NCBI GenBank assembly: GCA_008632985.1
Contig: QPGO01000030.1
Coordinates: 124,001 to 187,857, forward strand
From: Psammoneis japonica
Taxonomy: Eukaryota
DNA length: 63,857 nucleotides
Direction of reading: 5' to 3'
The notes beneath the pieces are model-generated. The model was not told the origin of the DNA, did no database searches, and saw nothing but the letters and a program-made list of their open reading frames with translations. Position numbers and translations under genes: made by a program. Below are positions 1 to 63,857 of this stretch, one piece after another (within the stretch, counting starts at the first letter, position 1; each line of letters opens with the position of its first letter).

Positions 1-487
1 AGAATTCCTTAAAGAAAGCCTCAAGAGCTACCGAAATACGTTCAGAAGCAAAGGACATGGATTCCGATGTCATTTCGCCACGCGGATTTATGTCTTGGTT
101 TGTGCCTGCTCCTTGATCAAGCTCCGGGACAATACCGACCAAGATGCCGCACTCATCTTTCATGCAGCGTTCTAGTACGTCATGCTGCGATTGATTCTGC
201 AACTCACGGGCCAAGTCACCAAGTGCCTTGCTGATTCCGCTGTACGGCTCTCCACTACTTGCATATTGATCGAACTTTCCTGAAGCCATGTAGCCGTCCT
301 TTCTTTTGGCAAAACCGTGCTGGCACAAGGTTGTTTTACCTGAACCCGAAACGCCGTGTACAGTTATGACTCGACACCCAGCTCCTGCTAGATGGCAATC
401 GTTCCACGCATTTCGTAATGTATTCAGCTCGTCGTCTCGCCCCTGAATTGAGTGGCTCTGAGAAAGCTTCAATCGATTCTTCGACAT
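1..487 (-). CDS. AAA_16-type P-loop ATPase, 5' part (runs off the left window edge)
   Basis: Not in the ORF track. My translation from ATG 487 is open to base 1: MSKNRLKL..IQGRDDELNTL..VITVHGVSGSGKTTL (Walker A)..ASGKFDQY..EPYS. GR-x-x-E, Walker A and GKFDQ..PY are typical of this family. Confidence 0.8.
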   Translation of the reverse strand, partial: MSKNRLKLSQSHSIQGRDDELNTLRNAWNDCHLAGAGCRVITVHGVSGSGKTTLCQHGFAKRKDGYMASGKFDQYASSGEPYSGISKALGDLARELQNQSQHDVLERCMKDECGILVGIVPELDQGAGTNQDINPRGEMTSESMSFASERISVALEAFFKEF

Positions 488-1559
488 GGCTTTTGCGTAG
501 AGCACATTTAGAGTTCAGCAAGTGTTAGAGTGCTGTCTACTGTCTACAGCAGGTAAAAGCGGTTTACATTTTTTACAAAAAAGAGTTTTTTTGTTTGTCA
601 CTGTTTGCACTTTGCACCCACCGGCAGTGCGATTATTCCAGGTTGCACGCGCGCGCGCGTTGCACGTTGCACGCAGATCAAAGATCAAGGTGTCAACTGC
701 ATGTTGAAGTTGGTTGAAGGTGCCTTCACTTACGTAGGTACTCGAGCAATCAGATGTGGTGGGTGTCACGTGCTGCCGAACATAATTTTTAAGTCCGCCC
801 TTTTCAGTGGGCCCCATCCACATCTTCTGTCAGCCACAGTCGAATGTGCAAAGAACTTGACCAGCGGTCTGACATCTCCCACCCGTGCTGTCTGCTCTGA
901 TGCACATGTTGAACCAGCCCGCCACAGCAGCAGAAGTTCCACCAACAGCTGGAGCGGGCAGCTGGCTGCTCTGGTGCTGGGGGCTTCACTGAGAGTGCAA
1001 AAAAACTCTTTTGGCAACAAGCAAGCAGCTGGCTGGGGGCTCCCTCCTGGTGGCTCCACAAGAAAAGCAAGCTGACCAAGTCTTTCAGACAACACTTCAG
1101 TCTTTGTAAAGTTCTCTGTTTTGGCCTCCAGGCAGTGCCAAGTCCTTGATCCCCAAACACTTGAGATGGCAGAGCTGACCATCACAAATGCATTGTGTTT
1201 GACAGATGACAACTGGGTTTTCTTGCCTGCCACACAAAGTTTCAGACTTTGATTTCTGTCTCAGGCTGTTTGCCTCTTCCCCTTCCCCTCAGATCATGCT
1301 TTCTGACCACTTTGCTGTGCACAGCTTGCAGCAGGGTTGTCCAAAACTGCAGCAAGACTCTGTCATTCCACCCCACAGACATGGAAACTGCTGTTGGCAC
1401 CTTTTGTGGTGGATGGAGGCCATGATGTGATGCTCAGAAAAGTCAGTTCTCAAAGAGCACTGCTGCTGCCACGACAATGACAATGATCACCAGGATGAAA
1501 ACAAAAATGCACCATGCCTGCACTGTCCACTGTGCATGCATCTGAGCAGCACCCACAGC

Positions 1560-2780
1560 ACAAGGAATGCTGGTGACGCATGCTCTGAACATGCCTGCAT
1601 CTGTCCATTGTGTGCCACTGCCTCAAGAGTGCAGCTGCTCCAGCTTTCTGCTGGAGCATGCCGTGCCACAACAAATCAACAAAACTTTTGACTTTGAGAC
1701 ATCATGATGTTGTGTGCTTTTCATGTGCCAAAAGATCAATCACTTGCAAGGGGCTGGGGCATGAGCATCATCTGAGCAGTGTCATGGACAGACAGCTGTG
1801 GGATTGTGGCAGTTTGTGCTGCAGAGAGCAAAGTGGCAAAGCAGACAATCAAGCAGTGTGCGGGTTTGCCAAGCTGCTCTGCATTGTGAAAACAAAAAAA
1901 CTGCACCACTTGACAACCAACAACCAAAGAAAAAAAAACGAAAAGTGGATTGTCTTTGTGCCAGAACCAATTTGGACAAACATGGCACAAAACCTTTTGT
2001 CAAGAATCAGACATTTTTGATTGCACAAAAGAACAAAAGAAGTGGGGCTCCATTCTCATTTTGAACCTTGGACCCCTGATCTTTCTCATGGTTCTCACCA
2101 TTGATGTGATCAGCAGATGTCATGCAAATCTGTCAGAGCAGTGGATGTCATGCAAATCTGCCAGGTGGCAATGTTGCCTCAGGCAGAAAGCATGCTGCAA
2201 TTGTCTGCCATGGCTGCAGCATCTCCTGCATTGATGTTGATGGCAAGGATCTTGCCCCAGCCAAAGTTTTTGGACCCAGTGCACAACTCATTTTGACACT
2301 GAAAGTGGTTGGTGAAAAAAATGGCAGCAGCAGGATCTCAATGACTGTGGCCAAGCAGGTTGTCATGAGCCAAAGTGGGAGATCTCACAAGGTTGCCAGT
2401 TGGAGGGTTGTTCTGTGCATCCAAAAGAGGTTGGATGGCAGCAGGCATGGCAGCGGTGATGGCACTGGCAATCTGGGCAGCACCCAGCCACAATGTGATT
2501 TTGATGGGCATGATGTGCTCTGGTTTTTGCAACAATTTTGAACTGAGACAGGTTTCTGCAGCACAGAGGAAATGTGTGGGATTGTGGCTAAGTTCTTGAT
2601 TGCGCAAAAGAAGAAAAAAAGCAAGGCTGCATTCTCATTTTGAATGCTGGACATCTGATCTCATCAGTTGCTTGATCTGTGGTTTGTTGAGACATTGATG
2701 GCAGCATTTTGTCAGTCTTTGTGACTCATGAACTTGGTGGCACATGTTGACATGTGAATGTGCATGTGTTCTCACACTCC
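1560..2780 (+). repeat. Dispersed ~1 kb repeat, copy 1 (partly permuted relative to copy 2)
   Basis: 2140-2590 aligns to 5640-6130; 1790-2075 to 6120-6390; 1620-1715 to 6555-6635; 2590-2780 to 6325-6490. Confidence 0.85.
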
Positions 2781-2829
2781 CTCATGCAGAAAGGTCTGAG
2801 TTGTTGCCAACCCTCTGCAGACAGACAAT

Positions 2830-4250
2830 GGTGAATGAGCATTGATGAGTCCAGCATTTTGGTCAGGAAGCCAGCCTGTTGGAGCTTGGTGCCAATGGCT
2901 TCAATCAACAAACATCTGCTGGCGAGACTTCAGAGCAAAAGTGGTGGCAAATGTTGTTGACGTGATGCTTTCTGGGCCTCATCTTGGGCACCTTCACAAT
3001 CTTGACCACTGCCAACTTTTCCTCAAAAAGCTTGCAGAAAACTGTTGGCATGGCTGTTGCTGGACAACATGTTTTGTTGATTTCCTCCAACAAACACACA
3101 GATGCCTTCACATGCCAAGGGGCAGCTGACAAGGCTAAATGCTTGCTCTCACTGCTGCTGAGAGCAAGCTGGGTCATGTCTTGTCTGCAACATGGATGAC
3201 CAGCAGATGGGAGCTCCTCCACACTTGATGAAAAGGCACTGCAAGACTTTGCCATGTTGAGATCCTCAGCCACAATCAGTTTGTCCCAATTGCCACAGAA
3301 TTGGCACCAACAAAGTGCTCAAAGCTCTTTTCGTTAACAGGTGGGACCTGGGTGCAGCAGCCCTTGTTGTGTGTCTTCAACAGGTGTCATCTAAGGTGTT
3401 TGAGTGCAATGTCATGGGATTGCTTTGGACTGGCAGTGAATCAAGCCAGTTGGTGAGTTGTGCACAATGTCAGGGTGATTGAACTTCTCAAGGAAGTTGA
3501 CTTTGCCAACAACCAATCAGCAGTCAAAAATCACAGTCAAAAGGTTCGCCACCAAAATCAGGCCCAACACGCCTGGTTGAGAGAGCTGGAAGCACCCTGG
3601 TGGTCACACTCTTCTTTGGAGTGCTGTCTTTGTTGACAAGGTTGAGGTCCTTGAGGATGCTGTTAATCAGATGAGGCTGTGTTGAGTGATCCACATCAAA
3701 AATGGCTTGCATCAACTTGACAACCTTGTCAATGTTGTTGACAGACTCCTTGTTAAAGATCAGACAATCATCAGTGTAGACAGGATGGTGGACAGTTGCT
3801 CCCTGTGGAAGACACACTCATTGCACTCCAACAGTGAAAATCTAAGTTGTGCCCATCCTTCTCAGAGGCACTTGTGCCAGGTGTGCCCACTGTCACATTT
3901 GCCACAAATGTTTTTCTTTACACAGAGACAGTGCTTCTTGTGGTCTGTGCCAGGAAATGTTGCTCCCTCAGGTGACTCCATGAAAGTTGGATGTGTGATG
4001 TTTGCTTGTGGTGGGCGCACAAGGACAAAATCAACTTGTGGAGAATGCCAGCCATGTGTGTGCATTTGGCACTTGCACTTCATGGACCAAACTGTGAGCA
4101 AAATGATTTTGTTGTCAGGAACATCAGATTTCTCACACAAAGATCCCCCAGTGTGCTCTTGAGCAGTGTGATCTTGCATCTCCTTGACCATGGCTTCTTT
4201 GAACTGGGAAGCACCTGGTTGCCTCGTGGCTTTGTGTGCACATGCATGAC
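2830..4250 (-). mobile_element. Ty1/Copia (diatom CoDi-like) reverse transcriptase-RNase H remnant, pseudogenised
   Basis: Motifs in order across frameshifts: VWSMKCK, GWHSPQVDFVL..PQA, FMESPEG, KKNICG..SGHTWHKCL, VYTDDCLIF, QPHLINSIL, VVGKVNFLEK, THQLA*FTASPKQSH, ALSSSESKHLALS, VFCKLFE..KVPKMRPRKHHVNNICHHF. Confidence 0.9.
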
Positions 4251-5619
4251 AGCAGGTTGGCCAATGTTTTCATGGAATGCAAGATTGGACCATCAAGTTT
4301 TGCTTGAAAATCCTGCTCTGAGCCCAGCCATGTCTTGATCCAGTGCACTGAACTTGATTTTGTGTGACACAACACTGGCCTGTCTTTACAATTTGGATTT
4401 GTTCATGGGCTGTGTCAGCTGGACAGCATGTCCAGAGCATGTTGTTCACACTGGAGGTGGAGGCTCTGGATCAGGAGCACCCAATTTGGGTGGTGGCTCA
4501 GGGGTTTCAGATGCTCCCTCAGATGCTCCCTCATTCATTGCAGTTGCTGCATTTCTCTCCCTCATCTTTGGCTGTCTCCTCCAGAGCCACTGCCTCTTGA
4601 GGCATGTCAGCAGGGTCAGCCTCATGGCAAGTGTCAACCAATCACAGCTTGTGTGGTTTTGATGCATGCTTTCAGCTCAGTCTTTTCATCAAGTCATCCA
4701 GACACAAAAATTTTCTTGACAACAGTCTTTCATGTTGCACAGCACCCAAAGGGACTTGAAAGAAGGGGTGGAGTGAAAGACACCACCAACATTGCATTTC
4801 AACACCTGTCAAAAAAGAATTGGTGTCAAAGCCATGGTTGTTGCAGGTGGCCTGGTGATGGACAACAGCGGCAGATGAGCATCCAATGACAGGCTCATGG
4901 GTGGCATGGACCTTGACTGTCTTGTGCATGATGCATGTGCCACGTTTGCAATGAACACAGTGACAGTGACAAGTTGAGCCTCTTTTGCTTTGACTCTGCT
5001 GAGGCTTTCTGGCACAAGATTTGGGGCCAAAATCAAAGTGGCTGGAGCAACCAGGCTGAGTCAGACAAGGAGCACAATGGATCACATGCACTGCCAATCA
5101 AGTCAACTGCAATGCAAGTTGCTTTCATCAATGGCAACTCCAGACAGCATCATTGGAGCAAGCAAGGAGAATCACAAATGGCACAACAAGCAGTGTGGCA
5201 CAGATCAACTCCAAAGCTGACCACCACATTCATTCATTGTGAGCCTCATCAAGATGTCGTCAATGCTGAGAAATGCCATTGAAGCAGTTGGCACATTGGA
5301 AGTCAGCTTCAAAGAGTTGTGAGAGTGTTTCTGATCAGCTTTCACCAAGGCAACACTGCTCCAAAGCATTTGCCACAACTTGCTCCTTGGCACACCTGTC
5401 CAAGGAGCTGTGCAACTGACAGTTGTTCTGCATCTTGTGACAGACATCCAAGATGGGAAGTGCACTCCCTTGTGTTGGACAGACCAGCATGGACAGAGCA
5501 GAGAGATCCAATGATCTCTCTTTTGCTCAATTTTTTTCTTCTCCAGCGCATGATTGCCATCTTGTCCCAGATGTTGTCAGATCATCCGACACCAGCAGTC
5601 TACAATCTTGCGGTTCTGT

Positions 5620-6640
5620 GTGTTGATGATGTGGGCTGTGGATGTCACGCAAATCTGCTTGGTGTTGACACCGCCACAGGCAGAAAGCATGCTGTGATTG
5701 TCTGCCATGGCTGCAGCATCTCCTGCATTGATGTGTTGATGGCAAGGATCTTGCCCCAACCAAAGGTTTTGGACCCAGCGCACAACTCATTGAGGAGCAC
5801 ATGGATGTTGAGCTTCTTGACACTGAAAGTGATTGGTGGAGGCTCCTTGGCATGCGTGGAAATGACAGCACCACCATCTCAATGACTGTGGCCAAGCAGG
5901 TTGTCACAAGCCAAAGTGAGAGATGTCTCACAAGGTTGCCAGCTGGAGGGTTGTGGTGTGCATCCAAAAGAGGTTGGATGGCAGCAGGCATGACATTGGT
6001 GATGGCATCAGCAATCTGGACAGCACCCAGCCATGATGTCATTTTGATGGGCATGACACTGGGCTCTGGTTTTTGCAACAATTTTGAGCCGAGTCAGGTC
6101 TTGGCAGCACAGAGGAAGAGTGTGAGATTGTGGCAGTTTGAGCAGCAGAGAGAAACCCAGCAAAATGAACAACCAAGCAGTGTGCGGGTTTGCCAACCTC
6201 TGGATTGTGAGAACAAAAACTGTGACACTCAACACCCAACAAGCAAACAAAGAAAACAAGAAGTGACTCATCTTTGCACTGGAGCCAACACAGATGAACA
6301 TGGCACAAACACTTGTCAAGAATGAGAAGTTCTTGATTGCACAAAAGAAGAAAAGAGGCAAGGCTCCATTGTTGTTTTGAACCTTGGACATCTGACCTGA
6401 CCTGTGATTGGTTGAGATGTTGATGACAGTCTTTTGTCAGTCTTTGTGGCTCATGAACTTGATGTGGGAATGCAAACATTCTCACAGTGGTGCAGTGCAA
6501 GGAATGCCAGTGGCACATGCTCTGGACACACATGCTGCACCATCCATGACATGTTGTGTCAAGAGTGCAGCTGCATTTCCAGAGCATGCCACAACCAATC
6601 AACGGAATTTTTGACATTCAGACATCATGATGTCACTTTT
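5620..6640 (+). repeat. Dispersed ~1 kb repeat, copy 2
   Basis: Shares long near-identical strings with 1560-2780, e.g. GGCAGAAAGCATGCTG..ATTGTCTGCCATGGCTGCAGCATCTCCTGCATTGATG. Confidence 0.85.
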
Positions 6641-7365
6641 TGTTCCACAGCTGACTGGTGTCAAGTGGCTCCATTCCTCAAAATGCGCAACCCAGCAATG
6701 AGAGTTGTTTGTTTTTGTGTTGCAACAAGATGAGCGCCACCCACTCATTTTGAGCTCTTGTGATTCTCAATCGACAAACTGAGAAACATCCAACTTCTCT
6801 GTTTTGCAGCATGGCAAACAGCCAAGCAACAAGAGACTCACCCCATTTGCAACACTGCTCTGCTCCAAGTTGTTGCTGCATGAATGCCGTTGTGCCCCAT
6901 GTGGTGTGTTGTGGAGAGTGCTGATCTAACTCCACTCTGCAATGATGCGTGTGCCGGTTGATGTCGTTGACAATGCAGGTGGTGCGTGTTGATGCACAGC
7001 TGAAAGTTGTTTCAGAGTTCTTGTGCAACAACTTTGACTCCTCATCCAACACGAAGTTGCTGCACAAAAACTCTGAAATGCGGTCATTTTAGCACAAAGA
7101 AGAGAGCACAAATCTATTGCCGGAAGAAGTTGTGGGGCGTTGCCGGCAGTGTTAGAATAGAGGGCCATAACCGCGCGATTTCCGATTCAAAACAATGCAG
7201 ACGCTCTTTGATTGGTGGACCAAAATTTCAAAATGTGTGCCAAGTACAAGGTGTTTTCCGTCAGACCTGCGGAAGACATGAGTCTTAATCTTTGCTCAGC
7301 TCACCGCACTGTCGCACTTGTCTACGGGTGCGTACGTTCTGCGGAGGAAGATTTGGGAGTTAACC

Positions 7366-9447
7366 ATGGCGTCAGAAACCCGAATGTCGACACCAACTTC
7401 TGCACTTACGTTTGTGGAGGCCGAACACGGAAGACAACGAAGGAGACAGCGTGGCATTGATAAAAAAGATTGTCAAGCAGCTCTAAAGTACGCAACGAGA
7501 AAACCAACTCATCCAAGGCCCAACGTAGATCCTGCGGCAATGTATACCTACAAAGACATTGTTTACATAGTCAACGAAGTTACAAAGGAAGAGGTGACTT
7601 CCTACTCCATACCACTCAGGCTGGAGAAAGTATGAATAACTGAGTCAATGCATCGGATGCACGAAAAAGCCAAGGAACGGATTCAACAAGACCTTGATTG
7701 CTGGACTTCGAATACCGTCATTGTTGTGGACACTTCTGGATCGATGAAGGCTGCCGATGTCTGGGGGACACGAAATCGCCTTGGTGCCGTTTGGGTATCT
7801 ATTGCTCTCGATTTCATTGCGCACCGTCTCGAAAGTGGAACGGGAAGGTCTACAGACGTTGTTTCTATTGTCACTCTGGGTGTCCAGTCACAAATCGTTG
7901 TGCGGGAAACTCCCTGTACTTGGTCGCTTTACAACACGGTTGTAGAAATCTACAACGATTCTGTCGTCCTACCCTATGGACACGGAAACTTCATTCCCAG
8001 TCTTGACACTGCGGAAGCCTTGCTCACTCGGAACTCCAACGCAGCGTGTGCAATAGCACTAACGTTTCTCTCGGACGGAGCCCCATCAGATTCAGTCAGC
8101 ATGCCTGGCTACTCGAAAGAAGAGTGCATGGAAACGATAGCAGCCAGAGTCGGCGAACTTGCTCGGGTGTTTGGACGAAGGCTCACGTTCACGGCCATTG
8201 GCATCGGGGATCGTGAACAGTTCAGAATGCTTGAGCAAATGGTGGATACTGCAAAGGACTTCTTGGCAGTCGCCGAGCTTCAGCTTCCTTCAATGACGTC
8301 TTCTGCGCTCGGAGATGTTTTCACTTCAGTTGCTACGTCCATAGCGACCACGCAAACGGAGATGACGGACGTGGTGACGCTCAAGCAACGAAAAGTTCGT
8401 GATATTCCACGTGAATCCAAGAAAAAAGCCAACAAGGTGATTCGGCACATCACCGCAGACGACTTTTACATTTATCCGGCGAGCCGAGTAAAGCGAACGG
8501 TGTACCGTGAATGGTTCGAAGGGCGTCAGAAGAAGTCAGCTTACGATGAGACTCCGCTGCAGCACCCGAATGCCAAATTTGTTGCGATCGCAAAGTGTCC
8601 TTTTGGTGAAGGAGCTGAGCGATTCGCGTTTAGATTCTTTGAGCTTGCCGCCGATGCAAGAACAATTTTGGGTCAGCCACTGGTCGCGAAAGAGAGTAGA
8701 CTTTTACTCGAAGGTGGAGAGGACGAAGAGGCTCGCCAGAAGTTTGTTCGTACATTCTGTTCAACGCAACCACTGGCCCGCCGCCTAGCAAGCGAATTCA
8801 ATAAGAAAATGGACTCGTTGCGGCGTATTCATGTGGATACGCCGCGGATTAAGTTTCTTGATTGTTCCGTCTATCAGCTGGATGACAACAATCTTGGCAA
8901 GCAAAGTGTCTTGGTAGAAGAGAAGCTAGATGATTGTCAGTGGACCAAGTGGAACGGAAACAACGGCTATGTCATTGGACAGGAACGCCCAGCAACAGTC
9001 AAGGAACAAGAGGTAAGAGCCACAGTGGATGATACAACAAATCCCGATGTCATCGAGGAAGGTAGCGAAGAGGAGGAAGAATCTGATGATGATGAGACTT
9101 CGGTCTCGAACAAATTTACTCCCGTCTTATTCTCACCATCCGAAGTAGCACAAGCATTTTCGCATTTTTCATATGGTGCCAGTGGCAGGAAGCGACTCGT
9201 TTGTGATTTACAGGGGGTCATGGATAAGACGTCAAACGTGCTGTTGTTTTCAGACCCTGTTATACACTACTACAACCACAACCGCGCACATCGTAGGTTT
9301 GTTCATGGGAGAACTGATCGTGGCGCAAAAGGAGTGCGTCTATTCTTTGAAACACACAACCAGGGACAACATGGACATCTCTGCAGACTGATGACAAGAG
9401 GATTTCGACAGGTCAAGCAAGCACAGCCGGAGTCTCAAAATGGATAA
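7366..9447 (+). CDS. vWA domain + alpha-kinase (eEF2K/MHCK-like) protein, interrupted by an in-frame TGA at 7633-7635
   Basis: ORFs 7318-7635 and 7648-9447 are in the same frame; first ATG is 7366. MIDAS motif VVDTSGSM and FLSDG; alpha-kinase motifs PFGEGAERFAF, VAKES, WTKWNGNNG, QAFSHFSY, LVCDLQG, DPVIH, GRTDRG, FFETH. Confidence 0.85.
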
Positions 9448-9664
9448 TCATGGGATGGAAGAACGAGGAATCAATTGTGCTTGGTCCTGGGTTGTCCCGT
9501 CCGTGCTGAGTGCTGAGACGACGCCGTTGCACGGAGTTACTCAACAGAATGAGGCATAAATGCACACAAATAGCACAGTGTTGTTGCTACATCTGGATTG
9601 CATCATCCGTCCGTGCTACACTGATCCTATCTTCAATCCATTCTCAATCTCTTATCACACGTTT

Positions 9665-11191
9665 TTACACTATGGCCATGGGTGTTGGACTTCTTTCCGG
9701 TGACTCAACAGTAGACTGAAGTCGTTGCGTCAAGGTCTTTACACTCAGTGCAATGTCTTGCCAGTCTCGCCATATGGAATGTCTTTGTTTCTTCTGTAAT
9801 ATCTCAATAATATCGTAGTCTTCGCTGACAGATGTCAAGTATTCATCAGATGTCATTATGAGATCCACGAGGCCAAGATTCTTTGCCTGCACCGCCAACC
9901 AGGCCTCGCCAGTAGCAATTTCTTCGATTGAATCCTTAAGTTTGGGCCTCGCAAACGCAATGTGATCCTTGAAAGCGACGTGAATATCATCGAGTTCCTC
10001 CTTTAGCTTGTTCTTGCCTTCCTCCGTGACTTCTCCAATGATGTCGATAGTGCGCTTGTGTTTGCCTGCCGTCATGAGATACGCATCAATCTTTTTGTCG
10101 TTTAGGAAACGTTGGAAATTTGGTATCTGCGTCACAACACCAATGCTACCAACGATTGCAAAAGGAGCCGCACAAATGGTGTTCGCCACGCTTGCCATCA
10201 TGTAACCACCACTAGCGGCAACAGTGTCAACGCAAACGACGAGACGAATGCCGGCTTTGCGAATTCTGACAAGCTGCGAAGCTGCCAGTCCATACTGTGA
10301 CACGGCACCGCCGGGAGAAGTCATGACGACTACACACTGATCACCCTTCTTTCCTAGATTCACAACAATGGAAACCTGCTTGCGTAAGAGCTCTAGATCC
10401 GACACCACCATGTCGCCATCAAAGACGATTAAATATACCACTGGACGGTACTTCTGTCGAATAGTCTTGACTGGAATGCCCGCCTCTAAGTCTTTCTTAA
10501 CATGGTCCTCCAACTCTTTTCGTTTCTTCTTTTCCTCTTCCTTTCGTTCCTTAGCTTCCTTCTTTGCAGCCTCCTTGACTTGAGGAATATGCCCCACAAC
10601 ATCCAAACGAGTACGAGCCAAACTATCTTGTGCCTTGAGACAATCCTTTTCGTATCGATCATTCAGTCTCCGAAAGCGGACCTTAACTTCCTTGTAGTTG
10701 GGATCGCCAGAGCTTCCGTCATCGTCGCTTCCAAACAAGTGAGCTTCTGCAACCGTCCCAACGCAGAAAATACAACAGGCACAAACACAGGAGGCCGCCG
10801 CAAGTACCAACAAGATCGCTCCCACCAATACTTGAGACGCGGAATCCTTGTATTGTTCATACGATATAAGAATACCTCCAGCAATCACGAGACATACAGT
10901 GAGACAACAGCACGTTGCTCCCAAGCACGCGGCACCGCCGCCGACACCTCTGGCATCGTCGCCCGTCGACGCAATGTATCCCTCTCCTCCACTGCCATAA
11001 CGTTTGACTGGATGATACTTGAATGAATCAGCCTCTGAGCTAGACTCTCGATACAGCCCATAGTCCCCCGCCTCCTTTTGTTCGTCGTCCGGGACGTCAA
11101 CACTCTGCACATTGGAAACGAGGGATTCTTTTTCTTCTTTTGACGAAGAGGCAAAATCGTAGCCAAAATCGTCTGGCTGGAAACGACTCAT
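9665..11191 (-). CDS. sohB: Peptidase S49 (SohB/SppA-like) with N-terminal Cys-rich transmembrane extension
   Basis: SPGGAVSQYGLAASQL, VDTVAASGGYMMA, APFAIVGSIGV, TAGKHKRT, IATGEAW; 508 aa intronless ORF. Confidence 0.85.
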   Translation of the reverse strand: MSRFQPDDFGYDFASSSKEEKESLVSNVQSVDVPDDEQKEAGDYGLYRESSSEADSFKYHPVKRYGSGGEGYIASTGDDARGVGGGAACLGATCCCLTVCLVIAGGILISYEQYKDSASQVLVGAILLVLAAASCVCACCIFCVGTVAEAHLFGSDDDGSSGDPNYKEVKVRFRRLNDRYEKDCLKAQDSLARTRLDVVGHIPQVKEAAKKEAKERKEEEKKKRKELEDHVKKDLEAGIPVKTIRQKYRPVVYLIVFDGDMVVSDLELLRKQVSIVVNLGKKGDQCVVVMTSPGGAVSQYGLAASQLVRIRKAGIRLVVCVDTVAASGGYMMASVANTICAAPFAIVGSIGVVTQIPNFQRFLNDKKIDAYLMTAGKHKRTIDIIGEVTEEGKNKLKEELDDIHVAFKDHIAFARPKLKDSIEEIATGEAWLAVQAKNLGLVDLIMTSDEYLTSVSEDYDIIEILQKKQRHSIWRDWQDIALSVKTLTQRLQSTVESPERSPTPMAIV

Positions 11192-12789
11192 TCTGTGTCA
11201 CTTCAATGCGAAAGAAGACACTACGGTAGCGTAAGAAAAGGTGAAGAAAGGCCTCCTTGCTCCTTGTGCTCCTCCTCTCCTCACTTTGGCTTCGTTTCTC
11301 TTCTCTGCTCCTTCACCGTTCGATCGCCAATCGCCAACACGAAAATCATCAGCAACAAACAAAAAAAGAAAAAAGAGAGAAAAAAATGAAAATCGAACGC
11401 ATGCGAGAGAGAGCGAGTGCGCGAGCCCGCGCGCAAGATCGAGCAGAAGTGACAACACAAGCGCCTAGCCTCGAAAATCATGGACAGCTTGCCGAGTTTC
11501 ATTTTTGGCATGCCAGTAGAAACATCCAATGTGTTTCTACATGTGACAGCACGAACATCTTGAACTCTGCGAGCTCCAACACCAGAACAACACGAAGCAT
11601 GAAGAGTTTGCGAGAGAGCGAATGGCGTTGCTGACACACTGTGAGCGCAAAGCAAAAATGCCAAAACATTGTTGTTGCACAACATGTGGGTGGTTGGTCT
11701 GTCAACAGACAAAATGAATTTCCCCTTCAAAGCTGGTCAGAAGCTTCAACAGACTGCACAGCTGTTTGTGTGTGTTGTTGGGTGGCAACAGACAGAGGGG
11801 CATGCGTGGCCCACTTTGGGTCATTCTCAAATGACAACCACAGCCAACTCCTCCACCAACATTGCTGATGTCTTCTCTGTCGAATTGCTGCTCAATTCAG
11901 CCAATGCTCTCTGCAGCAGAAGAGCAAATGATGAGACTTCCAGCTTGTCCACCAAGATGACAATGCCGCCGACTCGACAACTCTCCAGCACTTTTGTTTC
12001 AGTCACAGATTTGTCATGTGACTGGTCAATGTCCACAACCGCAAATCTTTTCGGAAGTGTTGCTTGTTTGCACCCACAAAGCAGAGCCCCCCAAGCTGCT
12101 GCTGCATGGAGAAAAGGATGACAAAGCAGCCAGTCACAGTTCCTGGATGAGCAACCTCTTTTCAGAACAAGCCCTCCTCCTTGGGATCAAGCTCAGTTCA
12201 CTGTCATGCCACCAATTTTGGCTCTGCTGAGTCATCCATGCTGCCGGTTGTGTTTGCCACAGTGCTGCTGAAGTGACTTCCAATGAGGCCAACATGTCAT
12301 TTGCAGTTCTTGCATCTGCACAAACAGATTCAGGCAAGCCCTCCTTGGCCTCCAGACACGTTCCAGATGCAGGTGGGAATCCGTGTGATGTTGGGCCCGC
12401 AGAATTCTGCATGCAAGCTCTGCAGCAAATTCATTGGGTGATGAATGTGCCAATGATTGCCAACAGAAAATGAGGCAATTTTGTGAATGCACAAACTCGT
12501 CCATGATTGATGCGCATCAATTTTTACTTGGCCGGGTGCATTCTTCAGACATTGAAGAATGCACACCTGGTGCACTCATGTTCACACAATTTTGTCAAAC
12601 AAAATGTCTGGGGTTTTGCAAAACAGCGAGTCTGGAACAGGTTTTTGGAAGATCACATGTGGAAATGTGCGAAACATGTGACGGATGACAACAAACAATT
12701 TTGTGTCACACATCAGCACTGCGAGCTCCCACCTGGGGCTGGAGCGTGTCTCCAGCTGACTCCACCGTCATGCTGCCACATTGAGAACT

Positions 12790-13315
12790 GCTGAGTCTTC
12801 CATGATGCATGCTGATGTCACAATGCTGCTGCCAAAGACACTTCAAACAGGGTCAGTGCATCGTTGCAATTCCAATGCCGACCATTGCACATCATGTTGA
12901 TGGGTCCAACGGCATCTTTTCATGGCGAAACAAAACCCCTGTGACTCGGTTACGACCGGCCATTGCTGGGTCTTCCACGCCACATGCTGAAATCACAATG
13001 CCACTGAAGACACTTCAAACAGGGTCAGCGCATCATTGCAACTCCAATGCCGACCATTGCACATCATGTTGATGGGTCCAACGGCGTTTTTTCATGGCAA
13101 AACAAAACCCCTGCACAACTCGGTCACAACCGGCCATTGCTGAGTCTTCCATGCCACATGCCAATGTCACAATGCCACCAAAGACACTTCAAACAGGGTC
13201 AGTGCATCATCACAATTCCAACACCGACCATTGTGCATCATGTTGATGGGTCCAACGTCTCGCTTTTTCATGGCGAAACAAAACCCCTGCAACTTGGTCC
13301 TCACGACCGGCCATT
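12790..13315 (+). repeat. Tandem repeat, 3 copies of ~175 bp
   Basis: Units start at ~12791, ~12966 and ~13140 (CTGRGTCTTCCA..AAGACACTTCAAACAGGGTCAG..CATCATGTTGATGGGTCCAACG..AACAAAACCCCTG..ACCGGCCATT). Confidence 0.95.
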
Positions 13316-13602
13316 TTCTTGAACCAATTGTCAGCAATGTTCTGAGACTCCATGGCAAGGGAGATGTGATGTGGCAAGGCAGTGTCTGAGTGCAAAAAAC
13401 GCCGTCGCATCATCATCATTGTGAGTGCGGCATGCACAGGCACAGGTCGCCACACAAATTTGAATGAGCTGATGGCTCCAACTGCCATTTCAGTGCAAAC
13501 GCAGGTAGAAACTTGCATGTGCACATCTGCACAACTTTGCACTGGCATGCCAAAAATAATGAACTCGGCAAGCTGTCATGCTGCATGTGCTGCAGACAAA
13601 AG

Positions 13603-13803
13603 AGGACCGAAAAGGGAAAAACAGTGGACCGAAAAATTTCGGTCCATTTTCGTCGCGCGCACGCGCGAATGGACCGAAAAGTCGGCAGAAGTGGACCGAA
13701 AAATTTCGGTCCATTTTCGTCGCGCGCACACGCGAATGGACCGAAAAAAGAACCGAAAAAAGAAAACAAGAGGGAAAGGAGTGGACCGAAAAATTTCGGT
13801 CCA
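13603..13803. repeat. Cluster of imperfect palindromes GTGGACCGAAAAATTTCGGTCCA, probable transposon subterminal repeats
   Basis: Full copies at 13624, 13691 and 13781; half-sites GGACCGAAAA at ~13604, ~13671 and ~13738. Confidence 0.8.
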
Positions 13804-13974
13804 TCACAGTTGGAAGTTGAAAGTACCTTGTCCCAGACACCAGTTACTTGTCTTGTGTTGCGGTTCTTCTTTGTTGTTTCAAGTAGTGTGGCGTGGGGGT
13901 TAGTTGTGTTTGAACACTTTTCACCTTGATGAATTGAAACGACGAAGCCACGATTGCGCAGTTTTGGGTGGAGG

Positions 13975-14448
13975 ATGTTGTCCGATAAGGCAAAGTTGGG
14001 TCTTTTGGCGGCTTGCTTGATTGGTTGTCTTAGCACCCTCTTTACCTCGTCCAGTTTCTTAATGGAGCACAGGGGCCTCAAGGTTCTTATCGCTCCATTA
14101 CAAACTCATTGTAAATCTCCAAGAATACAAGTACGAAAGTGCTTGGGAGGAAACGATAGCGCCGGCAAAACGCCATGCACCACTCTAGTATCTCAGGTAG
14201 AACAATGTGAAAAATTCGTCACGCAAGCCTATCGTCAAATTAACATGGGTGGATGCCCTCGCGAGCTACAGGCTGTAACAGTGTGTGAAGTGGAGTGGTG
14301 CGATGGCAACAGCGCTGAAGCAATGAAATCGTGTCAAGAGGAATGCAAGCAAGTATCCGAGGCCCTCACAAAGTGCATCAACCGACATGTTCAAGCCTAT
14401 TTCCGTCGGCACAATTTGCAGCAAGACGGAACCCTGCGCCAACAATGA
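13975..14448 (+). CDS. Small protein with N-terminal hydrophobic segment and four CX9C motifs
   Basis: ATG 13975; C-KSPRIQVRK-C, C-TTLVSQVEQ-C, C-PRELQAVTV-C, C-KQVSEALTK-C; normal dinucleotide composition. Confidence 0.75.
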   Translation: MLSDKAKLGLLAACLIGCLSTLFTSSSFLMEHRGLKVLIAPLQTHCKSPRIQVRKCLGGNDSAGKTPCTTLVSQVEQCEKFVTQAYRQINMGGCPRELQAVTVCEVEWCDGNSAEAMKSCQEECKQVSEALTKCINRHVQAYFRRHNLQQDGTLRQQ

Positions 14449-14495
14449 GTCAAGCAGCGTGAGTATCCATTGCTATGTTGAACCTCTTCCTTGTA

Positions 14496-16160
14496 TTATA
14501 AATCATAATCATCCAAATCCTCGGCTACGGCGTCCGCAACTGAGTCGTCATCAGAGTCAAACCATTCCTGAAACAGGTTCAATATTTGCGTGCGTTGTTC
14601 ATCTCCCTCGGTCCACTCAACAAAATCTTCAGCCAACTCCGCCGCGACTCCCCGTTGACTTGGATCTCTCACTACTTCGTTTTGGAGCCACTCGACCACG
14701 TTTGCTCGGCCAAACGCAACAGCATGCGAGAGTGGAGTATTTCCTCCGTAGTTTGGTTCTGAAAAGTCCACGTTTGCCGTGTCTTTCAAGTATTTGCACA
14801 CCTCCAGGTGACCACCCGAGGCAGCCCAATGAGCCACGGTACAACCGTTGCGATTCGCGACGCTAGAATCAGCGCGATTCCGAACCAGCAGCTTGACAAC
14901 ATCAAGGGCTCCAGACCAAGCTGCCCACTGCAGCACACTGTTTCCATCTTTGGTTAAAGCATTGACGAGTCGTTTTGCTTCTCCACTTGGAACCTGCGAC
15001 AAGAGATAACGACAAACATCAATGTGTCCTCCACAGCCGAATTCCCTCGTCTTGGCTCCAGCAGCAGCCCAATGTAGTACAGTTGCACCGTCTCTTTCCG
15101 CTTGGGTAAACACGCCGTCATCAAAGTGAGGCAAGAGCTGCTCTAGTGCGCCCAAATTGCCCGTTCCCGCTGACCAATGAAGAAGAGACACGCCTCGAAC
15201 GTCTCGCTCAATCGGATTTGCTCCATGTTGTACAAGTAGCGCAGTCAACTCTCCGGACGTAATGTTGACATGTTGCAATGGCCACTCATTGTTTGGTTGG
15301 CAGAGGTCGTTTCTAGCGACTGCCATGAGACCACGTGCAAACAAAGCATCAAACGCTTCCACCTGCTTTGCGGTAATTCTACTACCAGATGCTGCCTCAT
15401 TTCCATCCTCTTGCTTCCACTGATTACACAAGGCACAAAATCGCTTTGCTGATCGACAAGACACGAGAAATTCCTGCCATAAAGTTCTGCCGTGTCTGTT
15501 CTGTTGAAGCAACGCCTTGCCGTTTGGTAGTTTTTTGTACACAAGAAAAGCATGCCGAGGAGCAACGGTACGTTCAAGGCGAGCTCCAAAGTAATGGGGC
15601 AAGACCATTTGACGAATCTCCTCAGACAGAACTTCGGTGGAGTTGTCGCTTTTGCCGCAGATTGTTTCCTGAAGAAATCGCATCTTTGGCCTCAAGTGAC
15701 GACGAATATCTAAACCCAAGAGTGGCGGAAAAGTACGGTTCATTTCAAGTACTTGATCATCCGTGTATCCTCCATACTTAACAAGAAACTCAAGACTTGA
15801 CATGTTTTCAAATTGAGTCTGGTTTTGATTGTCATGACGGTACAGATACCTGAAGGAATGATTCAATCGTCGAGCCGCACGTGGTCGAGTGGCTCGCTGT
15901 TCGTGGGGACGGTCATCTTCTTGAACAAACGAATCCTCCACGTGGGGTGAGAAAGAAATGTCAGTTTTGAAAGTTGAACTAAACAAAGTATCAAGTGATT
16001 GTTCATGTTGACGCCATTCAACATGCCGATGCGGTTCAACGAAGCCTGCTCTCATGTTATTGGCTGCTGCGAATGCACCAACATGATGTGAATGTCGAGA
16101 TCTTGCGAGGAGAACGCAGAGGAAATTCAGTGTTTCCCATTTTCGATTCTTCCACGTCAT
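14496..16160 (-). CDS. Ankyrin-repeat protein with mTERF-like N-terminal region
   Basis: Ankyrin repeats GVSLLHWSAGTG, GATVLHWAAAG, GNSVLQWAAWSG, GCTVAHWAASGG, GNTPLSHAV; mTERF-like FPPLLGLDI..LRPKMRFL and PHYFGARLERTVAPRHAFL. First in-frame ATG is 16160. Confidence 0.85.
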   Translation of the reverse strand: MTWKNRKWETLNFLCVLLARSRHSHHVGAFAAANNMRAGFVEPHRHVEWRQHEQSLDTLFSSTFKTDISFSPHVEDSFVQEDDRPHEQRATRPRAARRLNHSFRYLYRHDNQNQTQFENMSSLEFLVKYGGYTDDQVLEMNRTFPPLLGLDIRRHLRPKMRFLQETICGKSDNSTEVLSEEIRQMVLPHYFGARLERTVAPRHAFLVYKKLPNGKALLQQNRHGRTLWQEFLVSCRSAKRFCALCNQWKQEDGNEAASGSRITAKQVEAFDALFARGLMAVARNDLCQPNNEWPLQHVNITSGELTALLVQHGANPIERDVRGVSLLHWSAGTGNLGALEQLLPHFDDGVFTQAERDGATVLHWAAAGAKTREFGCGGHIDVCRYLLSQVPSGEAKRLVNALTKDGNSVLQWAAWSGALDVVKLLVRNRADSSVANRNGCTVAHWAASGGHLEVCKYLKDTANVDFSEPNYGGNTPLSHAVAFGRANVVEWLQNEVVRDPSQRGVAAELAEDFVEWTEGDEQRTQILNLFQEWFDSDDDSVADAVAEDLDDYDL

Positions 16161-19100
16161 CGCTTCAAGCACATCTCTTCTTGGAACGTCCTTGCCAATC
16201 CAACATGGTTGAAACAACAGCGGTCTCTTTTGCCACTCTGAAGCTACCGGTCTCAACAGCATCGATCGCCAATCGTGGGTCGTGGGTCGTCTGTCGAGCA
16301 AGCAACAAGCAACCCGGTGTTTCGATTCGGTCTGTCCTGCTGTCCTGCCCGTCCATTTTTGGAATTCGAGCACTCTACTCTACACTAGAGCTCTAGAGCT
16401 GCTAGCTAGAGACATTGGAAAACAGAAAACCTTTTCGCGCAACATTGATCCCGTCATTGAGCTGATCGCTTTGAAGCACTTGTGAACCCATGTGTGTCAG
16501 AACAACTGCATTCTGCTTGGGCAGTGTCACATGTTGGATTGTTGTGGAGATGATGTGCACACTGTCCCCATGGATGTGCAGGTCTCCAACAGCAGAGGTG
16601 CACAAGAGTGCTGCCTTGTCATGGTGGCCACACCAGATTTGCCTCAGAGACAGCTTGCAATTTCAGTCCAGTCAGCACAGTTGTGTTGAGAGCACCTGGT
16701 CAAGCCACAGTTCACCATTTGCCAGCAGTCCAGATCATCTCTGCTTTTGTTGTTTTGCCCGACAAACCTTCCTCCTGGATGGGACACCCAGCAAGGTCCA
16801 CAGCAGCAAGCAGAGCAAACATCACTCGCACACCCACCCTGTGCAATTTCATGAGTTGAGCTGACCCACCCTCCACCTGTTGGGGTCCTTTCTGCCCCAC
16901 AACCATTTGGACATGCTTGCATGAGATTGAGAGCAATGGTCGCAGCTTTGGCTGTCCTTGCTCCCCTCTTCTTTCATTCTCTCGAAGAGCCCCAGCTGCC
17001 CAATGCAAATGCAACAGTCACACAGTGCACAGTTTTTAACACCATCATCATTGTGGCAAAGGACACCATCTGCCATTGTTGAGATCATTTGCAAAGAGCA
17101 ACATTTTGTCACACCACAAACAATCCACAGCAGCACCCAGCGGCAGGGCAGGAGGGAGTGGCACCCAACTTGCCAAATGTCAGTGTTGCCCCACCACCCC
17201 AAGTTAGCTTCCTGTGCAGCCAGTGGCTGGAGCACAAAACATCAACACCCCACCACTGCCGCAAGCTCTGGCATGCCACTGACACCTCAAGCAGTGCCAG
17301 GAGCAGGTCACAGGTCAGCCGCCACCACCATCACCCCCCTGCAGGAGGAGGAGCACTGGTGCCAGCAGCACTGCTGGCTCTGGCTGTGCACAACTGCCAG
17401 GCTTGCCATGCTGTGGCAGCAAGAGAGATCTCCACACCAAGGAGAGCACACACCAAGTTGATGCAGGACTTTGTGGCGCTGGTGTGGGGGCAGTCTCACT
17501 GCAACCTTGGTGCTTTGCACAGTTGGGTGGCAGCAGCTTTGAGTCATGATTTGCCTGTGGTGGTGATGCTGCAGCCACTGTCACACCCACCAGAACACTG
17601 CAGCAGGTGCTGCACAACCTTGGGAGGATGACAGCATTTTTGCAATCATGGGGGACCTCACTCACAACCAGCTCACTCCAGTGGAGTTTGGAGATGCATC
17701 CTTCCAAGCAGCTCAGTGTGGTGCTTGGCCAGGCACCCACCCCCATGAAGCACCACTGGGCAAATTGCCGCCATTCCCCATGGACTCCATCCACATGTTC
17801 AGGCAAGTGCAGTCAACATGGAAGAGGGTGAGCTCACAGCACAGTGCACACACTGTTTGAGTTTACACTGTTGAGCCCCAAGAAAGTGCATCTGCACATC
17901 TGCACACAGGGTTGCTGCAGCAGCAAACAAGGTTGCTGCCACTGCTGGATTTTCTGTGAGGGGCACCATGCTGCACAACCCCCAACCCCCAGCCACAGCT
18001 GGTGGCAGCACAGGAGTGGCCATGCGTGGTGCACCCACATGATGATGAAGCCCCCACATGGCATTTGCACCTTGAGAGGTGGTGTGAGTGTGCAACATCC
18101 CTGAACATGCAGGCCAAAAGCCCAGCAACACCCACAGCAACTCTGACCCATTGCAGCCACCATTGAAGAGCTGACATCCCCCAGCATGGGAGGTCTGCAA
18201 TTGAGCTGCTGACATCTGAGCAGCATCAGCAGCATCAGCAGCACCTCAATGCAAAACAAGAGTGTCAATCCTCAGCAGCATGTGGGAAGACTCCAGGTGA
18301 GTTTCTGGGAGTTTTTGGCATCACCAAGTTGATGCACTTGGCACTGGTGTCAGGTGTGGTGTGACAAAGCAGCTCTGCTGCCCCTTCTTTGAAGCAATGT
18401 GGCTGCACAGCTCAGAAGACCAGCCACATTGCTGCAGCACAGAATGTGCTTGATGAGCAGTGGCATGCACTGGCACTGTGTTTTGATTTGCCAGTCTCTC
18501 ATGGCAAAAATGACAACCAACCAAGATGGAGCAACTGGATTTTGTGGGGGTCGCAACCAGGATGAGCCAATGCAAGGAATCAACCCATTCCTTTTTGGCC
18601 TCATGACTCCACAGAGTGCAGAACAAATGGCATGCCACAGCATGGCAGATGTGTTTCTTGGACCTGATCTGCTTGAGACTTGACACTCTAATGTCCAACC
18701 ATGACTTGGGGCAGATGTTTTGACAATGCTGTGTGCTTGTAGAGTCTTTGATCCTGAGGTGCTTGGAATGGGTTGCATCAGAACAAATCTTCTTGTTTTG
18801 CAGACAAAAAACAGTGTTCCATCTTGAGGTGCTGCTCGCATTGAGCTTCTTCTGCTTGGAAATCGATTCCAGCAGAACTGGCACCACACATGTGCACATG
18901 CATGGATGCATGGAGAAGTGGGTGCTCCATCATTTTGTGGGACACCCAGCTCCTGGAAGATGTGCTCCAGCTCCAGGTGGGACCACACTGTGACAGTGAT
19001 GTTTTTCTGTCATGCACTGTGTGTCACACATGTGCACTTCTGCATGACTTTGGTGGCATTGTGTGTCATTTTGCACTGATTCACTCAACAAGTCTCACAT

Positions 19101-20399
19101 TGTTTTGCACAAAGCCATTCTTAAATGTCTGCAGGCTGGGGTGGCATGGTGCAGGCAGATTTTCTGCAATTGTGAACAACACGAAGAAGTGCAATTGTGA
19201 TGCAAACTTGGTCATTCACTTGCATGATGAAGATGAGCACATTCATTGCTCAATGTGCAAACTGCAGAGCTTGCCATGTGAAACTCCATGGGCCCAAGTC
19301 ACACAGAGTCCTGCCTGGGGCTGGGGTGCATCAGAAGCACTGGACAAGGTGCTGGTGGTGACCATGGTTGCAAGTGCCCCAACAATCTTGTGATGGGTGT
19401 CCCCTGGTTTGTTGAGCTGCTCTGGGTGAGAACTGCCCGGTGGTGCAGTGGTCATCCCGGCAGCACCATTGCATGGAAGTGTGCATGAACAAGTTGGTGT
19501 GCAGCATGCAGCATGTCCAACCCTGCCTGCCAATTTTCAAAGATGCACTTGAGTTGAAATCTGCCCTTGGTTTTGAGCACAGGCAGGTTCCCATCAGCCA
19601 GCTCCATTTGGGCCCCTTGGCAGTGTGCACAAGGCAGTGAAGAGTGCCACATTCTGGCACCAGCTCCATCTTCATCAACACAGTTGAGCATGATGTCTGG
19701 ATCATCTTTGGCAATGGTGGAATTGACCAGCAGCCATCAAAAGCCCTTGCCTCTGTAAACTGGGGTGCTCTTGCAGCAACAACACAACTGTGCACAACTC
19801 CCAGTTTCTTGTGACAGCCGCACTTTGCAAAGTCACACAAGACTGGCCTGACATGTGAGGTTGAAGAATGGCAGGTTGCTGCACTGTGTGCATCAAGCCA
19901 CCTTGAGATGACAAAAGAGCAGTGCATTGACACCCACATCATGTCAAGGGACAGTGCAATGCCAACTGTGGATTGAGCAATGACCATTGCAACAACCACA
20001 CTGAGAAAGAACAGGCCCAACTCTTCTCCCAGGGCAAGGAACACAGGAAGGCTGAGTGGGTCTTTGGCAACAGACCAAGTGTGGGAACTTCAATCCAAGA
20101 GCCACCCCTTGTGTTGACAGCACAGTTGACACATTCACAACCCTCAATTGTGGAGAGTCCAACACCCCACTTCCCATTGTGGACAGGACATGGCTGCTGC
20201 ATTGTGCAATGACAAGACAGGTGAGCACACACAGATTGATGCTGAGTTGTTGTGTTGCAGAGGTCTCACTTGCTTGTTGCATCTGTGGTGCAGCAGAGGC
20301 AACAGGGGCAAGCCAGGCAGAGAGCCAAACACCACCCAGCACACAGGCTCTTGAACAGTTGCAAGAACTCAGGCACCCCCATCACAATTGCCAGCAAGC

Positions 20400-21320
20400 C
20401 ACGGAGGTGTGTCAAGCTGCACTGAGTTCTTGGGTGTGGCAGATGCAGTGGAAAAGGGATTCTGGGCAGTGCTGCTCTGCAAGGAAGTCATGAGCATGCC
20501 CAGTGCAAAGCTCAGCCCCCCTGGGGTTGTGCTGCAGCATGGTCATTGCCCATGGCCAATCATGGATCACACCTTCTGTGGGATCAATCCTTTTGTGCAG
20601 TCCAACATGGCAGCCCAACATGGCAACAGGGTCAATGCAATGCAGGTGAATGTTCAACTGCCTGCTCCACCACAGGCTCCTGGCACAAATCCTGCCAAAG
20701 GAAAGGTTTGCCTCATTGTGACAAACTTGGCTGACCATTTTGCAGGATGCAACTGGCACTGGAGAGGCAGAGCACCCACATTGGGTGTGACATTTCCTCA
20801 ACTTCCAAGGGAGATGCCACCTGTCACCACTTCAATGAAGTCATCTGCAGGTTGGGCCAACTCACCACCCCTGCTCTGCACCACAGCCACCAAACCCTCA
20901 GAACCAATGTGACCATCCTCAACTTTGTGCACAATGTGCCAGCACCGCTGCACACATTGGAGTGATGGCTCAACGGCAGAGCTGCCTGCCACCTTGCCTG
21001 GATCCTTGCCTCCAGCCAAGAAGATGAAGATGCAGTCTCCTCCAATGCATTAAAATGTGCATTGGTGACTTCATTGGAGCAGCTGCCAAGCTTCACAGAA
21101 CACACAAAGTGTGCTCCTCTCCATGCACTTGATGATGCCAAACTCCATCCACTTGATTGTCAGGACCATCCCACCCACAAAGATCCAGCATCTGTGAAGA
21201 AGCTCCACCAGGGTGATGCAACTTGGTCAACCCAGAAGGAAGTGCCAGGTTGGGCTGTGGGCACTCAGTCTGCAACCCTTTGCTTGACCCCTCATCAGTG
21301 ATCCAGGCTTCACAACACAC
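20400..21320 (+). pseudogene. Ngaro/DIRS-type reverse transcriptase remnant
   Basis: EKGFWAVL, KLSPPGVVLQ..PIMDHTFCGIN, LADHF, GWANSPPLLC, LHALDD..PLD..DHPTHKDPASVKKLHQGDATWSTQKEVPGW. Confidence 0.8.
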
Positions 21321-22164
21321 TGTGCACCAGGACTTTCTCACACAAACAAAAGTGTGCCACCATGTCCAACTGGTGTCAAAGGGGGCTCCTTGGAGAATTC
21401 CTTTTGCTTGGCATTGGTTTGCCATGCTCATGCAGGCTCTTTTCAGAGCTGCAAGAAAATCTCCATCACACTGCACTGCACTCATGAGTCTACATTGCAG
21501 GCAACTCACATGGTGCAATGGACACAAGGACTTCCACAATTTAGAATCTGCCATCAGTTCTTGGTGCCCACATGAATGTGAAAACTGGCCCCATTGCAAA
21601 CCACTGCATGGTGCAGGTGCTGTGCTCTTGCCAACTGCAAGAACATTGGCACCCCCTCCCATCACAAGTCACCAAAAGGCTGGGCACCTGAACAAATGCC
21701 ATGAGGCCCCACCACCAGCACTGATCCAGAGCTTGCCAACAGCATCATTCAATCCTGCACAGTGGCCAAGTGTTTTGATGTCAGGGAGCACACACTGCTT
21801 TCCTGTCCTGACAACATGGGCACACCATGTGCTTGCAATGCAAAGGATCAGCTGCATCTGTGAAAGTGCTTTTTGATGCAGCTGCACACCTTCAGCAGTC
21901 CATCTGTGTTTCTGTGTGACTTCTTGCACTGATGATGTTGCCCTTTACAGATGGTGTCATGTTGGCTCCAACAAGCCCATTTTGTCCACATTTGCCAATG
22001 GCATGACCTCATTGCAGCATGGTGAGAAATGTTCTTCAGTGGAAAATGACCAGTGCTGAAGCCTTGTGGCTTGCATCCTGGTTGTCATTTCTTGCAATTG
22101 TCTGTTGTCTCAGAAAATTTTCCACACAGGTTCAAGTGCAAATTCTGCATGGCTCAGCAGCAGA

Positions 22165-22605
22165 AACTGCTGATGATTTGCATGTCACATCTCCGGACTG
22201 CTTTTGTCCTTGCCAATCAGTCTTCAACACTGCTTCTTTTCTCTGCAGTTCAACCAACAAGTCCTCCACTCTTTGGTGTGAAAGCACTGCCTCTGTTGTG
22301 AACCTTTCCAGCAAGAGCATGAGCCATCCTTTGGTGTCATTTGATTGTCATCTGTTTGCCACTCTCATTGGCTTTTCTGTGCAAGATCTGGCATTGTTGC
22401 CATGTGATGCCACTGACGATCTGCTTGTCACATTTCCAGACTGCTTCTGTCCACACCAACCAGTCTCCAATGCCACTTGTTCTTTCTGTCATTCAATCAA
22501 GTCTTTCACTCTTTGGAGTGGAAGTGCTGCCTCTGTTGTGGCCCTTGCAAGCACAAACAAGAGTTGCCTTTCAGTGCCATTTGATTGTCATCCATTTGCT
22601 GCACC
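22165..22605 (+). repeat. Diverged tandem duplication, period ~240 bp
   Basis: ~22165-22365 aligns to ~22408-22605 (CTGAYGATYTGC..GACTGCTT..CACTCTTTGG..CTGCCTCTGTTGTG..CATTTGATTGTCATC). Confidence 0.8.
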
Positions 22606-23279
22606 ATTGGCTTTTTCATGCAAGATGATCCAGCATTGTTTTTGTGTGCAATGAATTTTTTCCCAAATGACCTGCTTGTCTTGCCTTGAGGCACCTGGTT
22701 CAATGCATCCAAGTCCTGTGCAATCCTTCTTCTGCTTGCCAGGTGTCCCAGCTCACTGCTTTGAGTGACAAACTTCTTGTTGTTGCAGCTCTCCTTGGCA
22801 CAAGAATGCAGCATGTTCCAAAGGGTTCTGCGGGCTCTTTTAAAAACCTGTCTGAACACAATTGTCCTTTGCAGTTGTGCTGTGCCTTCCATGGCTGTTG
22901 CCAACAAGCATGCAACAAAAACTCCTCTTGCAAGCCATTCTTGTTTAGTCATTTTGGCGGGTGTCACCTTCTGGTGGTGCCCACTCTGGCAAATCATGCA
23001 CAAGCTCCTCCTTCACTGAAACAGTGCAGCAGGAATGTGGGTTGGCTGGCACTGGCCTGGCTGGCAATGGAGTGACAGCACTGAAAATTTGGATCTGTTT
23101 TTTTTTGGCATCTGTGAAACCAGCTGCAAAGCTTCTCAGTGATGCCAGCCCCAGTGCCAATGACACCACTGCCACCTTGGCTCACATGCCTGCCTGCCCG
23201 CCCAGCCCCACCAACACTGCTGCTGAAAACACTTCCCACCTGCAAAACCTTTCTGGTCACAATTTGTTGCAAAGTCTTG

Positions 23280-24020
23280 GCTCTTGCCATCCACAGAAAC
23301 TCTCCTGGCACCCACCTTTGGATGCTGCTGTCAGAGCTGAGTTCATGTGTGATCTCAATGCTGCTCAGCACATTGTTGCCTGTGGTGTGACCACTTTGCA
23401 AACCACTGCCACCAATGCTCACTGGGACAAGTGGTGTCAGCTCTGCACCACTTTGAACCACCCCTTAAATTAAGGATGACGACCCTGCTGTTGTCTTCCT
23501 CCAAGTCATCCCCCACCACTTCCCAGCCAGAGTTGTTGACTTGTTGCCCCACATGGCAACCCCATCCATGGATGCACCACACACTGAAGATGCCACACAG
23601 TCAGCTGGGCAGGCATTCACTTCAGGTGTGCCAGATCTACACCACATGTCCCAAGGCCTTGTGGATTTCTGCTTCACCCATCCAGCAAGTTCATTTCTGC
23701 AAGTTCAACAAGTCAAGCACCTCTGCACCTGTGGTGCTTGCATTTTGCCAAGCACCATTGCCAGCATGCTTCACAATGCCATCATTTCATTGGGGCCAGC
23801 CAATCTTGGTTTTTGCCACCCACAACAATGCTGCTCAGCATCTGTGGATTGCAGGCACTTTGGCCTTGTTTTGCATTCACGTTGACACCAATCTGACCCA
23901 GCTCTTGGGCTGGCAGCACTCTGGTGAAATGTCACACTGCCTGTGTCTGGAGGCAGAACCCACCATGTGCAACCTCACCTGCAACATGCTTGCGGCAGGC
24001 AGCAACTTTGTCCTCCATCT
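23280..24020 (+). pseudogene. Tyrosine recombinase remnant of the Ngaro element
   Basis: HWDKWCQLC at the N-terminal side. C-terminal HLWIAGTLALFCIHVDTNLTQLLGWQHSGEMSHCLC matches the recalled consensus xSLRAGGAxAL..I.LLGRWxSDxMxRYL. Confidence 0.75.
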
Positions 24021-25114
24021 CAACACAGACATTTTGACAAATCCCCAAGATCCCTGAGTGCCACACCCCTCTGGACTTGACCCATCAACCTGCTGCTCAA
24101 TGATGTGATGCACATCCTTTGTGAGTGCCTTGCACTGCAGGTGGAGCTGGAAGGCCCTGCTGCTCCAGCTTGGTTCAGGGAGTGAGGCTGTGACTCTGTC
24201 AGAGAAGCCATTCCAGCCCAGCTTTAGAACTTGCACCTCTCCAGCAGTTTGCAAGAGAGATGCAGCAGGAGAAGGAACAAGAAGGGTGCAGGTGTGGTTG
24301 CCCACATTGTGACATTCAATGAGTTGAAATGACCCACCCTCCACCAACCGTCTGGGTCATTTCCATCACACAAACCATTTGAGCACACTTGCACAAGATT
24401 GAGAGCATTGGCTGCTGCTCTGGTTTTCCTCACTCTTCTTTCATTTTCTTGAAAACCAGCAAAGAGCAACAGCCACAGCAGACAACTCTCAGCAATCCAC
24501 CTCTCCCATCCTCTGGCCCTGCTGCTCCAGCTTGGGGGTCGTTGGGGAATGAGGCTTGTGCATCCACTGGCAAAGCCACTCCAGCACAGCATTGGAACTT
24601 GCACCTCTCCAGTTTGCTAGAGAGAGAGAGAGAGAGAGACATCCAGGAGAGGGAACGAGAAGGGTGGTGGCAGCCACACACAAAGCTGCCTGAAGGAGCA
24701 ATGCACATGTGTCATCTGTCCGTCCGCCATCACTTCTGTCCTCGATCGTGTCGGACACAGAACACCTTTCCCTCTAGCTCAAACCCACTGTGCTTAGATG
24801 CTTCTACAATGTTGTGGCAGAGGTTGTGTCTCCACATTCTGCCTGCGCATGTTACATCCAGAGCCTGCCGCTTTGCAGAGGCGTCTCTGAATGTGATTGG
24901 GATGGATCTTTAGAGTAGTTCTTGTTTGCTGTCTTTGGTAAGGGCCAAGTCGAGTGAGTCGATGGCCTGTTCGACGGCAGGGGAACAATTCATCGGCGAA
25001 GATGATAGAAGATATTGAAACAAATTAAAACTACCTAGAAACCATCCAATTATGTTTTCAGAAAGCTGTTGTGTAGAACTAAAAGCAGTCGAATGCTGTT
25101 TGCATGATAAAAAA

Positions 25115-26458
25115 TCAATAGACGTCGTTTTCACTGACCCTCCTGGAAGCTTTCGATAGTGGTTCGATCTTTGAGAGATCACCCGGTTCCAAAAGGGACC
25201 AATAATTTGAAGATCGTTCCCGGAGGCGGTCCTGTAGAAAGAAGGTGGTCATCTCACCAATTCCTTTAACTTGGATTGCGCCCCTGCAGGAAAATGTAAA
25301 TTCACCGTTGGGAACGCAATCTACAATCTTTTTGGTGACCTGTATCCGTCTCGGCTCTCCCGTACTTTCCATTCTCGAAGCGACATTGACCGGATGCCCC
25401 CAAACATCGTACAAGAATCGTTTTGTTCCAATCACACCGGCTACAATGGGCCCGCAATCCATTCCCAATCTTACACTCAGAGGCTTTTCCATATCGTCGG
25501 CATGATCGAAGTTGAACTGGTCCAAGACATCAATCATGTCCAAGGCAAAGTGACAAACAGCTTTGCACATGAGACTAGGATCTCTGCCACGATTGGGAAC
25601 AGAACAAATCATATAGCAATCCCCAATTGTCTTGATTTTGTTGAGTCCATACACTTCCAGACGCTTATCGAACCTGCTAAAGAGGTCGTTGAGCATCGCT
25701 ACGACATGGGCGGCTTCCATGCGGCTTGACATTTCTGTGAACCCCACAATGTCCGCAAATAGTATCGTAGCTGTCGTGAAATGATCTGCAATGTGACGGG
25801 GGTCTTCTTGAAGTCGTGTTGCAACCTCTTCTGGCAAGACATTCATTAGAAGCTCCTCAGCGGCGCGTTTCTGGACAGCTAGTTCCATTGCTTCCTTTTC
25901 TTTGGTAATATCTCGGAGAAAGGCAACCGTCAGGGTCGAATGCTTTCCTGGAAGTTTCTTGATGCCTATGATGCAAGGAAATTCAGTTTGGTCCTTGCGT
26001 TTCGCAAGAACTTCTCGAAGCACACCGAAATGAGGCGAATGCATTCCTCGGCGTCGGTACTTTTCAAAGTATTCATCGTGATACTTGGCCTCACCTCCGC
26101 CCACCATCACTGAAACGCTCTTTCCAAGCAGTTCAGACTCATCCGAGTAACCAAGCACACGACGAGCAGCTTTGTTGACTTTAATAATTTTTCCACGTGG
26201 GTTCGAAAGAATGATGGCTTCAAAGGATGCATCAAGCAACGTACGATTCAGTTCTCGTTCATCCTCTACCGTCATGTTTTCGAGATTCTCGAGGGACGAC
26301 TCTCCCGTTTCTTCTTGCTCTTGACACCGTTTGAGACTGGCCGACACAGCTGCCGTCCCAAACTGTTCGATAAGCTTTTGCATTTGTGCATCCAGCAAGT
26401 CCCCACGACCGCACGGGCACACGCCATTTGTTGATCCGTTGCTCCTTACAGCACTCAT
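25115..26458 (-). CDS. Soluble PAS domain + class III adenylate cyclase
   Basis: PAS (LLDASFEAII..VNKAA..RKDQTEFP..FLRDIT); cyclase TILFADIVGFT, KIKTIGDCY, YDVWGHPVNVASRMES. First in-frame ATG is 26458; the frame stays open further upstream, so the start is uncertain. Confidence 0.9.
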   Translation of the reverse strand: MSAVRSNGSTNGVCPCGRGDLLDAQMQKLIEQFGTAAVSASLKRCQEQEETGESSLENLENMTVEDERELNRTLLDASFEAIILSNPRGKIIKVNKAARRVLGYSDESELLGKSVSVMVGGGEAKYHDEYFEKYRRRGMHSPHFGVLREVLAKRKDQTEFPCIIGIKKLPGKHSTLTVAFLRDITKEKEAMELAVQKRAAEELLMNVLPEEVATRLQEDPRHIADHFTTATILFADIVGFTEMSSRMEAAHVVAMLNDLFSRFDKRLEVYGLNKIKTIGDCYMICSVPNRGRDPSLMCKAVCHFALDMIDVLDQFNFDHADDMEKPLSVRLGMDCGPIVAGVIGTKRFLYDVWGHPVNVASRMESTGEPRRIQVTKKIVDCVPNGEFTFSCRGAIQVKGIGEMTTFFLQDRLRERSSNYWSLLEPGDLSKIEPLSKASRRVSENDVY

Positions 26459-26731
26459 GCTGTCGCTGTCGCAGCTGCACGCGTCGAGTTTGTAGAGGAT
26501 CGGTTTTGCCTCCTCTACTTTTCTGAAGTTACCTTCGCCGGGGTTCTCGGAACGTTCTGTTTGGACAACGCTTGACGATAATGCGTGGTGTATCGTAGAT
26601 CGTAGTTCAAGGCTGATGTCAAAAACTGCATGCACACGGGACACGGGAAAGGGGTTCTTTAGAAAAATCGAAATGATGAATGAGAAATGCTCAGAAAATC
26701 AAAATGAGAAAACAGATCTTTTGTGACATAA

Positions 26732-26739
26732 TGACGTCA
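26732..26739. promoter_or_regulatory. TGACGTCA (CRE/bZIP-type) palindrome in a divergent promoter
   Basis: Exact motif between the cyclase (-) and 26883 (+) genes; function inferred only. Confidence 0.3.
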
Positions 26740-26882
26740 CAAAAATTGAAAAAGATTTTATTCGATCGGTGCGGTTGGGTTGTTGACCAGTTTTGAAGAC
26801 GCCAGTTAGGGTTACATCTATTTCAATTCACCTATGGCTACTACCCTTCTTGTTGTGACCTGTCAGTGAACGCCTTAGAGTC

Positions 26883-27614
26883 ATGAGTGGTTTTACTACA
26901 GTAGTTGTAGTGTCATTGTTGATGGTGACGATGCACCTCAACTGTGCGGACGCATTTGGTTTTGCACATTCTCAGCTCCGTACAGCACCGAAAACTACAT
27001 CAGGCACTAGTTGCTCGATATTAATGTCAGAGAAGGTATCAACTTTCATCCATGATGTCTATGATAAGGATACTTTGGAAGCTCAGAGTGCCAAGTCGGC
27101 GACGAGTCGACGAGCTGTTTTGGGGTCGTTCATGTTGTGGCCAATTCTACAGGAATCTGCTTATGCGACAACCGGGAGCGTCAAGACATCTCAATACTCC
27201 GGAGCTTCGTCTTCAAGAAGGTCAAAAATAAAACCAGAAGCTGCATTCAGAGGACTCATTCAAGCGCGGGATGAACTTCAACGGGCGTCCGAGACGTACA
27301 TTGCGAAGAAAGACTACGATGGATTACGGACATTTCTCTCTGAGGATGCCGAAAACATCAACAACTTTGAAGAAAACGCTCTGGCAATATTAGCTTCAAA
27401 GAAACTAGACGACGAAGACAAGAAAGCCATTGGTACAATTAGACGTTATGGTGTTGGGGCTGACGTCTTGATTATGTATGGTGGGCTCCTGGCTGAAATC
27501 GATGAAAGCAACGACGAACCAGACGGCGATACTGTACAGAAGTACCTTACTCGAACCATTGAGAGCCTTGATGAAGTCATTGCAATTTGTCGTAACGGTG
27601 GCTTTGACGGATAA
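26883..27614 (+). CDS. Hypothetical plastid protein, probably thylakoid-lumen targeted
   Basis: Signal peptide ending ADA-F, Ser/Thr-rich transit region, twin-Arg SRRAVL plus hydrophobic stretch and AYA; helical-looking C-terminal domain. Confidence 0.75.
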   Translation: MSGFTTVVVVSLLMVTMHLNCADAFGFAHSQLRTAPKTTSGTSCSILMSEKVSTFIHDVYDKDTLEAQSAKSATSRRAVLGSFMLWPILQESAYATTGSVKTSQYSGASSSRRSKIKPEAAFRGLIQARDELQRASETYIAKKDYDGLRTFLSEDAENINNFEENALAILASKKLDDEDKKAIGTIRRYGVGADVLIMYGGLLAEIDESNDEPDGDTVQKYLTRTIESLDEVIAICRNGGFDG

Positions 27615-27870
27615 TACCAAGGCCTGTAAGCGATGACACCGGGAGACAGATCGATCGTCTCTCAACCATTGCCTCACTGCCATATCCACGCATTCAGCGA
27701 CAGGCAGGTGCTGCAGCTAAAACATTACAGGAGGTATATATTTCATTGAGTATATAGTTCTTTTTTAGTAAAATGATGCATAGTGGAAGATTGTACAGGG
27801 TTTCCGTTTGCTCTGATTAGCTGAGAAGCGAGCCTGGCATTGAAACGGCGATAAAAGTGATGTAGACATT

Positions 27871-29002
27871 TTATGGAAAGAGGCCAAACCACTTGTTCTT
27901 CTTCTGCTTATCTTCGTCCTTCTCGGGAATAGGTGCCTTGGCTTGAGCTCCTCCACTTAGGAATGCGAATGGGCCCTCGCCGCTGCTGTACTTCTTGTCT
28001 GTCTCGGTCCATTCAATCTTCTTCGCTCCCCTAACGTCCGAGTTATCCCACGAGCCACCACTACAAGTTGTCATTCATCACGACAGAAGGAAAAGGCATC
28101 AGATTGACCCGGAAAAGAATGCCGCATTACAGATTCCGTCTACATTGGACTTACCGTTGCATGTACTGCGATGTGATGAACGGGAATGGTGCATTCGTAG
28201 AAAAACATTTTCAGAAAGGTACGCCAAGACATTAATTCAGCTATATCTCTCGCAACTAAAACTCACCGGCACATCCTCTTCTTTGATAAGGCCCTTCTTG
28301 AGCTTAGCCTCAGCAAACATCTCAGGGAATAAATGATGAACCTTGCCGGCCTTGAGATCTTCCTGAAAAGACTGTAGCGATCGCGACTTGAAGGAAGTCG
28401 GACCACGCACTCCAAACTTCTTTTTCTTCAATTCCGACTTTTCCTGTCGTTGAATGTCATGCCACTGATGAGGGGTCATGCCATCGGGGACGTATCCGAC
28501 ATTCACGTCGGAGTTATCATAGCTCCCACCGCGTTGCTCGTACCTGCAAAAACAGGACAAATTGTTGGTTGGTCCAAAGCTGTGAGCTGCTTTCGGAGAT
28601 TCCAACGAATAAAACTTACGGAACATCGCTAGGGCGTATCTGGTGCTTCTTAACGCGTTCTTTAGCAAACATAACGGGAAATTGATGCCGGACCTTTCCC
28701 GCGTACAAATCCTTCTGAAAGTCTTCAAGCGAGCGCGACTTGAAATGTTTGGCGTGCTTTGGATGTTTGTCACGAAACTTTTGCGCCTCCCATTTCTCTT
28801 TCTTTGAAGAGACAAAGCAACATGGTGGTCAGACGGTACATTTCAGGGTTTCATTTCCCTCTTCACTCTGTCGACTCACCGACATTCCGTCAGGCACATA
28901 TCCTTCTAAGAGGGCGGTCCGAGAACGAGATTTGACGGCAAACGGGCTGCCGGTAAAGGCCCTGACGCCTCCGACGACGAACGCTAACACAATAAACTTC
29001 AT
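27871..29002 (-). CDS. Five-exon plastid-targeted protein with an internally duplicated uncharacterised domain
   Basis: Exons 29002-28880, 28801-28620, 28543-28267, 28165-28155 and 28060-27871 (all GT-AG) splice to one ORF: MKFIVLAFVVGGVRA-F.., then twice GYVPDGM..KSRSL..FQ.DL.AGKV.H.FP.MFA..DVPY.QRGGS.DNSDV. Confidence 0.85.
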
Positions 29003-29179
29003 ATGGGTGTTGACTAAAGCCGCTATGAGTTAGCTGTTATTGCAATGCTTATCCAGATTAGATCTTTCCTTTTTTGAAACGACGAATGAGAACCCCGTTT
29101 CAAAGTGAAGAAGAGTGGGATCAAGGAGGTGATGTCCCACCACGCGCAAGTTCGTTCGCGCCATCCATCCGAGTGTCCG

Positions 29180-30380
29180 AGCTCATTCCTTTCTCCTGTC
29201 AACGTTGCACTGCACGTCGATGACAGTCAAGAGTGAGTTTTCACTTGCAGCCCATGCCGCCCACCCTTTGCGGCTCTCCGGCTGTTGTAGAGAGCCAACC
29301 TGCCCGGGTGTCCCCAATCTGGTCCTCGAGCTTGAGGTCCAGTGCTCATGGCTTGCACCACAACCAACCAGAGAGCTCATCTGGTGTGGCATGAGCCGCC
29401 GCGCAGCACAGCACCAGAGCTGGCTGCGGGAAGAAGCAGAGTCAGAGAGCGACAGAGGGCAATCATCACGTTGATTGGTTCAGTGGCACAACTGGAGGAG
29501 GGGACAGCACACAAGGTTTGCCAGCGCGCTCAGATCAAAACGACAAATGCCCCCCCCCCCCCCAGCGCGCTCTCTCTCTCTGCTCTTTTTGCCCCAGACT
29601 TGTGGCGTCATTCACACAGCCTTGTTCACATGCTGGTGGAAACTGTGTTGGGTTGCACTGGACCTGCAACTTGGACAAAAAAGCTGCAGCATGTGTCGGC
29701 GACTGCTGGAAGATGCGAGCCATGCCCAACGAAGTTGATTTTCTTTCAGAAAAAAAACGAAGCCAGAGCTGTGCAAGTGCGCAGTTCTAAAATGCCTGTG
29801 CTGCTGCTGGCTCTGGCTCATGCTCAATCCAGTGGGCAGGAGTGTTAGCATGATTGCTGGTGTCAGCTGTCAGTGGTCCATGTTGAGAGGTCATGCAGGA
29901 GCTGGGCTTTGATGTTGTGCCTTGGATGCATGCAAAGCCCATGTGTCACTCTCTGACGAGCTGCTTGGAACGACCCCCCTGCCTTTTTGTTTGTCGGTGG
30001 ATGCACCCACACAGCTGTGCAAAGTCAGTGCAGCACTCCTCTGGCTGAACATTTCTTCGTGGAACATGCCAACTCAGAAATGTTCTCACAACTGCAACAG
30101 TCAACCACAGCCCACCAACAACCCACATTTGCTCAGCTGCCCACTTGGCGGCGCACAACAAGAGGCAACAAAGCTCTCTTTTGAGTGTGCACAATCACAT
30201 CTGGTAAGATGAGTTTCTCCACACAATGGCACAAGTGCAACAAATGCAATGCAACAAATGCAATGATGGTCAGAATGATGACAGCAGAATGCCTCACTGC
30301 TCTCCTGCTGGCCTGCGCGTGTGGCAGGTTAGGTGTCGGTCTCGTGTTCGTGTGTGCGTCGTTCTCTCTCAACAATTGAA
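29180..30380. repeat. Decayed repeat block 4 (class unresolved)
   Basis: TA nearly absent, CG partly retained, TG/CA-rich; no recognisable protein motif. Confidence 0.65.
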
Positions 30381-30841
30381 ATGTTTACAGTATTATCTTC
30401 AGATATATAAGAAGTTTAATAGTTAGTTTTACACACTATGTACAAGTGTATATATTTGTAAATTAGTCCAATAATTCAGGGTTGTAGAGGGGATTACGGC
30501 ATCCGTGTACCAGCGGTTATGTACAAAGGCTATTCAACGCCTTGTACGTAGGATTTGTACTATCCACTACGACGGTCCGGTCAGAACGAATTTTTCGAGA
30601 CAAAGCGATTTTTCGACAAGCCGACCGAAGACCCTCAACACCTCGCTTGTCATTTTGAGACCGAGACAAAGCGCTTTTGAGACAAGTTTGTCAAAAGTTT
30701 GTTTCTCGCAAGAGTTACGATAGACTGATACCATAAAAGAGTGGTAAGGAGACACACCGTGATCTAGAGAAACAAACTGAGGCTTTTTCTTGGGAGTAAA
30801 AAGAGGGCAAAACACAAGTCACGTGACTAAACTTAGAAACC

Positions 30842-33800
30842 ATGGAGAATACAGTTGAGTTTGATACTGTCGACATCGATGATGACGAATTGTCAGTGCC
30901 GTTAGATACTGGGATTTCCATCAGAAAGCACTCATTGGAGTTGTCGGCCACTAGCAGTCATGATGATGATGACAATAACAGTGACACCTCTGAGGCATGC
31001 TCGGCTTCTGAGATGAATCGAAGTCGATATCACGGATGCATGGTAGTTTTGGGGTTATTCCTCGTGGCAGCCACAACCGAATGGGGTGGATTGTTTACTA
31101 TGTCTAGATCACTGCGTCAAACACCGAATATGCCTTTTGATGTGAACGGTCCTCCCATTGCCAAAAAGGTCATGGCAAATGGGAAGCGAGCCGCTGCAAC
31201 CCTTGAAAAACCCAAAAAACCCATTGCAGCACCAGACAGCGAGCGAAAACTTCCCTTTCCCGTGATTGATGATGATGACACTATTCCGGGACAATCGGCT
31301 ATTTCCATGACTGCAGCAGACAAGCTTGAATGCAGGGAAGCAGTGATTGATTACGTGGTCAATGCCACGGATGCAAAGGACGAGTGTGACGGCCTAAAGA
31401 AGGCCTTTGACAAGACGTGCAACTCTGATTCGGCACAAGAAATTCTGGAAGGAAAATCTTCGGAAGGCGGGAGGAAACATAGACGTTTGTTTGAGTCGGC
31501 TGAAAATCCCAGTTGGAAACGTCAGACTCTTGAGCTTTCTGTGACTGTCAACCGCTTTCTTTCGAAGTACATCTTCTTCCGTCGTCGTCCGGATCTCTTC
31601 TTTCCCGAGGAAGAAATAATGGGTGAGTCCTGGGACACAGCAAAATATTTGGTGGAGAATGCAATGATTGAAGAAGGGGATCAGAACAGTCAGAAAAAAG
31701 CCGAAGAAACGCCAAGCTGGAGAAGAGGACTAGAAGAATCATCGGAAAACAACGAAACAGTTGTAAAGAAGCAAACCGAGGCTTCGGTCGACAAACCCCT
31801 CCAGAGTCTCTCCCTCCCGACCGCCAGTGAGCATGTATCAAACCAAATGCTAAGTGAGGCGCTTATGCTTCATAATGAGGGAGACGTAATCAAAACAGCC
31901 ATGGCCGCTGCTGCCAACAACACCAACGCCACCTTGAAGGAGGCAGCTGTGGATGCTGTGATGTCATCCAAAGCTGTAGCGGAAGCGTCGGCTGCGGTGT
32001 CTGCAGTACTAAGCGATCCTACCTCTGTAGAAGCTCGAACATGCTGTGCTTCAATTCTAAATGTCTTTCACGAAAATTGCAATTTTCCCGAAGGAGAAGA
32101 AGTGTCCGACAAACGCCTGATTATTATCTTTTTCGTTATTGCATGCTGCGGAATGGTGAAGAGTCTTATTCGTCATTTCGAAATTCGATGGCTTCCTGAA
32201 GCCGGTGGGTGTATTCTCGTCGGAGGTAAGTCCGATTGGCGGTGGTATGGCTTTGCGCTGTTTCACCCAAATCCTTACACTTTTAAGCTTCTTTTTCTTT
32301 AGTCATTGGCGGTGCTATTCTCGCTGCTGTCCCTCACTACGACTTAAGTTTCGATGGAAACTGGTTCCTCCGGATTATGGTCCCTCCAATCGGTAAGGAT
32401 GCGAATGTATTCTGCCTGCAGCTGCCGTCATCGTGATATCGCGTGCTTATTCACCCTGCCTCCTTTTGTCCTCGCCAGTTTTCGAGGCAGCCGTAAGCAT
32501 TGACAAGAAGTCCTTCAATAGGCATTTGGTTCCAATCGTGATTTATGCAGTAGCAGGAACGCTACTCGCGACTGCGCTGACCGCATTTGTGGTCCACAGA
32601 GGATCTATGATGCTTAGTTCCCTCGGTCTCTGCAGCACAATCCCATTTGTCGAGTCGCTCACATTCGGAGCGCTCATTTCTTCTATTGACCCCATTGCAG
32701 TACTCAGCGTGCTTAGCAACATGGGTATGACGGATACAGATACCATCTACGTCGTGATCTTTGGCGAATCTCTTCTTAATGACGGGGTCTCTATTGTTCT
32801 GTTTCAAACCTTGACCCACTTCCTTGACGAGTCGTTAATAATCGATGGGGAAGCCGTCATGGCTGCAGCTGTGCATTTTCTGGTGGTTGCTCTAGGCTCG
32901 TTGTTTGTGGGTATCGCATCCGGCATGCTTTGCACAGTGTATTACTGGTTAATGCATGGCTGCCACCAACCTCTCGTGGAGGTGTTAATGTTCTTCTGCT
33001 GGGCCTTTATGCCTTACTACGTTTGTGACGGCATTGAATGGTCCGGAATCGTCGCCGTTGTTGCAACAGGTTTTGTCATGGACCTGTTTGTCGTCGGAGG
33101 ACATGAATCCCACGGCGAAGCTGGTTTTGATGCCTCGAGTAAACAGAATACTCCGGTGAAACAGTCCGATGCAACGCCCAAGCGACAAGGAAGACGAGGT
33201 AGACCGATCTTTTCCAAAGATGGACACCTGTCCTCATTAGCAAAGACGCATGTCGGGTTTGTGACCGAAATCTTATCCACCATGATGGAGACTGCAATCT
33301 TTGCTTATCTTGGGCTGTTTCTTTTTAGCTACCGATGTAAGAATTCGTTCGTGTGCAGTTTAGGTTCCGTCTTCCCATATTCTCACCGGTGTGCTCTGCG
33401 TCTTTTCTACAGATCACTGGAATGCCTTTCACACTGTGATCGCAATTGTCGGATGCTGTCTCAGTCGCGGCATTATGATTCCTTCAATGAGCTTGCTTGC
33501 GAACTGGATTACAGCGGTACAGCAATTTCGCACTAGCAACTGCCGGCCGCAGAGACTGTGTGATATCAGGAAAGGCAACGTGAAGAATCCAGCCGGGGTT
33601 ATAATAGATGGAAAGATGCAGCTGGTTCTGTGGTTTGCAGGGCTTCGTGGAGCCATGTCCTTTGCGCTGGTGGAGCACATTCCTCTGTACGACCCGGTCA
33701 CTGGACTGGGTTCAAGACTTAAGCCGGAGCTGAAGGCTATGACATCGGCCTGTATTATCTTTACCGTCTTTGTTCTTGGCGGTTATACTTACTTTATGAT

Positions 33801-33987
33801 GGAACGTATGGGTTTGACCCCTAACAAAGATTCGAAGAATGTCGAAATGACTTCGTTGTTGCACCTTGAGACGGAGGCGAAGAACTCGTTCGACATGGAA
33901 GATGCGCAAAAGTCGCAGGACCCTAGATTCAGACAGAGACATTCCCCGTCACTTGCCAGAACTGTGAAGACAACCGTTCCACCATAG
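30842..33987 (+). CDS. Na+/H+ exchanger (CPA1, NHX/NHE family) with long N-terminal extension
   Basis: Exons ~30842-32225, 32303-32392, 32479-33336 and 33413-33987; WLPEAG, PPIVFEAA, FGALISSIDPIAVL, IFGESLLNDGVSIVLF, WFAGLRGAMSFAL. Confidence 0.9.
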
Positions 33988-34234
33988 ACTTCAATAGTCG
34001 CGAATAATTCGACAATAGAGGAGTAAATACAATTTTATCTATACAGACGCTACTCCACGGTTTCTCACTCAATCTCATTTCTTCCCGTAGCACGTAAAAC
34101 AGAGAAACGCCGCGAACGTCTGTCGTTTCACTATAATCAAAACGATACCATACAGTCAACACAATCTTTCTAAAGCTTCTAATTTCACACACATGTCATG
34201 GGAAATTAGAGAGCAACGACCTCAAGCCATTTTC

Positions 34235-34765
34235 CTATTTGTTCTCTTCCTCAATATCACTAAAAATCATCGGATCGGAACGCAGCAGCTGTTCCTTGTA
34301 CATTTCTGCGTGTTCCATTGGATACTTCCCACACATCGCCTTTCCCTCTTGTTGAGCTTGTTGAAACACATTCGCAGCCTGGTCTTCGTCCATCTCTTCC
34401 ACGATTGCACACAACCTCTCAACGACGTGACCAAGATCATACGCATCATCCCCGAGAAGCATCACCTTGTACAGAGGCGCTTCTTCAAAATCATCCTCCC
34501 TTCTGCTCGTCGGCTCGTCAACCTTGTTTCGCTTTTTCACCCGGCTTTTTTGTTTGGTAACCTGCTTGGTCGTTTGGGCCGTTTTAATGGCAGGCTTTGC
34601 AATCGCCGCTCCACCGCCACTGTCTTCGTCCCTCCCGGCGGCGTTCAAGTTCCACGAGTTCACTTCTCGGCTCCCGACAAAGGACGGAGGAATCGGCGAG
34701 ACAACAAATGCATCTCCAAAGGAGACTAGAGATAAAGCAACGGGAATAACACTGAATCGAACCAT
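34235..34765 (-). CDS. clpS: Clp protease adaptor ClpS, plastid-targeted
   Basis: Signal peptide ending GDA-F; APLYKVMLLGDD, HVVERL, AQQEGKAMCG..EHAEMYKEQL. Confidence 0.85.
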   Translation of the reverse strand: MVRFSVIPVALSLVSFGDAFVVSPIPPSFVGSREVNSWNLNAAGRDEDSGGGAAIAKPAIKTAQTTKQVTKQKSRVKKRNKVDEPTSRREDDFEEAPLYKVMLLGDDAYDLGHVVERLCAIVEEMDEDQAANVFQQAQQEGKAMCGKYPMEHAEMYKEQLLRSDPMIFSDIEEENK

Positions 34766-35159
34766 GTTATAAGTCGTCGACACGAATAAGAAGTAGTTGT
34801 AGAATAGAACAAAGGAACAAGGAGAGACGGTGATGTGAGTGGTGCGTGAGTCGTCGCGAACACATCAGTCGTTGGACGGGATTTCTCGCTCGTAGGTAGG
34901 GCCCTAGGTACACTTTCTACGTCCTCATTCTTCAAGTTCAGGAAATCATCACGGGTTCTGAGTCTGTCGTGGTGCCACGCGGAAACAGAACAAAACAACA
35001 CTGAAACACCACCGTGGTCGGGACCAAAAATGCTGAGAAGCAAAAGCTACCTACTACTCCCCATTAGAGAGTACCGTAGATGGACTACAGAACCAGTTGA
35101 AAATGAAGATGAGTTATAATTAAAATATACAGTGCTGTGAACGGATCTCCTACGTCCGA

Positions 35160-36829
35160 TTATGCAATAACAGAAACGAATTGTTCATCGAATGGCCTTT
35201 CCTCCTCCAATGGCATCATTGGCTCACTCACTGGATACAGCAGACACTGCGCATTCCAACCAAAGTAAAACAGCTGAAGCAATATCTCTACAATGATACA
35301 GAACACCTTGGCCGCAGAGAACTCCATTCCTTGACGAAGATCACCAAAGAATCCTCCTCCCGGCGCTGATAGCGAGTATGCGTTCACACCCCAAATAACT
35401 ACGGCACCGCCCAGTAGTAAGCACTTCTCCCACCCCCTTGCAGCAAACTTTCCCATGTAGGCCTCACTGCAGTTGTATTTGATAAGCGGGGTGAACGCAA
35501 ACGGAAGTAGGATACTCAATGAACTGTTGACAATGTTCACCATCCTGTTCAAATGCTGCGGGAAGGCGGCGCTTACAATGATGCTCGGCGTAATGGCAAC
35601 CAATCTCGACATCACTGCTCGAACCGATGTTGGTAAGCGAATATCGAGAAACCCGTCCATAACATATTGTCCCGTGAATGTTGTTGTGATTGCACTCGAT
35701 TGCCCAGCCGCAAGAAGTGCAATGCCCCATAGGGCGCATCCTCCTTTAAGGCTGGAGAAATACTGACAGAAATTTGTGATGCCCACATTTTTTTCATCTG
35801 GTGTTCCATTGACACTTTCCGCCGCAATCGCGACGACTGCCATGTTGACAAAGAAAGAAACAATAATGGGTACGATCGGTTCAAGGGAACACCATTTTAC
35901 TGCCTGGCGTACAATGTGCTCCTCCCGCTTTACTCTTCTGGATTGACAAGCTGCCGTGTGCAAATAGAGGTTGTGAGGAGTTACTACCGATCCTAGTAGC
36001 CCAGTGATTGAAAAGATGTCTTCCTGTGTCACTTGGGTGAAACCGGCAAACCATCCCTTGAACAACTCCGCCGTGTTGACGCCGACAAAGGACATTTCCA
36101 CAAGTAGCGCGACTGACATGATTGACACAAAGATAAATATAATCATCTCCAACACCTGCATTCCCAGACTCAATGAAGCCAGAAAAATCATCGTGGTTAC
36201 GAGGGACAGGATAACTCCGGCATAGTACGGCCATCCAAAGAAAATGTTGAGAGCTACACCGATGCCGATTACCACTGGAAGGTCGTTGCAAATGGTGCTC
36301 AATTCGGCAATAGCCCAATTCACATATCGCACCAGTCGAGAACTTCTGTCCCGGGCCTGCGCCTCTGCAAGTGTTACTTGTCCGTAGTAGGCAAGACGTA
36401 CGCAAAGGATCTGAACGTAAACAGAAAGTAGAGTTGTCCACCAGACGGCAAAGAGTAGGTTGTACCTGGATTTTGCACCAGCCTGAATGTCAGCTTGGTC
36501 TACAACGGCGAATCAAATATAAAATCAGGACGATGATCGTAGAACAATAAACAGAAAAACAAGAAAACAGCGAAACTCACAGTTTCCAGGGTCGACATAT
36601 GCGATCGAAACAAACCAGCCTGGTCCCACGAAATAGAGAAAGTCCCGCCAAGAGTTTCCGGAAGGCTCCCATCGCGCAAACCCGGGCTCGTCACTCTCTT
36701 CCTTGTCTAGCGGAGCGCTTTCTTCCACAAACACCCCTTCGTTCTTGGTTACGATATATTAGATTTTTCGCTTTGACGTGTCGGAGCACGAAAAATTGCA
36801 GAGAAGAAATTCCGCAGATGAGCCGTCAT
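35160..36829 (-). CDS. NRAMP/SLC11 metal transporter (5' end unresolved)
   Basis: GPGWFVSIAYVDPGN, intron 36580-36500, then YQADIQAG; GSVVTPHNLYLH; LLAAGQSSAITTTFTGQYVMDGF. An in-frame stop near 36755 means the first exon and start codon are uncertain. Confidence 0.9.
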
Positions 36830-37996
36830 TGTCTGGATTCTGGATCTAGTCGATGGAGTGAATATTGGAACCAAGGAGCTTCCCGAAGTGTGTTTTCAGT
36901 TACGACTAGGCCTTCTCGTAGAAGTACTATGCATAGGCGCACTGGTAGAATGTACCGTAGGTTCAGTGAGAAGAAGTATTAGTGTGAACCGTGTGAAGTG
37001 TGGAAGTTGGAAAGTGTGAAGCCGAGACACTCGGGTCATCAACGTCTTGGATCTCCTCACTAAAACTATTAAGCCCCGGTCATTCTACGGTCATTATCAA
37101 AATTTCAAAAAAAAAAAACGGCCGCTGCCGCCCCGACGTCCCCACTCGACATACATTCGACAAGTCGACAAGCAACTCAGCCGACGACTCGACCCGCTGG
37201 ATGGAAACGCAACAACTGGCATTATCTTGAAGCTGTTCCTTTGCGCTTACCATGTTCGAGAGTTGGAGAAGGAATTGGACTCCCTGAAGATAGAAAAGAA
37301 GAAAGGTGCAAACAGGAGAAGCAACGGCACGCTGTATGTCTTTGTTACCAAATGCACATGAACCAGGGCCCTACCAGTCCATAACACTGGTCCATACAGT
37401 AATGTAGCTTGAGCCGATTGGTGAGTGCAAGCGGAGACACATCGCCAAAACCACAACAGGAGGATGCAATAATCGACGAGACTACCATTGATCTTCATTG
37501 CGACAACAGAATGAAGACTAGGCCGAAGCCCATTGTGCCTTGGATCCCTTCCCACCAGTTTGACGGCGCGATGAAGCGGTTGTTGCCACGCCGAAAGTGC
37601 TGCACTCTGCTCTCGTCATTTGTCGCACATTGAACCAGGCACATACTGCAGTGATAAAAATAATAGAAGGCTTTTGAGTTGAGTTGTTGTCAAAGAAGGG
37701 GCACTTGTTCCTTCGCGCACAATTTTGAAAATTGATGACACGACTCCGTCAGCCCGATTCCTGACTATCTAGATTAGAGGCTACCGGTAGTAAGGCAGGG
37801 TAACGATGATATGGTAACATAACAGTGGCCACACCTGCTGCGATATAACAGCAGAAGTGGTACAAGATATTACATGATTGCACTCGCTAGACTACTACGA
37901 GGCATCGTCTTGTTAAGAAGATCTATGTATAGCTTTAACAACCAGTTCTCTCCACAAATTGACAGTGGCAAGAGTGAAAGGAAGGACCACAAATAA

Positions 37997-39980
37997 CTAG
38001 TTAACTTTTGGATCGGTCCTTCCAAACTCCAGGTCCCATTCATCGATATCCTCCAAACGCATGGACATTGAGAAGTCCATGGAAAGCGAATAGTCATACG
38101 ACATTGAAAACTGTGGCGTGCTTCCCACAACGGTAACCTTACCAGAACAAACGTCGCTGAGGGAATAGGCATCCGTCACACGAAGGTTGTACCTGTGCGT
38201 CCCCACGCTATTAAAGCACAACCTTGTGGGAGAGAACTCCAAAGATAGGAAGCTATCGTCGGTAGATCTTTTTCCTAGTTCTGAGCCCCGAATGCAAACC
38301 TCGCTTCCAGAACTATCCACCTTAAGGGTCACAGAGTCACAACGCGCGACAGGTGGCTCGTTCACTTTAACCGTGACGCGGGCAATTGCGGGGTCTGAAA
38401 AAATAATGTCATTGACTTGAACAAGTACCGTACGAGAATCAAAATAGCCGGTGACACCGTATTCTCCACCGTCATCCAACTTTGCATCCAAACAGGATCT
38501 GGCGGGAGGGTTTCTGAATTGGCTTGTCACGAGAACTCTATCTGGTGCTTCTTGTGTGCCAGAATTTATTCCATCCGCACGGTTAAATGCCACATAGTGG
38601 TCATCATTGAAACCGTCAGTTTCAATCTTGAGCACAACGGTCTTGCCTCTGGACTCTTCGTAGTCAGAGACACCAACAAATTCTCCGTTCCATGTGCCTC
38701 GGCCACTGAAGGTTCTATGGGCATCCTCGTACCACCCCAACTGCCAGCTTTTTGGCCCATTGAAGCACATGCGCGGAAAGTCATCCGATAGATAGGAGAA
38801 CCCCATTAGACCTGTCTGGTCTCGGTATTCAAATCCATTTTCATTGGAGTGATGCAGATTTAGGTTGTGACCTGCAATCAAAGTGTGCGACGAAAGATAG
38901 GAACGGGTGAGCAGCAATCGCATCGAGAAACAAAAAAAGAGAGAGAAACATAAAGCTTGTCGTGACCTAATTCATGCATGTGGCCCGATGGAAACAAACA
39001 CCATCCGTCACTGTAAACCGACAAATATCTACTGAAGTAAGCATATGCTGTAAAGTCTCTTGTCGGCAGACAGTACATAACAAAATCAATACCGGCTCTG
39101 ATGTACCAGGATGCTCCCAACTCTTCGTTCAGTTGGTTAGTCACTGCGTTCTGTATAGAATATCTATTCATTCCATCGGCATTGATAGGAATCGTTGTTT
39201 CGTACACTCCTTCTGTAATACTCATTCCGTTGATAATTCCTTCAAAAGGGGAGATGGTAAACTGTCCATAGGAACACGCATCAAACTGCGTAACCATGTT
39301 GAATGGATCAAAGCCGCCGATTCCAAAGATTTCTCTACTCATGGTCCGCGGGGAGTGAGAGGATTGAATATCACTCGCCTTGACTCGAATAGCCAAAACT
39401 TTTTTATTCCCAAAAGAAGTGGGAGGCTCCGGAAAGAGAAACTGGGATTTGGGCGCCTCATTATTTTCTTCATTTGCCGCACTCAATGTTTCGTCGGATG
39501 AGCTTGCCGATGCTCAGAAAATGACACTGGCGACGGGCCAGGAGGTGGAGGAGGAGGCGACGGCGAGGGAGGCGAGGGAGGAGGCACACCAACAAAATCA
39601 AGTACGGGATCTGAACCGGGCGGAATAACAATGATATTTTCTCCTTGTTCCACATAATAACCATCAGCGAACAAAGTAGTGGAGCCATCCACGACCAGGG
39701 CCTCTTGCTCTGGCGTCAGCTCCAGGCCTTGCACAGGAAGAATTATTCCCATCATACCATTGGCATCACGGGGATCCAGCTCACAGAACCAGTATGGAAA
39801 TGTGGGTTCCTCATCCTCTTCTATCCCCACCCGCCCCAAGAGACAAGGGAAATCTAGTGTTTGACGTTGTTGTAGCTTTCGCCTGAGCCTTACGTGTTTG
39901 CTAGCCACAACAAACACTGACGAAGGAATGAATCCAAGCGCAGCGGCAATGAAGAACACAGGTCGCAGAGCACGAAACAT
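37997..39980 (-). CDS. Secreted peptidase M11 (gametolysin-like) metalloprotease with C-terminal HYR/Ig-like domain
   Basis: Signal peptide and RRKLQ propeptide-like motif; HMHEL-G|HNLNLHHS across intron 38966-38872; EY.DQTGLMG, CFNGPKSWQLGWY. A frame change near 39500 needs an intron (39527-39442) or is a frameshift. Confidence 0.85.
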
Positions 39981-40304
39981 GATAACCAAGCGTTTTTGTG
40001 GAATGAAATGGCCTTCCTTGTACGAGATACGAGAATATTATGTAGGGCCCTAGGATCCGACCGTGAATCGGGAATCGGGCGGTTGGCGGTTGTGTTCGTG
40101 AGCAGATCTAATTTTGCATTTCAAAATTTATGTACGTATACGACTTTTATTATGTTCGATCCCACTAAATGTCGGTTTATTGGCTCTAATTTATATATAT
40201 AAATAAACTTGAGGATTACGTATTTTAATTTTAATTTTTATAAAAAATTGTCATAGAAATTTGCTACTTTTAATTATGACAATTGTTAGGTGCAGTATTT
40301 CGTA

Positions 40305-40410
40305 GTAAGACCGTCTTAAGACCGTCTTAAGACCGAAATATATAAAGGATGTATATAATTCAATACTCTTTTAAGACGGTCTTAAGACGATCTTAAGACG
40401 GTCTTAAGAC
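40305..40410. repeat. Inverted array of 11-bp units built on the palindrome GTCTTAAGAC, within an AT-rich island
   Basis: Left arm TAAGACCG TCTTAAGACCG TCTTAAGACCG; right arm TTAAGACGG TCTTAAGACGA TCTTAAGACGG TCTTAAGAC; AT-rich spacer of ~35 bp. Confidence 0.9.
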
Positions 40411-40747
40411 TTCAAGTTGACGTCAGTTTTCTAAAATTTGTACATAGAGATTTACGTCAGTGAAGAAAAATTTAAAGAATATTTCATGAAAGAGGCTGAA
40501 GAAGAATTATTTTACTGTACTTGTACGTGTGACTTACTGTACTGTTACATAACACTAAAGCTTTCAAAAATTTGAATTTATGTCTCAACGCCAATTGATT
40601 TTGTCCTGAGGACGAACTTCAACCTCACGAACGCGCGCGTTCGTTGCGGGCGGCGGATTGCGGACCGCCATGGGCAATCCACTATCTACTTTATCATACC
40701 GGTACATACCGTACCGGTAGTTGTTGGTTTGAAGATACTAACGGTGT

Positions 40748-43114
40748 ATGATTGGCTGTTACACAAGGTTAGGGAGACACAGACTACTGCTAACTGGACT
40801 TTTGTGTGCTAACTCTGCGCTCTTCAGCGGGGCGTTTGTACGGTCATCTGCAAAACAGCAGCGGAGTATCGCAAGCGCATCGTCATCATTGTTCCTGAGA
40901 AAGAAATCCGCTGAAAAGGAAATGTCGCATCGAGGCGGTGGTGGTCGAGGTCGTGGCGAGTACTATAAGAACAAATATGGAGGAGGAGGAGGTCGCCGTG
41001 GTAGAGGTGGTGGTGGTCGATCTTCTGGTGGTAGCAGTAACAACACAGGCCCCGGCGGTGGCTCGTATTCTGACTTGAAGCGACTCCTTACACAGATTGA
41101 TGGTCGACAATACCCAACATACCATGATTTGGAAACTGTACCGTCAAGAGGATGGATGAATGAACATGCGGGTTTCTCCTTGTTTGTTGGTAGGACTCAA
41201 TCAGATCCTTTTGCGCCTCCGACACGCTGTCGAGTGATGGTGTCTGCAGCTACCGCTCGGTTCCCACCAGGGCTATATTCCAACAAAATTCGATCCATTG
41301 CATTGACCGACTATTTACAACGAACCTTATTTGCTACTTGCCAAGCCATGGGAGCAGATGCCTCACTTGGCGGTAAGTCGTGGTCGGGCCCAAAGGGAGG
41401 GGATGTTCAAATTGCAGAGCCTTGTCAGCACGTCCTGGAACAAAGTGCCGTGACCGTAAACACGCAGACGGGAGATGTATGTGCTCAAGTTACGATTAAT
41501 TTGCCTGCTCGCGGGCGTACTATACTGGGAAGAGCCGCAGAAGAGATCTTTGGCCGCGTTCTGGAAACGCTAGTGTCCAAGAGCTTGAGGTATGAGGCCC
41601 TGGACGCGACAAGACTTCAACAGCACGTCGATTCTGTGGAGGATCAGGTGTGGTTACAAAGTCAGTTGGACTCTCGGGACCTTGTTGCCTTTGTAAGAAA
41701 TGGCGCAATTTTGCCTCGAGCATCGGGTGTCGATGATCGACCCATGTCACACTCTGCGATTCCATTTCAGTCGCCCCCATCTCTCGAGATTAGCTTTACG
41801 CTTCCCAATACCAAAACCGTCGTTACGGGAATGGGCATTCCGCGTGGTGTCACTCTGATTTGCGGTGGAGGTTTCCATGGGAAATCAACACTTTTGGCGG
41901 CACTGCAAGTTGGGATCTATCCCAAGATTCCTGGAGATGGTCGCGAGTTTTGTGTCACAAACGACAAGGCTGTCAAAATCCGATCCGAAGATGGACGGTG
42001 TGTCACCGCTGTGGATATTTCTCCTTTTATTTCAAATCTACCCTTTGGTAAGGACACGACATGCTTTAGCACTCCGGATGCTAGTGGAAGCACCAGTCAG
42101 GCAAGCAACATTGTTGAGGTAAGTGAGTGATACAGGAATCTATCCACTCGAAGTTGAGGACGGCGCAATTGTATATTTGCCGTCTAGCCCCGTCTTTTGC
42201 ACGCTCCCGTTGGCTATTGCGGTGCGTTTATGCGCCAAAATTATCTCCTTATGGTCTTGCTAATTTATGTTCTGCTTTCTCCATTGCTGTTTGTGTAATG
42301 GAGAAATTTGCATCTTCGAGCAAACACACATCTCGCTCAATCGTTTTCATCTCTGGAGAATGGGTGGACAACTGACTAACTTTGTGTCTCCTCGGCGTTT
42401 TTGCAGGCTGTTGAAATGGGAGCAACTTCCTTGCTTGTTGATGAAGATACGTGTGCCACAAACTTTATGATTCGAGATGACAAAATGATGCAGCTTGTCG
42501 CGACCGAGAAGGAACCGATTACGCCATTTGTTCGCAAAGTGCGGTCTCTGTACGAGGATCGCCAGATATCGTCAATTCTTGTGATTGGAGGTTCTGGTGA
42601 TTACTTTGATGTTGCCGATGTAGTCGTCATGATGGATTGTTACAAGTGTGTTGATGTGACGGAACGTGCCAAGAAAATCGCCGAGAGTGCAGGTCAAGCC
42701 ATCGGGATCCAACACAATGCTGCCCTGTCTGTGCCGTTTGGAGATGTAAAAGCACGATATCCCAATTGCGATGTGTTTCGTGCGAACGGAAAAGTCTCTG
42801 TTCGGTCGAAAAGCATTGTTGCATACGGAGAGGTGGAACTAGATCTATCGGGCTTGGAGCAAATCGTTTGCAAGTCACAAGCTAACTCAATATCTCTTGC
42901 CCTGCAAAAGCTCGCAAGCATGAAAGCACCGAGTGATGCAACATTGCCGTCTACATTGTCAATTCTGCAAGATATGCTTGACCGTGACGGATTGGAAGCA
43001 CTGGCACCAGGCCAGTTCAATGGATCACTTGTCCGGCCTCGCTTATTAGAGATTGCCGGGGCCGTCAACAGATTGAGGAAGGAGGGAACCATTCATCAAA
43101 AAGGCACGAATTGA
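40748..43114 (+). CDS. ABC-class ATPase (ABC_ATPase / MRB1590-like) with N-terminal RGG tract
   Basis: Exon 40748-42118, intron 42119-42406, exon 42407-43114; QSDPFAPP, LPARGRTI, GGGFHGKSTLL, DASGSTSQA, LLVDEDTCATNFMIRD, EPITPF, GGSGDYF. Confidence 0.9.
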
Positions 43115-43234
43115 TAAGGACTATAGGAGTTTTCTAGCTGGCGATATCACCAGTACGGATTGATGGATTTAACTATCAATCTGTTCCCGGATGACGCTCT
43201 AGCTGATTTTACCATAGATGTATTAACCGGAGTC

Positions 43235-45115
43235 TCAACAGAATCGAGGTGGAGAGTCTGTGCGCACAAAATGGGATTCTCTTGCATCGAAGAATTCGGT
43301 CTGTGACGATTCCCGCTGGAGCTTTTCAATGACAGCATCTCGTTGCTGTACCTGTGACTGCAGTTCCTGCAGCGCTACACGATTCTCGTGATCCAATGAT
43401 GCGAGATTGTTCTTTTGATCAATCTCGAGTCGCTTTTTCTCTGTCTTTAAGTCGACAATATTGCTCTGGAGAGATCCAACCATGTTCTCATAAAAGCGAG
43501 TGACTGTCGAAAGACGATTTCGCAGTTCATCGGCGGACATGGATGAATCAGATACTTGTGAGTCTGGTGACGGCGACTGAAGGCTTTTTGATTCAGGCTT
43601 AAAGTCGAGTTGCGATTTCTCGCTTTCCAATTTCGGGACATTCGGACTGTCAGTTTTTCGCGAACTCTGCTTTTCTCGGTTGAGCTCATTCTTGTGTTGA
43701 CTAGTAGATCGTTTGGATGATTTACGTTTCTCAGAATCGCGTTGCCTTTGAAAGCTAAACAATCCACTGCGCTTGCTTGATTTTGATTCTCTTTTAACGC
43801 GCGGAACATCAAAAGGTTTTTGCTCAGAAACTACCACTTTCTTACGGCTGCTGTGTCCGTAGGGAGACCATTCCACTCTACTACTTCTTCCGGTTCCTCG
43901 AGGGTAGCCCGGCAATCCTGCACCTTCCCTCGTTAGCCCAGATCGACTGGATGGAGTAACTACACTCGGTTTCGAGTGAAGAGGTGACTTCTGTTTACTC
44001 AATGATGTCTTGGGTGACCAACGTTCTTCCTTATGATGCCGGGGAGAGCTGAAACTGGGCGTCTTGTGTGCTTGGCCTTGGCATCGATCCTCCCACTTTT
44101 CAATTCTGGTTCGCAGTGATTCCCGAGTTGGCGACGGCGTCAAATCTGCAGTGATGGAACTCAACGAGGAAGCATCCCCAGGCGAACCAGGTGGTTCAGG
44201 CGGTTGCGGTTGCGGTGTCTGCATTGCTTCAAGTGCCTTCACGTGTGCAATATACTTATCCAAGGCCGCTTTCGTCTGCACAGCGTCAGCTTCAAACAGG
44301 TCTCGTTCTTGCTCTGCCATGGCCAGTCGCCGCTTTTCCATCTTGAGCTCTAGATTGAGCTTTGCAGTTTCCTGAACCTTCAAATCCAGCTTTCTCTTGG
44401 TTCGGTCTAATTCGTCCTTTACCGTGTCCAGCTCGTCGAGCGCAATTGCGACTTCCATCTGGGCAGCCTGCTTACGAATCTCCTCCACAGCGTTGCGTGC
44501 ACCGTCCATGAGCGCCGGGTCTAACGAATCACAATCTTCATAACTAATCACGCTCAGGACTTCAACATCTGTCTTGTCTAGACACGGCCCAAACGAAACT
44601 GTGTATTTTCTCGGAAGGTCGCCCAGTTGACACGTTGTGTCGTCCTCCCCAACAGAACTTAAGCCTCCCCGACTTATTTGTTGTTCATATCGACCCCTAA
44701 TTTTCTTCTTGTAAGCACGATGCTTTTGACGCATCGATCGTATGGTTTCTCTCTGTGAGTGCACCAGATTCTTGAGCGCAATAATGGCTTGCAGCCGCTC
44801 TTCTGCTTCGCGAGCGTCAGACATGACGGGCTCTTCAAGAATAATCTCGTCGTCCTCTTCTTCTCCAACTTTTTCCTCCCAGTCCATTGAAAAGCCGCTA
44901 GTGCTATGGATGAATCTGTCAGAGTCTGTCGAAAACAAGGGAGGTTCTGACGAAGAGTGTTGCTGTTGCAAGGAAGAATCATCATTCATAGTATCATTCG
45001 AACAGAAAAAGCTGTTGCTGTGGGACTCCTCTTCATGTGCTTCGCTTGGAGGGATTTCACGTTTCGATTGAGAGTACCGAACGCTTCGCGAGATCCATTT
45101 TAATCCCGAACGCAT
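43235..45115 (-). CDS. Hypothetical coiled-coil protein with Ser/Pro/Lys-rich linker
   Basis: ORF of >620 codons with normal composition and heptad-like charged segments; first ATG is 45115. Confidence 0.75.
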   Translation of the reverse strand: MRSGLKWISRSVRYSQSKREIPPSEAHEEESHSNSFFCSNDTMNDDSSLQQQHSSSEPPLFSTDSDRFIHSTSGFSMDWEEKVGEEEDDEIILEEPVMSDAREAEERLQAIIALKNLVHSQRETIRSMRQKHRAYKKKIRGRYEQQISRGGLSSVGEDDTTCQLGDLPRKYTVSFGPCLDKTDVEVLSVISYEDCDSLDPALMDGARNAVEEIRKQAAQMEVAIALDELDTVKDELDRTKRKLDLKVQETAKLNLELKMEKRRLAMAEQERDLFEADAVQTKAALDKYIAHVKALEAMQTPQPQPPEPPGSPGDASSLSSITADLTPSPTRESLRTRIEKWEDRCQGQAHKTPSFSSPRHHKEERWSPKTSLSKQKSPLHSKPSVVTPSSRSGLTREGAGLPGYPRGTGRSSRVEWSPYGHSSRKKVVVSEQKPFDVPRVKRESKSSKRSGLFSFQRQRDSEKRKSSKRSTSQHKNELNREKQSSRKTDSPNVPKLESEKSQLDFKPESKSLQSPSPDSQVSDSSMSADELRNRLSTVTRFYENMVGSLQSNIVDLKTEKKRLEIDQKNNLASLDHENRVALQELQSQVQQRDAVIEKLQRESSQTEFFDARESHFVRTDSPPRFC

Positions 45116-45419
45116 CTTCACCGGTCCTTAACAAACTTCGGGTTTTGGTGGGAGAAGCAACACACATAACGTGCCGCCACTCCTCGTTGTGATTGATTGC
45201 AATGGGCAATGGCCTCGTGTCCCGTGTGTTTGTCCCGCGCAATCAGCGTGCGTTTTGGCCTTCGTCGACGGCGAGGCGCATCCTCTAAAGAATGCTGTAG
45301 TTTTCTACGAGCCGCGGTACAAAAGACGCCGGCCGGAGCGAGAGGAACGAATAGTAAAAAAGCATGAAAGACTGAATGTTCAAAATAATAAAAAAAGATA
45401 GAAGGAGGGGCACTTGCCC

Positions 45420-47620
45420 ACAGTTCATTTCCACAAGATCTTTTTTCAATCTCTTGTTGTTCAATGGTTTCAGATCCGGTTCAATTCAACAATGGATGAT
45501 GATGTGGCAAATGCTGGAATACTTGGTGTGAGGTGCTCCAAAACTTTGTGGCTGTGGTGGGCCTGGCAGATCCGGCGGCAATCTCACCAGCACAATTTCT
45601 CAATGGCTGTGCGGTGCTGGTGAAGCACACACCAAGCTCCAGCCAAACAATTGTGTGTCCCCCCATGTCAAGAGTTGTCTCACTGTGCTGGAGTCTACAG
45701 CTAGTGGCAAAGTGCATGGAAGGAACAGCCTCAAAGAACAAACTCCAAATGACCAAGCCCACACACTGCTCAGCCGATGCAGAGCCCAAATGAGTTCACA
45801 AAAGCAAACATGTTCTCTGACACATTGTGCTCAATTCTCCAGTTGTCAGAGCCCATGCTGACTTTCAGAAACTCTTTTTCTGAACAAGAGCAAACTTTTT
45901 CTGTTGGCTGTGAGCTCCTGTTGGTCTTGTTCTCCTTGTCCCATGCTGCGGTGGTTGACCCAACAGCTGCGCTCTAAATCAGCCACCAGTCTGTGTGTTT
46001 CTCCCTTTGACAATGGCACCTGGGGTGTTGCTGCTGCAGATGGGTGCCTTTTCATGGCCCTGCACAAGGGTGCAGTTCTTGCCAGTCTTTGCAGATGCTG
46101 GCAGCTCAGCAATTGTTTCAGCATGGTGAGCAGGCCAGCAGAGAAAGATCATGCAGAATGTCACCTTGTTGGTGCCCAAGATCTTGCTGAGTGGCAGCTG
46201 TCTGCCACCAGCCAACTCCATCTCAATTCAGCCATGGTCATCAAGAGTGCAAATCATTCAGAAAATGTGATGACTGCTGATGCTGTGCTCCACAGCTTTC
46301 TTCTTTCTTTGACAAAGGACAGCCAGAGTCTACAAGCACCCCTCAAAATTTGAGTCACACAGATCAATTGTGGCTCTTGTGAGAAGTGTGACTGCTGCTG
46401 AGTCATGGCAAAACCAGGCACATCTGGCTCTCTTCTGTGGCTCACTGTGAACATGATCAGCAGCAAAAGTTGCTGGGAGATGGAATGGCAGCGCACAATG
46501 CAACCTTTGTGGAGGTGTTGATTGAGCTCAACATTTTTCATGAACAACAATCAAACTGGATTTTTGTTCTTTTGTTGTTGTTGGACATGTCAAATGTCAA
46601 CATCTGTGTGAGGATGAAATGAGCTGCTGATGGGGAGGGGGAGCAACACTTGCTGGCCTGCCTTGAAAAATGATGAATCAGATTTTGCATTTGTTGAGTG
46701 CAGTGTGCAGTGAGCAGTGATTTGGCCACTTGAGTTGACAGCAGTGTGCTGTGCAGCTGACTGCCTTTGCATTTGTTTTCATCATGCAGGGGCAGGTGGT
46801 GGTGTGCACAAAGATGGACATGCTGGCTCAGAATTTTGTGCCAGACATGAGATGAGAAGCAGCATCTTGGATGCTTTTGCACTCACATCATGCATCTCAT
46901 CACTTCATTGTTGACATCAGTTGATGCCAGGCTCCCAGCCATTGTCCCAACCACAGCAGTGTGCTGCTGCAAAAGAACAGCTCATTCTTGGGGGCACCTC
47001 ACTTCCACAGTTTCTGTCATCATCAGAGCTGGCATGCTGGTGTGCACCACCTCTCTGCTGGCAGCCTGATTGCAGCATGCTCAGGTTAGCTTGGCCTCAC
47101 CAACTCCACATTCTGGCTTCCCAACAATGGCCAAGAGAGTTTCCGTCTGCTGGCAAGAGCAAGTGGACATGCAAAACCAGTGCTGCATCTTGGCAGCTGG
47201 TTTGCAGTGAAAGATTGCTTTCCGCTCATTGGCAATGATCAGTTTGACCCTGTCGTGCAGTTCTCAATCCCTTTCTCTCCACAATTCAATGTTTGTGCAG
47301 CCCAAGTGTCACAGTGAAGTGCCTCTTGTGACTTCCCTTCAGCTCTTCGTCCTCCAGCAACATGAATGTGGCATTCACTTGTTGCGGGGATGGCTGAAAC
47401 AGGCTGCTGGCACTGTGCGCACAGGTGGTCATCATCTTTGATGCTGTGCTCGTGTGACATGGTGACACCGCCATTTTTGACAGCGCGATTTTCAGCTGCC
47501 TTGAGTGGGCCAAGTCCCAACTTTTATGACCTAAAGTTACTTTACATCCATCACCTGCCAACCAGCACTGACTCTTACCCATGGCATGCCCACTCATGCA
47601 GCAGCTTTCCTGTTTCTAGC
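45420..47620. repeat. Decayed repeat block 5 (class unresolved)
   Basis: TA/CG-depleted, TG/CA-rich; no motif I could assign confidently. Confidence 0.7.
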
Positions 47621-47944
47621 TATCTCTCATCCAACGTTAACAAAAAATAATTGTTCTACCAACTAGTTTGAACAACAGCAAAATCAGTGTGCCCTGTTCA
47701 CTGATTGATGATGAATTTTTGTGTTTCATCAGTCGTTTTAATGTACAGATTAGATTTATGTCGCTCTATTGAATGTCGAATGTTCGTGTCTTTTTTTCAC
47801 AAGGAACATTGGTGCCTTTTGTACATGAGTGATGATTAGGCGTGCAACTTTCTGAACATGTCGTTTGCGCACCTCTTTACAAAAATGAGCCATGAAGAAA
47901 TTCACAAAAAAGTACAGCCTCTGCCATTGTCTGACAGGTGGCAG

Positions 47945-48898
47945 CTAAACAGCACTGCTTCCCACTACAAGACTCACAAGCAATGGCGACAATGAAAGCA
48001 ATGCCGCATTCAAGACACCACCAATCGAATAGGGAGGAATGATGCGCATTTGTCTTGCCGCAACGGTTGGAAAGTAGGTCTTGGGGTACGTTGCCTTTTG
48101 AATCTGCCCCAGCAGCCCTGCTTTGGGTGCCATAACCATTTGAAAGCCAAGTAAATGAAGAATGGTGGTAAAGTATTGCGCCACAATGGGTGTCGCAAAG
48201 GTTGCCACAGCCAATGGCATTTTCAATGCCGCCGAAACAATCTTGGGTAGAGTCAAGATGAACGTAAAGGCCGTCACGTCGCGGACAAACCATGTAAAGT
48301 AGGCTCGTTTGGGCGTTCTCGCTGGTTCTGAGTCGCTGTTGCTAGTGCCAAACATTTTCGAATAGGCTGAATCCTTCGCAATGCCGGTAGACATGTTGAC
48401 CAGTGTTACAGCTAGCGTCGACAAGAACCCCAAATTGATTCGAGTCGTCTTTTCAAAGGTCCGAAGCCCAGAGGCAGCGGCGTATGTGGCGGCATAAACA
48501 ACCCACATCCACTTGAATGCGGGTGAGCGAAGAAATTCTCCCGGTTTTGATACAATACTCTTGAGACGATTTCCAAGAGCTCCCCAAAGACTGGCTTCAC
48601 CGGATGCGCTCCGTGTAATTGCTTCATCAAATGCCGTCATGAGAGGTGCCACGGTCAAGGCGGTGACAGCAGCGGCGAGGACATCGACCGTCAGCATGAC
48701 TGCCACTTCAGCAGGAGTCGTTGCAGTAAGCTTGCTACTACTGCTGCTTCCACCTCGGGTCATGATTGCCGGTTGCATCAAAGGAGACGAAATGACGGAT
48801 GGAGGCGGAGAAATCGTGCGTGGTGACGACGGAGCCACAAATCCGTTGGCTTGTTGCCAGAATAAACCAAGAAGAAGTAGTAGTGATCGGAGCATCAT
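47945..48898 (-). CDS. Plastid-targeted membrane protein, distant mitochondrial-carrier/sideroflexin-like
   Basis: Signal peptide ending ANG-F; APLMTAFDEAI..ASG, WVVYAATY, KDSAYSKMFG, WFVRD; several hydrophobic helices. Family assignment is tentative. Confidence 0.65.
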   Translation of the reverse strand: MMLRSLLLLLGLFWQQANGFVAPSSPRTISPPPSVISSPLMQPAIMTRGGSSSSSKLTATTPAEVAVMLTVDVLAAAVTALTVAPLMTAFDEAITRSASGEASLWGALGNRLKSIVSKPGEFLRSPAFKWMWVVYAATYAAASGLRTFEKTTRINLGFLSTLAVTLVNMSTGIAKDSAYSKMFGTSNSDSEPARTPKRAYFTWFVRDVTAFTFILTLPKIVSAALKMPLAVATFATPIVAQYFTTILHLLGFQMVMAPKAGLLGQIQKATYPKTYFPTVAARQMRIIPPYSIGGVLNAALLSLSPLLVSLVVGSSAV

Positions 48899-49548
48899 TG
48901 TCACTGCCAAAACGCTTGTCTTCAGCGTTTGCCGTGCCGACAGAACAGAAAATGTGAAAAGTGAGCCGTCATTGAGAAGTTCGAAAAAAAGCAAAAAGTT
49001 CGGGCGGAGATGACGACATCACACAGCCACGTCACGTCATAACGTTCGTGATTGAAACTCTCACGACTCGATTGCAAACAAATTTTCCCGGGTTTTTGTA
49101 AATCCGCAGTTCTCAAGTTGATAGACCACCTCGCCCATTTTGAAGGATAAGCTTATCGGTAGGCTGCTGTAAGTCATCTCACGTTTGCTTCTTGAATAAA
49201 CAACTGGGAATTGTTTCAGGGGTTGAAGGTCTCTGGTCCAGCGACCGTCGATGAAGATCTGAATGACTATTAGCATTGTGATGCGAAACAAAGCGAATGC
49301 GTCTGAGTTGAAAGAAGATACCAACAATGATCTCAAGCAAGTCTCACGGTTGCTTACAGCAGTGTCAGTCGAGCTCAACGAGAAAATGAGGCCTGTGAGT
49401 CATTATCCAGACGTCCCTAGCTAGTAGTCTGTAGTTCCCACGTTCCAACGAGATACATCTACTGCCTTTTTGTAGTTTTTTCTATTAGTTTTGTCTATAA
49501 ATTGAAATTGTAAAAAATTAGCGACAGCAAGATACGAGGTCGTAAAAA

Positions 49549-51150
49549 TCAAGCTTTTGCCCGGCGCTTTCGGAATTTATCTAAAGCAGTACCCGCCGCA
49601 CAAGTAGCAGATCCAAGAAGGACACCAACGCCAAACTCGCCAACATAACATACTCCTGTCGTTAGAAGCAATGCAATCGCATTAGCCTTGGAGCAAATGT
49701 CGCCACCACGAATGGCCTTGCGGAGTGTCTCTCTCGATCCACTCCACTGCACGGTGCTCTTGGCCACCACCAGCATGATGCCCCCAATAGCAGCGATTGG
49801 GATTTTCCCAATCAAGGGCGCTGCAGCGACTGTCGACAAGGCGAGTGCTGTCGCAAAAGCAATACCCGACACACCGGTTCGTCCACCGGATTGAGTGTTG
49901 AGAATGGTTTGTGGCAAGAGTCCGCAACCACCAAAGCCTCCAAAGGCAGCAGACACTGCATTGCCCGCTCCGAGTGCAATGCAAGCCCCATTCGATGTAT
50001 CCGTAGCGTTCTTAGAGACGGTCATGGTGTGATCGTCGCCGTCGGTAGCATCGTTGACGAGTCTTGCTGCAAGTAGAGTCTCTAGAACTCCGATCAAGGC
50101 GATAGAAAGAGCCGTGGGGAGAACCTTGACTATCGAGGCCAGTTTCAACGACGGGAATTGCCAGGAAGGAAGGCTCGAGAGTCCACCGGAAAATGCTTGT
50201 GGTGATGCCACATCTGCCAACGTTGCCAGGGGCAGTCTCAGAGCGTGCGAGAGACAAGCAACAGTCACCAATGCACCAAGGGCTGGTGGTATAGCACCGA
50301 ACACTTTGGGACTTTTCGGATTATCTCGCACCTTGGGCAATATCCAGCCTGCCAAAAGTGAAGTGATTGCCATGGCACCAACAGTAACTGGTAGTTGCAC
50401 CCCAGTGAGCCATTTGCCGCCGCTCTGGAGTACCTTCTTCTGTAAGGCGAAGAGGTACAGTCCGAATCCGTTCAAAAAGCCGTCCATCGTAGCGGCTGTA
50501 ACGAATCGCATCAAGCCACCCAATCTTAGAACTCCAAAGAGAGCTTCCAAAGCGCCAGCTACAAAGGCTGCCACTGGTACCATGGCTCGGCCATGAAGTT
50601 TTCCAAGGGCTCCCATGGGGACAGCGACAACTCCAGCCGCCCCTGAAATCACACCAGGAGACTTTCCTACGAGAGCGTCAATTCCACCCACAATCACCGA
50701 GGACCAAAGGCCTACCAGTGGGTCAACACCTGCGACACCTGCGTACGCAATCGATGTGGGGACCGTTGCTAACGCCACCACAATCCCCGCGAGAACTTCC
50801 CGTGTCAACGCAGACGTTTCTTGTTTCTGATCTTGCAGGGGGCTAAGATCCTCGCAATCTGGCGTCGTCGCTAGCAAGTCACACTCCCGAGTCATTTCAT
50901 AATCTTTCTTGACTTCTTCTTTGCCATTTAATTCGTCTTCTACGAGAATAACTGGTTTTGCAATATCTTTGGATTTCCTCTCCGCTGTGGATTGAGAAAA
51001 ACACACAGTCGGCGGACGGCATGTTGGCGCTTTCCGCAGTATCCGTGTCTCTATCGGAACTGTGAAGCCTTTTGCACTATCAAGTGTAAAAGGAGAGATC
51101 AACGCAGCAGTAATAGCAACGATTGAATACATGGAAGGACGAAACATCAT
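49549..51150 (-). CDS. SulP/SLC26 anion (sulfate/bicarbonate) transporter, plastid-targeted, no STAS domain
   Basis: EVLAGIVVALATVPTSIAYA..GVDPLVGL, PGVISGAAG, GFLNG, LETLLAA, FGGFGGCG..QTILN..SGGRT; presequence ending AKG-F. Confidence 0.9.
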   Translation of the reverse strand: MMFRPSMYSIVAITAALISPFTLDSAKGFTVPIETRILRKAPTCRPPTVCFSQSTAERKSKDIAKPVILVEDELNGKEEVKKDYEMTRECDLLATTPDCEDLSPLQDQKQETSALTREVLAGIVVALATVPTSIAYAGVAGVDPLVGLWSSVIVGGIDALVGKSPGVISGAAGVVAVPMGALGKLHGRAMVPVAAFVAGALEALFGVLRLGGLMRFVTAATMDGFLNGFGLYLFALQKKVLQSGGKWLTGVQLPVTVGAMAITSLLAGWILPKVRDNPKSPKVFGAIPPALGALVTVACLSHALRLPLATLADVASPQAFSGGLSSLPSWQFPSLKLASIVKVLPTALSIALIGVLETLLAARLVNDATDGDDHTMTVSKNATDTSNGACIALGAGNAVSAAFGGFGGCGLLPQTILNTQSGGRTGVSGIAFATALALSTVAAAPLIGKIPIAAIGGIMLVVAKSTVQWSGSRETLRKAIRGGDICSKANAIALLLTTGVCYVGEFGVGVLLGSATCAAGTALDKFRKRRAKA

Positions 51151-51651
51151 GGTGAAATCGAAAATGTGATTTGTGATTGGTTGCGTCGTGATTTTCTCGA
51201 TGCCAAAAAATGAGTGGCGTGTAGTTATGTGGTATTCGGACTCGAAGAAAATAATGATTGATTTGTACACGTCACAAGCGACGTCACGATGTGCGTATCG
51301 CGCATGCAAGTCGATCGCGCGATTTTTTGAGAGCTCGTGTATTGATATCGCTTGGGAAAAGCTCTTACGCGCATACGTACTTTTCTCTGCGTCGATCTTG
51401 TTGGGCTTGTGTTGGCATCAAGTTTCGTGTCGTTCTTGTCTCAGCTTCAAAGGCCAGAGGCATTTCATTCCACAAGAAGTGACGCTCCGCAACAAGCAAC
51501 AGCAACCGGAGGACAAGTGTATCGTTGCTTTGGGGGTGTAATCAAACACGGACTTGAAAGTTTGTACAAGTTCGGACTTTCGATTGAAAGTTGAAAGCTG
51601 TTGGTGTTGACGCCATCTGCTTTGCTGTTTTTGTTCGATACTTCCCAGAAA

Positions 51652-52989
51652 ATGTTCATCCGAGGTCCAATCCGCCTTGCGACGGTCGCTTCAATTTCAT
51701 GCTTTCTCGGATTTCTCGTGTCCACTGTTGGGGCTTTTTCTCCTTGTCTTGTTCAATGCAGAGCTAGACCCCGATTGGTTGCACCAACAACAGGGCTTCA
51801 ATTTTCGGCTGCAACACGAAAAACCTTGTCAATGGCTGTGGAGGGAGATTTCGATCCGGATGCCTTGTCAAAAAGCGTCTCAGAGGCACAATCGGGCTCT
51901 ATAAAGGCCAAGCTACGTGCATTATACAAGTTTACACGTCCGCATACAATACGCGGTACTATTCTCGCTTCAATTGCTGGGACCATTCGAGCGTTGACGG
52001 ATACACCCGGTGCTCTTGCCAACGCTCAGTGGGGAGCCATGTTGCCTCGCGCCATTATTGGAATGGTTGCTTTATTGCTGGGAAATGCCTTTATTGTTGG
52101 GATTAATCAAATATTCGATGAAGGAATCGACAAAATGAACAAACCTTTCTTGCCTGTTGCAAGTGGAGAAATGTCACGGTCGTTCGCCTGGTTTGCTGTA
52201 TTAAGCAGTGGCATTATCGGACCACTCATTGTGTAAGTTTTTGAATCCTTGGTTTGATTTGATTATGTGAAGAATGCCAAGCCCATTTCTTTAAATGATT
52301 GTCTACTGTTGTTCGTCAGGAAATCTTTCTTTCCCGCTTTGTTGTTTCGCCTCTACATGGCTGGATGGTTTCTTGGCGCCATATATTCTGTCCCACCGAT
52401 TCGAACGAAACGAAATCCCATATTAGCTGGACTTACCATTGCAACAGTGAGAGGTTTCCTCCTTAACTTTGGTGTTTACTATGCTGTCAAGGATGCAATA
52501 GGCGCACCATTTTCGTGGTCGCCCAAAGTTTCCTTCATTGCTCGATTCATGACAGTCTTTGCCACAATCATTGCTGTTACCAAAGATTTGCCTGACATTG
52601 AAGGCGACAAGGTGAGAGATGAACCTGCATTCACTCTTTCTTTTGTGAGAAACTCGATTAATTGTTCTTCTATGCCTGCCGTTACTTGAACGTTTGCGAA
52701 GGCTTACGAAATTGAAACCTTTGCAACCAAGGTTGGTGTACCCCGCATTGCTAAGGGGGCATCTGCGTGTTTGCTGCTGAATTACGCACACGCAATCATG
52801 ACGGGTATCCTTGCAACGGCGGGAACTTTCCGTCGAGTCCCGATGATTGGGGGGCATCTCGCACTGGCAACTATGCTTGTTATCCGGTTCAAGCAACTAG
52901 ATCCGGAATCGACTCCATCAATCAAAAAGTACTACAAGCACATCTGGGATCTATTTTACCTAGAGTATGTGCTCTACACGCTAATTTAA
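51652..52989 (+). CDS. HST: Homogentisate solanesyltransferase (UbiA prenyltransferase; plastoquinone synthesis)
   Basis: Exons 51652-52232, 52320-52611 and 52702-52989; [74 protein letters not shown]. Confidence 0.92.
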
Positions 52990-53279
52990 TAAGACAAGTA
53001 AGTGGTAGTGCAAGCCAATCTCCTCGCGTTGTGAGAGCTAGCGCTTTGCATTCAAGTTTGGTCGAATCATGTCACTACACTGTCGAGCATCTTCATTCCC
53101 TAGCTACTAGAGTGCGCGCCTCGCATCCGAAATCGGTACAACCGCGAGACACTCCTCCACGATTAGCACACGGTGCGGATACGTTTAGCTTCCTCGTGCG
53201 GCTTGGGCTCGAAAAACACTACGGTGAACAGGGAGAATAACAGCTAGAAGAAATGCTTTTTCTTTCACCTTGAAAGTCT

Positions 53280-56200
53280 TCCCGCCAATGATCAAACAGA
53301 CAGGCTTCTTTTGCTTTTCCCAAAAGACAACATGCGCACCGCCATTGTCATGTTTCTTGACCCATTCTATCTTCAGGTCTTCTGACAGTGCTGCTGGTCC
53401 ATGGTGGTGTTGTGAGGGGTGTGTGCTGCCGCTTTAATTGTCATCATAATGACATGAGAACTTCTCACTGTGTGCTGCAGCCCAACCCACAATGAGTTGG
53501 GGCCAGTTCACTGAGGTGCTGTGGTGCAAAACATGCAGCAGTCTGCACAATTCTGGTGCAAAATCAACATCAATTGTGAGAGAAATCTGCCACATGGCCA
53601 ACGTTGTTGGATGACACCTGACTGCTGACTCTGCCACTTCCATGCAAATCATCTGCAACCTTGGCAACTGTGCTGTGACAGCCCATCATCTGATGCATGC
53701 TTGCCTTCATTGGCTGTGCATTTTTTGCACAGTTTGAAGCATTGACAGCCCCAAAAACAGCTGTGTTTTCCATGCCAGATGAAGCGACACATCTGGGCAT
53801 CACATTTTTCAACTGCACTTTCTTCATGACTTCCACAAAGTTTGAGACTCTCTGTCTGTCCTCTGTGTTGTTTTGGCACGTGTTGTTGCTGGTCATCATG
53901 TTTGAAGAGCTCTGCTGTCATGCAAAGGAGCCATCCTTTCTTCCATGTAAAAAGTGCAGTTGCAGAAGATCGCTCTGCTGGATCACAAAGCATGACACCT
54001 GCTCTTTGTGCATTTCATTTGCTGGGCTGGCTGGTGTGCTCAGCTCTTTTTTTTTTTTGCAGTGCCCCACAAAACGTGTGGGGGCTGCAAAGATTCCAGT
54101 GCACTTTGCTCTCTGACTTGGTGGTTCGTTCTGGGGAAGATGCACAAAAAAGTTGCACATGAATCTGCAAATGCATGATCCAATGCACAACTCAGCCACA
54201 CATTATCTGCCTGCACACGCATGCACACCAGAGATGAAAGAGCAGCAACAAAGACTCAGATGATGGATGATTTTCTCACTCAAAAATGGGTGCAAACTCT
54301 GCTCTTTAGTCTCAAACATGTGGGCACAGATTTTGAAATGAGAGAGTGCAGGTTTTCTGTGACAATCAAAGTAGAGTGAGCTTTGCAACTCCTCTCAGCA
54401 TGGAGTTGCACACAGGAGCAGTTGTTGCACACAAACAAGAAGAGCGCATTGTGCACACAGTTTGTGCCATCTGCTGCAGGACCAAAGAGAAGGTTGTGCT
54501 GTGATGCGCCATTCTTGTGAGTGCATTTTCTTGACAAATGGTGCAAAGAATGTTGACTGCATGATGTGAGAAATTTGAAGAAACTTGTGCTGCCATTTTG
54601 GAGGCTTTCAAACATGTTTCAGAGAAGTGCCAGCCAAAGTTAGGAACTTTGTGAGCAAGAGCCAGCATTGTGTGTGCTTTTTGGCACAACAGCACATGAC
54701 AAATGAAAGCACTGAGACTCATTTTCAAAAAGTGCGCACAAAACAGCTTTTTCACTCCATGCACAGCATCAGCCAGGTTGCCCCACTTCTCTTCAGCAGT
54801 GTCAGCCAAAACTGCTGCTCCAAAGCTGCGTCAAACAATTTGGTGCTGAGCAGCAAGCTCCAACTTGGCTGCAACAATTTTTGCACAAAGCTGGTCTCCA
54901 ATGAATGGCAAGAACCAATGCAAGAAAGCACAAAGCACTGCAGCCAAAAGTGCTCCATGTGTCCCCATTTGACAGCAGCAATTTCTGTTCTGACAAGCTT
55001 GTGCTGGGGGCACAGTTTCAACTTTTGTTTGCAATTTTGTCTCAACCAAGATGCAGAGGAAAGTGGCAAAGGAACAGTTGGAAGAATTTTTGCCAAATGG
55101 AGACACAGGGACATTTGCTGGTGTTTGAAATGTCACTCAGTGTGTGCATCCAAGCGCACATGCCAGCACATTTGAAACCTTGTTTCAAGCTCAAACACAT
55201 TGCCTTGGCAGCACTCCACAAGAGAAAAAAATGAGAAAGAGCATGGCTTGATCCAGGCCACTCAAGTTGACAAGAGCACCTTCTCTGTCAAAGAGCCAGG
55301 TTTTGCAACCACAGAAAGTCTTTTCCCACACTCAGAGTGGCAGGAAAGAAGAAATGACAACTCTGTGTGTTGTGGCATTTTTGTGCTGACTGAGGCGGCA
55401 CCCACTTTTTACTCATTGTGTTTTGAAGGGATGTGCTGCAAGAGAGTGTGCTGAAAAAAAACTGCTCTGGAGCTGGCTCCTGGGGCCATGCAGAAAGGGC
55501 GTGTTGGCATGCAGCTTGAAGCTGTTGTGTGTGCAAGGCTCCTGGGAGAGTGAGAAGAAAAAGAAACACTGTCAGAGCTTTGTGGGGGCTGGGCCTGTTC
55601 CAACCCCAGGTGAAATGCTTTTGGCACACTCCCAAACAAAGAGCATCTTTCTCAAACTCCTCTTCCAAAATGCAGGTTTTCAAATGAAACAGTGTGCAGT
55701 TGCGTGGAGCACGGCATTTTGCATGTGACAAAATGTCTTGCTTTGTTTGCAAACATGTCGAAATTGAAACCCCAGATTTAAAAAGATGTGATTTGCCAAG
55801 TGTCCCAAGCCACACCATTTTGTGCCACTTGGAGCTTTGGAAAGCTGCCAAAGACACTGCAGCCCATGTCTGGATGTGGAGAATGAGGTGCTCTGCACAA
55901 TTTCCTTCTTGAAGCCAAAAGCTCAGTCATGTGCTTCACCCTCATTGCTCAAACTCAGACCCATCTCTGGTGTGCTCAAAGTTGTGTTGTGAAGAGAGAA
56001 GAGAGGTGCAGCAAGCTCTGAAGACAAGATGTTTGGGGAGCACAAAGGTGCTCTCATGCTTTCAAACTGACTTTTCTGCACAGTCCAGTTGCCAAAATGC
56101 AGGAGCCCCCCCAGTGTTGCTGTCTGCAAAATGACAAGGAACACAGAGCACACATCTTTGTCAACAATGCTTGTTGGCCACATTGTGACATCTTCTCTGG

Positions 56201-57480
56201 CTTGGCTCTGGGCCCTTTTGGCCAACCTTTTCTTTTGTTTGATCATGTGCCAGCAAGAAGCCAAGAGATGAGCCCTTGAGTTGAAAAAAAATGATGGATG
56301 ACTGCTTTTTGTCTCATGTCCTTTGACCAAAGCTGGCCTTTTCTGCCCATCTTCTGTTTTTCTGTCTCATCTCTTGTGAGCCATGCTCAAGATGCAATTT
56401 TTTGCACAGTGACCCCCCTCCACCCCCCACCCCCAGAGGACATTTGTGTGTCACAAGCACCAGGAATGTGACACAAAAATCTTAAAAAATCCATGACACA
56501 CCAAACAGTGCAGTCCAAGGAATGACAGTGCCAACAGTGTGGTTCATTGAAAACAGCGCTCAGAAGACTGAGAGCGCATGTGCCACGGCGCACAAGATGT
56601 CTGTGCGAGTGTCAAAATGCAGAGCATTGGTGGGCAAGAAGTTGACATTTTGTGGCTGCTGTGCACTTGCAAAAGAGTTGTGTGGCATCTGCGCTGTTGA
56701 CACTCAAGTCTTGTCCAGAAAGTTGTTGAACTTTGTTTTGCACTCAACAAAGCCAAGGGAAAGCTGCCATGTTCAACAGCTGCGGGCAGTGCCAGATTGC
56801 AGCAAAACACCCAAATCAAAGAAAAACATGATCAGAGGCAGAGCTGGCACTGAGGATTGCTCGCTGCAGCGACAAAGGCACAGAGCTTGTTTGCTCCTTG
56901 CTTGGCATTTTGTCAGTTGACTCTCAACATTTTTTGCCAGACAAGGGCTCACCTCAGTGTTTTGTCAGGAGCAGAGGTCTTCAAAACAGTGTGTCAAGCA
57001 TTGAGGACAGATGCACAGAAAACACACTGCACGGTTCTGGAACATTTTTCTGAAACTCGAGGCAAAAAATGATGCCGCTTGTTTCTCAGCAAGCTGCGCT
57101 TGTTTTTTTTTCTGTCATTTTAAAAGGTGCTGAAAATGGAGAAGGTGCTTGTTTGTGGGGCTTTTTGTGAGACATGGCACTTCCAAAGGTGCTGTGTGTC
57201 AATGTCTTTTGTGCGACGGTGCATGCCTGGCTTTCTCTTGCTTGCCTCTCTGCCCCCCCCTCTCCCTTCAAAAACTTTGTGACAGCAGCAGCCGCTTGTT
57301 CCAGCACGAGAATGGAAGGACTGATTTGAACACCTTTTCCCCCCATGCTCAACCATGCATCTAGCCAGCAGTGTCCAAAACAGTGTGTGCCACGAAAGCA
57401 GCCCAGCGGCTGCAGCAGGTCTGGTTGCCACATGGTGCTTGCACACAACACATGCACAGAGCGGGAGAGGAGGAGTCGTT
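53280..57480. repeat. Decayed repeat block 6 (probable transposon-derived, class unresolved)
   Basis: TA/CG-depleted over ~4.2 kb; only a weak Ulp1-like 'ND..CGIFVL' string near 55350-55390. Confidence 0.7.
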
Positions 57481-57858
57481 CGAGCGCGTCGAAAAATGCT
57501 CATGGACGACAACAGACGATGTATGCACCCTCGGGGCGGGCGGGCGAGCGCGAGAATGGGCGATTGAAAACAACATGATTCCAAAAAGCCTGTTGATCAA
57601 TATGGTACCGTAACCACAACATAAATACGAAAAGGAATTTTTGATTTCTTTTGATGGCTTCAACTTGATCGGCACGCAAGGTGCGGAAGCAGCACCAAAA
57701 TTTGAATGGCACATGGCACAACAAGGGTAATACTTCGGCGTCATAGACAAGCCGTCCCTTGAACCTAGTTGTTACTCGCGGCACCACAAGAGTAGTCCTT
57801 ACCACTCCTGTAGTTGAATTGTCGCTTGCAGACACGCAGCACAAAAGATTCAAGGAAA

Positions 57859-59802
57859 ATGTGTGGTATTTTTGCGATTTTTTCGTCCTCGCTTCCTGAA
57901 GCTGATCTCCGCAGGGAGCTCATCTCTTGTTCCACTCGTCTTCGTCACCGGGGACCAGACTGGTCCGGTTACATTGTTGTTAGTGCGGATAGCTCTGCTG
58001 GTATTCCATTGGCACATGGTATCGCTCATGAACGTCTCGCTATTATGGATCCGGAGAGTGGAGAACAACCTCTTGTTTCACCCGATGGGTCCATCATCGT
58101 CGCTGCCAATGGAGAGATATACAACTACAAAGAACTCTACGATGGACTTGAGACGCCTTACACACCCAAGACGGGCTCAGATTGCGAAGTGTTGCTTCCT
58201 CTCTATGCAGAACATGGTCCTAATGGTGAGATGTGCCGCCATCTTCGAGGAATGTTCAGCTTTATTCTCTACGATAAGACGAAAAACCTTTACCTCGCTG
58301 CACGTGATCATATTGGAATCACGCCCCTGTATATCGGCTGGGGTAACGATGGTTCTGTTTACATTGCTTCCGAGATGAAAAGTCTGATTGGAGAATGTAC
58401 CAAGTTCCAAAATTTTCCTCCTGGTCACATGTATGTGAGCAAGGGAGAGAATGCCGGCAAGTTTGTACGATGGTTCACGCCAACCTGGGCTCCCGAGATG
58501 AAGCCTGGTTTACCTCCACCAACAGAGAAGTATCAAGCTGTAAGTGAAGCATTCTAAAAAAATGTCGCGACAAAGCCTTGATCGCTCATCCATGTTTCTG
58601 CCGTTGTAGGATATCTTGCGCCATTCCTTTGAAAAAGCGGTTGTGCGTCGCATGATGTCAGATGTGCCTTGGGGAGTTCTCCTGTCCGGAGGCTTGGATT
58701 CTTCTCTTGTAGCTGCAATTTGCGCTCGTCACATTGCACGTCGCTCCACGTCATTTCCGAAGCTTCATTCGTTTACGATCGGGTTGGAGGGATCTCCAGA
58801 TCTAATTGCTGCAAAGAAGGTTGCGGATTTCTTGGGAACGATCCACCATGCGTACACGTACACGATCGAAGAAGGCGCCGACGCTGTACGCGATGTGATT
58901 CAGCACATTGAAACTTACGATGTAACCACGATTCGTGCATCAACGCCAATGTATTTAATGGCTCGGAAAATCAAAGCCATGGGTATTAAGATGGTCATCA
59001 GCGGAGAGGGCGCTGACGAGGTCTTTGGAGGATATCTCTATTTCCATAAGGCTCCCAACGACCAAGAGTTTTATGACGAAACCGTTGACAAGCTTAGTCG
59101 TCTGCACATGTATGACTGTCTTCGATGCAACAAAGCTATGAGTGCCTGGGGTGTGGAGCCTCGGGTTCCTTTCTTGGATGCGGACTTTCTTGATGTAGCC
59201 ATGAACTTGAGCCCTGGGGAAAAGAGGATCCGAAAGGGACCTGGGGTATCAAAGGAAGATACTCGTATCGAGAAGTGGGCTATCCGCAAGGCCTTTGACA
59301 CTCCCGATGATCCGTATCTACCCCATGACATTCTATGGCGCCAGAAGGAACAGTTCAGTGACGGTAAGCTGATAGTGTTTAAATCGTCTTTGTCGTCTTA
59401 TTGTATATCCTTATATATTCTTTCTCTGTTTGACGGTGATCAGGGGTTGGCTACGGTTGGGTTGACCACCTCAAAGACGTGGCCAACAGTGAGGTGTCCG
59501 ACCAGATGTTTGCTACTGCTGCAAACCGCTTCCCACACAACACGCCGACCACGAAAGAGGGATACCGTTACCGGATGATCTTCGAGAAACTGTTCCCCGG
59601 TGAAGCCGCCGAGAAAACAGTTCCCGGAGGAAAGAGCATTGCATGTTCAACCGAGAGAGCAATGATGTGGGACAAAACATTTGCTGACCGCGCCGATCCA
59701 AGTGGTCGGGCCGCTGGTGTGCACGATGCCGCATACGACGAGACTTTTGTGGCCGATGACAAGGTAGACGATGGGCCTCCATCAAAGAAGGCCAAGGCCT
59801 AA
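57859..59802 (+). CDS. asnB: Asparagine synthetase (glutamine-hydrolysing)
   Basis: Exons 57859-58539, 58610-59363 and 59444-59802; [71 protein letters not shown]. Confidence 0.97.
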
Positions 59803-60119
59803 CTTCGTTTCCGTGTCAGTGTCAAATAGGCCTTCAAACAAGAGGCCCAATGCACAAGCGCGGGGCTTTTATTCTATAATATTTGTGTTCAAACTAAGGT
59901 GTTAATTATTGTGCTATGATGTCATCTCTCTGTTTGAAATTATTGTGCTATGGTATGATATAATCTCTCTGTTTCACTGAATCATTCGTTTCTGAGGGAG
60001 CCCCGGCAGCTGTGAAGCGAGCTGGATCTTTCAGTCGCGGTTATCGCTGAAGGAAATCTCAAGAGGGTGCCACGCCTACAGAATCCTGTTTCATTTGAAT
60101 GATGCCGTGGCAACGTGTG

Positions 60120-61526
60120 TCACGGAGATTCTTGAAAGCCGTAAAGGAGCCTATTGAGATTTTCACTTGCATCTTTTACACTCTCTCCGAGAACTTGGTC
60201 GACATGCGAGCCACGTGGAAGAGCACTTCTAGCTCCAGGGCCGCTCAGTTTCATTCCAGCAACCCATGCGCCAAACTCAAGTCCAAATTTTATACGGTCC
60301 TTGGTTTCGTTTTCAAGCAGTAAACTCATTAGATACCCTCCAATAAAAGCATCACCAGCACCGGTTGTATCTACAACAGATGCCTCGCGAAGGACACCAA
60401 CCGAGCGAATCTCATAGTGAGAATTCGAAATCATTTCAACACGACCCGCTTTTGTTTCCCTCAAGCAGTGCTGTGCATTTATCACAGACGAGCGATTGCT
60501 CCTTGATAATGCCGTGCTGTTGTGAGCTATATGGTTGAAAATGTCGGAGCTTTTCTTTTCCGTAGATTCCCAGGATTTGCATTGCACATGCAATGCACCT
60601 ATGCTTCCTCTGTGTGACAGAATGGAGAGTGACCATGCAATTGTCGGCACGGGTGTGCCGTGCAAAAACACTAAAACTACGCTTCCGTCATTGTTCACTT
60701 ACTTTGTAATAATGACTTGTTTGTTCATTTGAGATTGTCCATACGATCGATTGAAGAATTGGCTTGGTAAAGTACTGTCCGCATAGACTTGCGGATTCTC
60801 GATACAACGTCCTTCAACCTGCACAACTTGCTTCGGTAACGGCTCTCTTTCGGTATCTGATTCCATTTCTAAGGTTCGCCTTTCAATGTAGTCATCCAAC
60901 TGAGATGAATTGGTAAATACAAAGGTTGCAATCTCCAACAGCTCATCCATGTAGGGTGAATGTCGATCTTTTTCTGCATCCACCGACACGGGAATGTTCC
61001 GTTTTTGTGCTTCTCGTGCCAACAAAAGGGAGGCCTCGGTATGGCGAATGTCGGAATGCAAATGCACTACATTTTCAAACACTTGATCCATATTGGTGCT
61101 CGCCACGTCTTCAGCAGTCAGGTTGCCACAAGTACCTGGTGTATGAAGACACGTTCTTGTGTTTTCGTCCTCGCTTACGATTACCGTCGTAAACGCCGTC
61201 GTAGTGCCGGCTTTACAAAAGAGGGGTGACGACAAATCGACACCCGCCTCTCTTAATTCTTGACTCAGTTGACGACCAATATCGTCCATGCCAATTTTGG
61301 TCAAGAGCTTGATGCGAATGTTGTTGTTGTGCTTTTGAAACATGGCGGCAGTAGAGATTAGAGCCATGGCAGAAGCTGAATTGGCGGCGTTTCCGCCTCC
61401 TACCTCATGGTAAGCTTTGGTTCGGACCTTGGCATCTGCTATAGGATACGATTGGACAGTAAGCAACCGATCGAGTCCACAAGCACCAACCACCAACACA
61501 ACTTGCTGTTGCTTCTCGCTCGTCAT
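60120..61526 (-). CDS. PfkB/ribokinase-family carbohydrate kinase
   Basis: GGGNAANSA, KIGMDDIG, intron 60702-60610 giving ITKGSIGA, and VDTTGAGDAFIGG. Confidence 0.9.
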
Positions 61527-61821
61527 GTATTTTGAACTTGTCGCACACTTCTTTATTATCACGACGTCGACTTAGGCAAAATCGATGAGGGGTGGCTATT
61601 ACACGTAAATTCCGGATGAATCCTTCAGCAACGATGATGGTCGGTTGTTCTGTACGTAGTGGCTTGTAACGTGACGCCTGTACTGCATCCGTCGGCTACG
61701 TGCAAGCCGTGTGATGTACAGACCGTGGGCTAGACAGCTCCGATCTCAGCCATCCCTTGCACTCTCACAACAACCATCCTCACCCTTTTGGCACAGGACA
61801 CCTCATCGGATATCCCCTACC

Positions 61822-63857
61822 ATGGCGTCTGACGATGACGCCCTGTACGACTTGTGCTGTGCTGATGGCACGCAACATGGAATCCCGCCCGGAACGAACC
61901 CTGGAATGACGCCATCGATTTTAGCCGCAACCTGCGGCCAACACGGACAGAGAACCAATGCTGCTCACACGTCGGCTCGAGAACGTGCGTGGGAAGACAG
62001 GAGGAAACCCATGATTAACGGACGGCTTAATCTGCAACCCAAGAAATGGATGGACAGGACCCACATGCTGCCCCCGGCACCAGGACCGAACGATCCCCGA
62101 GAGGTCAAGAGCGCCGTCCTAGACCACTCATTGCGCACCATTCGTGAAGGGGAAGGTGCTTGGCAAGCCAAGTGTGAACTGATGACCACTCATCTGGGCA
62201 CACCGATGGTGATGACGCAAGCAAAACTTAGGATCGCCTCGTTCGACCTGTTGACACACCCCACCTGTGCATGCACGTTTGCAGGTGCAGTTGACTCAAA
62301 CGTCAGAAACATCAACGTGCCAGCTGTCGACGGAGCAGCATTCCGGAACACAGCACGTCACGCAGTGTACGACGTAACCATCAACCCCGGCAACGCGGAC
62401 CCAGTGCACGCACTTCGCACGCCAGTCCCAGCAGAGACGAGGCGCGTGTACGCGCGCTTGCCACTGATCGGAGGACAACTCCACCCGAACATCAACGGAG
62501 CAACGATCCGATTCTTTGGACACGTGCACCAAACCATGCTTGCCGCAAACCAACCCATCGAGCTCAGCCTCAATGCGGAAACCTGCCTCAGCGAAGAGGC
62601 CTTCCAAACATGGAAAAAAAGCATCTGCTGCAAGACGCTCTACGAGCACATAGCCCAACTCATGCCGTCCGCCTTCGTCGGAGATGGGGCAATCAAGTCC
62701 GCCGCAAATCGATTGCAAGAATGCACCATGGTCACACAAGACCCAGTGACAGGAACCAAGAAAGGCAGATCCACCCAAGAGCATTTTGAGGCATTCTCCA
62801 GCATCGCAGCAGAGCTCGACACGAACCACCCATGCCCAGTCAACCTCGCATGCACATGCTGCTACTCCTTGCCAATGAAATTGCAGGAAAAACTCCACAC
62901 CAAGGGTCACAGCCCCCCTGAGGTGTGCAACGGGAATGAGGAACAACTGGCAAATCTCAACACAGCCAAGCAAAGGGCAACGGAGTGTGAACTCGAACTC
63001 AAGATAGAACTCGACACTGTCAAGAATGCGGCAAACAGACGAGGACAAAACCAGTCAGTGGTTATGATGGCTAACCCCAACATCGGAACTCACCAATTCC
63101 CAACGGAAACTCCAGCAAGCATTCCCGGATGCGCAGCCATGCCCAACCCTGCCGCCATTCCTGGATGCGCAGCCACCCCCAACAGCGCACACCCTGGAAC
63201 ACAATCGACCACCCCACAAACGGCACAGCCGACACCAGGAACATTGGCCCACAGTTCAGCAGTGCCAATGGCGACGTTCGGCCCAACGCAACTGTCCACA
63301 TTGCTCTCGGATGCAGCACAAAGAGCCCTCACACAAGATGTCAATGTCACCGACGACACCCCATGTGTCATGTTCCTGTCCACAGCCGAGCAAGCCATGC
63401 GCCAGGCCAGCGGCATGACAGCTCCATGCAAATGTTGGGGCTGCGATGGCATGCACAAATGGGCTGACTGTGACAAACGGAACGACCCCAACGCAAAAGC
63501 AAAAGCAATGGTCAAGATGCAAGAGTTGCGAGAACAATGGCGCGAGAAACGCAGGGCGAGGAACTCCTCACACCAACCAGCGTTGAAACGCACCATGTTG
63601 AGCGAACCAGAGGTGACGGAAAACTGGGAGAGGCTTGGATTCCCCAACAGCAAGGTGGCAAAACAGGTGCACACATTAGCTGCCCCAGAAACATCCAACA
63701 AGAGGCGCAAGCAGATCTGCAAGACCATGTCCACCTTGCTCGCCCAGAAAGACGAGGACAGCCAGATCCACGGAACCCCGGATGTCACACTGTTCACGAC
63801 AATTCGAGCAATGCAAGGCACCATCCCAAACGCACCACTCGACATGTCAGCGGATCT
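61822..63857 (+). mobile_element. Retrotransposon gag-like ORF (open to the right window edge) with zinc knuckle
   Basis: Not in the ORF track. My translation from ATG 61822 has no stop to the edge (~678 codons), with CWGCDGMHKWADC (CX2CX3HX4C) at ~63433-63471 and a Pro/Ala/Thr-rich segment before it. The element's 5' end is probably at ~61650-61800. Confidence 0.7.

Follow-up and report, generated by a model that had tools for sequence, protein, structure and literature searches.

TpA-poor blocks in a pennate diatom genome: dead elements probably rewritten by TpA-specific hypermutation and separable CpG decay

Seven blocks within a 63,857-nucleotide stretch of Psammoneis japonica DNA (the window) are nearly free of TA dinucleotides, and the best explanation, which we regard as probable, is that dead elements were rewritten by TpA-specific hypermutation together with a separable decay of CpG. 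Each block would be a dead transposable element or repeat in the genome of a raphid pennate diatom, and two transition processes, separable and both strand-symmetric, would have altered them at TpA and CpG, the pyrimidine-purine (YpR) dinucleotides that are self-complementary. One would convert TpA to TpG or CpA (A:T to G:C) in inserted DNA only and nearly to saturation, independently of CpG loss and apparently earlier; the other, from CpG to TpG or CpA, is probably the ordinary decay of methylated CpG. The TpA process would strike individual DNA copies after copying, rather than reflect an inherited composition of the family.

Composition of the seven blocks

The blocks, called with thresholds of our own and separately from the original prediction on this DNA, are listed here with the features they contain (counts are observed/expected, with expectations from the TA and CG ratios of the flanks).

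791..6926 (6,136 bp), unstranded: block 1, LTR-retrotransposon remnant; TA 12/236, CG 37/347
1554..2739, plus strand: LTR-like direct repeats on the left of block 1, not in colinear order with those on the right
2807..4236, minus strand: decayed coding remnant of Copia type (RVT_2 reverse transcriptase / RNase H), interrupted by stops and frameshifts
5633..6636, plus strand: right direct-repeat set of block 1, pairing with the left set
11539..13823, unstranded: block 2, from a repeat family of high copy number; TA 4/84, CG 78/134
12789..13291, plus strand: tandem repeat within block 2, 174 bp x 2.9, copies differing mainly at YpR sites
16408..24774 (8,367 bp), unstranded: block 3, the largest; TA 18/281, CG 40/540
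29060..30329, unstranded: block 4, short; TA 4/39, CG 44/90
45400..47524 (2,125 bp), unstranded: block 5; TA 6/77, CG 18/126
53448..57600 (4,153 bp), unstranded: block 6; TA 11/164, CG 51/228
61711..63855, plus strand: 715-codon open frame with a CCHC zinc-knuckle motif, gag-like by our reading of the translation
62121..63857, unstranded: block 7, TA loss only, running past the end of the window; TA 11/44, CG 101/128

Over the 26,073 bp of the seven blocks, TA was found 66 times against approximately 925 expected at the flank ratio (Poisson P from 4e-9 to 2e-94 per block), a depletion of about 14-fold accompanied by enrichment of CpA and TpG. The longest TA-free run was 1,482 bp within blocks versus 234 bp outside them, where gaps between TA averaged 26 bp (n = 1,464). 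The four deep cores, 18,904 bp in total, had observed/expected ratios (o/e) of 0.04 for TA, 0.08 for CG and 1.93 for both TG and CA, compared with 0.57, 0.98, 1.17 and 1.16, respectively, in the flanks (36,699 bp). TG and CA were doubled in the blocks, and only the four YpR dinucleotides were altered: AA/TT stood at 1.12/1.17 in cores versus 1.17/1.15 in flanks, AT hardly changed (0.83 vs. 0.91) and base composition did not shift, GC content not being raised (0.493 vs. 0.476). The two products were about equally frequent in the cores (2,257 TG vs. 2,301 CA). The original prediction of seven nearly TA-free, TG/CA-rich blocks is borne out by these counts, as is its description of the adjacent genes, which are ordinary diatom genes with normal CG and a TA o/e of 0.4-0.7. 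Block edges are sharp, within tens of bases, and seven clusters fall in 64 kb. The footprint is confined to inserted DNA and spares host genes, with element type proven for block 1 alone.

Most blocks are also depleted of CG, and CG loss contributes a larger share of the TG/CA excess than does TA loss. We simulated both processes by randomly converting 93% of TA and 92% of CG to TG/CA in flank DNA or in intact relatives of the elements. This conversion reproduced the dinucleotide spectrum of the cores (RMSD falling from 0.39 to 0.09-0.13), with GC content staying at 0.46-0.49 versus 0.493 observed. The residuals of the two-process model were the dinucleotides GC (1.28 vs. 1.06 modelled) and GA/TC (0.93/0.90 vs. 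1.09/1.07).

The TA loss is also present in reads. Contigs from one sequencing run (X1), which we take from their depth and exactness to derive from short accurate reads, matched positions 1-2229, 2420-3736 and 16469-18827 with 0 differences at a word depth of 62-72. They continue from unique flank into block, where depth equals that of the flanking genes (single-copy approximately 64). Since these contigs reproduce the blocks letter for letter, the TA loss is not a base-calling artefact. X1 may be the data from which the assembly was itself built or polished, so the match speaks against base-calling error rather than providing fully independent confirmation; the three sequencing runs share a single sample and study. 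The concern voiced with the original prediction, that raw reads from another platform might show TA at these sites, is answered to that extent, X1 having the same letters. The left edge of block 3 coincides with an X1 contig break at 16468, which is repeat-induced. Discordances between the window and X1 were seen at 5132-5133 (TG vs. CA) and at 6687 (CG vs. CA), and are the sole hints of de novo mutation in these data.

Repeat status was gauged from word depth in blocks 1-3. At k = 31, most of blocks 1 and 3 is single-copy, and depth in block 2 reaches hundreds of times single copy. At 12220 and 12275 in block 2 the window has TG and most other genomic copies have TA, so not every copy of this family has been hit.

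Direction of change and its separation from CpG loss

The sole recognisable transposon protein in the blocks is the Copia remnant of block 1. It was located by tblastn to two intact relatives (P0124 and P0125, with RVT_2 E-values of 5e-27 and 1e-31) over 4236-2807, and has reverse transcriptase followed by RNase H, the Copia/Ty1 order; Pfam gave no match on the read-through translation of the window copy (2801-5299, minus strand). Frameshifts and CGA-type stops mark the remnant as genuinely decayed. Nine columns in which the family conserves Tyr are covered: one keeps Tyr, and the others now read Cys (two), His (two), Arg (one, CGC), Phe (two) and Val (one). Tyr codons have thus become TGY, CAY or CGC in 5 of 9 cases, versus A-to-G or T-to-C changes at 3 of 67 non-TpA codon positions (p = 3.3e-4), and Cys and His outcomes are both present in this single element. 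Sorted by context, A-to-G was found at 3/9 TpA versus 2/44 ApA, CpA or GpA second codon positions, and T-to-C at 3/9 TpA versus 1/23 in the comparison set; the A-to-G rate is raised at TpA, as the original prediction called for. The lost Tyr belong to the catalytic core and are conserved in 70% or more of relatives. Conserved Arg reads Cys, His, Gln or Trp in 8 of 11 columns of the same remnant. The claim that conserved transposon tyrosines now read as Cys or His therefore holds in block 1, and could be checked there alone because the other blocks gave no recognisable transposon protein. These codons indicate that the direction of change is TA to TG/CA, judging from one recognisable gene (nine Tyr columns) and from relatives known as environmental sequences.

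Pfam scans of block ORFs drew on 225 pieces running from stop to stop, each 70 aa or longer; neither the 61 of approximately 110 aa or more nor, subsequently, 103 of the 225 at E <= 0.5 returned a transposon family at cut-off. The best relevant match, a weak one, was to a hAT dimerisation domain in block 3 (21217-21873, E 0.064). A read-through of 19501-21900 on the plus strand gave the same weak match only, with 0 PDB matches at E <= 10 and 0 homologues among 4,349 candidates, so that block 3 is not established as a DNA transposon. The block 7 protein (P0121) matched no Pfam family and had 0 homologues among 7,999 candidates of 393-1,252 aa. A transition-tolerant search for terminal repeats found nothing convincing in blocks 5 and 6 and only approximately 200 bp in block 3. 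When 43 long ORFs from metagenome loci were compared with the window by tblastn, a transposon protein was matched in block 1 only. Three weak matches of that search lay outside block 1. Nucleotide comparison of the metagenome loci with the window gave no match, nor did tRNA and Rfam scans.

The relatives themselves are not TA-poor: the 43 metagenomic loci have a TA o/e of 0.28-0.94, which, as far as these loci go, counters the possibility, raised with the original prediction, that active or ancestral copies are equally TA-poor. From this comparison, TA-poverty appears not to be a family trait of the elements. TA loss and CpG loss are also separable. CpG decay alone is seen in many relatives, such as L005, L015, L025 and L032 (CG o/e 0-0.07, TA o/e 0.7-0.8, GC 0.38-0.44), and the CpG-decayed relatives L033, L022, L026 and L040 keep Tyr. 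Three environmental elements have lost Tyr and largely kept Arg: conserved Tyr is lost in 7/9 columns of L021, 6/14 of L006 (= L014) and 3/7 of L036, and conserved Arg is kept in 8/9, 16/16 and 3/4, respectively (Tyr pooled over the three, 16/30 vs. 3/185, p = 2e-13). The near equality of TG and CA counts, the Tyr-codon tallies and the relatives that are not TA-poor together support the strand-symmetric A:T-to-G:C change at TpA that had been predicted.

Within the window, four segments have lost TA alone. Block 2 is without both TA and CG over 11647-12909 and without TA alone over 12910-13800 (CG o/e 0.9); the others are 29060-29790 in block 4 (TA o/e 0.05, CG o/e 0.65), 56557-57500 in block 6 (CG o/e 0.43) and 62121-63857, which is block 7 (TA o/e 0.16, CG o/e 0.77). 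The CG-poor core of block 1 extends over approximately 956-6602, and the remaining 6603-6926 is TA-free with CG present.

Divergence between copies lies largely within transitions. The repeat sets of block 1 are 77-80% identical in letters versus 88-95% in a purine/pyrimidine alphabet. In the three tandem copies of block 2, eight YpR columns hold both TG and CA but no CG, seven combine CG with one product, and one reads TA/CA/CA. The paired repeats differ by 61 TG/CA discordances among 455 YpR sites, a number that fits TA or CG ancestry, since a TA-free, CG-rich ancestor predicts about the same. Two sibling proteins (P0122 and P0123) are 72% identical; at the same two columns, both ancestrally Tyr, they differ as His versus Cys.

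Known systems and rival explanations

Fungal RIP, in Neurospora and others, acts on CpA, where C becomes T, so that new TpA and stop codons appear. The diatom blocks resemble its products in being transposons and repeats with a context-specific, near-saturating transition hypermutation that leaves a dinucleotide footprint. However, TpA is here destroyed (A:T to G:C) and CpA/TpG enriched, the reverse of the RIP signature; stops cannot arise, and the cytosine-methyltransferase-like enzyme of RIP cannot make an A:T to G:C change. Decay of methyl-CpG would account for the CG loss (o/e 0.08) and, as estimated from the ratios, for approximately 60% of the TG/CA gain. It leaves TpA in place and lowers GC, whereas here TA is lost, GC is 0.49 and TA loss also occurs without CG loss. 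Editing of retroelements by ADAR or APOBEC is a deaminase-driven hypermutation copied into the genome, in which ADAR favours a 5' U, and its footprint is strand-asymmetric, on the sense strand of the element (A>G or G>A). In the blocks the strands are equal and tandem DNA copies diverge in place, unlike sense-strand editing of the ADAR type.

Our literature search on TpA loss in diatom transposons found no description, the nearest being a single preprint on the chlorarachniophyte Bigelowiella natans. In mutation-accumulation lines of that alga, two integrated viral regions gained 231 mutations, of which 230 were A>G or T>C; according to the preprint every one of these lay on TpA, at approximately 1000 times the background rate. 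Hypermutation came on in 11 of the 15 lines, a pattern that the authors interpret as regulation (Mettrop et al. 2026, bioRxiv 10.64898/2026.01.13.699255). The accessible part of the preprint does not mention diatoms. The earlier remark that no description was known stands for diatoms but no longer for eukaryotes, the same mutation being described in B. natans. Both systems change TpA to TpG/CpA on both strands of sharply bounded foreign insertions and show long-term TpA depletion with a gain of CpA and TpG, the B. natans clusters being enriched for reverse transcriptase and DDE domains. They differ in host (a stramenopile here), in target (remnants of LTR retrotransposons and repeats, where B. 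natans has giant-virus and virophage insertions), in degree (TA o/e 0.04 versus a Rho of 0.45 in the NCLDV region of B. natans) and in the superposed CpG decay, which the accessible part of the preprint does not mention. The diatom footprint is known from its sequence end state, whereas the B. natans rate was measured de novo.

We have filed the diatom blocks as a far more saturated case of TpA-specific A:T-to-G:C hypermutation, here in the transposons of a pennate diatom; they are probably the long-term footprint of the process measured de novo in B. natans viral DNA. The likeliest chemistry would be that of an enzyme that deaminates adenine at TpA, on either strand, to inosine, which is then read as G; silenced or foreign DNA would be its target, and defence possibly its role. 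RIP requires duplication, with a RID-type DNMT, whereas the reported B. natans target is single-copy; foreignness or silencing rather than repetition may thus be the trigger, and "reverse RIP", the term used in the original prediction, may be the wrong analogy. Diatoms can carry a RID-related DNMT4, and methylation of their transposons is known (reported in PMC9998398).

It is unlikely that the signature is a passive by-product of replication or repair in silent chromatin, through an error-prone polymerase or biased mismatch repair and with neither a dedicated enzyme nor a defence. Such an origin would suit a signature that is confined to silent-looking insertions and coincides in part with CpG loss, implying methylation. 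Polymerase eta makes WA-to-WG errors in somatic hypermutation, with A-to-G at TpA a hotspot; it should, however, also hit ApA, and the unaltered AA/TT led us to reject its WA signature. Four segments with TA loss but no CG loss, the removal of approximately 93% of TA with modest change elsewhere, which would need a very large rate ratio, and the apparently regulated B. natans process argue against a by-product more generally. GC-biased gene conversion among repeats, with CpG decay funnelling all YpR sites to TG/CA, is very improbable: TA-to-TG/CA change and net GC neutrality are qualitatively what it predicts, but it lacks context specificity, for which we rejected it, AT, AA, TT and GC content being hardly altered, and blocks 1 and 3 are mostly single-copy. 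Least probable of all is that sequencing, base calling or polishing went wrong at modified bases. Blocks such as these could be modified DNA, but we rejected miscalling on the strength of X1 contigs that match over several kb at flanking-gene depth; the Copia remnant moreover bears frameshifts and CGA-type stops, and similar elements are present in unrelated metagenome assemblies.

A quite unlikely alternative holds that the elements were TA-poor before insertion, through RNA-level editing or anti-UpA selection during retrotransposition cycles, and afterwards underwent CpG decay only. The sharp block edges agree with this, as do the paired-repeat discordances, which fit decay of a CG fraction of approximately 23%, as in block 7, and the long open frames of TA-poor block 7 and L006 (1,603 codons in the latter) are readable as still-functional, TA-avoiding lineages. 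However, TA-to-TG/CA change cannot create stop codons, so ORFs that are hit stay open while their Tyr codons are erased, and by this codon logic open frames are uninformative on function. Pre-existing TA-poverty also sits poorly with the loss of catalytic-core Tyr, with sibling proteins that resolve the same Tyr differently, and with tandem copies made in place that differ at TG/CA columns without CG. The strands are hit equally, which editing of sense transcripts would not give, and DNA already resident in B. natans acquires this change de novo.

Implications for other lineages and for annotation

TpA-specific hypermutation of foreign DNA only, from A:T to G:C at one dinucleotide, would oppose the universal GC-to-AT bias, and would imply enzymes of a class that has yet to be isolated from nature, able to turn the A of DNA into G (or its T into C). 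The chlorarachniophyte preprint presents the process in action and the diatom window its end state, in a different major lineage that is ecologically dominant and with retrotransposons rather than viruses as targets. We suggest only tentatively, with the chances somewhat against it, that a dedicated system for DNA base conversion, editing TpA on both strands to saturation, is common to Rhizaria and stramenopiles. If it is, a natural DNA adenine deaminase or thymine-to-cytosine converter would recognise silenced foreign DNA and disable elements through the loss of Tyr codons and of signals that contain TA, such as TATA boxes and AATAAA, not through stops, and in diatoms it would run ahead of and independently from cytosine methylation. 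Because the footprint occurs in separate lineages, the responsible gene should be findable by comparing algal proteomes with and without it. Metagenomic contigs carry partial versions of the footprint.

Transposons hit in this way are invisible to Pfam and to k-mer repeat finders, and since long open frames are kept, gene callers would predict orphan proteins that are rich in Cys and His and poor in Tyr. The 715-codon frame at the end of the window has 0.8% Tyr, 3.4% Cys and 3.6% His, and across 62051-63857 it contains 0 stops versus 6-25 in each of the other five frames.

Composition and identity of the TA-poor blocks

Sliding-window dinucleotide ratios revealed seven blocks in the window, numbered here from left to right, in which TA is nearly gone, TG plus CA is approximately doubled and GC content is still about 0.48-0.52. 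Individual TA and CG positions served to refine the edges, as follows:

Block 1: 791-6926
Block 2: 11539-13823
Block 3: 16408-24774
Block 4: 29060-30329
Block 5: 45400-47524
Block 6: 53448-57600
Block 7: 62121-63857 (continues beyond the window end)

The TA-poor, TG/CA-rich blocks of the original prediction were confirmed. Together (26,073 bp) they hold 66 TA, compared to ~925 expected at the observed/expected ratio (o/e) of 0.57 in the flanks, the DNA outside the blocks. The deficit is significant in every block alone (Poisson P from 4e-9 to 2e-94), and the longest TA-free run is 1,482 bp in the blocks vs. 234 bp outside (1,464 gaps). When the four deepest parts of the blocks (cores; 18,904 bp) were compared with the flanks, the difference was limited to the four pyrimidine-purine (YpR) dinucleotides; AA, TT, AT and base composition are essentially the same. 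A dense, microsatellite-like TA-rich stretch at 30386-30495 adjoins the TA-free block 4.

Table. Observed/expected ratios of the pyrimidine-purine dinucleotides.
Dinucleotide, cores, flanks
TA, 0.04, 0.57
CG, 0.08, 0.98
TG, 1.93, 1.17
CA, 1.93, 1.16

The sequencing data comprise three runs, all of one sample in one study. Contigs of one run (X1) are identical to the window over 1-2229, 2420-3736, 5178-5726, 16469-18827 and 18840-20000, cross from unique flank into block 1, and have a word depth of 62-72 in the blocks, equal to that over the flanking genes. From this depth and exactness we infer that X1 consists of accurate short reads, which may be the data used to build or polish the assembly. 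The exact match at single-copy depth therefore rules out base-calling error at modified bases, yet it is no fully independent replicate. Only ~4 differences occur in ~15 kb of single-copy overlap, and two of them lie in block 1 (window TG vs. contig CA, both bases, at 5132-5133; CG vs. CA at 6687). These could be alleles or recent events at YpR sites.

Pfam scans of the block ORFs and of a block 1 read-through recognized no transposon family. A HMMER search with the read-through translation of 2801-5632 (minus strand) against 1.84 billion representatives returned 10 matches, including the intact Copia-type polyproteins P0124 (1,348 aa) and P0125 (531 aa), both with RVT_2. By tblastn, block 1 contains:

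4236-2807, minus strand, Copia reverse transcriptase and RNase H remnant with stops and frameshifts

Repeats within blocks are 74-85% identical in letters vs. 88-96% with purines and pyrimidines merged; therefore, the copies differ mainly by transitions. Part of block 2 belongs to a high-copy family with an X1 word depth hundreds of times that of single-copy DNA. Within it, ~100 bp at 12389-12491 reach a summed X1 word depth of up to ~145,000 (~64 for single-copy DNA), far above the rest of block 2, and are an ultra-abundant short repeat or satellite core. In block 3, 21217-21873 (plus strand) weakly matched the C-terminal dimerisation domain of hAT (E 0.064, and 0.16 with the read-through), and further searches following up this hint brought no confirmation of it. 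If the match is real, the footprint would also lie on a DNA transposon, an element with no RNA intermediate.

Direction of the TA change and its sequence context

Scanning metagenome contigs with an alignment of block 1 relatives yielded 43 loci, and columns were taken as conserved when at least 70% of sequences agreed. The core of the original prediction was an A:T-to-G:C change at TpA, visible as transposon Tyr codons reading Cys or His and as an excess of A-to-G at TpA over ApA, CpA and GpA. The block 1 Copia remnant supports it on each count. Nine of the 14 conserved Tyr columns can be read in the window, with Tyr at 1, Cys at 2, His at 2, Arg at 1 (CGC, both bases changed), Phe at 2 and Val at 1. 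At non-TpA sites, A-to-G affected 2/44 second positions (Asn, Lys, Asp, Glu, His and Gln codons) and T-to-C 1/23 first positions (Phe, Ser, Cys and Trp codons), so that the codon-level comparison is 5/9 vs. 3/67 (p = 3.3e-4). Among the 11 conserved Arg columns covered, Arg is replaced by Cys, His, Gln or Trp at 8. The remaining TAs are non-random (ATAN 6/63 in blocks vs. 46% in flanks; CTAA and TTAA enriched), and these residual contexts suggest that ATA/TAT is the preferred context of the change.

TA depletion is not a trait of the element family, as TA o/e of the 43 relatives ranges from 0.28 to 0.94. Many of them have strong CpG decay and lowered GC (0.38-0.44) with ordinary TA and intact Tyr. 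Four CpG-decayed loci (L033, L022, L026 and L040) retain conserved Arg at 2-6 of 7-12 columns and Tyr at 4-10 of 6-13; thus, CpG decay alone does not yield Tyr loss. Together the 43 loci have 477 Tyr cells, of which 27 read Cys or His; 22 of these 27 fall in L021, L006/L014, L036 and L011. L021 has Tyr changed to Cys or His at 7/9 columns, Arg kept at 8/9, no stop and intact CG. In L006, which is identical over 1,492 bp to L014 from another metagenome, Tyr is changed at 6/14 and Arg kept at 16/16, with intact CG and an open frame of 1,603 codons (Tyr 0.9%). L036 has Tyr changed at 3/7, CG mostly lost (o/e 0.47 overall) and 6 stops in tblastn alignments. Pooled, L021, L006 and L036 give 16/30 vs. 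3/185 (p = 2e-13). TA o/e is 0.07-0.35 within the L006/L014, L021 and L036 elements, and 0.4-0.7 beside the elements in L006/L014 and L021. Judging from the Copia-type elements of these loci, other organisms seem to be subject to the same process.

Individual copies were also compared. The library proteins P0122 and P0123, siblings with 72% identity, have His in one and Cys in the other where the YTDD motif has its Tyr, and again His and Cys at the FDY column, where the window has Cys. Three tandem 174-bp copies in block 2 share 46 YpR columns, of which 27 are invariant TG or CA, 3 are invariant CG, 7 combine CG with a single product, 8 mix TG and CA without CG in any copy, and 1 reads TA/CA/CA. 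At the CG columns only ~1/3 of CG copies have decayed; CpG decay would predict far fewer than the 8 fully resolved mixed columns, which thus point to a second, fully resolved ancestor, TA. This pattern is suggestive of a TA ancestor rather than formally tested, since the copies share ancestry. At 12220 and 12275 the window has TG, and other genomic copies have TA in ~90% of their depth; at 12389-12390 the window has TG and nearly all other copies have CA. Ten repeat pairs do not distinguish TA from CG ancestry (61 TG/CA double differences vs. 31 single-step YpR differences of all kinds, with TA in only 2 of the 31).

TA loss is independent of CG loss, and apparently preceded it, as seen in four segments that have lost TA and kept CG:

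12910-13800, CG o/e 0.90
29060-29790, CG o/e 0.65
56557-57500, CG o/e 0.43
62120-63857, CG o/e 0.77

Over all TA-containing codon contexts, conversion of TA to TG or CA never yields TAA, TAG or TGA and can only remove stops; CpG decay yields stops (CGA to TGA). This explains the open frame of block 7 (715 codons with a CCHC knuckle; 0 stops vs. 6-25 in the five other frames), which is therefore no evidence of activity. The frame has 0.8% Tyr, 3.4% Cys and 3.6% His, compared to intact relatives with 2.2-4.7% Tyr and 1.0-2.2% Cys, and a homology search with its protein detected no homologue. Simulated random conversion of 93% of TA and 92% of CG reproduced the core spectrum, with the RMSD to the cores, 0.39 before conversion, reduced to 0.09 when flank DNA was converted and to 0.13 with intact relatives (GC 0.46-0.49) and small residuals at GC, GA/TC and AG/CT.

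Alternative processes and the Bigelowiella precedent

It seems likely that inserted selfish DNA has here undergone TpA-specific A:T-to-G:C hypermutation, acting on DNA copies and on both strands, with ordinary CpG decay in addition. An enzyme, a targeting signal and a role in defence would be further parts of this reading that we infer. None of the known processes considered accounts for the whole pattern. Methyl-CpG decay fits the CG loss and on its own leaves the TpA loss and the stable GC unexplained. The others each fail a defining feature that was tested. RIP is contradicted by the depletion of TpA. ADAR/APOBEC editing of retroelement copies does not fit because both strands are hit, nor do polymerase-eta errors, given that AA and TT are essentially the same in cores and flanks.

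The original prediction knew of no description in diatoms, and our literature search on TpA loss in diatom transposons likewise found none. The accessible part of a paper on diatom DNA methyltransferases describes a RID-related DNMT4 of unknown function and notes no RIP-like footprint (PMC9998398). Hypermutation of this kind has been described once before, this year, in an unrelated alga, Bigelowiella natans, according to the accessible part of a preprint dated 2026-04-14 (Mettrop et al., bioRxiv 10.64898/2026.01.13.699255). The mutation-accumulation lines carried 302 mutations, of which 231 were located in two integrated viral regions, a rate there of ~6e-7 per site per generation; 230 of the 231 were A>G or T>C, all on TpA per the authors, and 11 of 15 lines were affected. 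The larger of the two regions is transcriptionally silent and present as a single copy. The B. natans genome has 124 clusters of TpA-poor, CpA+TpG-rich windows, with reverse transcriptase and DDE domains enriched in TpA-poor CDS, and the authors proposed an ADAT2-like adenosine deaminase; diatoms, stramenopiles and CpG go unmentioned in that part of the text. As far as it describes them, the window agrees with B. natans in every feature testable by sequence alone. However, the host and the target are different, CpG decay is superposed, and depletion is deeper (TA o/e 0.04 vs. a Rho of 0.45). The window is the first diatom case, and the most saturated case, that we can find.

Genes between the blocks

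Between the blocks lie ordinary genes (among them alpha-kinase, S49 peptidase, ankyrin/mTERF protein, PAS-cyclase, Nramp, SulP and asparagine synthase), and one has its best named relatives in the raphid pennate diatoms Cylindrotheca closterium and Nitzschia inconspicua (65% identity). Within 1-20000, sequencing run X2 matches the genic stretches 1-574, 8337-8525, 9640-11344 and 13816-16244, and over the blocks gives nothing but one 36-bp match. X2 is recorded as 'DNA?' and behaves like transcript-derived data; if it is RNA, the blocks would be silent. Three ORFs with normal TA and CG and without a Pfam family, at 30842-32302, 43235-45121 and 47945-48994 (486, 628 and 349 aa, respectively), are presumably lineage-specific host genes. 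Upstream of an ABC-class ATPase gene, GC falls to 0.40-0.42 and CG o/e rises to as much as 1.47 at 39500-40500, a stretch that also holds 30-nt inverted repeats (40306-40335 and 40377-40406).

Follow-up and report, generated by a model that had tools for sequence, protein, structure and literature searches.

A context-specific process that turns TpA into TpG or CpA probably acts on mobile DNA, with a retrotransposon Gag gene as its open-framed casualty. The window, meaning the whole stretch of DNA analysed here, comprises 63,857 nucleotides of Psammoneis japonica contig QPGO01000030.1 (assembly GCA_008632985.1, positions 124,001 to 187,857, forward strand), and the evidence comes from this one window together with contigs of one sample. 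The loss of TA from the gene is mutational in origin, blind to codon position, has continued independently in two versions of the element, and leads CpG loss. With intact relatives still alignable and two versions of the element to compare, the direction, context and relative rates of the change can be read directly.

The stretch from 61665 to the window end is most likely part of an LTR retrotransposon, namely its 5' LTR and Gag gene, in the compact genome of a eukaryote (Table 1). Contigs of run X1 diverge before 61665, where the loose end closes in a purine run resembling the polypurine tract that adjoins a 3' LTR, and behind 61877 the contigs of runs X1 and X2 diverge with two different continuations. 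The unitig 61665-61855 had a depth of 135 compared to 63.7 in the single-copy flank, with 0 other letters. The window holds the 5' end alone, and neither the 3' LTR nor a target-site duplication was seen. Within the window, no tRNA gene was available for comparison with the primer-binding site, no sister copy of the element was detected by blastn or tblastn, and no reverse transcriptase or integrase was seen with Gag; a protease, reverse transcriptase, RNase H and integrase would be expected beyond the window end.

Table 1. Features of the element at the end of the window
Feature	Position	Strand	Description
Probable 5' LTR	61665..61877	+	213 bp, TG...CA; placed by read junctions, the single LTR in the window
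Possible primer-binding site	61878..61895	+	Begins TGG right behind the LTR; tentatively suggested by sequence
Gag ORF	61822..63855	+	678 aa, open, runs off the window end, start inside the LTR; TA O/E 0.18, CG O/E 0.81
Capsid C-terminal-domain-like fold	62686..63018	+	aa 289-399; AlphaFold2 model and structure comparison
Zinc knuckle	63433..63471	+	C-x2-C-x3-H-x4-C, intact; C538, C541, H545, C550
Codons 149 and 151	62266..62274	+	Cys in window, His in second version; TG<->CA doubles at codon positions 1-2
Codon 363 (CAC, His)	62908..62910	+	Tyr in 19 of 21 normal relatives; Cys in Tyr-poor P0014 and P0024
Codon 584	63571..63573	+	His in window, Cys in second version; TG<->CA double

A capsid C-terminal fold, a zinc knuckle, the relatives and the LTR junctions identify the ORF as an LTR-retrotransposon Gag. 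An exhaustive protein search returned 124 relatives at E ≤ 0.001, the best of which (P0001, E = 5.8e-115, 39 % identity) matched aa 10-653 in one stretch; because this match is unbroken, the ORF contains no frameshift. A word-indexed protein search with the same query returned nothing near query length. The AlphaFold2 model of aa 60-420 (pLDDT 90.4, pTM 0.74) was compared by VIA-align with 48,161 chains, and the matches included the PEG10 CA-like C-terminal domain (Z 10.2, rmsd 3.0, 82/85 aligned) and the Drosophila copia capsid (Z 8.8, rmsd 2.5, 84 aligned). The top 31 rows were without exception retroviral or retrotransposon capsids, the clear match being limited to the C-terminal domain; the N-terminal alpha/beta part of the model was without a clear structural match. 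Foldseek returned nothing for the model at E ≤ 0.001, though the PEG10 C-terminal domain still appeared with prob 1.00 and TMt 0.70. The four knuckle residues, like the start Met, were invariant in the 13 rows of alignment A1, and the former were kept in 21-22 of the homologues in another alignment.

Pfam gave nothing real for the Gag query, zf-CCHC included, and no family match for 13 relatives. A profile search against solved structures produced only a weak, knuckle-level match (Mpe1, E 0.1), and the protein atlas gave weak gag/protease leads for the query. The relatives carry a retropepsin-like D-S/T-x-A-G domain at their C-terminus, while Pfam detected no reverse transcriptase or integrase in them, even among forms of 2277-2940 aa. 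The 124 relatives matched nothing in the window outside the Gag locus, and scans for their DNA confirmed 0 of 94 pattern matches in metagenomes and 0 of 43 in viral contigs. The protein resembles the Gag of Ty1/copia and Ty3/gypsy elements and of their domesticated kin (PEG10, Arc, PNMA, copia capsid) in its capsid C-terminal fold, the knuckle behind the capsid, the upstream LTR and, in its relatives, the protease-like domain. It differs from this group in the lack of a Pfam match, in the spacing of the knuckle, which is a variant form, and in the N-terminal part without a clear match.

Dinucleotide counts over 61822-63857 gave 16 TA (O/E 0.18), 127 CG (0.81), 136 TG (1.84) and 250 CA (1.34), and the translation contained 5 Tyr, 24 Cys and 24 His, with no stop in 678 aa. 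All five Tyr codons are TAC, and the next letter is G in four of them. The results reproduced the counts of the sequence-only reading (16 TA, about 5 Tyr, about 24 Cys, no stop or frameshift, TACG at four of five Tyr codons), and the strings it had cited as likely Tyr-to-Cys products, HPCPVNLACTCCYSL and IPGCAA (twice), are present in the ORF; IPGCAA sits in an unalignable linker, so the ancestral residue cannot be read there. Since the 53 overlapping 2-kb reference windows of non-depleted DNA average TA O/E 0.58 ± 0.10 (minimum 0.37) and CG O/E 0.98 ± 0.07 (minimum 0.78), the ORF is about 4 SD low in TA and only slightly low in CG. By codon-position class, TA O/E was 0.19, 0.15 and 0.23 in the ORF, compared to 0.49, 0.55 and 0.54 in 12 host ORFs. 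On the coding strand the TG excess was about twice the CA excess, and the Cys gain about three times the His gain, which points to a degree of strand bias.

Low TA might instead be the native composition or codon usage of the family, with a protein that is functional as it stands. Retroelements are often compositionally skewed, a high Thr and Ala content is common to Gag and its closest relative P0001, and both the frame and the zinc knuckle are intact. The relatives argue strongly against this explanation. Tyr makes up 0.7 % of Gag compared to 3.0 ± 0.6 % in 55 normal relatives, Cys 3.5 % compared to 1.3 ± 0.4 %, and His 3.5 % compared to 2.7 ± 0.9 %; the deficit of about 16 Tyr roughly equals the excess of about 20 Cys plus His. 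Among the 96 relatives of at least 250 aa, 91 are not Tyr-poor. Where a column was called conserved (a residue common to at least 50 % of normal relatives), the query agreed at 69 % of the non-Tyr columns (95 of 137), compared to 69-79 % for normal relatives, yet it had Tyr at none of the four Tyr columns, where it reads C, H, H and F. Among normal relatives, Tyr is retained at 2-5 of 6-7 such columns, and where it is missing the residue is mostly F or W, and once M. His of the query stands at Tyr columns 81, 180 and 363.

The earlier proposal that Tyr codons had become Cys or His codons is supported by these alignments, in which relatives show Tyr or other aromatics where the query shows Cys or His, as at aa 363; the normal relatives, which under native codon usage would carry the same Cys or His, carry Tyr or another aromatic. 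The Tyr-poor, Cys-rich relatives (5 of 96) bear C or H in these Tyr columns as well, and P0024 has 0 Tyr in 1131 aa. Native composition also conflicts with the equal depletion at synonymous and non-synonymous codon-position classes, with Cys<->His exchanges between the two versions at aromatic columns, and with a majority of non-synonymous codon differences between them. This explanation is already largely refuted and very improbable: low TA is mutational, not native. Because the query lost its Tyr while its other conserved residues persist at the rate of intact relatives, TA loss far outran ordinary substitution.

A second version of the element, which may be an allele or a paralogue, was read from the contigs of run X1, from one sample that is possibly the assembly's own source. 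Compared to the window, it showed 22 difference events involving 28 letters, 100 % of them transitions, and 19 of the 22 lay at YpR steps (P = 0.0007). This count leaves out 7 rows at 62178-62193, from one contig that is less than 90 % alike and also skips 61782-62147, as well as 2 host-gene rows (61121 and 61149, run X2). Adjacent TG<->CA doubles occurred 6 times against 0.38 expected (P = 3e-6), and CpG double hits would yield 0.08. Three of the six are Cys<->His codon pairs, two of these at aromatic columns, and three of the six carry CA in the window; the relatives have F12/Y5/W3 at codon 149 and Y12/W4/F4 at codon 151 (alignment columns). Such a double is the trace of a single ancestral TA that the two versions lost separately. 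In 3 events a TA of the window faces TG or CA in the other version, with 0 in reverse, and 13 of the 20 differing codons are non-synonymous compared to 7 synonymous. Most of the TA loss is nevertheless common to both versions, since only about 9 sites differ against roughly 50 or more lost; the bulk of the loss could therefore have occurred in a progenitor copy, before insertion, or even in another genome.

We considered whether the pattern could arise from sequencing or assembly, for example by systematic miscalls at modified bases. The window differs from all or most of the X1 depth at 62271, 62667 and 63343, and all three are CG<->CA sites, as miscalling might produce. The ORF was reproduced, however, by exact 31-mer contigs at a depth of about 57-84, although the run is possibly the assembly's own source and so not independent; 12 of 19 contigs were at least 99 % alike. 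In addition, the host genes of the window are normal in composition, and Tyr-poor relatives occur in other data sets. An artefact is extremely improbable.

A biological alternative is A-to-I editing of transcripts by a deaminase with a 5'-U preference, fixed by reverse transcription over cycles of retrotransposition. The net effect of such editing, A to G beside a 5' T or U, is the change observed here. The coding-strand TA-to-TG class is indeed dominant (TG O/E 1.84 against 1.34 for CA, with more Cys gained than His), and losses mostly common to both versions would be expected from an edited progenitor. Editing acts on RNA, however, and only plus-strand edits are heritable, whereas both strands are affected here: coding-strand T-to-C changes are common (the His at Tyr columns), half of the TG<->CA doubles between the two DNA versions carry CA in the window, and TG and CA counts are similar in two large old depleted segments elsewhere in the window (761/723 and 941/1063), which indicates that both strands were mutated. 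Depletion also reaches O/E 0.03, and the U3-R-U5 LTR, likewise copied through RNA, is spared (8 TA, TA O/E 0.79, CG O/E 0.86; P for at least 8 TA at the internal rate = 0.0006). RNA editing is thus quite unlikely.

Depletion of TA recurs in the window. Seven depleted segments, including that of Gag, had TA O/E 0.03-0.18, CG O/E 0.06-0.80 and TG/CA 1.3-2.0, compared to TA 0.56, CG 0.97 and TG/CA about 1.18 in the rest of the window; CG O/E was 0.06-0.19 in four of the seven, and GC was 0.56 in TA-only segments. The Gag segment, previously described as the least decayed, does have the highest residual TA and CG of the seven within the window. The depleted segments are gene-free. In the six others, Pfam gave no match in 34 + 69 ORFs (17 of the 69 repeat ORFs of the first 34), and internal direct repeats were present; the flanking repeats and absence of genes suggest that these six are mobile-element relics. 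Direct-repeat pairs in two old segments showed 6 and 3 TG<->CA doubles compared to 101 and 24 shared TG/CA; if these are LTR pairs, the elements were already depleted at insertion.

The same comparison bears on a reading without targeting, in which TA to TG/CA is a general mutation bias of the genome that goes to completion in any DNA left free of selection for long enough. Normal DNA already leans this way, with the TA, TG/CA and CG values given above for the rest of the window. Between the host genes, gene-free DNA nevertheless retains 3-9 TA per 100 bp, the depleted segments have sharp borders, and Tyr is gone from Gag while other conserved residues persist at the intact-relative rate. We consider a general bias unlikely, and return to a process specific to TpA in mobile DNA.

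Loss of TpA proved separable from that of CpG and ahead of it, as had been suggested: TA is low and CG near normal in the element, and CG-only depletion was seen in 0 of 254 500-bp windows and in none of the seven segments. Between the two versions, the per-site difference was 9/21 (0.43) for TA-derived sites compared to 10/125 (0.08) for CG sites. The suggested temporal order held only in part. TA does lead, but a difference in rate or dose fits better than a strict sequence, because 10 CG sites are already polymorphic and TA-only margins flank fully depleted cores.

In the mechanism that we favour, A:T at the palindromic TA step would become G:C, whichever strand is hit, and within the window this change would be limited to the seven gene-free segments resembling mobile-element relics. 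TA would be lost several-fold faster per site than the CpG-to-TpG/CpA decay that follows in the same segments, and Tyr codons would become Cys or His, stops being impossible, so that the frame stays open as conserved tyrosines vanish. The process may work on the resident DNA, within silenced chromatin, by way of a modified base at TpA; as candidate chemistries, adenine might be deaminated, or the methyl group of thymine might be oxidised to a form that pairs with G. A simple model in which the whole element decays in place does not predict an LTR that has kept its TA and is free of variants in every copy.

Loss of TpA resembles CpG methylation decay in its self-complementary pyrimidine-purine target and its TG and CA products, and that decay is active in the same segments and has begun in the Gag element at the 10 polymorphic CG sites. 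It differs in that TpA holds no cytosine, so that 5-methylcytosine deamination cannot account for the loss, and in that TA loss is quicker at each site and extends further out where segments end. CpG decay should leave other dinucleotides unaffected, whereas the Gag segment has CG O/E 0.80-0.81 and TA 0.18; CpG decay does occur here, though the main change is another one.

A more specific possibility, which we hold tentatively and rate below even odds, is a hypermutation akin to genome defence and mirroring fungal RIP, in which TpA is modified in silenced mobile DNA earlier and faster than CpG decays, and Gag is an intermediate. TpA would be erased almost completely (O/E 0.03) and proteins destroyed by Tyr-to-Cys/His changes; if thymine is the modified base, oxidation of its 5-methyl group would parallel the fate of 5-methylcytosine at CpG. 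As in RIP of ascomycete fungi, context-fixed dinucleotide transitions fall on both strands, are limited to repeated or mobile DNA, and are so dense that coding sequence is ruined and dinucleotide frequencies shift. On duplication, the element exists in at least 2 versions and the other six segments have their internal direct repeats. RIP is described as converting C:G to T:A, mostly at CpA, thereby making TpA, lowering GC and creating stops. Here the change is A:T to G:C at TpA, TpA is destroyed, GC is raised (in the TA-only segments) and stops are impossible; the TpA and TpG/CpA ratios of the affected segments run in the direction opposite to RIP, and no sign was seen that the change depends on repeat pairing or a sexual cycle.

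The known forms of host-driven hypermutation in mobile DNA (RIP, 5mC decay and APOBEC activity) change C to T. Full-text searches of the literature outside subscription journals found no description of TpA-to-TpG/CpA loss in mobile DNA, and a term search within PMC2806351 gave none either. If true, a DNA-level, TpA-specific A:T-to-G:C change in mobile relics would be a new mutational signature and would hint at an unknown enzyme or base modification. Divergence dating of elements would be misleading if there is a five-fold difference between the TA and CG clocks.

The open frame of Gag was also considered as a sign of function, and this was rejected. A change of TA to TG or CA never makes a sense codon a stop (codon table), which bears out the earlier suggestion that a protein can be damaged without stops. 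The only route to a stop by CpG decay is CGA to TGA, and 7 of 7 CGA codons in the ORF are intact; the excess of non-synonymous codon differences likewise speaks against function. Because TA loss removes TAA and TAG in six frames and creates no stops, ORFs in TA-depleted regions are no evidence of function. Some predicted proteins in public databases that lack Tyr and are rich in Cys and His, P0014 and P0024 among them, may be corpses of the same kind.

The idea that TACG is protected found no support, as it rests on 4 of 16 sites, one of them within the LTR, which is not depleted. TACG made up 4 of 73 survivors across the depleted segments (0.055, compared to 0.067 in normal DNA). A different context effect was observed: TTAA and CTAA/TTAG survive, and ATAN/NTAT are lost.

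A recount over 61822–63857 exactly reproduced the counts of the sequence-only reading: TpA (TA) occurred 16 times (observed/expected, O/E, 0.18), CpG (CG) 127 times (0.81), TG 136 times (1.84) and CA 250 times (1.34). The reading frame that begins with the ATG at 61822 ran to the window end without a stop (678 aa), and both peptide strings quoted in that reading (one of them IPGCAA) were found in its translation. The ORF (the query) encodes 5 Tyr, 24 Cys and 24 His; all five Tyr codons were TAC, four of them followed by G. Relative to the non-depleted DNA of the window (TA O/E 0.58 ± 0.10, minimum 0.37; CG O/E 0.98 ± 0.07; 53 overlapping 2-kb windows), the ORF lay far outside the local range in TA and marginally outside in CG. 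Its amino acid content (Tyr 0.7%, Cys 3.5%, His 3.5%) was compared with that of 55 normal relatives (Tyr 3.0 ± 0.6%, Cys 1.3 ± 0.4%, His 2.7 ± 0.9%), and the Tyr shortfall approximately equalled the Cys plus His surplus. The coding-strand A→G class was about twice the T→C class in this ORF; the old depleted segments were symmetric.

The query had no real match in Pfam and none in a word-indexed protein search, and an exhaustive phmmer search returned 124 relatives at E ≤ 0.001. The best, P0001, aligned in a single stretch over query aa 10–653 (E 5.8e-115, 39% identity). The knuckle C-x2-C-x3-H-x4-C was invariant across the family (query residues C538, C541, H545 and C550), and full-length relatives carried a C-terminal D-S/T-x-A-G retropepsin-like domain, whose query equivalent would fall past the window end. 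An AlphaFold2 model of query aa 60–420 was confident (pLDDT 90.4). Its residues 230–340 resembled capsid C-terminal domains, including those of PEG10 (Z 10.2) and the Drosophila copia capsid (Z 8.8), with further structural matches to Arc, RSV, Ty1 and others; the top rows of the structure comparison were retroviral or retrotransposon capsids in 31 of 31. Foldseek gave nothing at E ≤ 0.001, with the PEG10 CTD at probability 1.00 and TMt 0.70. The N-terminal two thirds of the model (residues 1–229, window 61999–62685), compared as part of the same model, had a mixed alpha/beta fold unlike the all-helical capsid N-terminal domain and no clear structural match. No Pfam model matches the members of this Gag family, a new and so far unmodelled representative of a known kind. 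Six relatives (P0016, P0020, P0031, P0038, P0039 and P0041) were 2277–2940 aa long, each with a Gag-like N-terminus and all except P0038 with a retropepsin-like C-terminus; no Pfam family, reverse transcriptase or integrase was found in the approximately 1500–2000 residues between these ends, an architecture that is unusual for a Gag-protease family itself without a Pfam model.

The low TA of the query is mutational, as four independent lines indicate: composition, alignment columns, codon position and a second version of the element. Six Tyr-plurality columns of an alignment with 24 relatives fell within the query range, and the query carried H, C, H, F, F and H there; at aa 363, Tyr was present in 19 of 21 relatives and His in the query. 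At a 50% conservation threshold, the query agreed at 95 of 137 non-Tyr columns (69%; normal relatives, tested alike, 69–79%) and at none of 4 Tyr columns (in normal relatives 2–5 of 6–7 were kept, the misses being mostly Phe or Trp and Met once). The query thus lost Tyr yet kept other conserved columns, indicating damage that is Tyr-specific and faster than ordinary divergence. TA O/E was low at codon positions 1-2 (0.19), 2-3 (0.15) and 3-1 (0.23), compared with 0.49, 0.55 and 0.54 in 12 host ORFs; the TA-loss process is blind to coding. The same four lines exclude, to within a very small residual chance, that low TA is the native composition of the element family. Among the 96 relatives 250 aa or longer, five (P0014, P0024, P0026, P0086 and P0122) were likewise Tyr-poor and Cys-rich, with no Tyr in the 1131 aa of P0024 and 0.1% in P0014, and these two had Cys or His at several family Tyr columns, suggesting that the same process struck further subfamilies, whether in the present genome or elsewhere.

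The second version was seen in contigs of one public run from one sample, possibly the assembly's own source, where its bubble arms had a depth of 28–39 and the window-like arms 45–58. With two rows from the host gene and one contig less than 90% alike (7 rows) left out, the two versions differed at 28 letters in 22 events, all transitions: 6 adjacent TG↔CA doubles, 10 CG↔TG/CA changes (CG in the window in 7, in the second version in 3), 3 sites at which a TA of the window is TG or CA in the second version (the opposite case 0) and 3 other transitions. Six doubles greatly exceeded the 0.38 adjacent pairs expected from random placement (P = 3e-6) and the 0.08 expected from CpG sites struck oppositely in both versions; each double is thus the mark of a single ancestral TA that both versions lost independently, once per strand. 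Three of the six were in-frame Cys↔His doubles, at codons 149, 151 and 584; codons 149 and 151 are aromatic columns (Phe, Tyr or Trp in relatives). The differing codons comprised 13 non-synonymous and 7 synonymous changes with no new stop in either version, and the versions are decaying without visible constraint. TA losses were mostly common to both, so the bulk predates their separation; the run contigs, which can drop variants, held no undepleted copy.

The run contigs broke at 61665, where the sequence ahead finished in another contig with a purine run, and at 61877, where two differing continuations followed; the piece between had a depth of 135 versus 63.7 for single-copy sequence. We read this piece as a 213-bp TG...CA LTR with the Gag start inside it, that start being homologous to the start of relatives. 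No 3' LTR, target duplication or pol was seen in the window, which covers the element's 5' end. The LTR was spared (8 TA, O/E 0.79; P = 0.0006 at the internal rate), 61665–61855 was variant-free in all copies of the run, and TA per 100 bp fell from 3.8 in the LTR to 1.3 in 61878–62500 and 0.5 beyond. An edge effect, open chromatin or selection on cis-acting signals may account for the sparing. A pfkB kinase gene that looks expressed has its start codon 137 bp away from the LTR; the other surrounding host genes, likewise ordinary compact eukaryotic ones, encode an alpha-kinase, S49 peptidase, Nramp, sulfate permease and asparagine synthase. A-to-I RNA editing fixed by reverse transcription would account for A→G beside T and for the losses common to both versions, but leaves coding-strand T→C, the TG↔CA doubles, near-complete depletion and the spared LTR unexplained, and we consider it quite unlikely.

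Seven TA-depleted segments were present in the window (TA O/E 0.03–0.18), with CG O/E of 0.06, 0.10, 0.11, 0.19, 0.53, 0.62 and 0.80, the element being highest in both. The two half-way segments are intermediate between the element and the fully depleted blocks. In the four fully depleted segments, TG and CA were near 2.0 with GC unchanged, and no Pfam domain was detectable in 34 plus 69 ORFs (17 scanned twice) of depleted segments; these four presumably represent old relics of mobile elements in which the same process has reached its end. If the flanking direct repeats are LTR pairs, their few doubles imply elements largely TA/CG-depleted at insertion, with depletion inherited through transposition.

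Depleted segments and repeats in the window
Feature	Position	TA O/E	CG O/E	Further observation
Fully depleted, gene-free segments (four)	800–7000; 16500–24600; 45500–47400; 53400–57500	0.03–0.05	0.06–0.19	
Half-way segment	11400–13800	0.05	0.62	
Tandem repeat, ~175 bp, in 11400–13800	12789–13315			TG↔CA doubles and CG↔TG/CA changes between units
Half-way segment	29100–29900	0.08	0.53	
Direct-repeat pair flanking fully depleted segment	2138–2624 vs 5635–6163			78.6% identity; 101 shared TG/CA steps, 6 TG↔CA doubles
Direct-repeat pair flanking fully depleted segment	16833–17022 vs 24301–24477			70.1% identity; 24 shared TG/CA steps, 3 TG↔CA doubles
Inverted self-match, 101 bp	40306–40406			81%; directly upstream of ABC-class ATPase gene

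The sequence-only reading had placed TA loss before CpG decay. TA loss was indeed separable and ahead: within the element, differing sites amounted to 9 of 21 countable TA-derived sites (0.43) and 10 of 125 CG sites (0.08), the seven segments agreed, TA was still missing at the margins of fully depleted cores where CG returned, and 0 of 254 500-bp windows had lost CG with TA kept. We take this lead to be one of rate or dose and not of strict order, since CpG decay is already under way in the element and the TA-only state is spatial too, besides presumably being temporal. Non-depleted DNA (38,158 bp) had TA O/E 0.56, TG/CA about 1.18 and CG 0.97, and a weaker TA→TG/CA bias may operate across the whole genome. 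A plain genome-wide TA bias fits this already lowered baseline, but not the sharp segment borders, the normal TA of other gene-free DNA or Tyr loss ahead of all other substitution, and is an unlikely explanation.

To fit the data, which come from this one window and the contigs of one sample, A:T must change to G:C at TpA on both strands and within bounded segments, considerably faster than both background and CpG decay. As native composition, RNA editing and genome-wide bias each fall short, we favour a DNA-level process linked to the silencing of mobile DNA, which might act through modification of adenine or thymine at the palindromic TA step, the choice of base and enzyme being our conjecture. 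Like RIP, the process depends on sequence context, hits both strands and seems restricted to mobile or repeated DNA; its direction differs from the defining one of RIP, which makes the TpA destroyed here. CpG decay shares its products and location, but TpA loss cannot be cytosine deamination. A full-text literature search, with most subscription journals outside its scope, found no description of TpA→TpG/CpA loss in mobile DNA, which is absence of a find and not proof.

Protection of TACG, proposed from the surviving Tyr codons, found no support on wider counting: it held 4 of 16 sites, one in the undepleted LTR, and across all depleted segments (73 surviving TA) 0.055 versus 0.067, no enrichment. 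These 73 sites were enriched in TTAA (4.2x) and CTAA/TTAG (3.3x) and poor in ATAT (0), ATAC/GTAT (0.10x) and ATAG/CTAT (0.25x), indicating that the TA-loss process has a tetranucleotide preference. CG survivors in depleted segments favoured GCGC and CCGC/GCGG. Under the codon table, TA→TG/CA alters TAY (to TGY or CAY), xTA and xxT-Axx junctions and turns no sense codon into a stop, and CpG decay yields a stop from CGA alone; all 7 CGA codons of the ORF were intact. Because TA loss removes TAA and TAG from all frames, 250-aa antisense ORFs occur here, and an open frame in TA-depleted DNA is little evidence of function.
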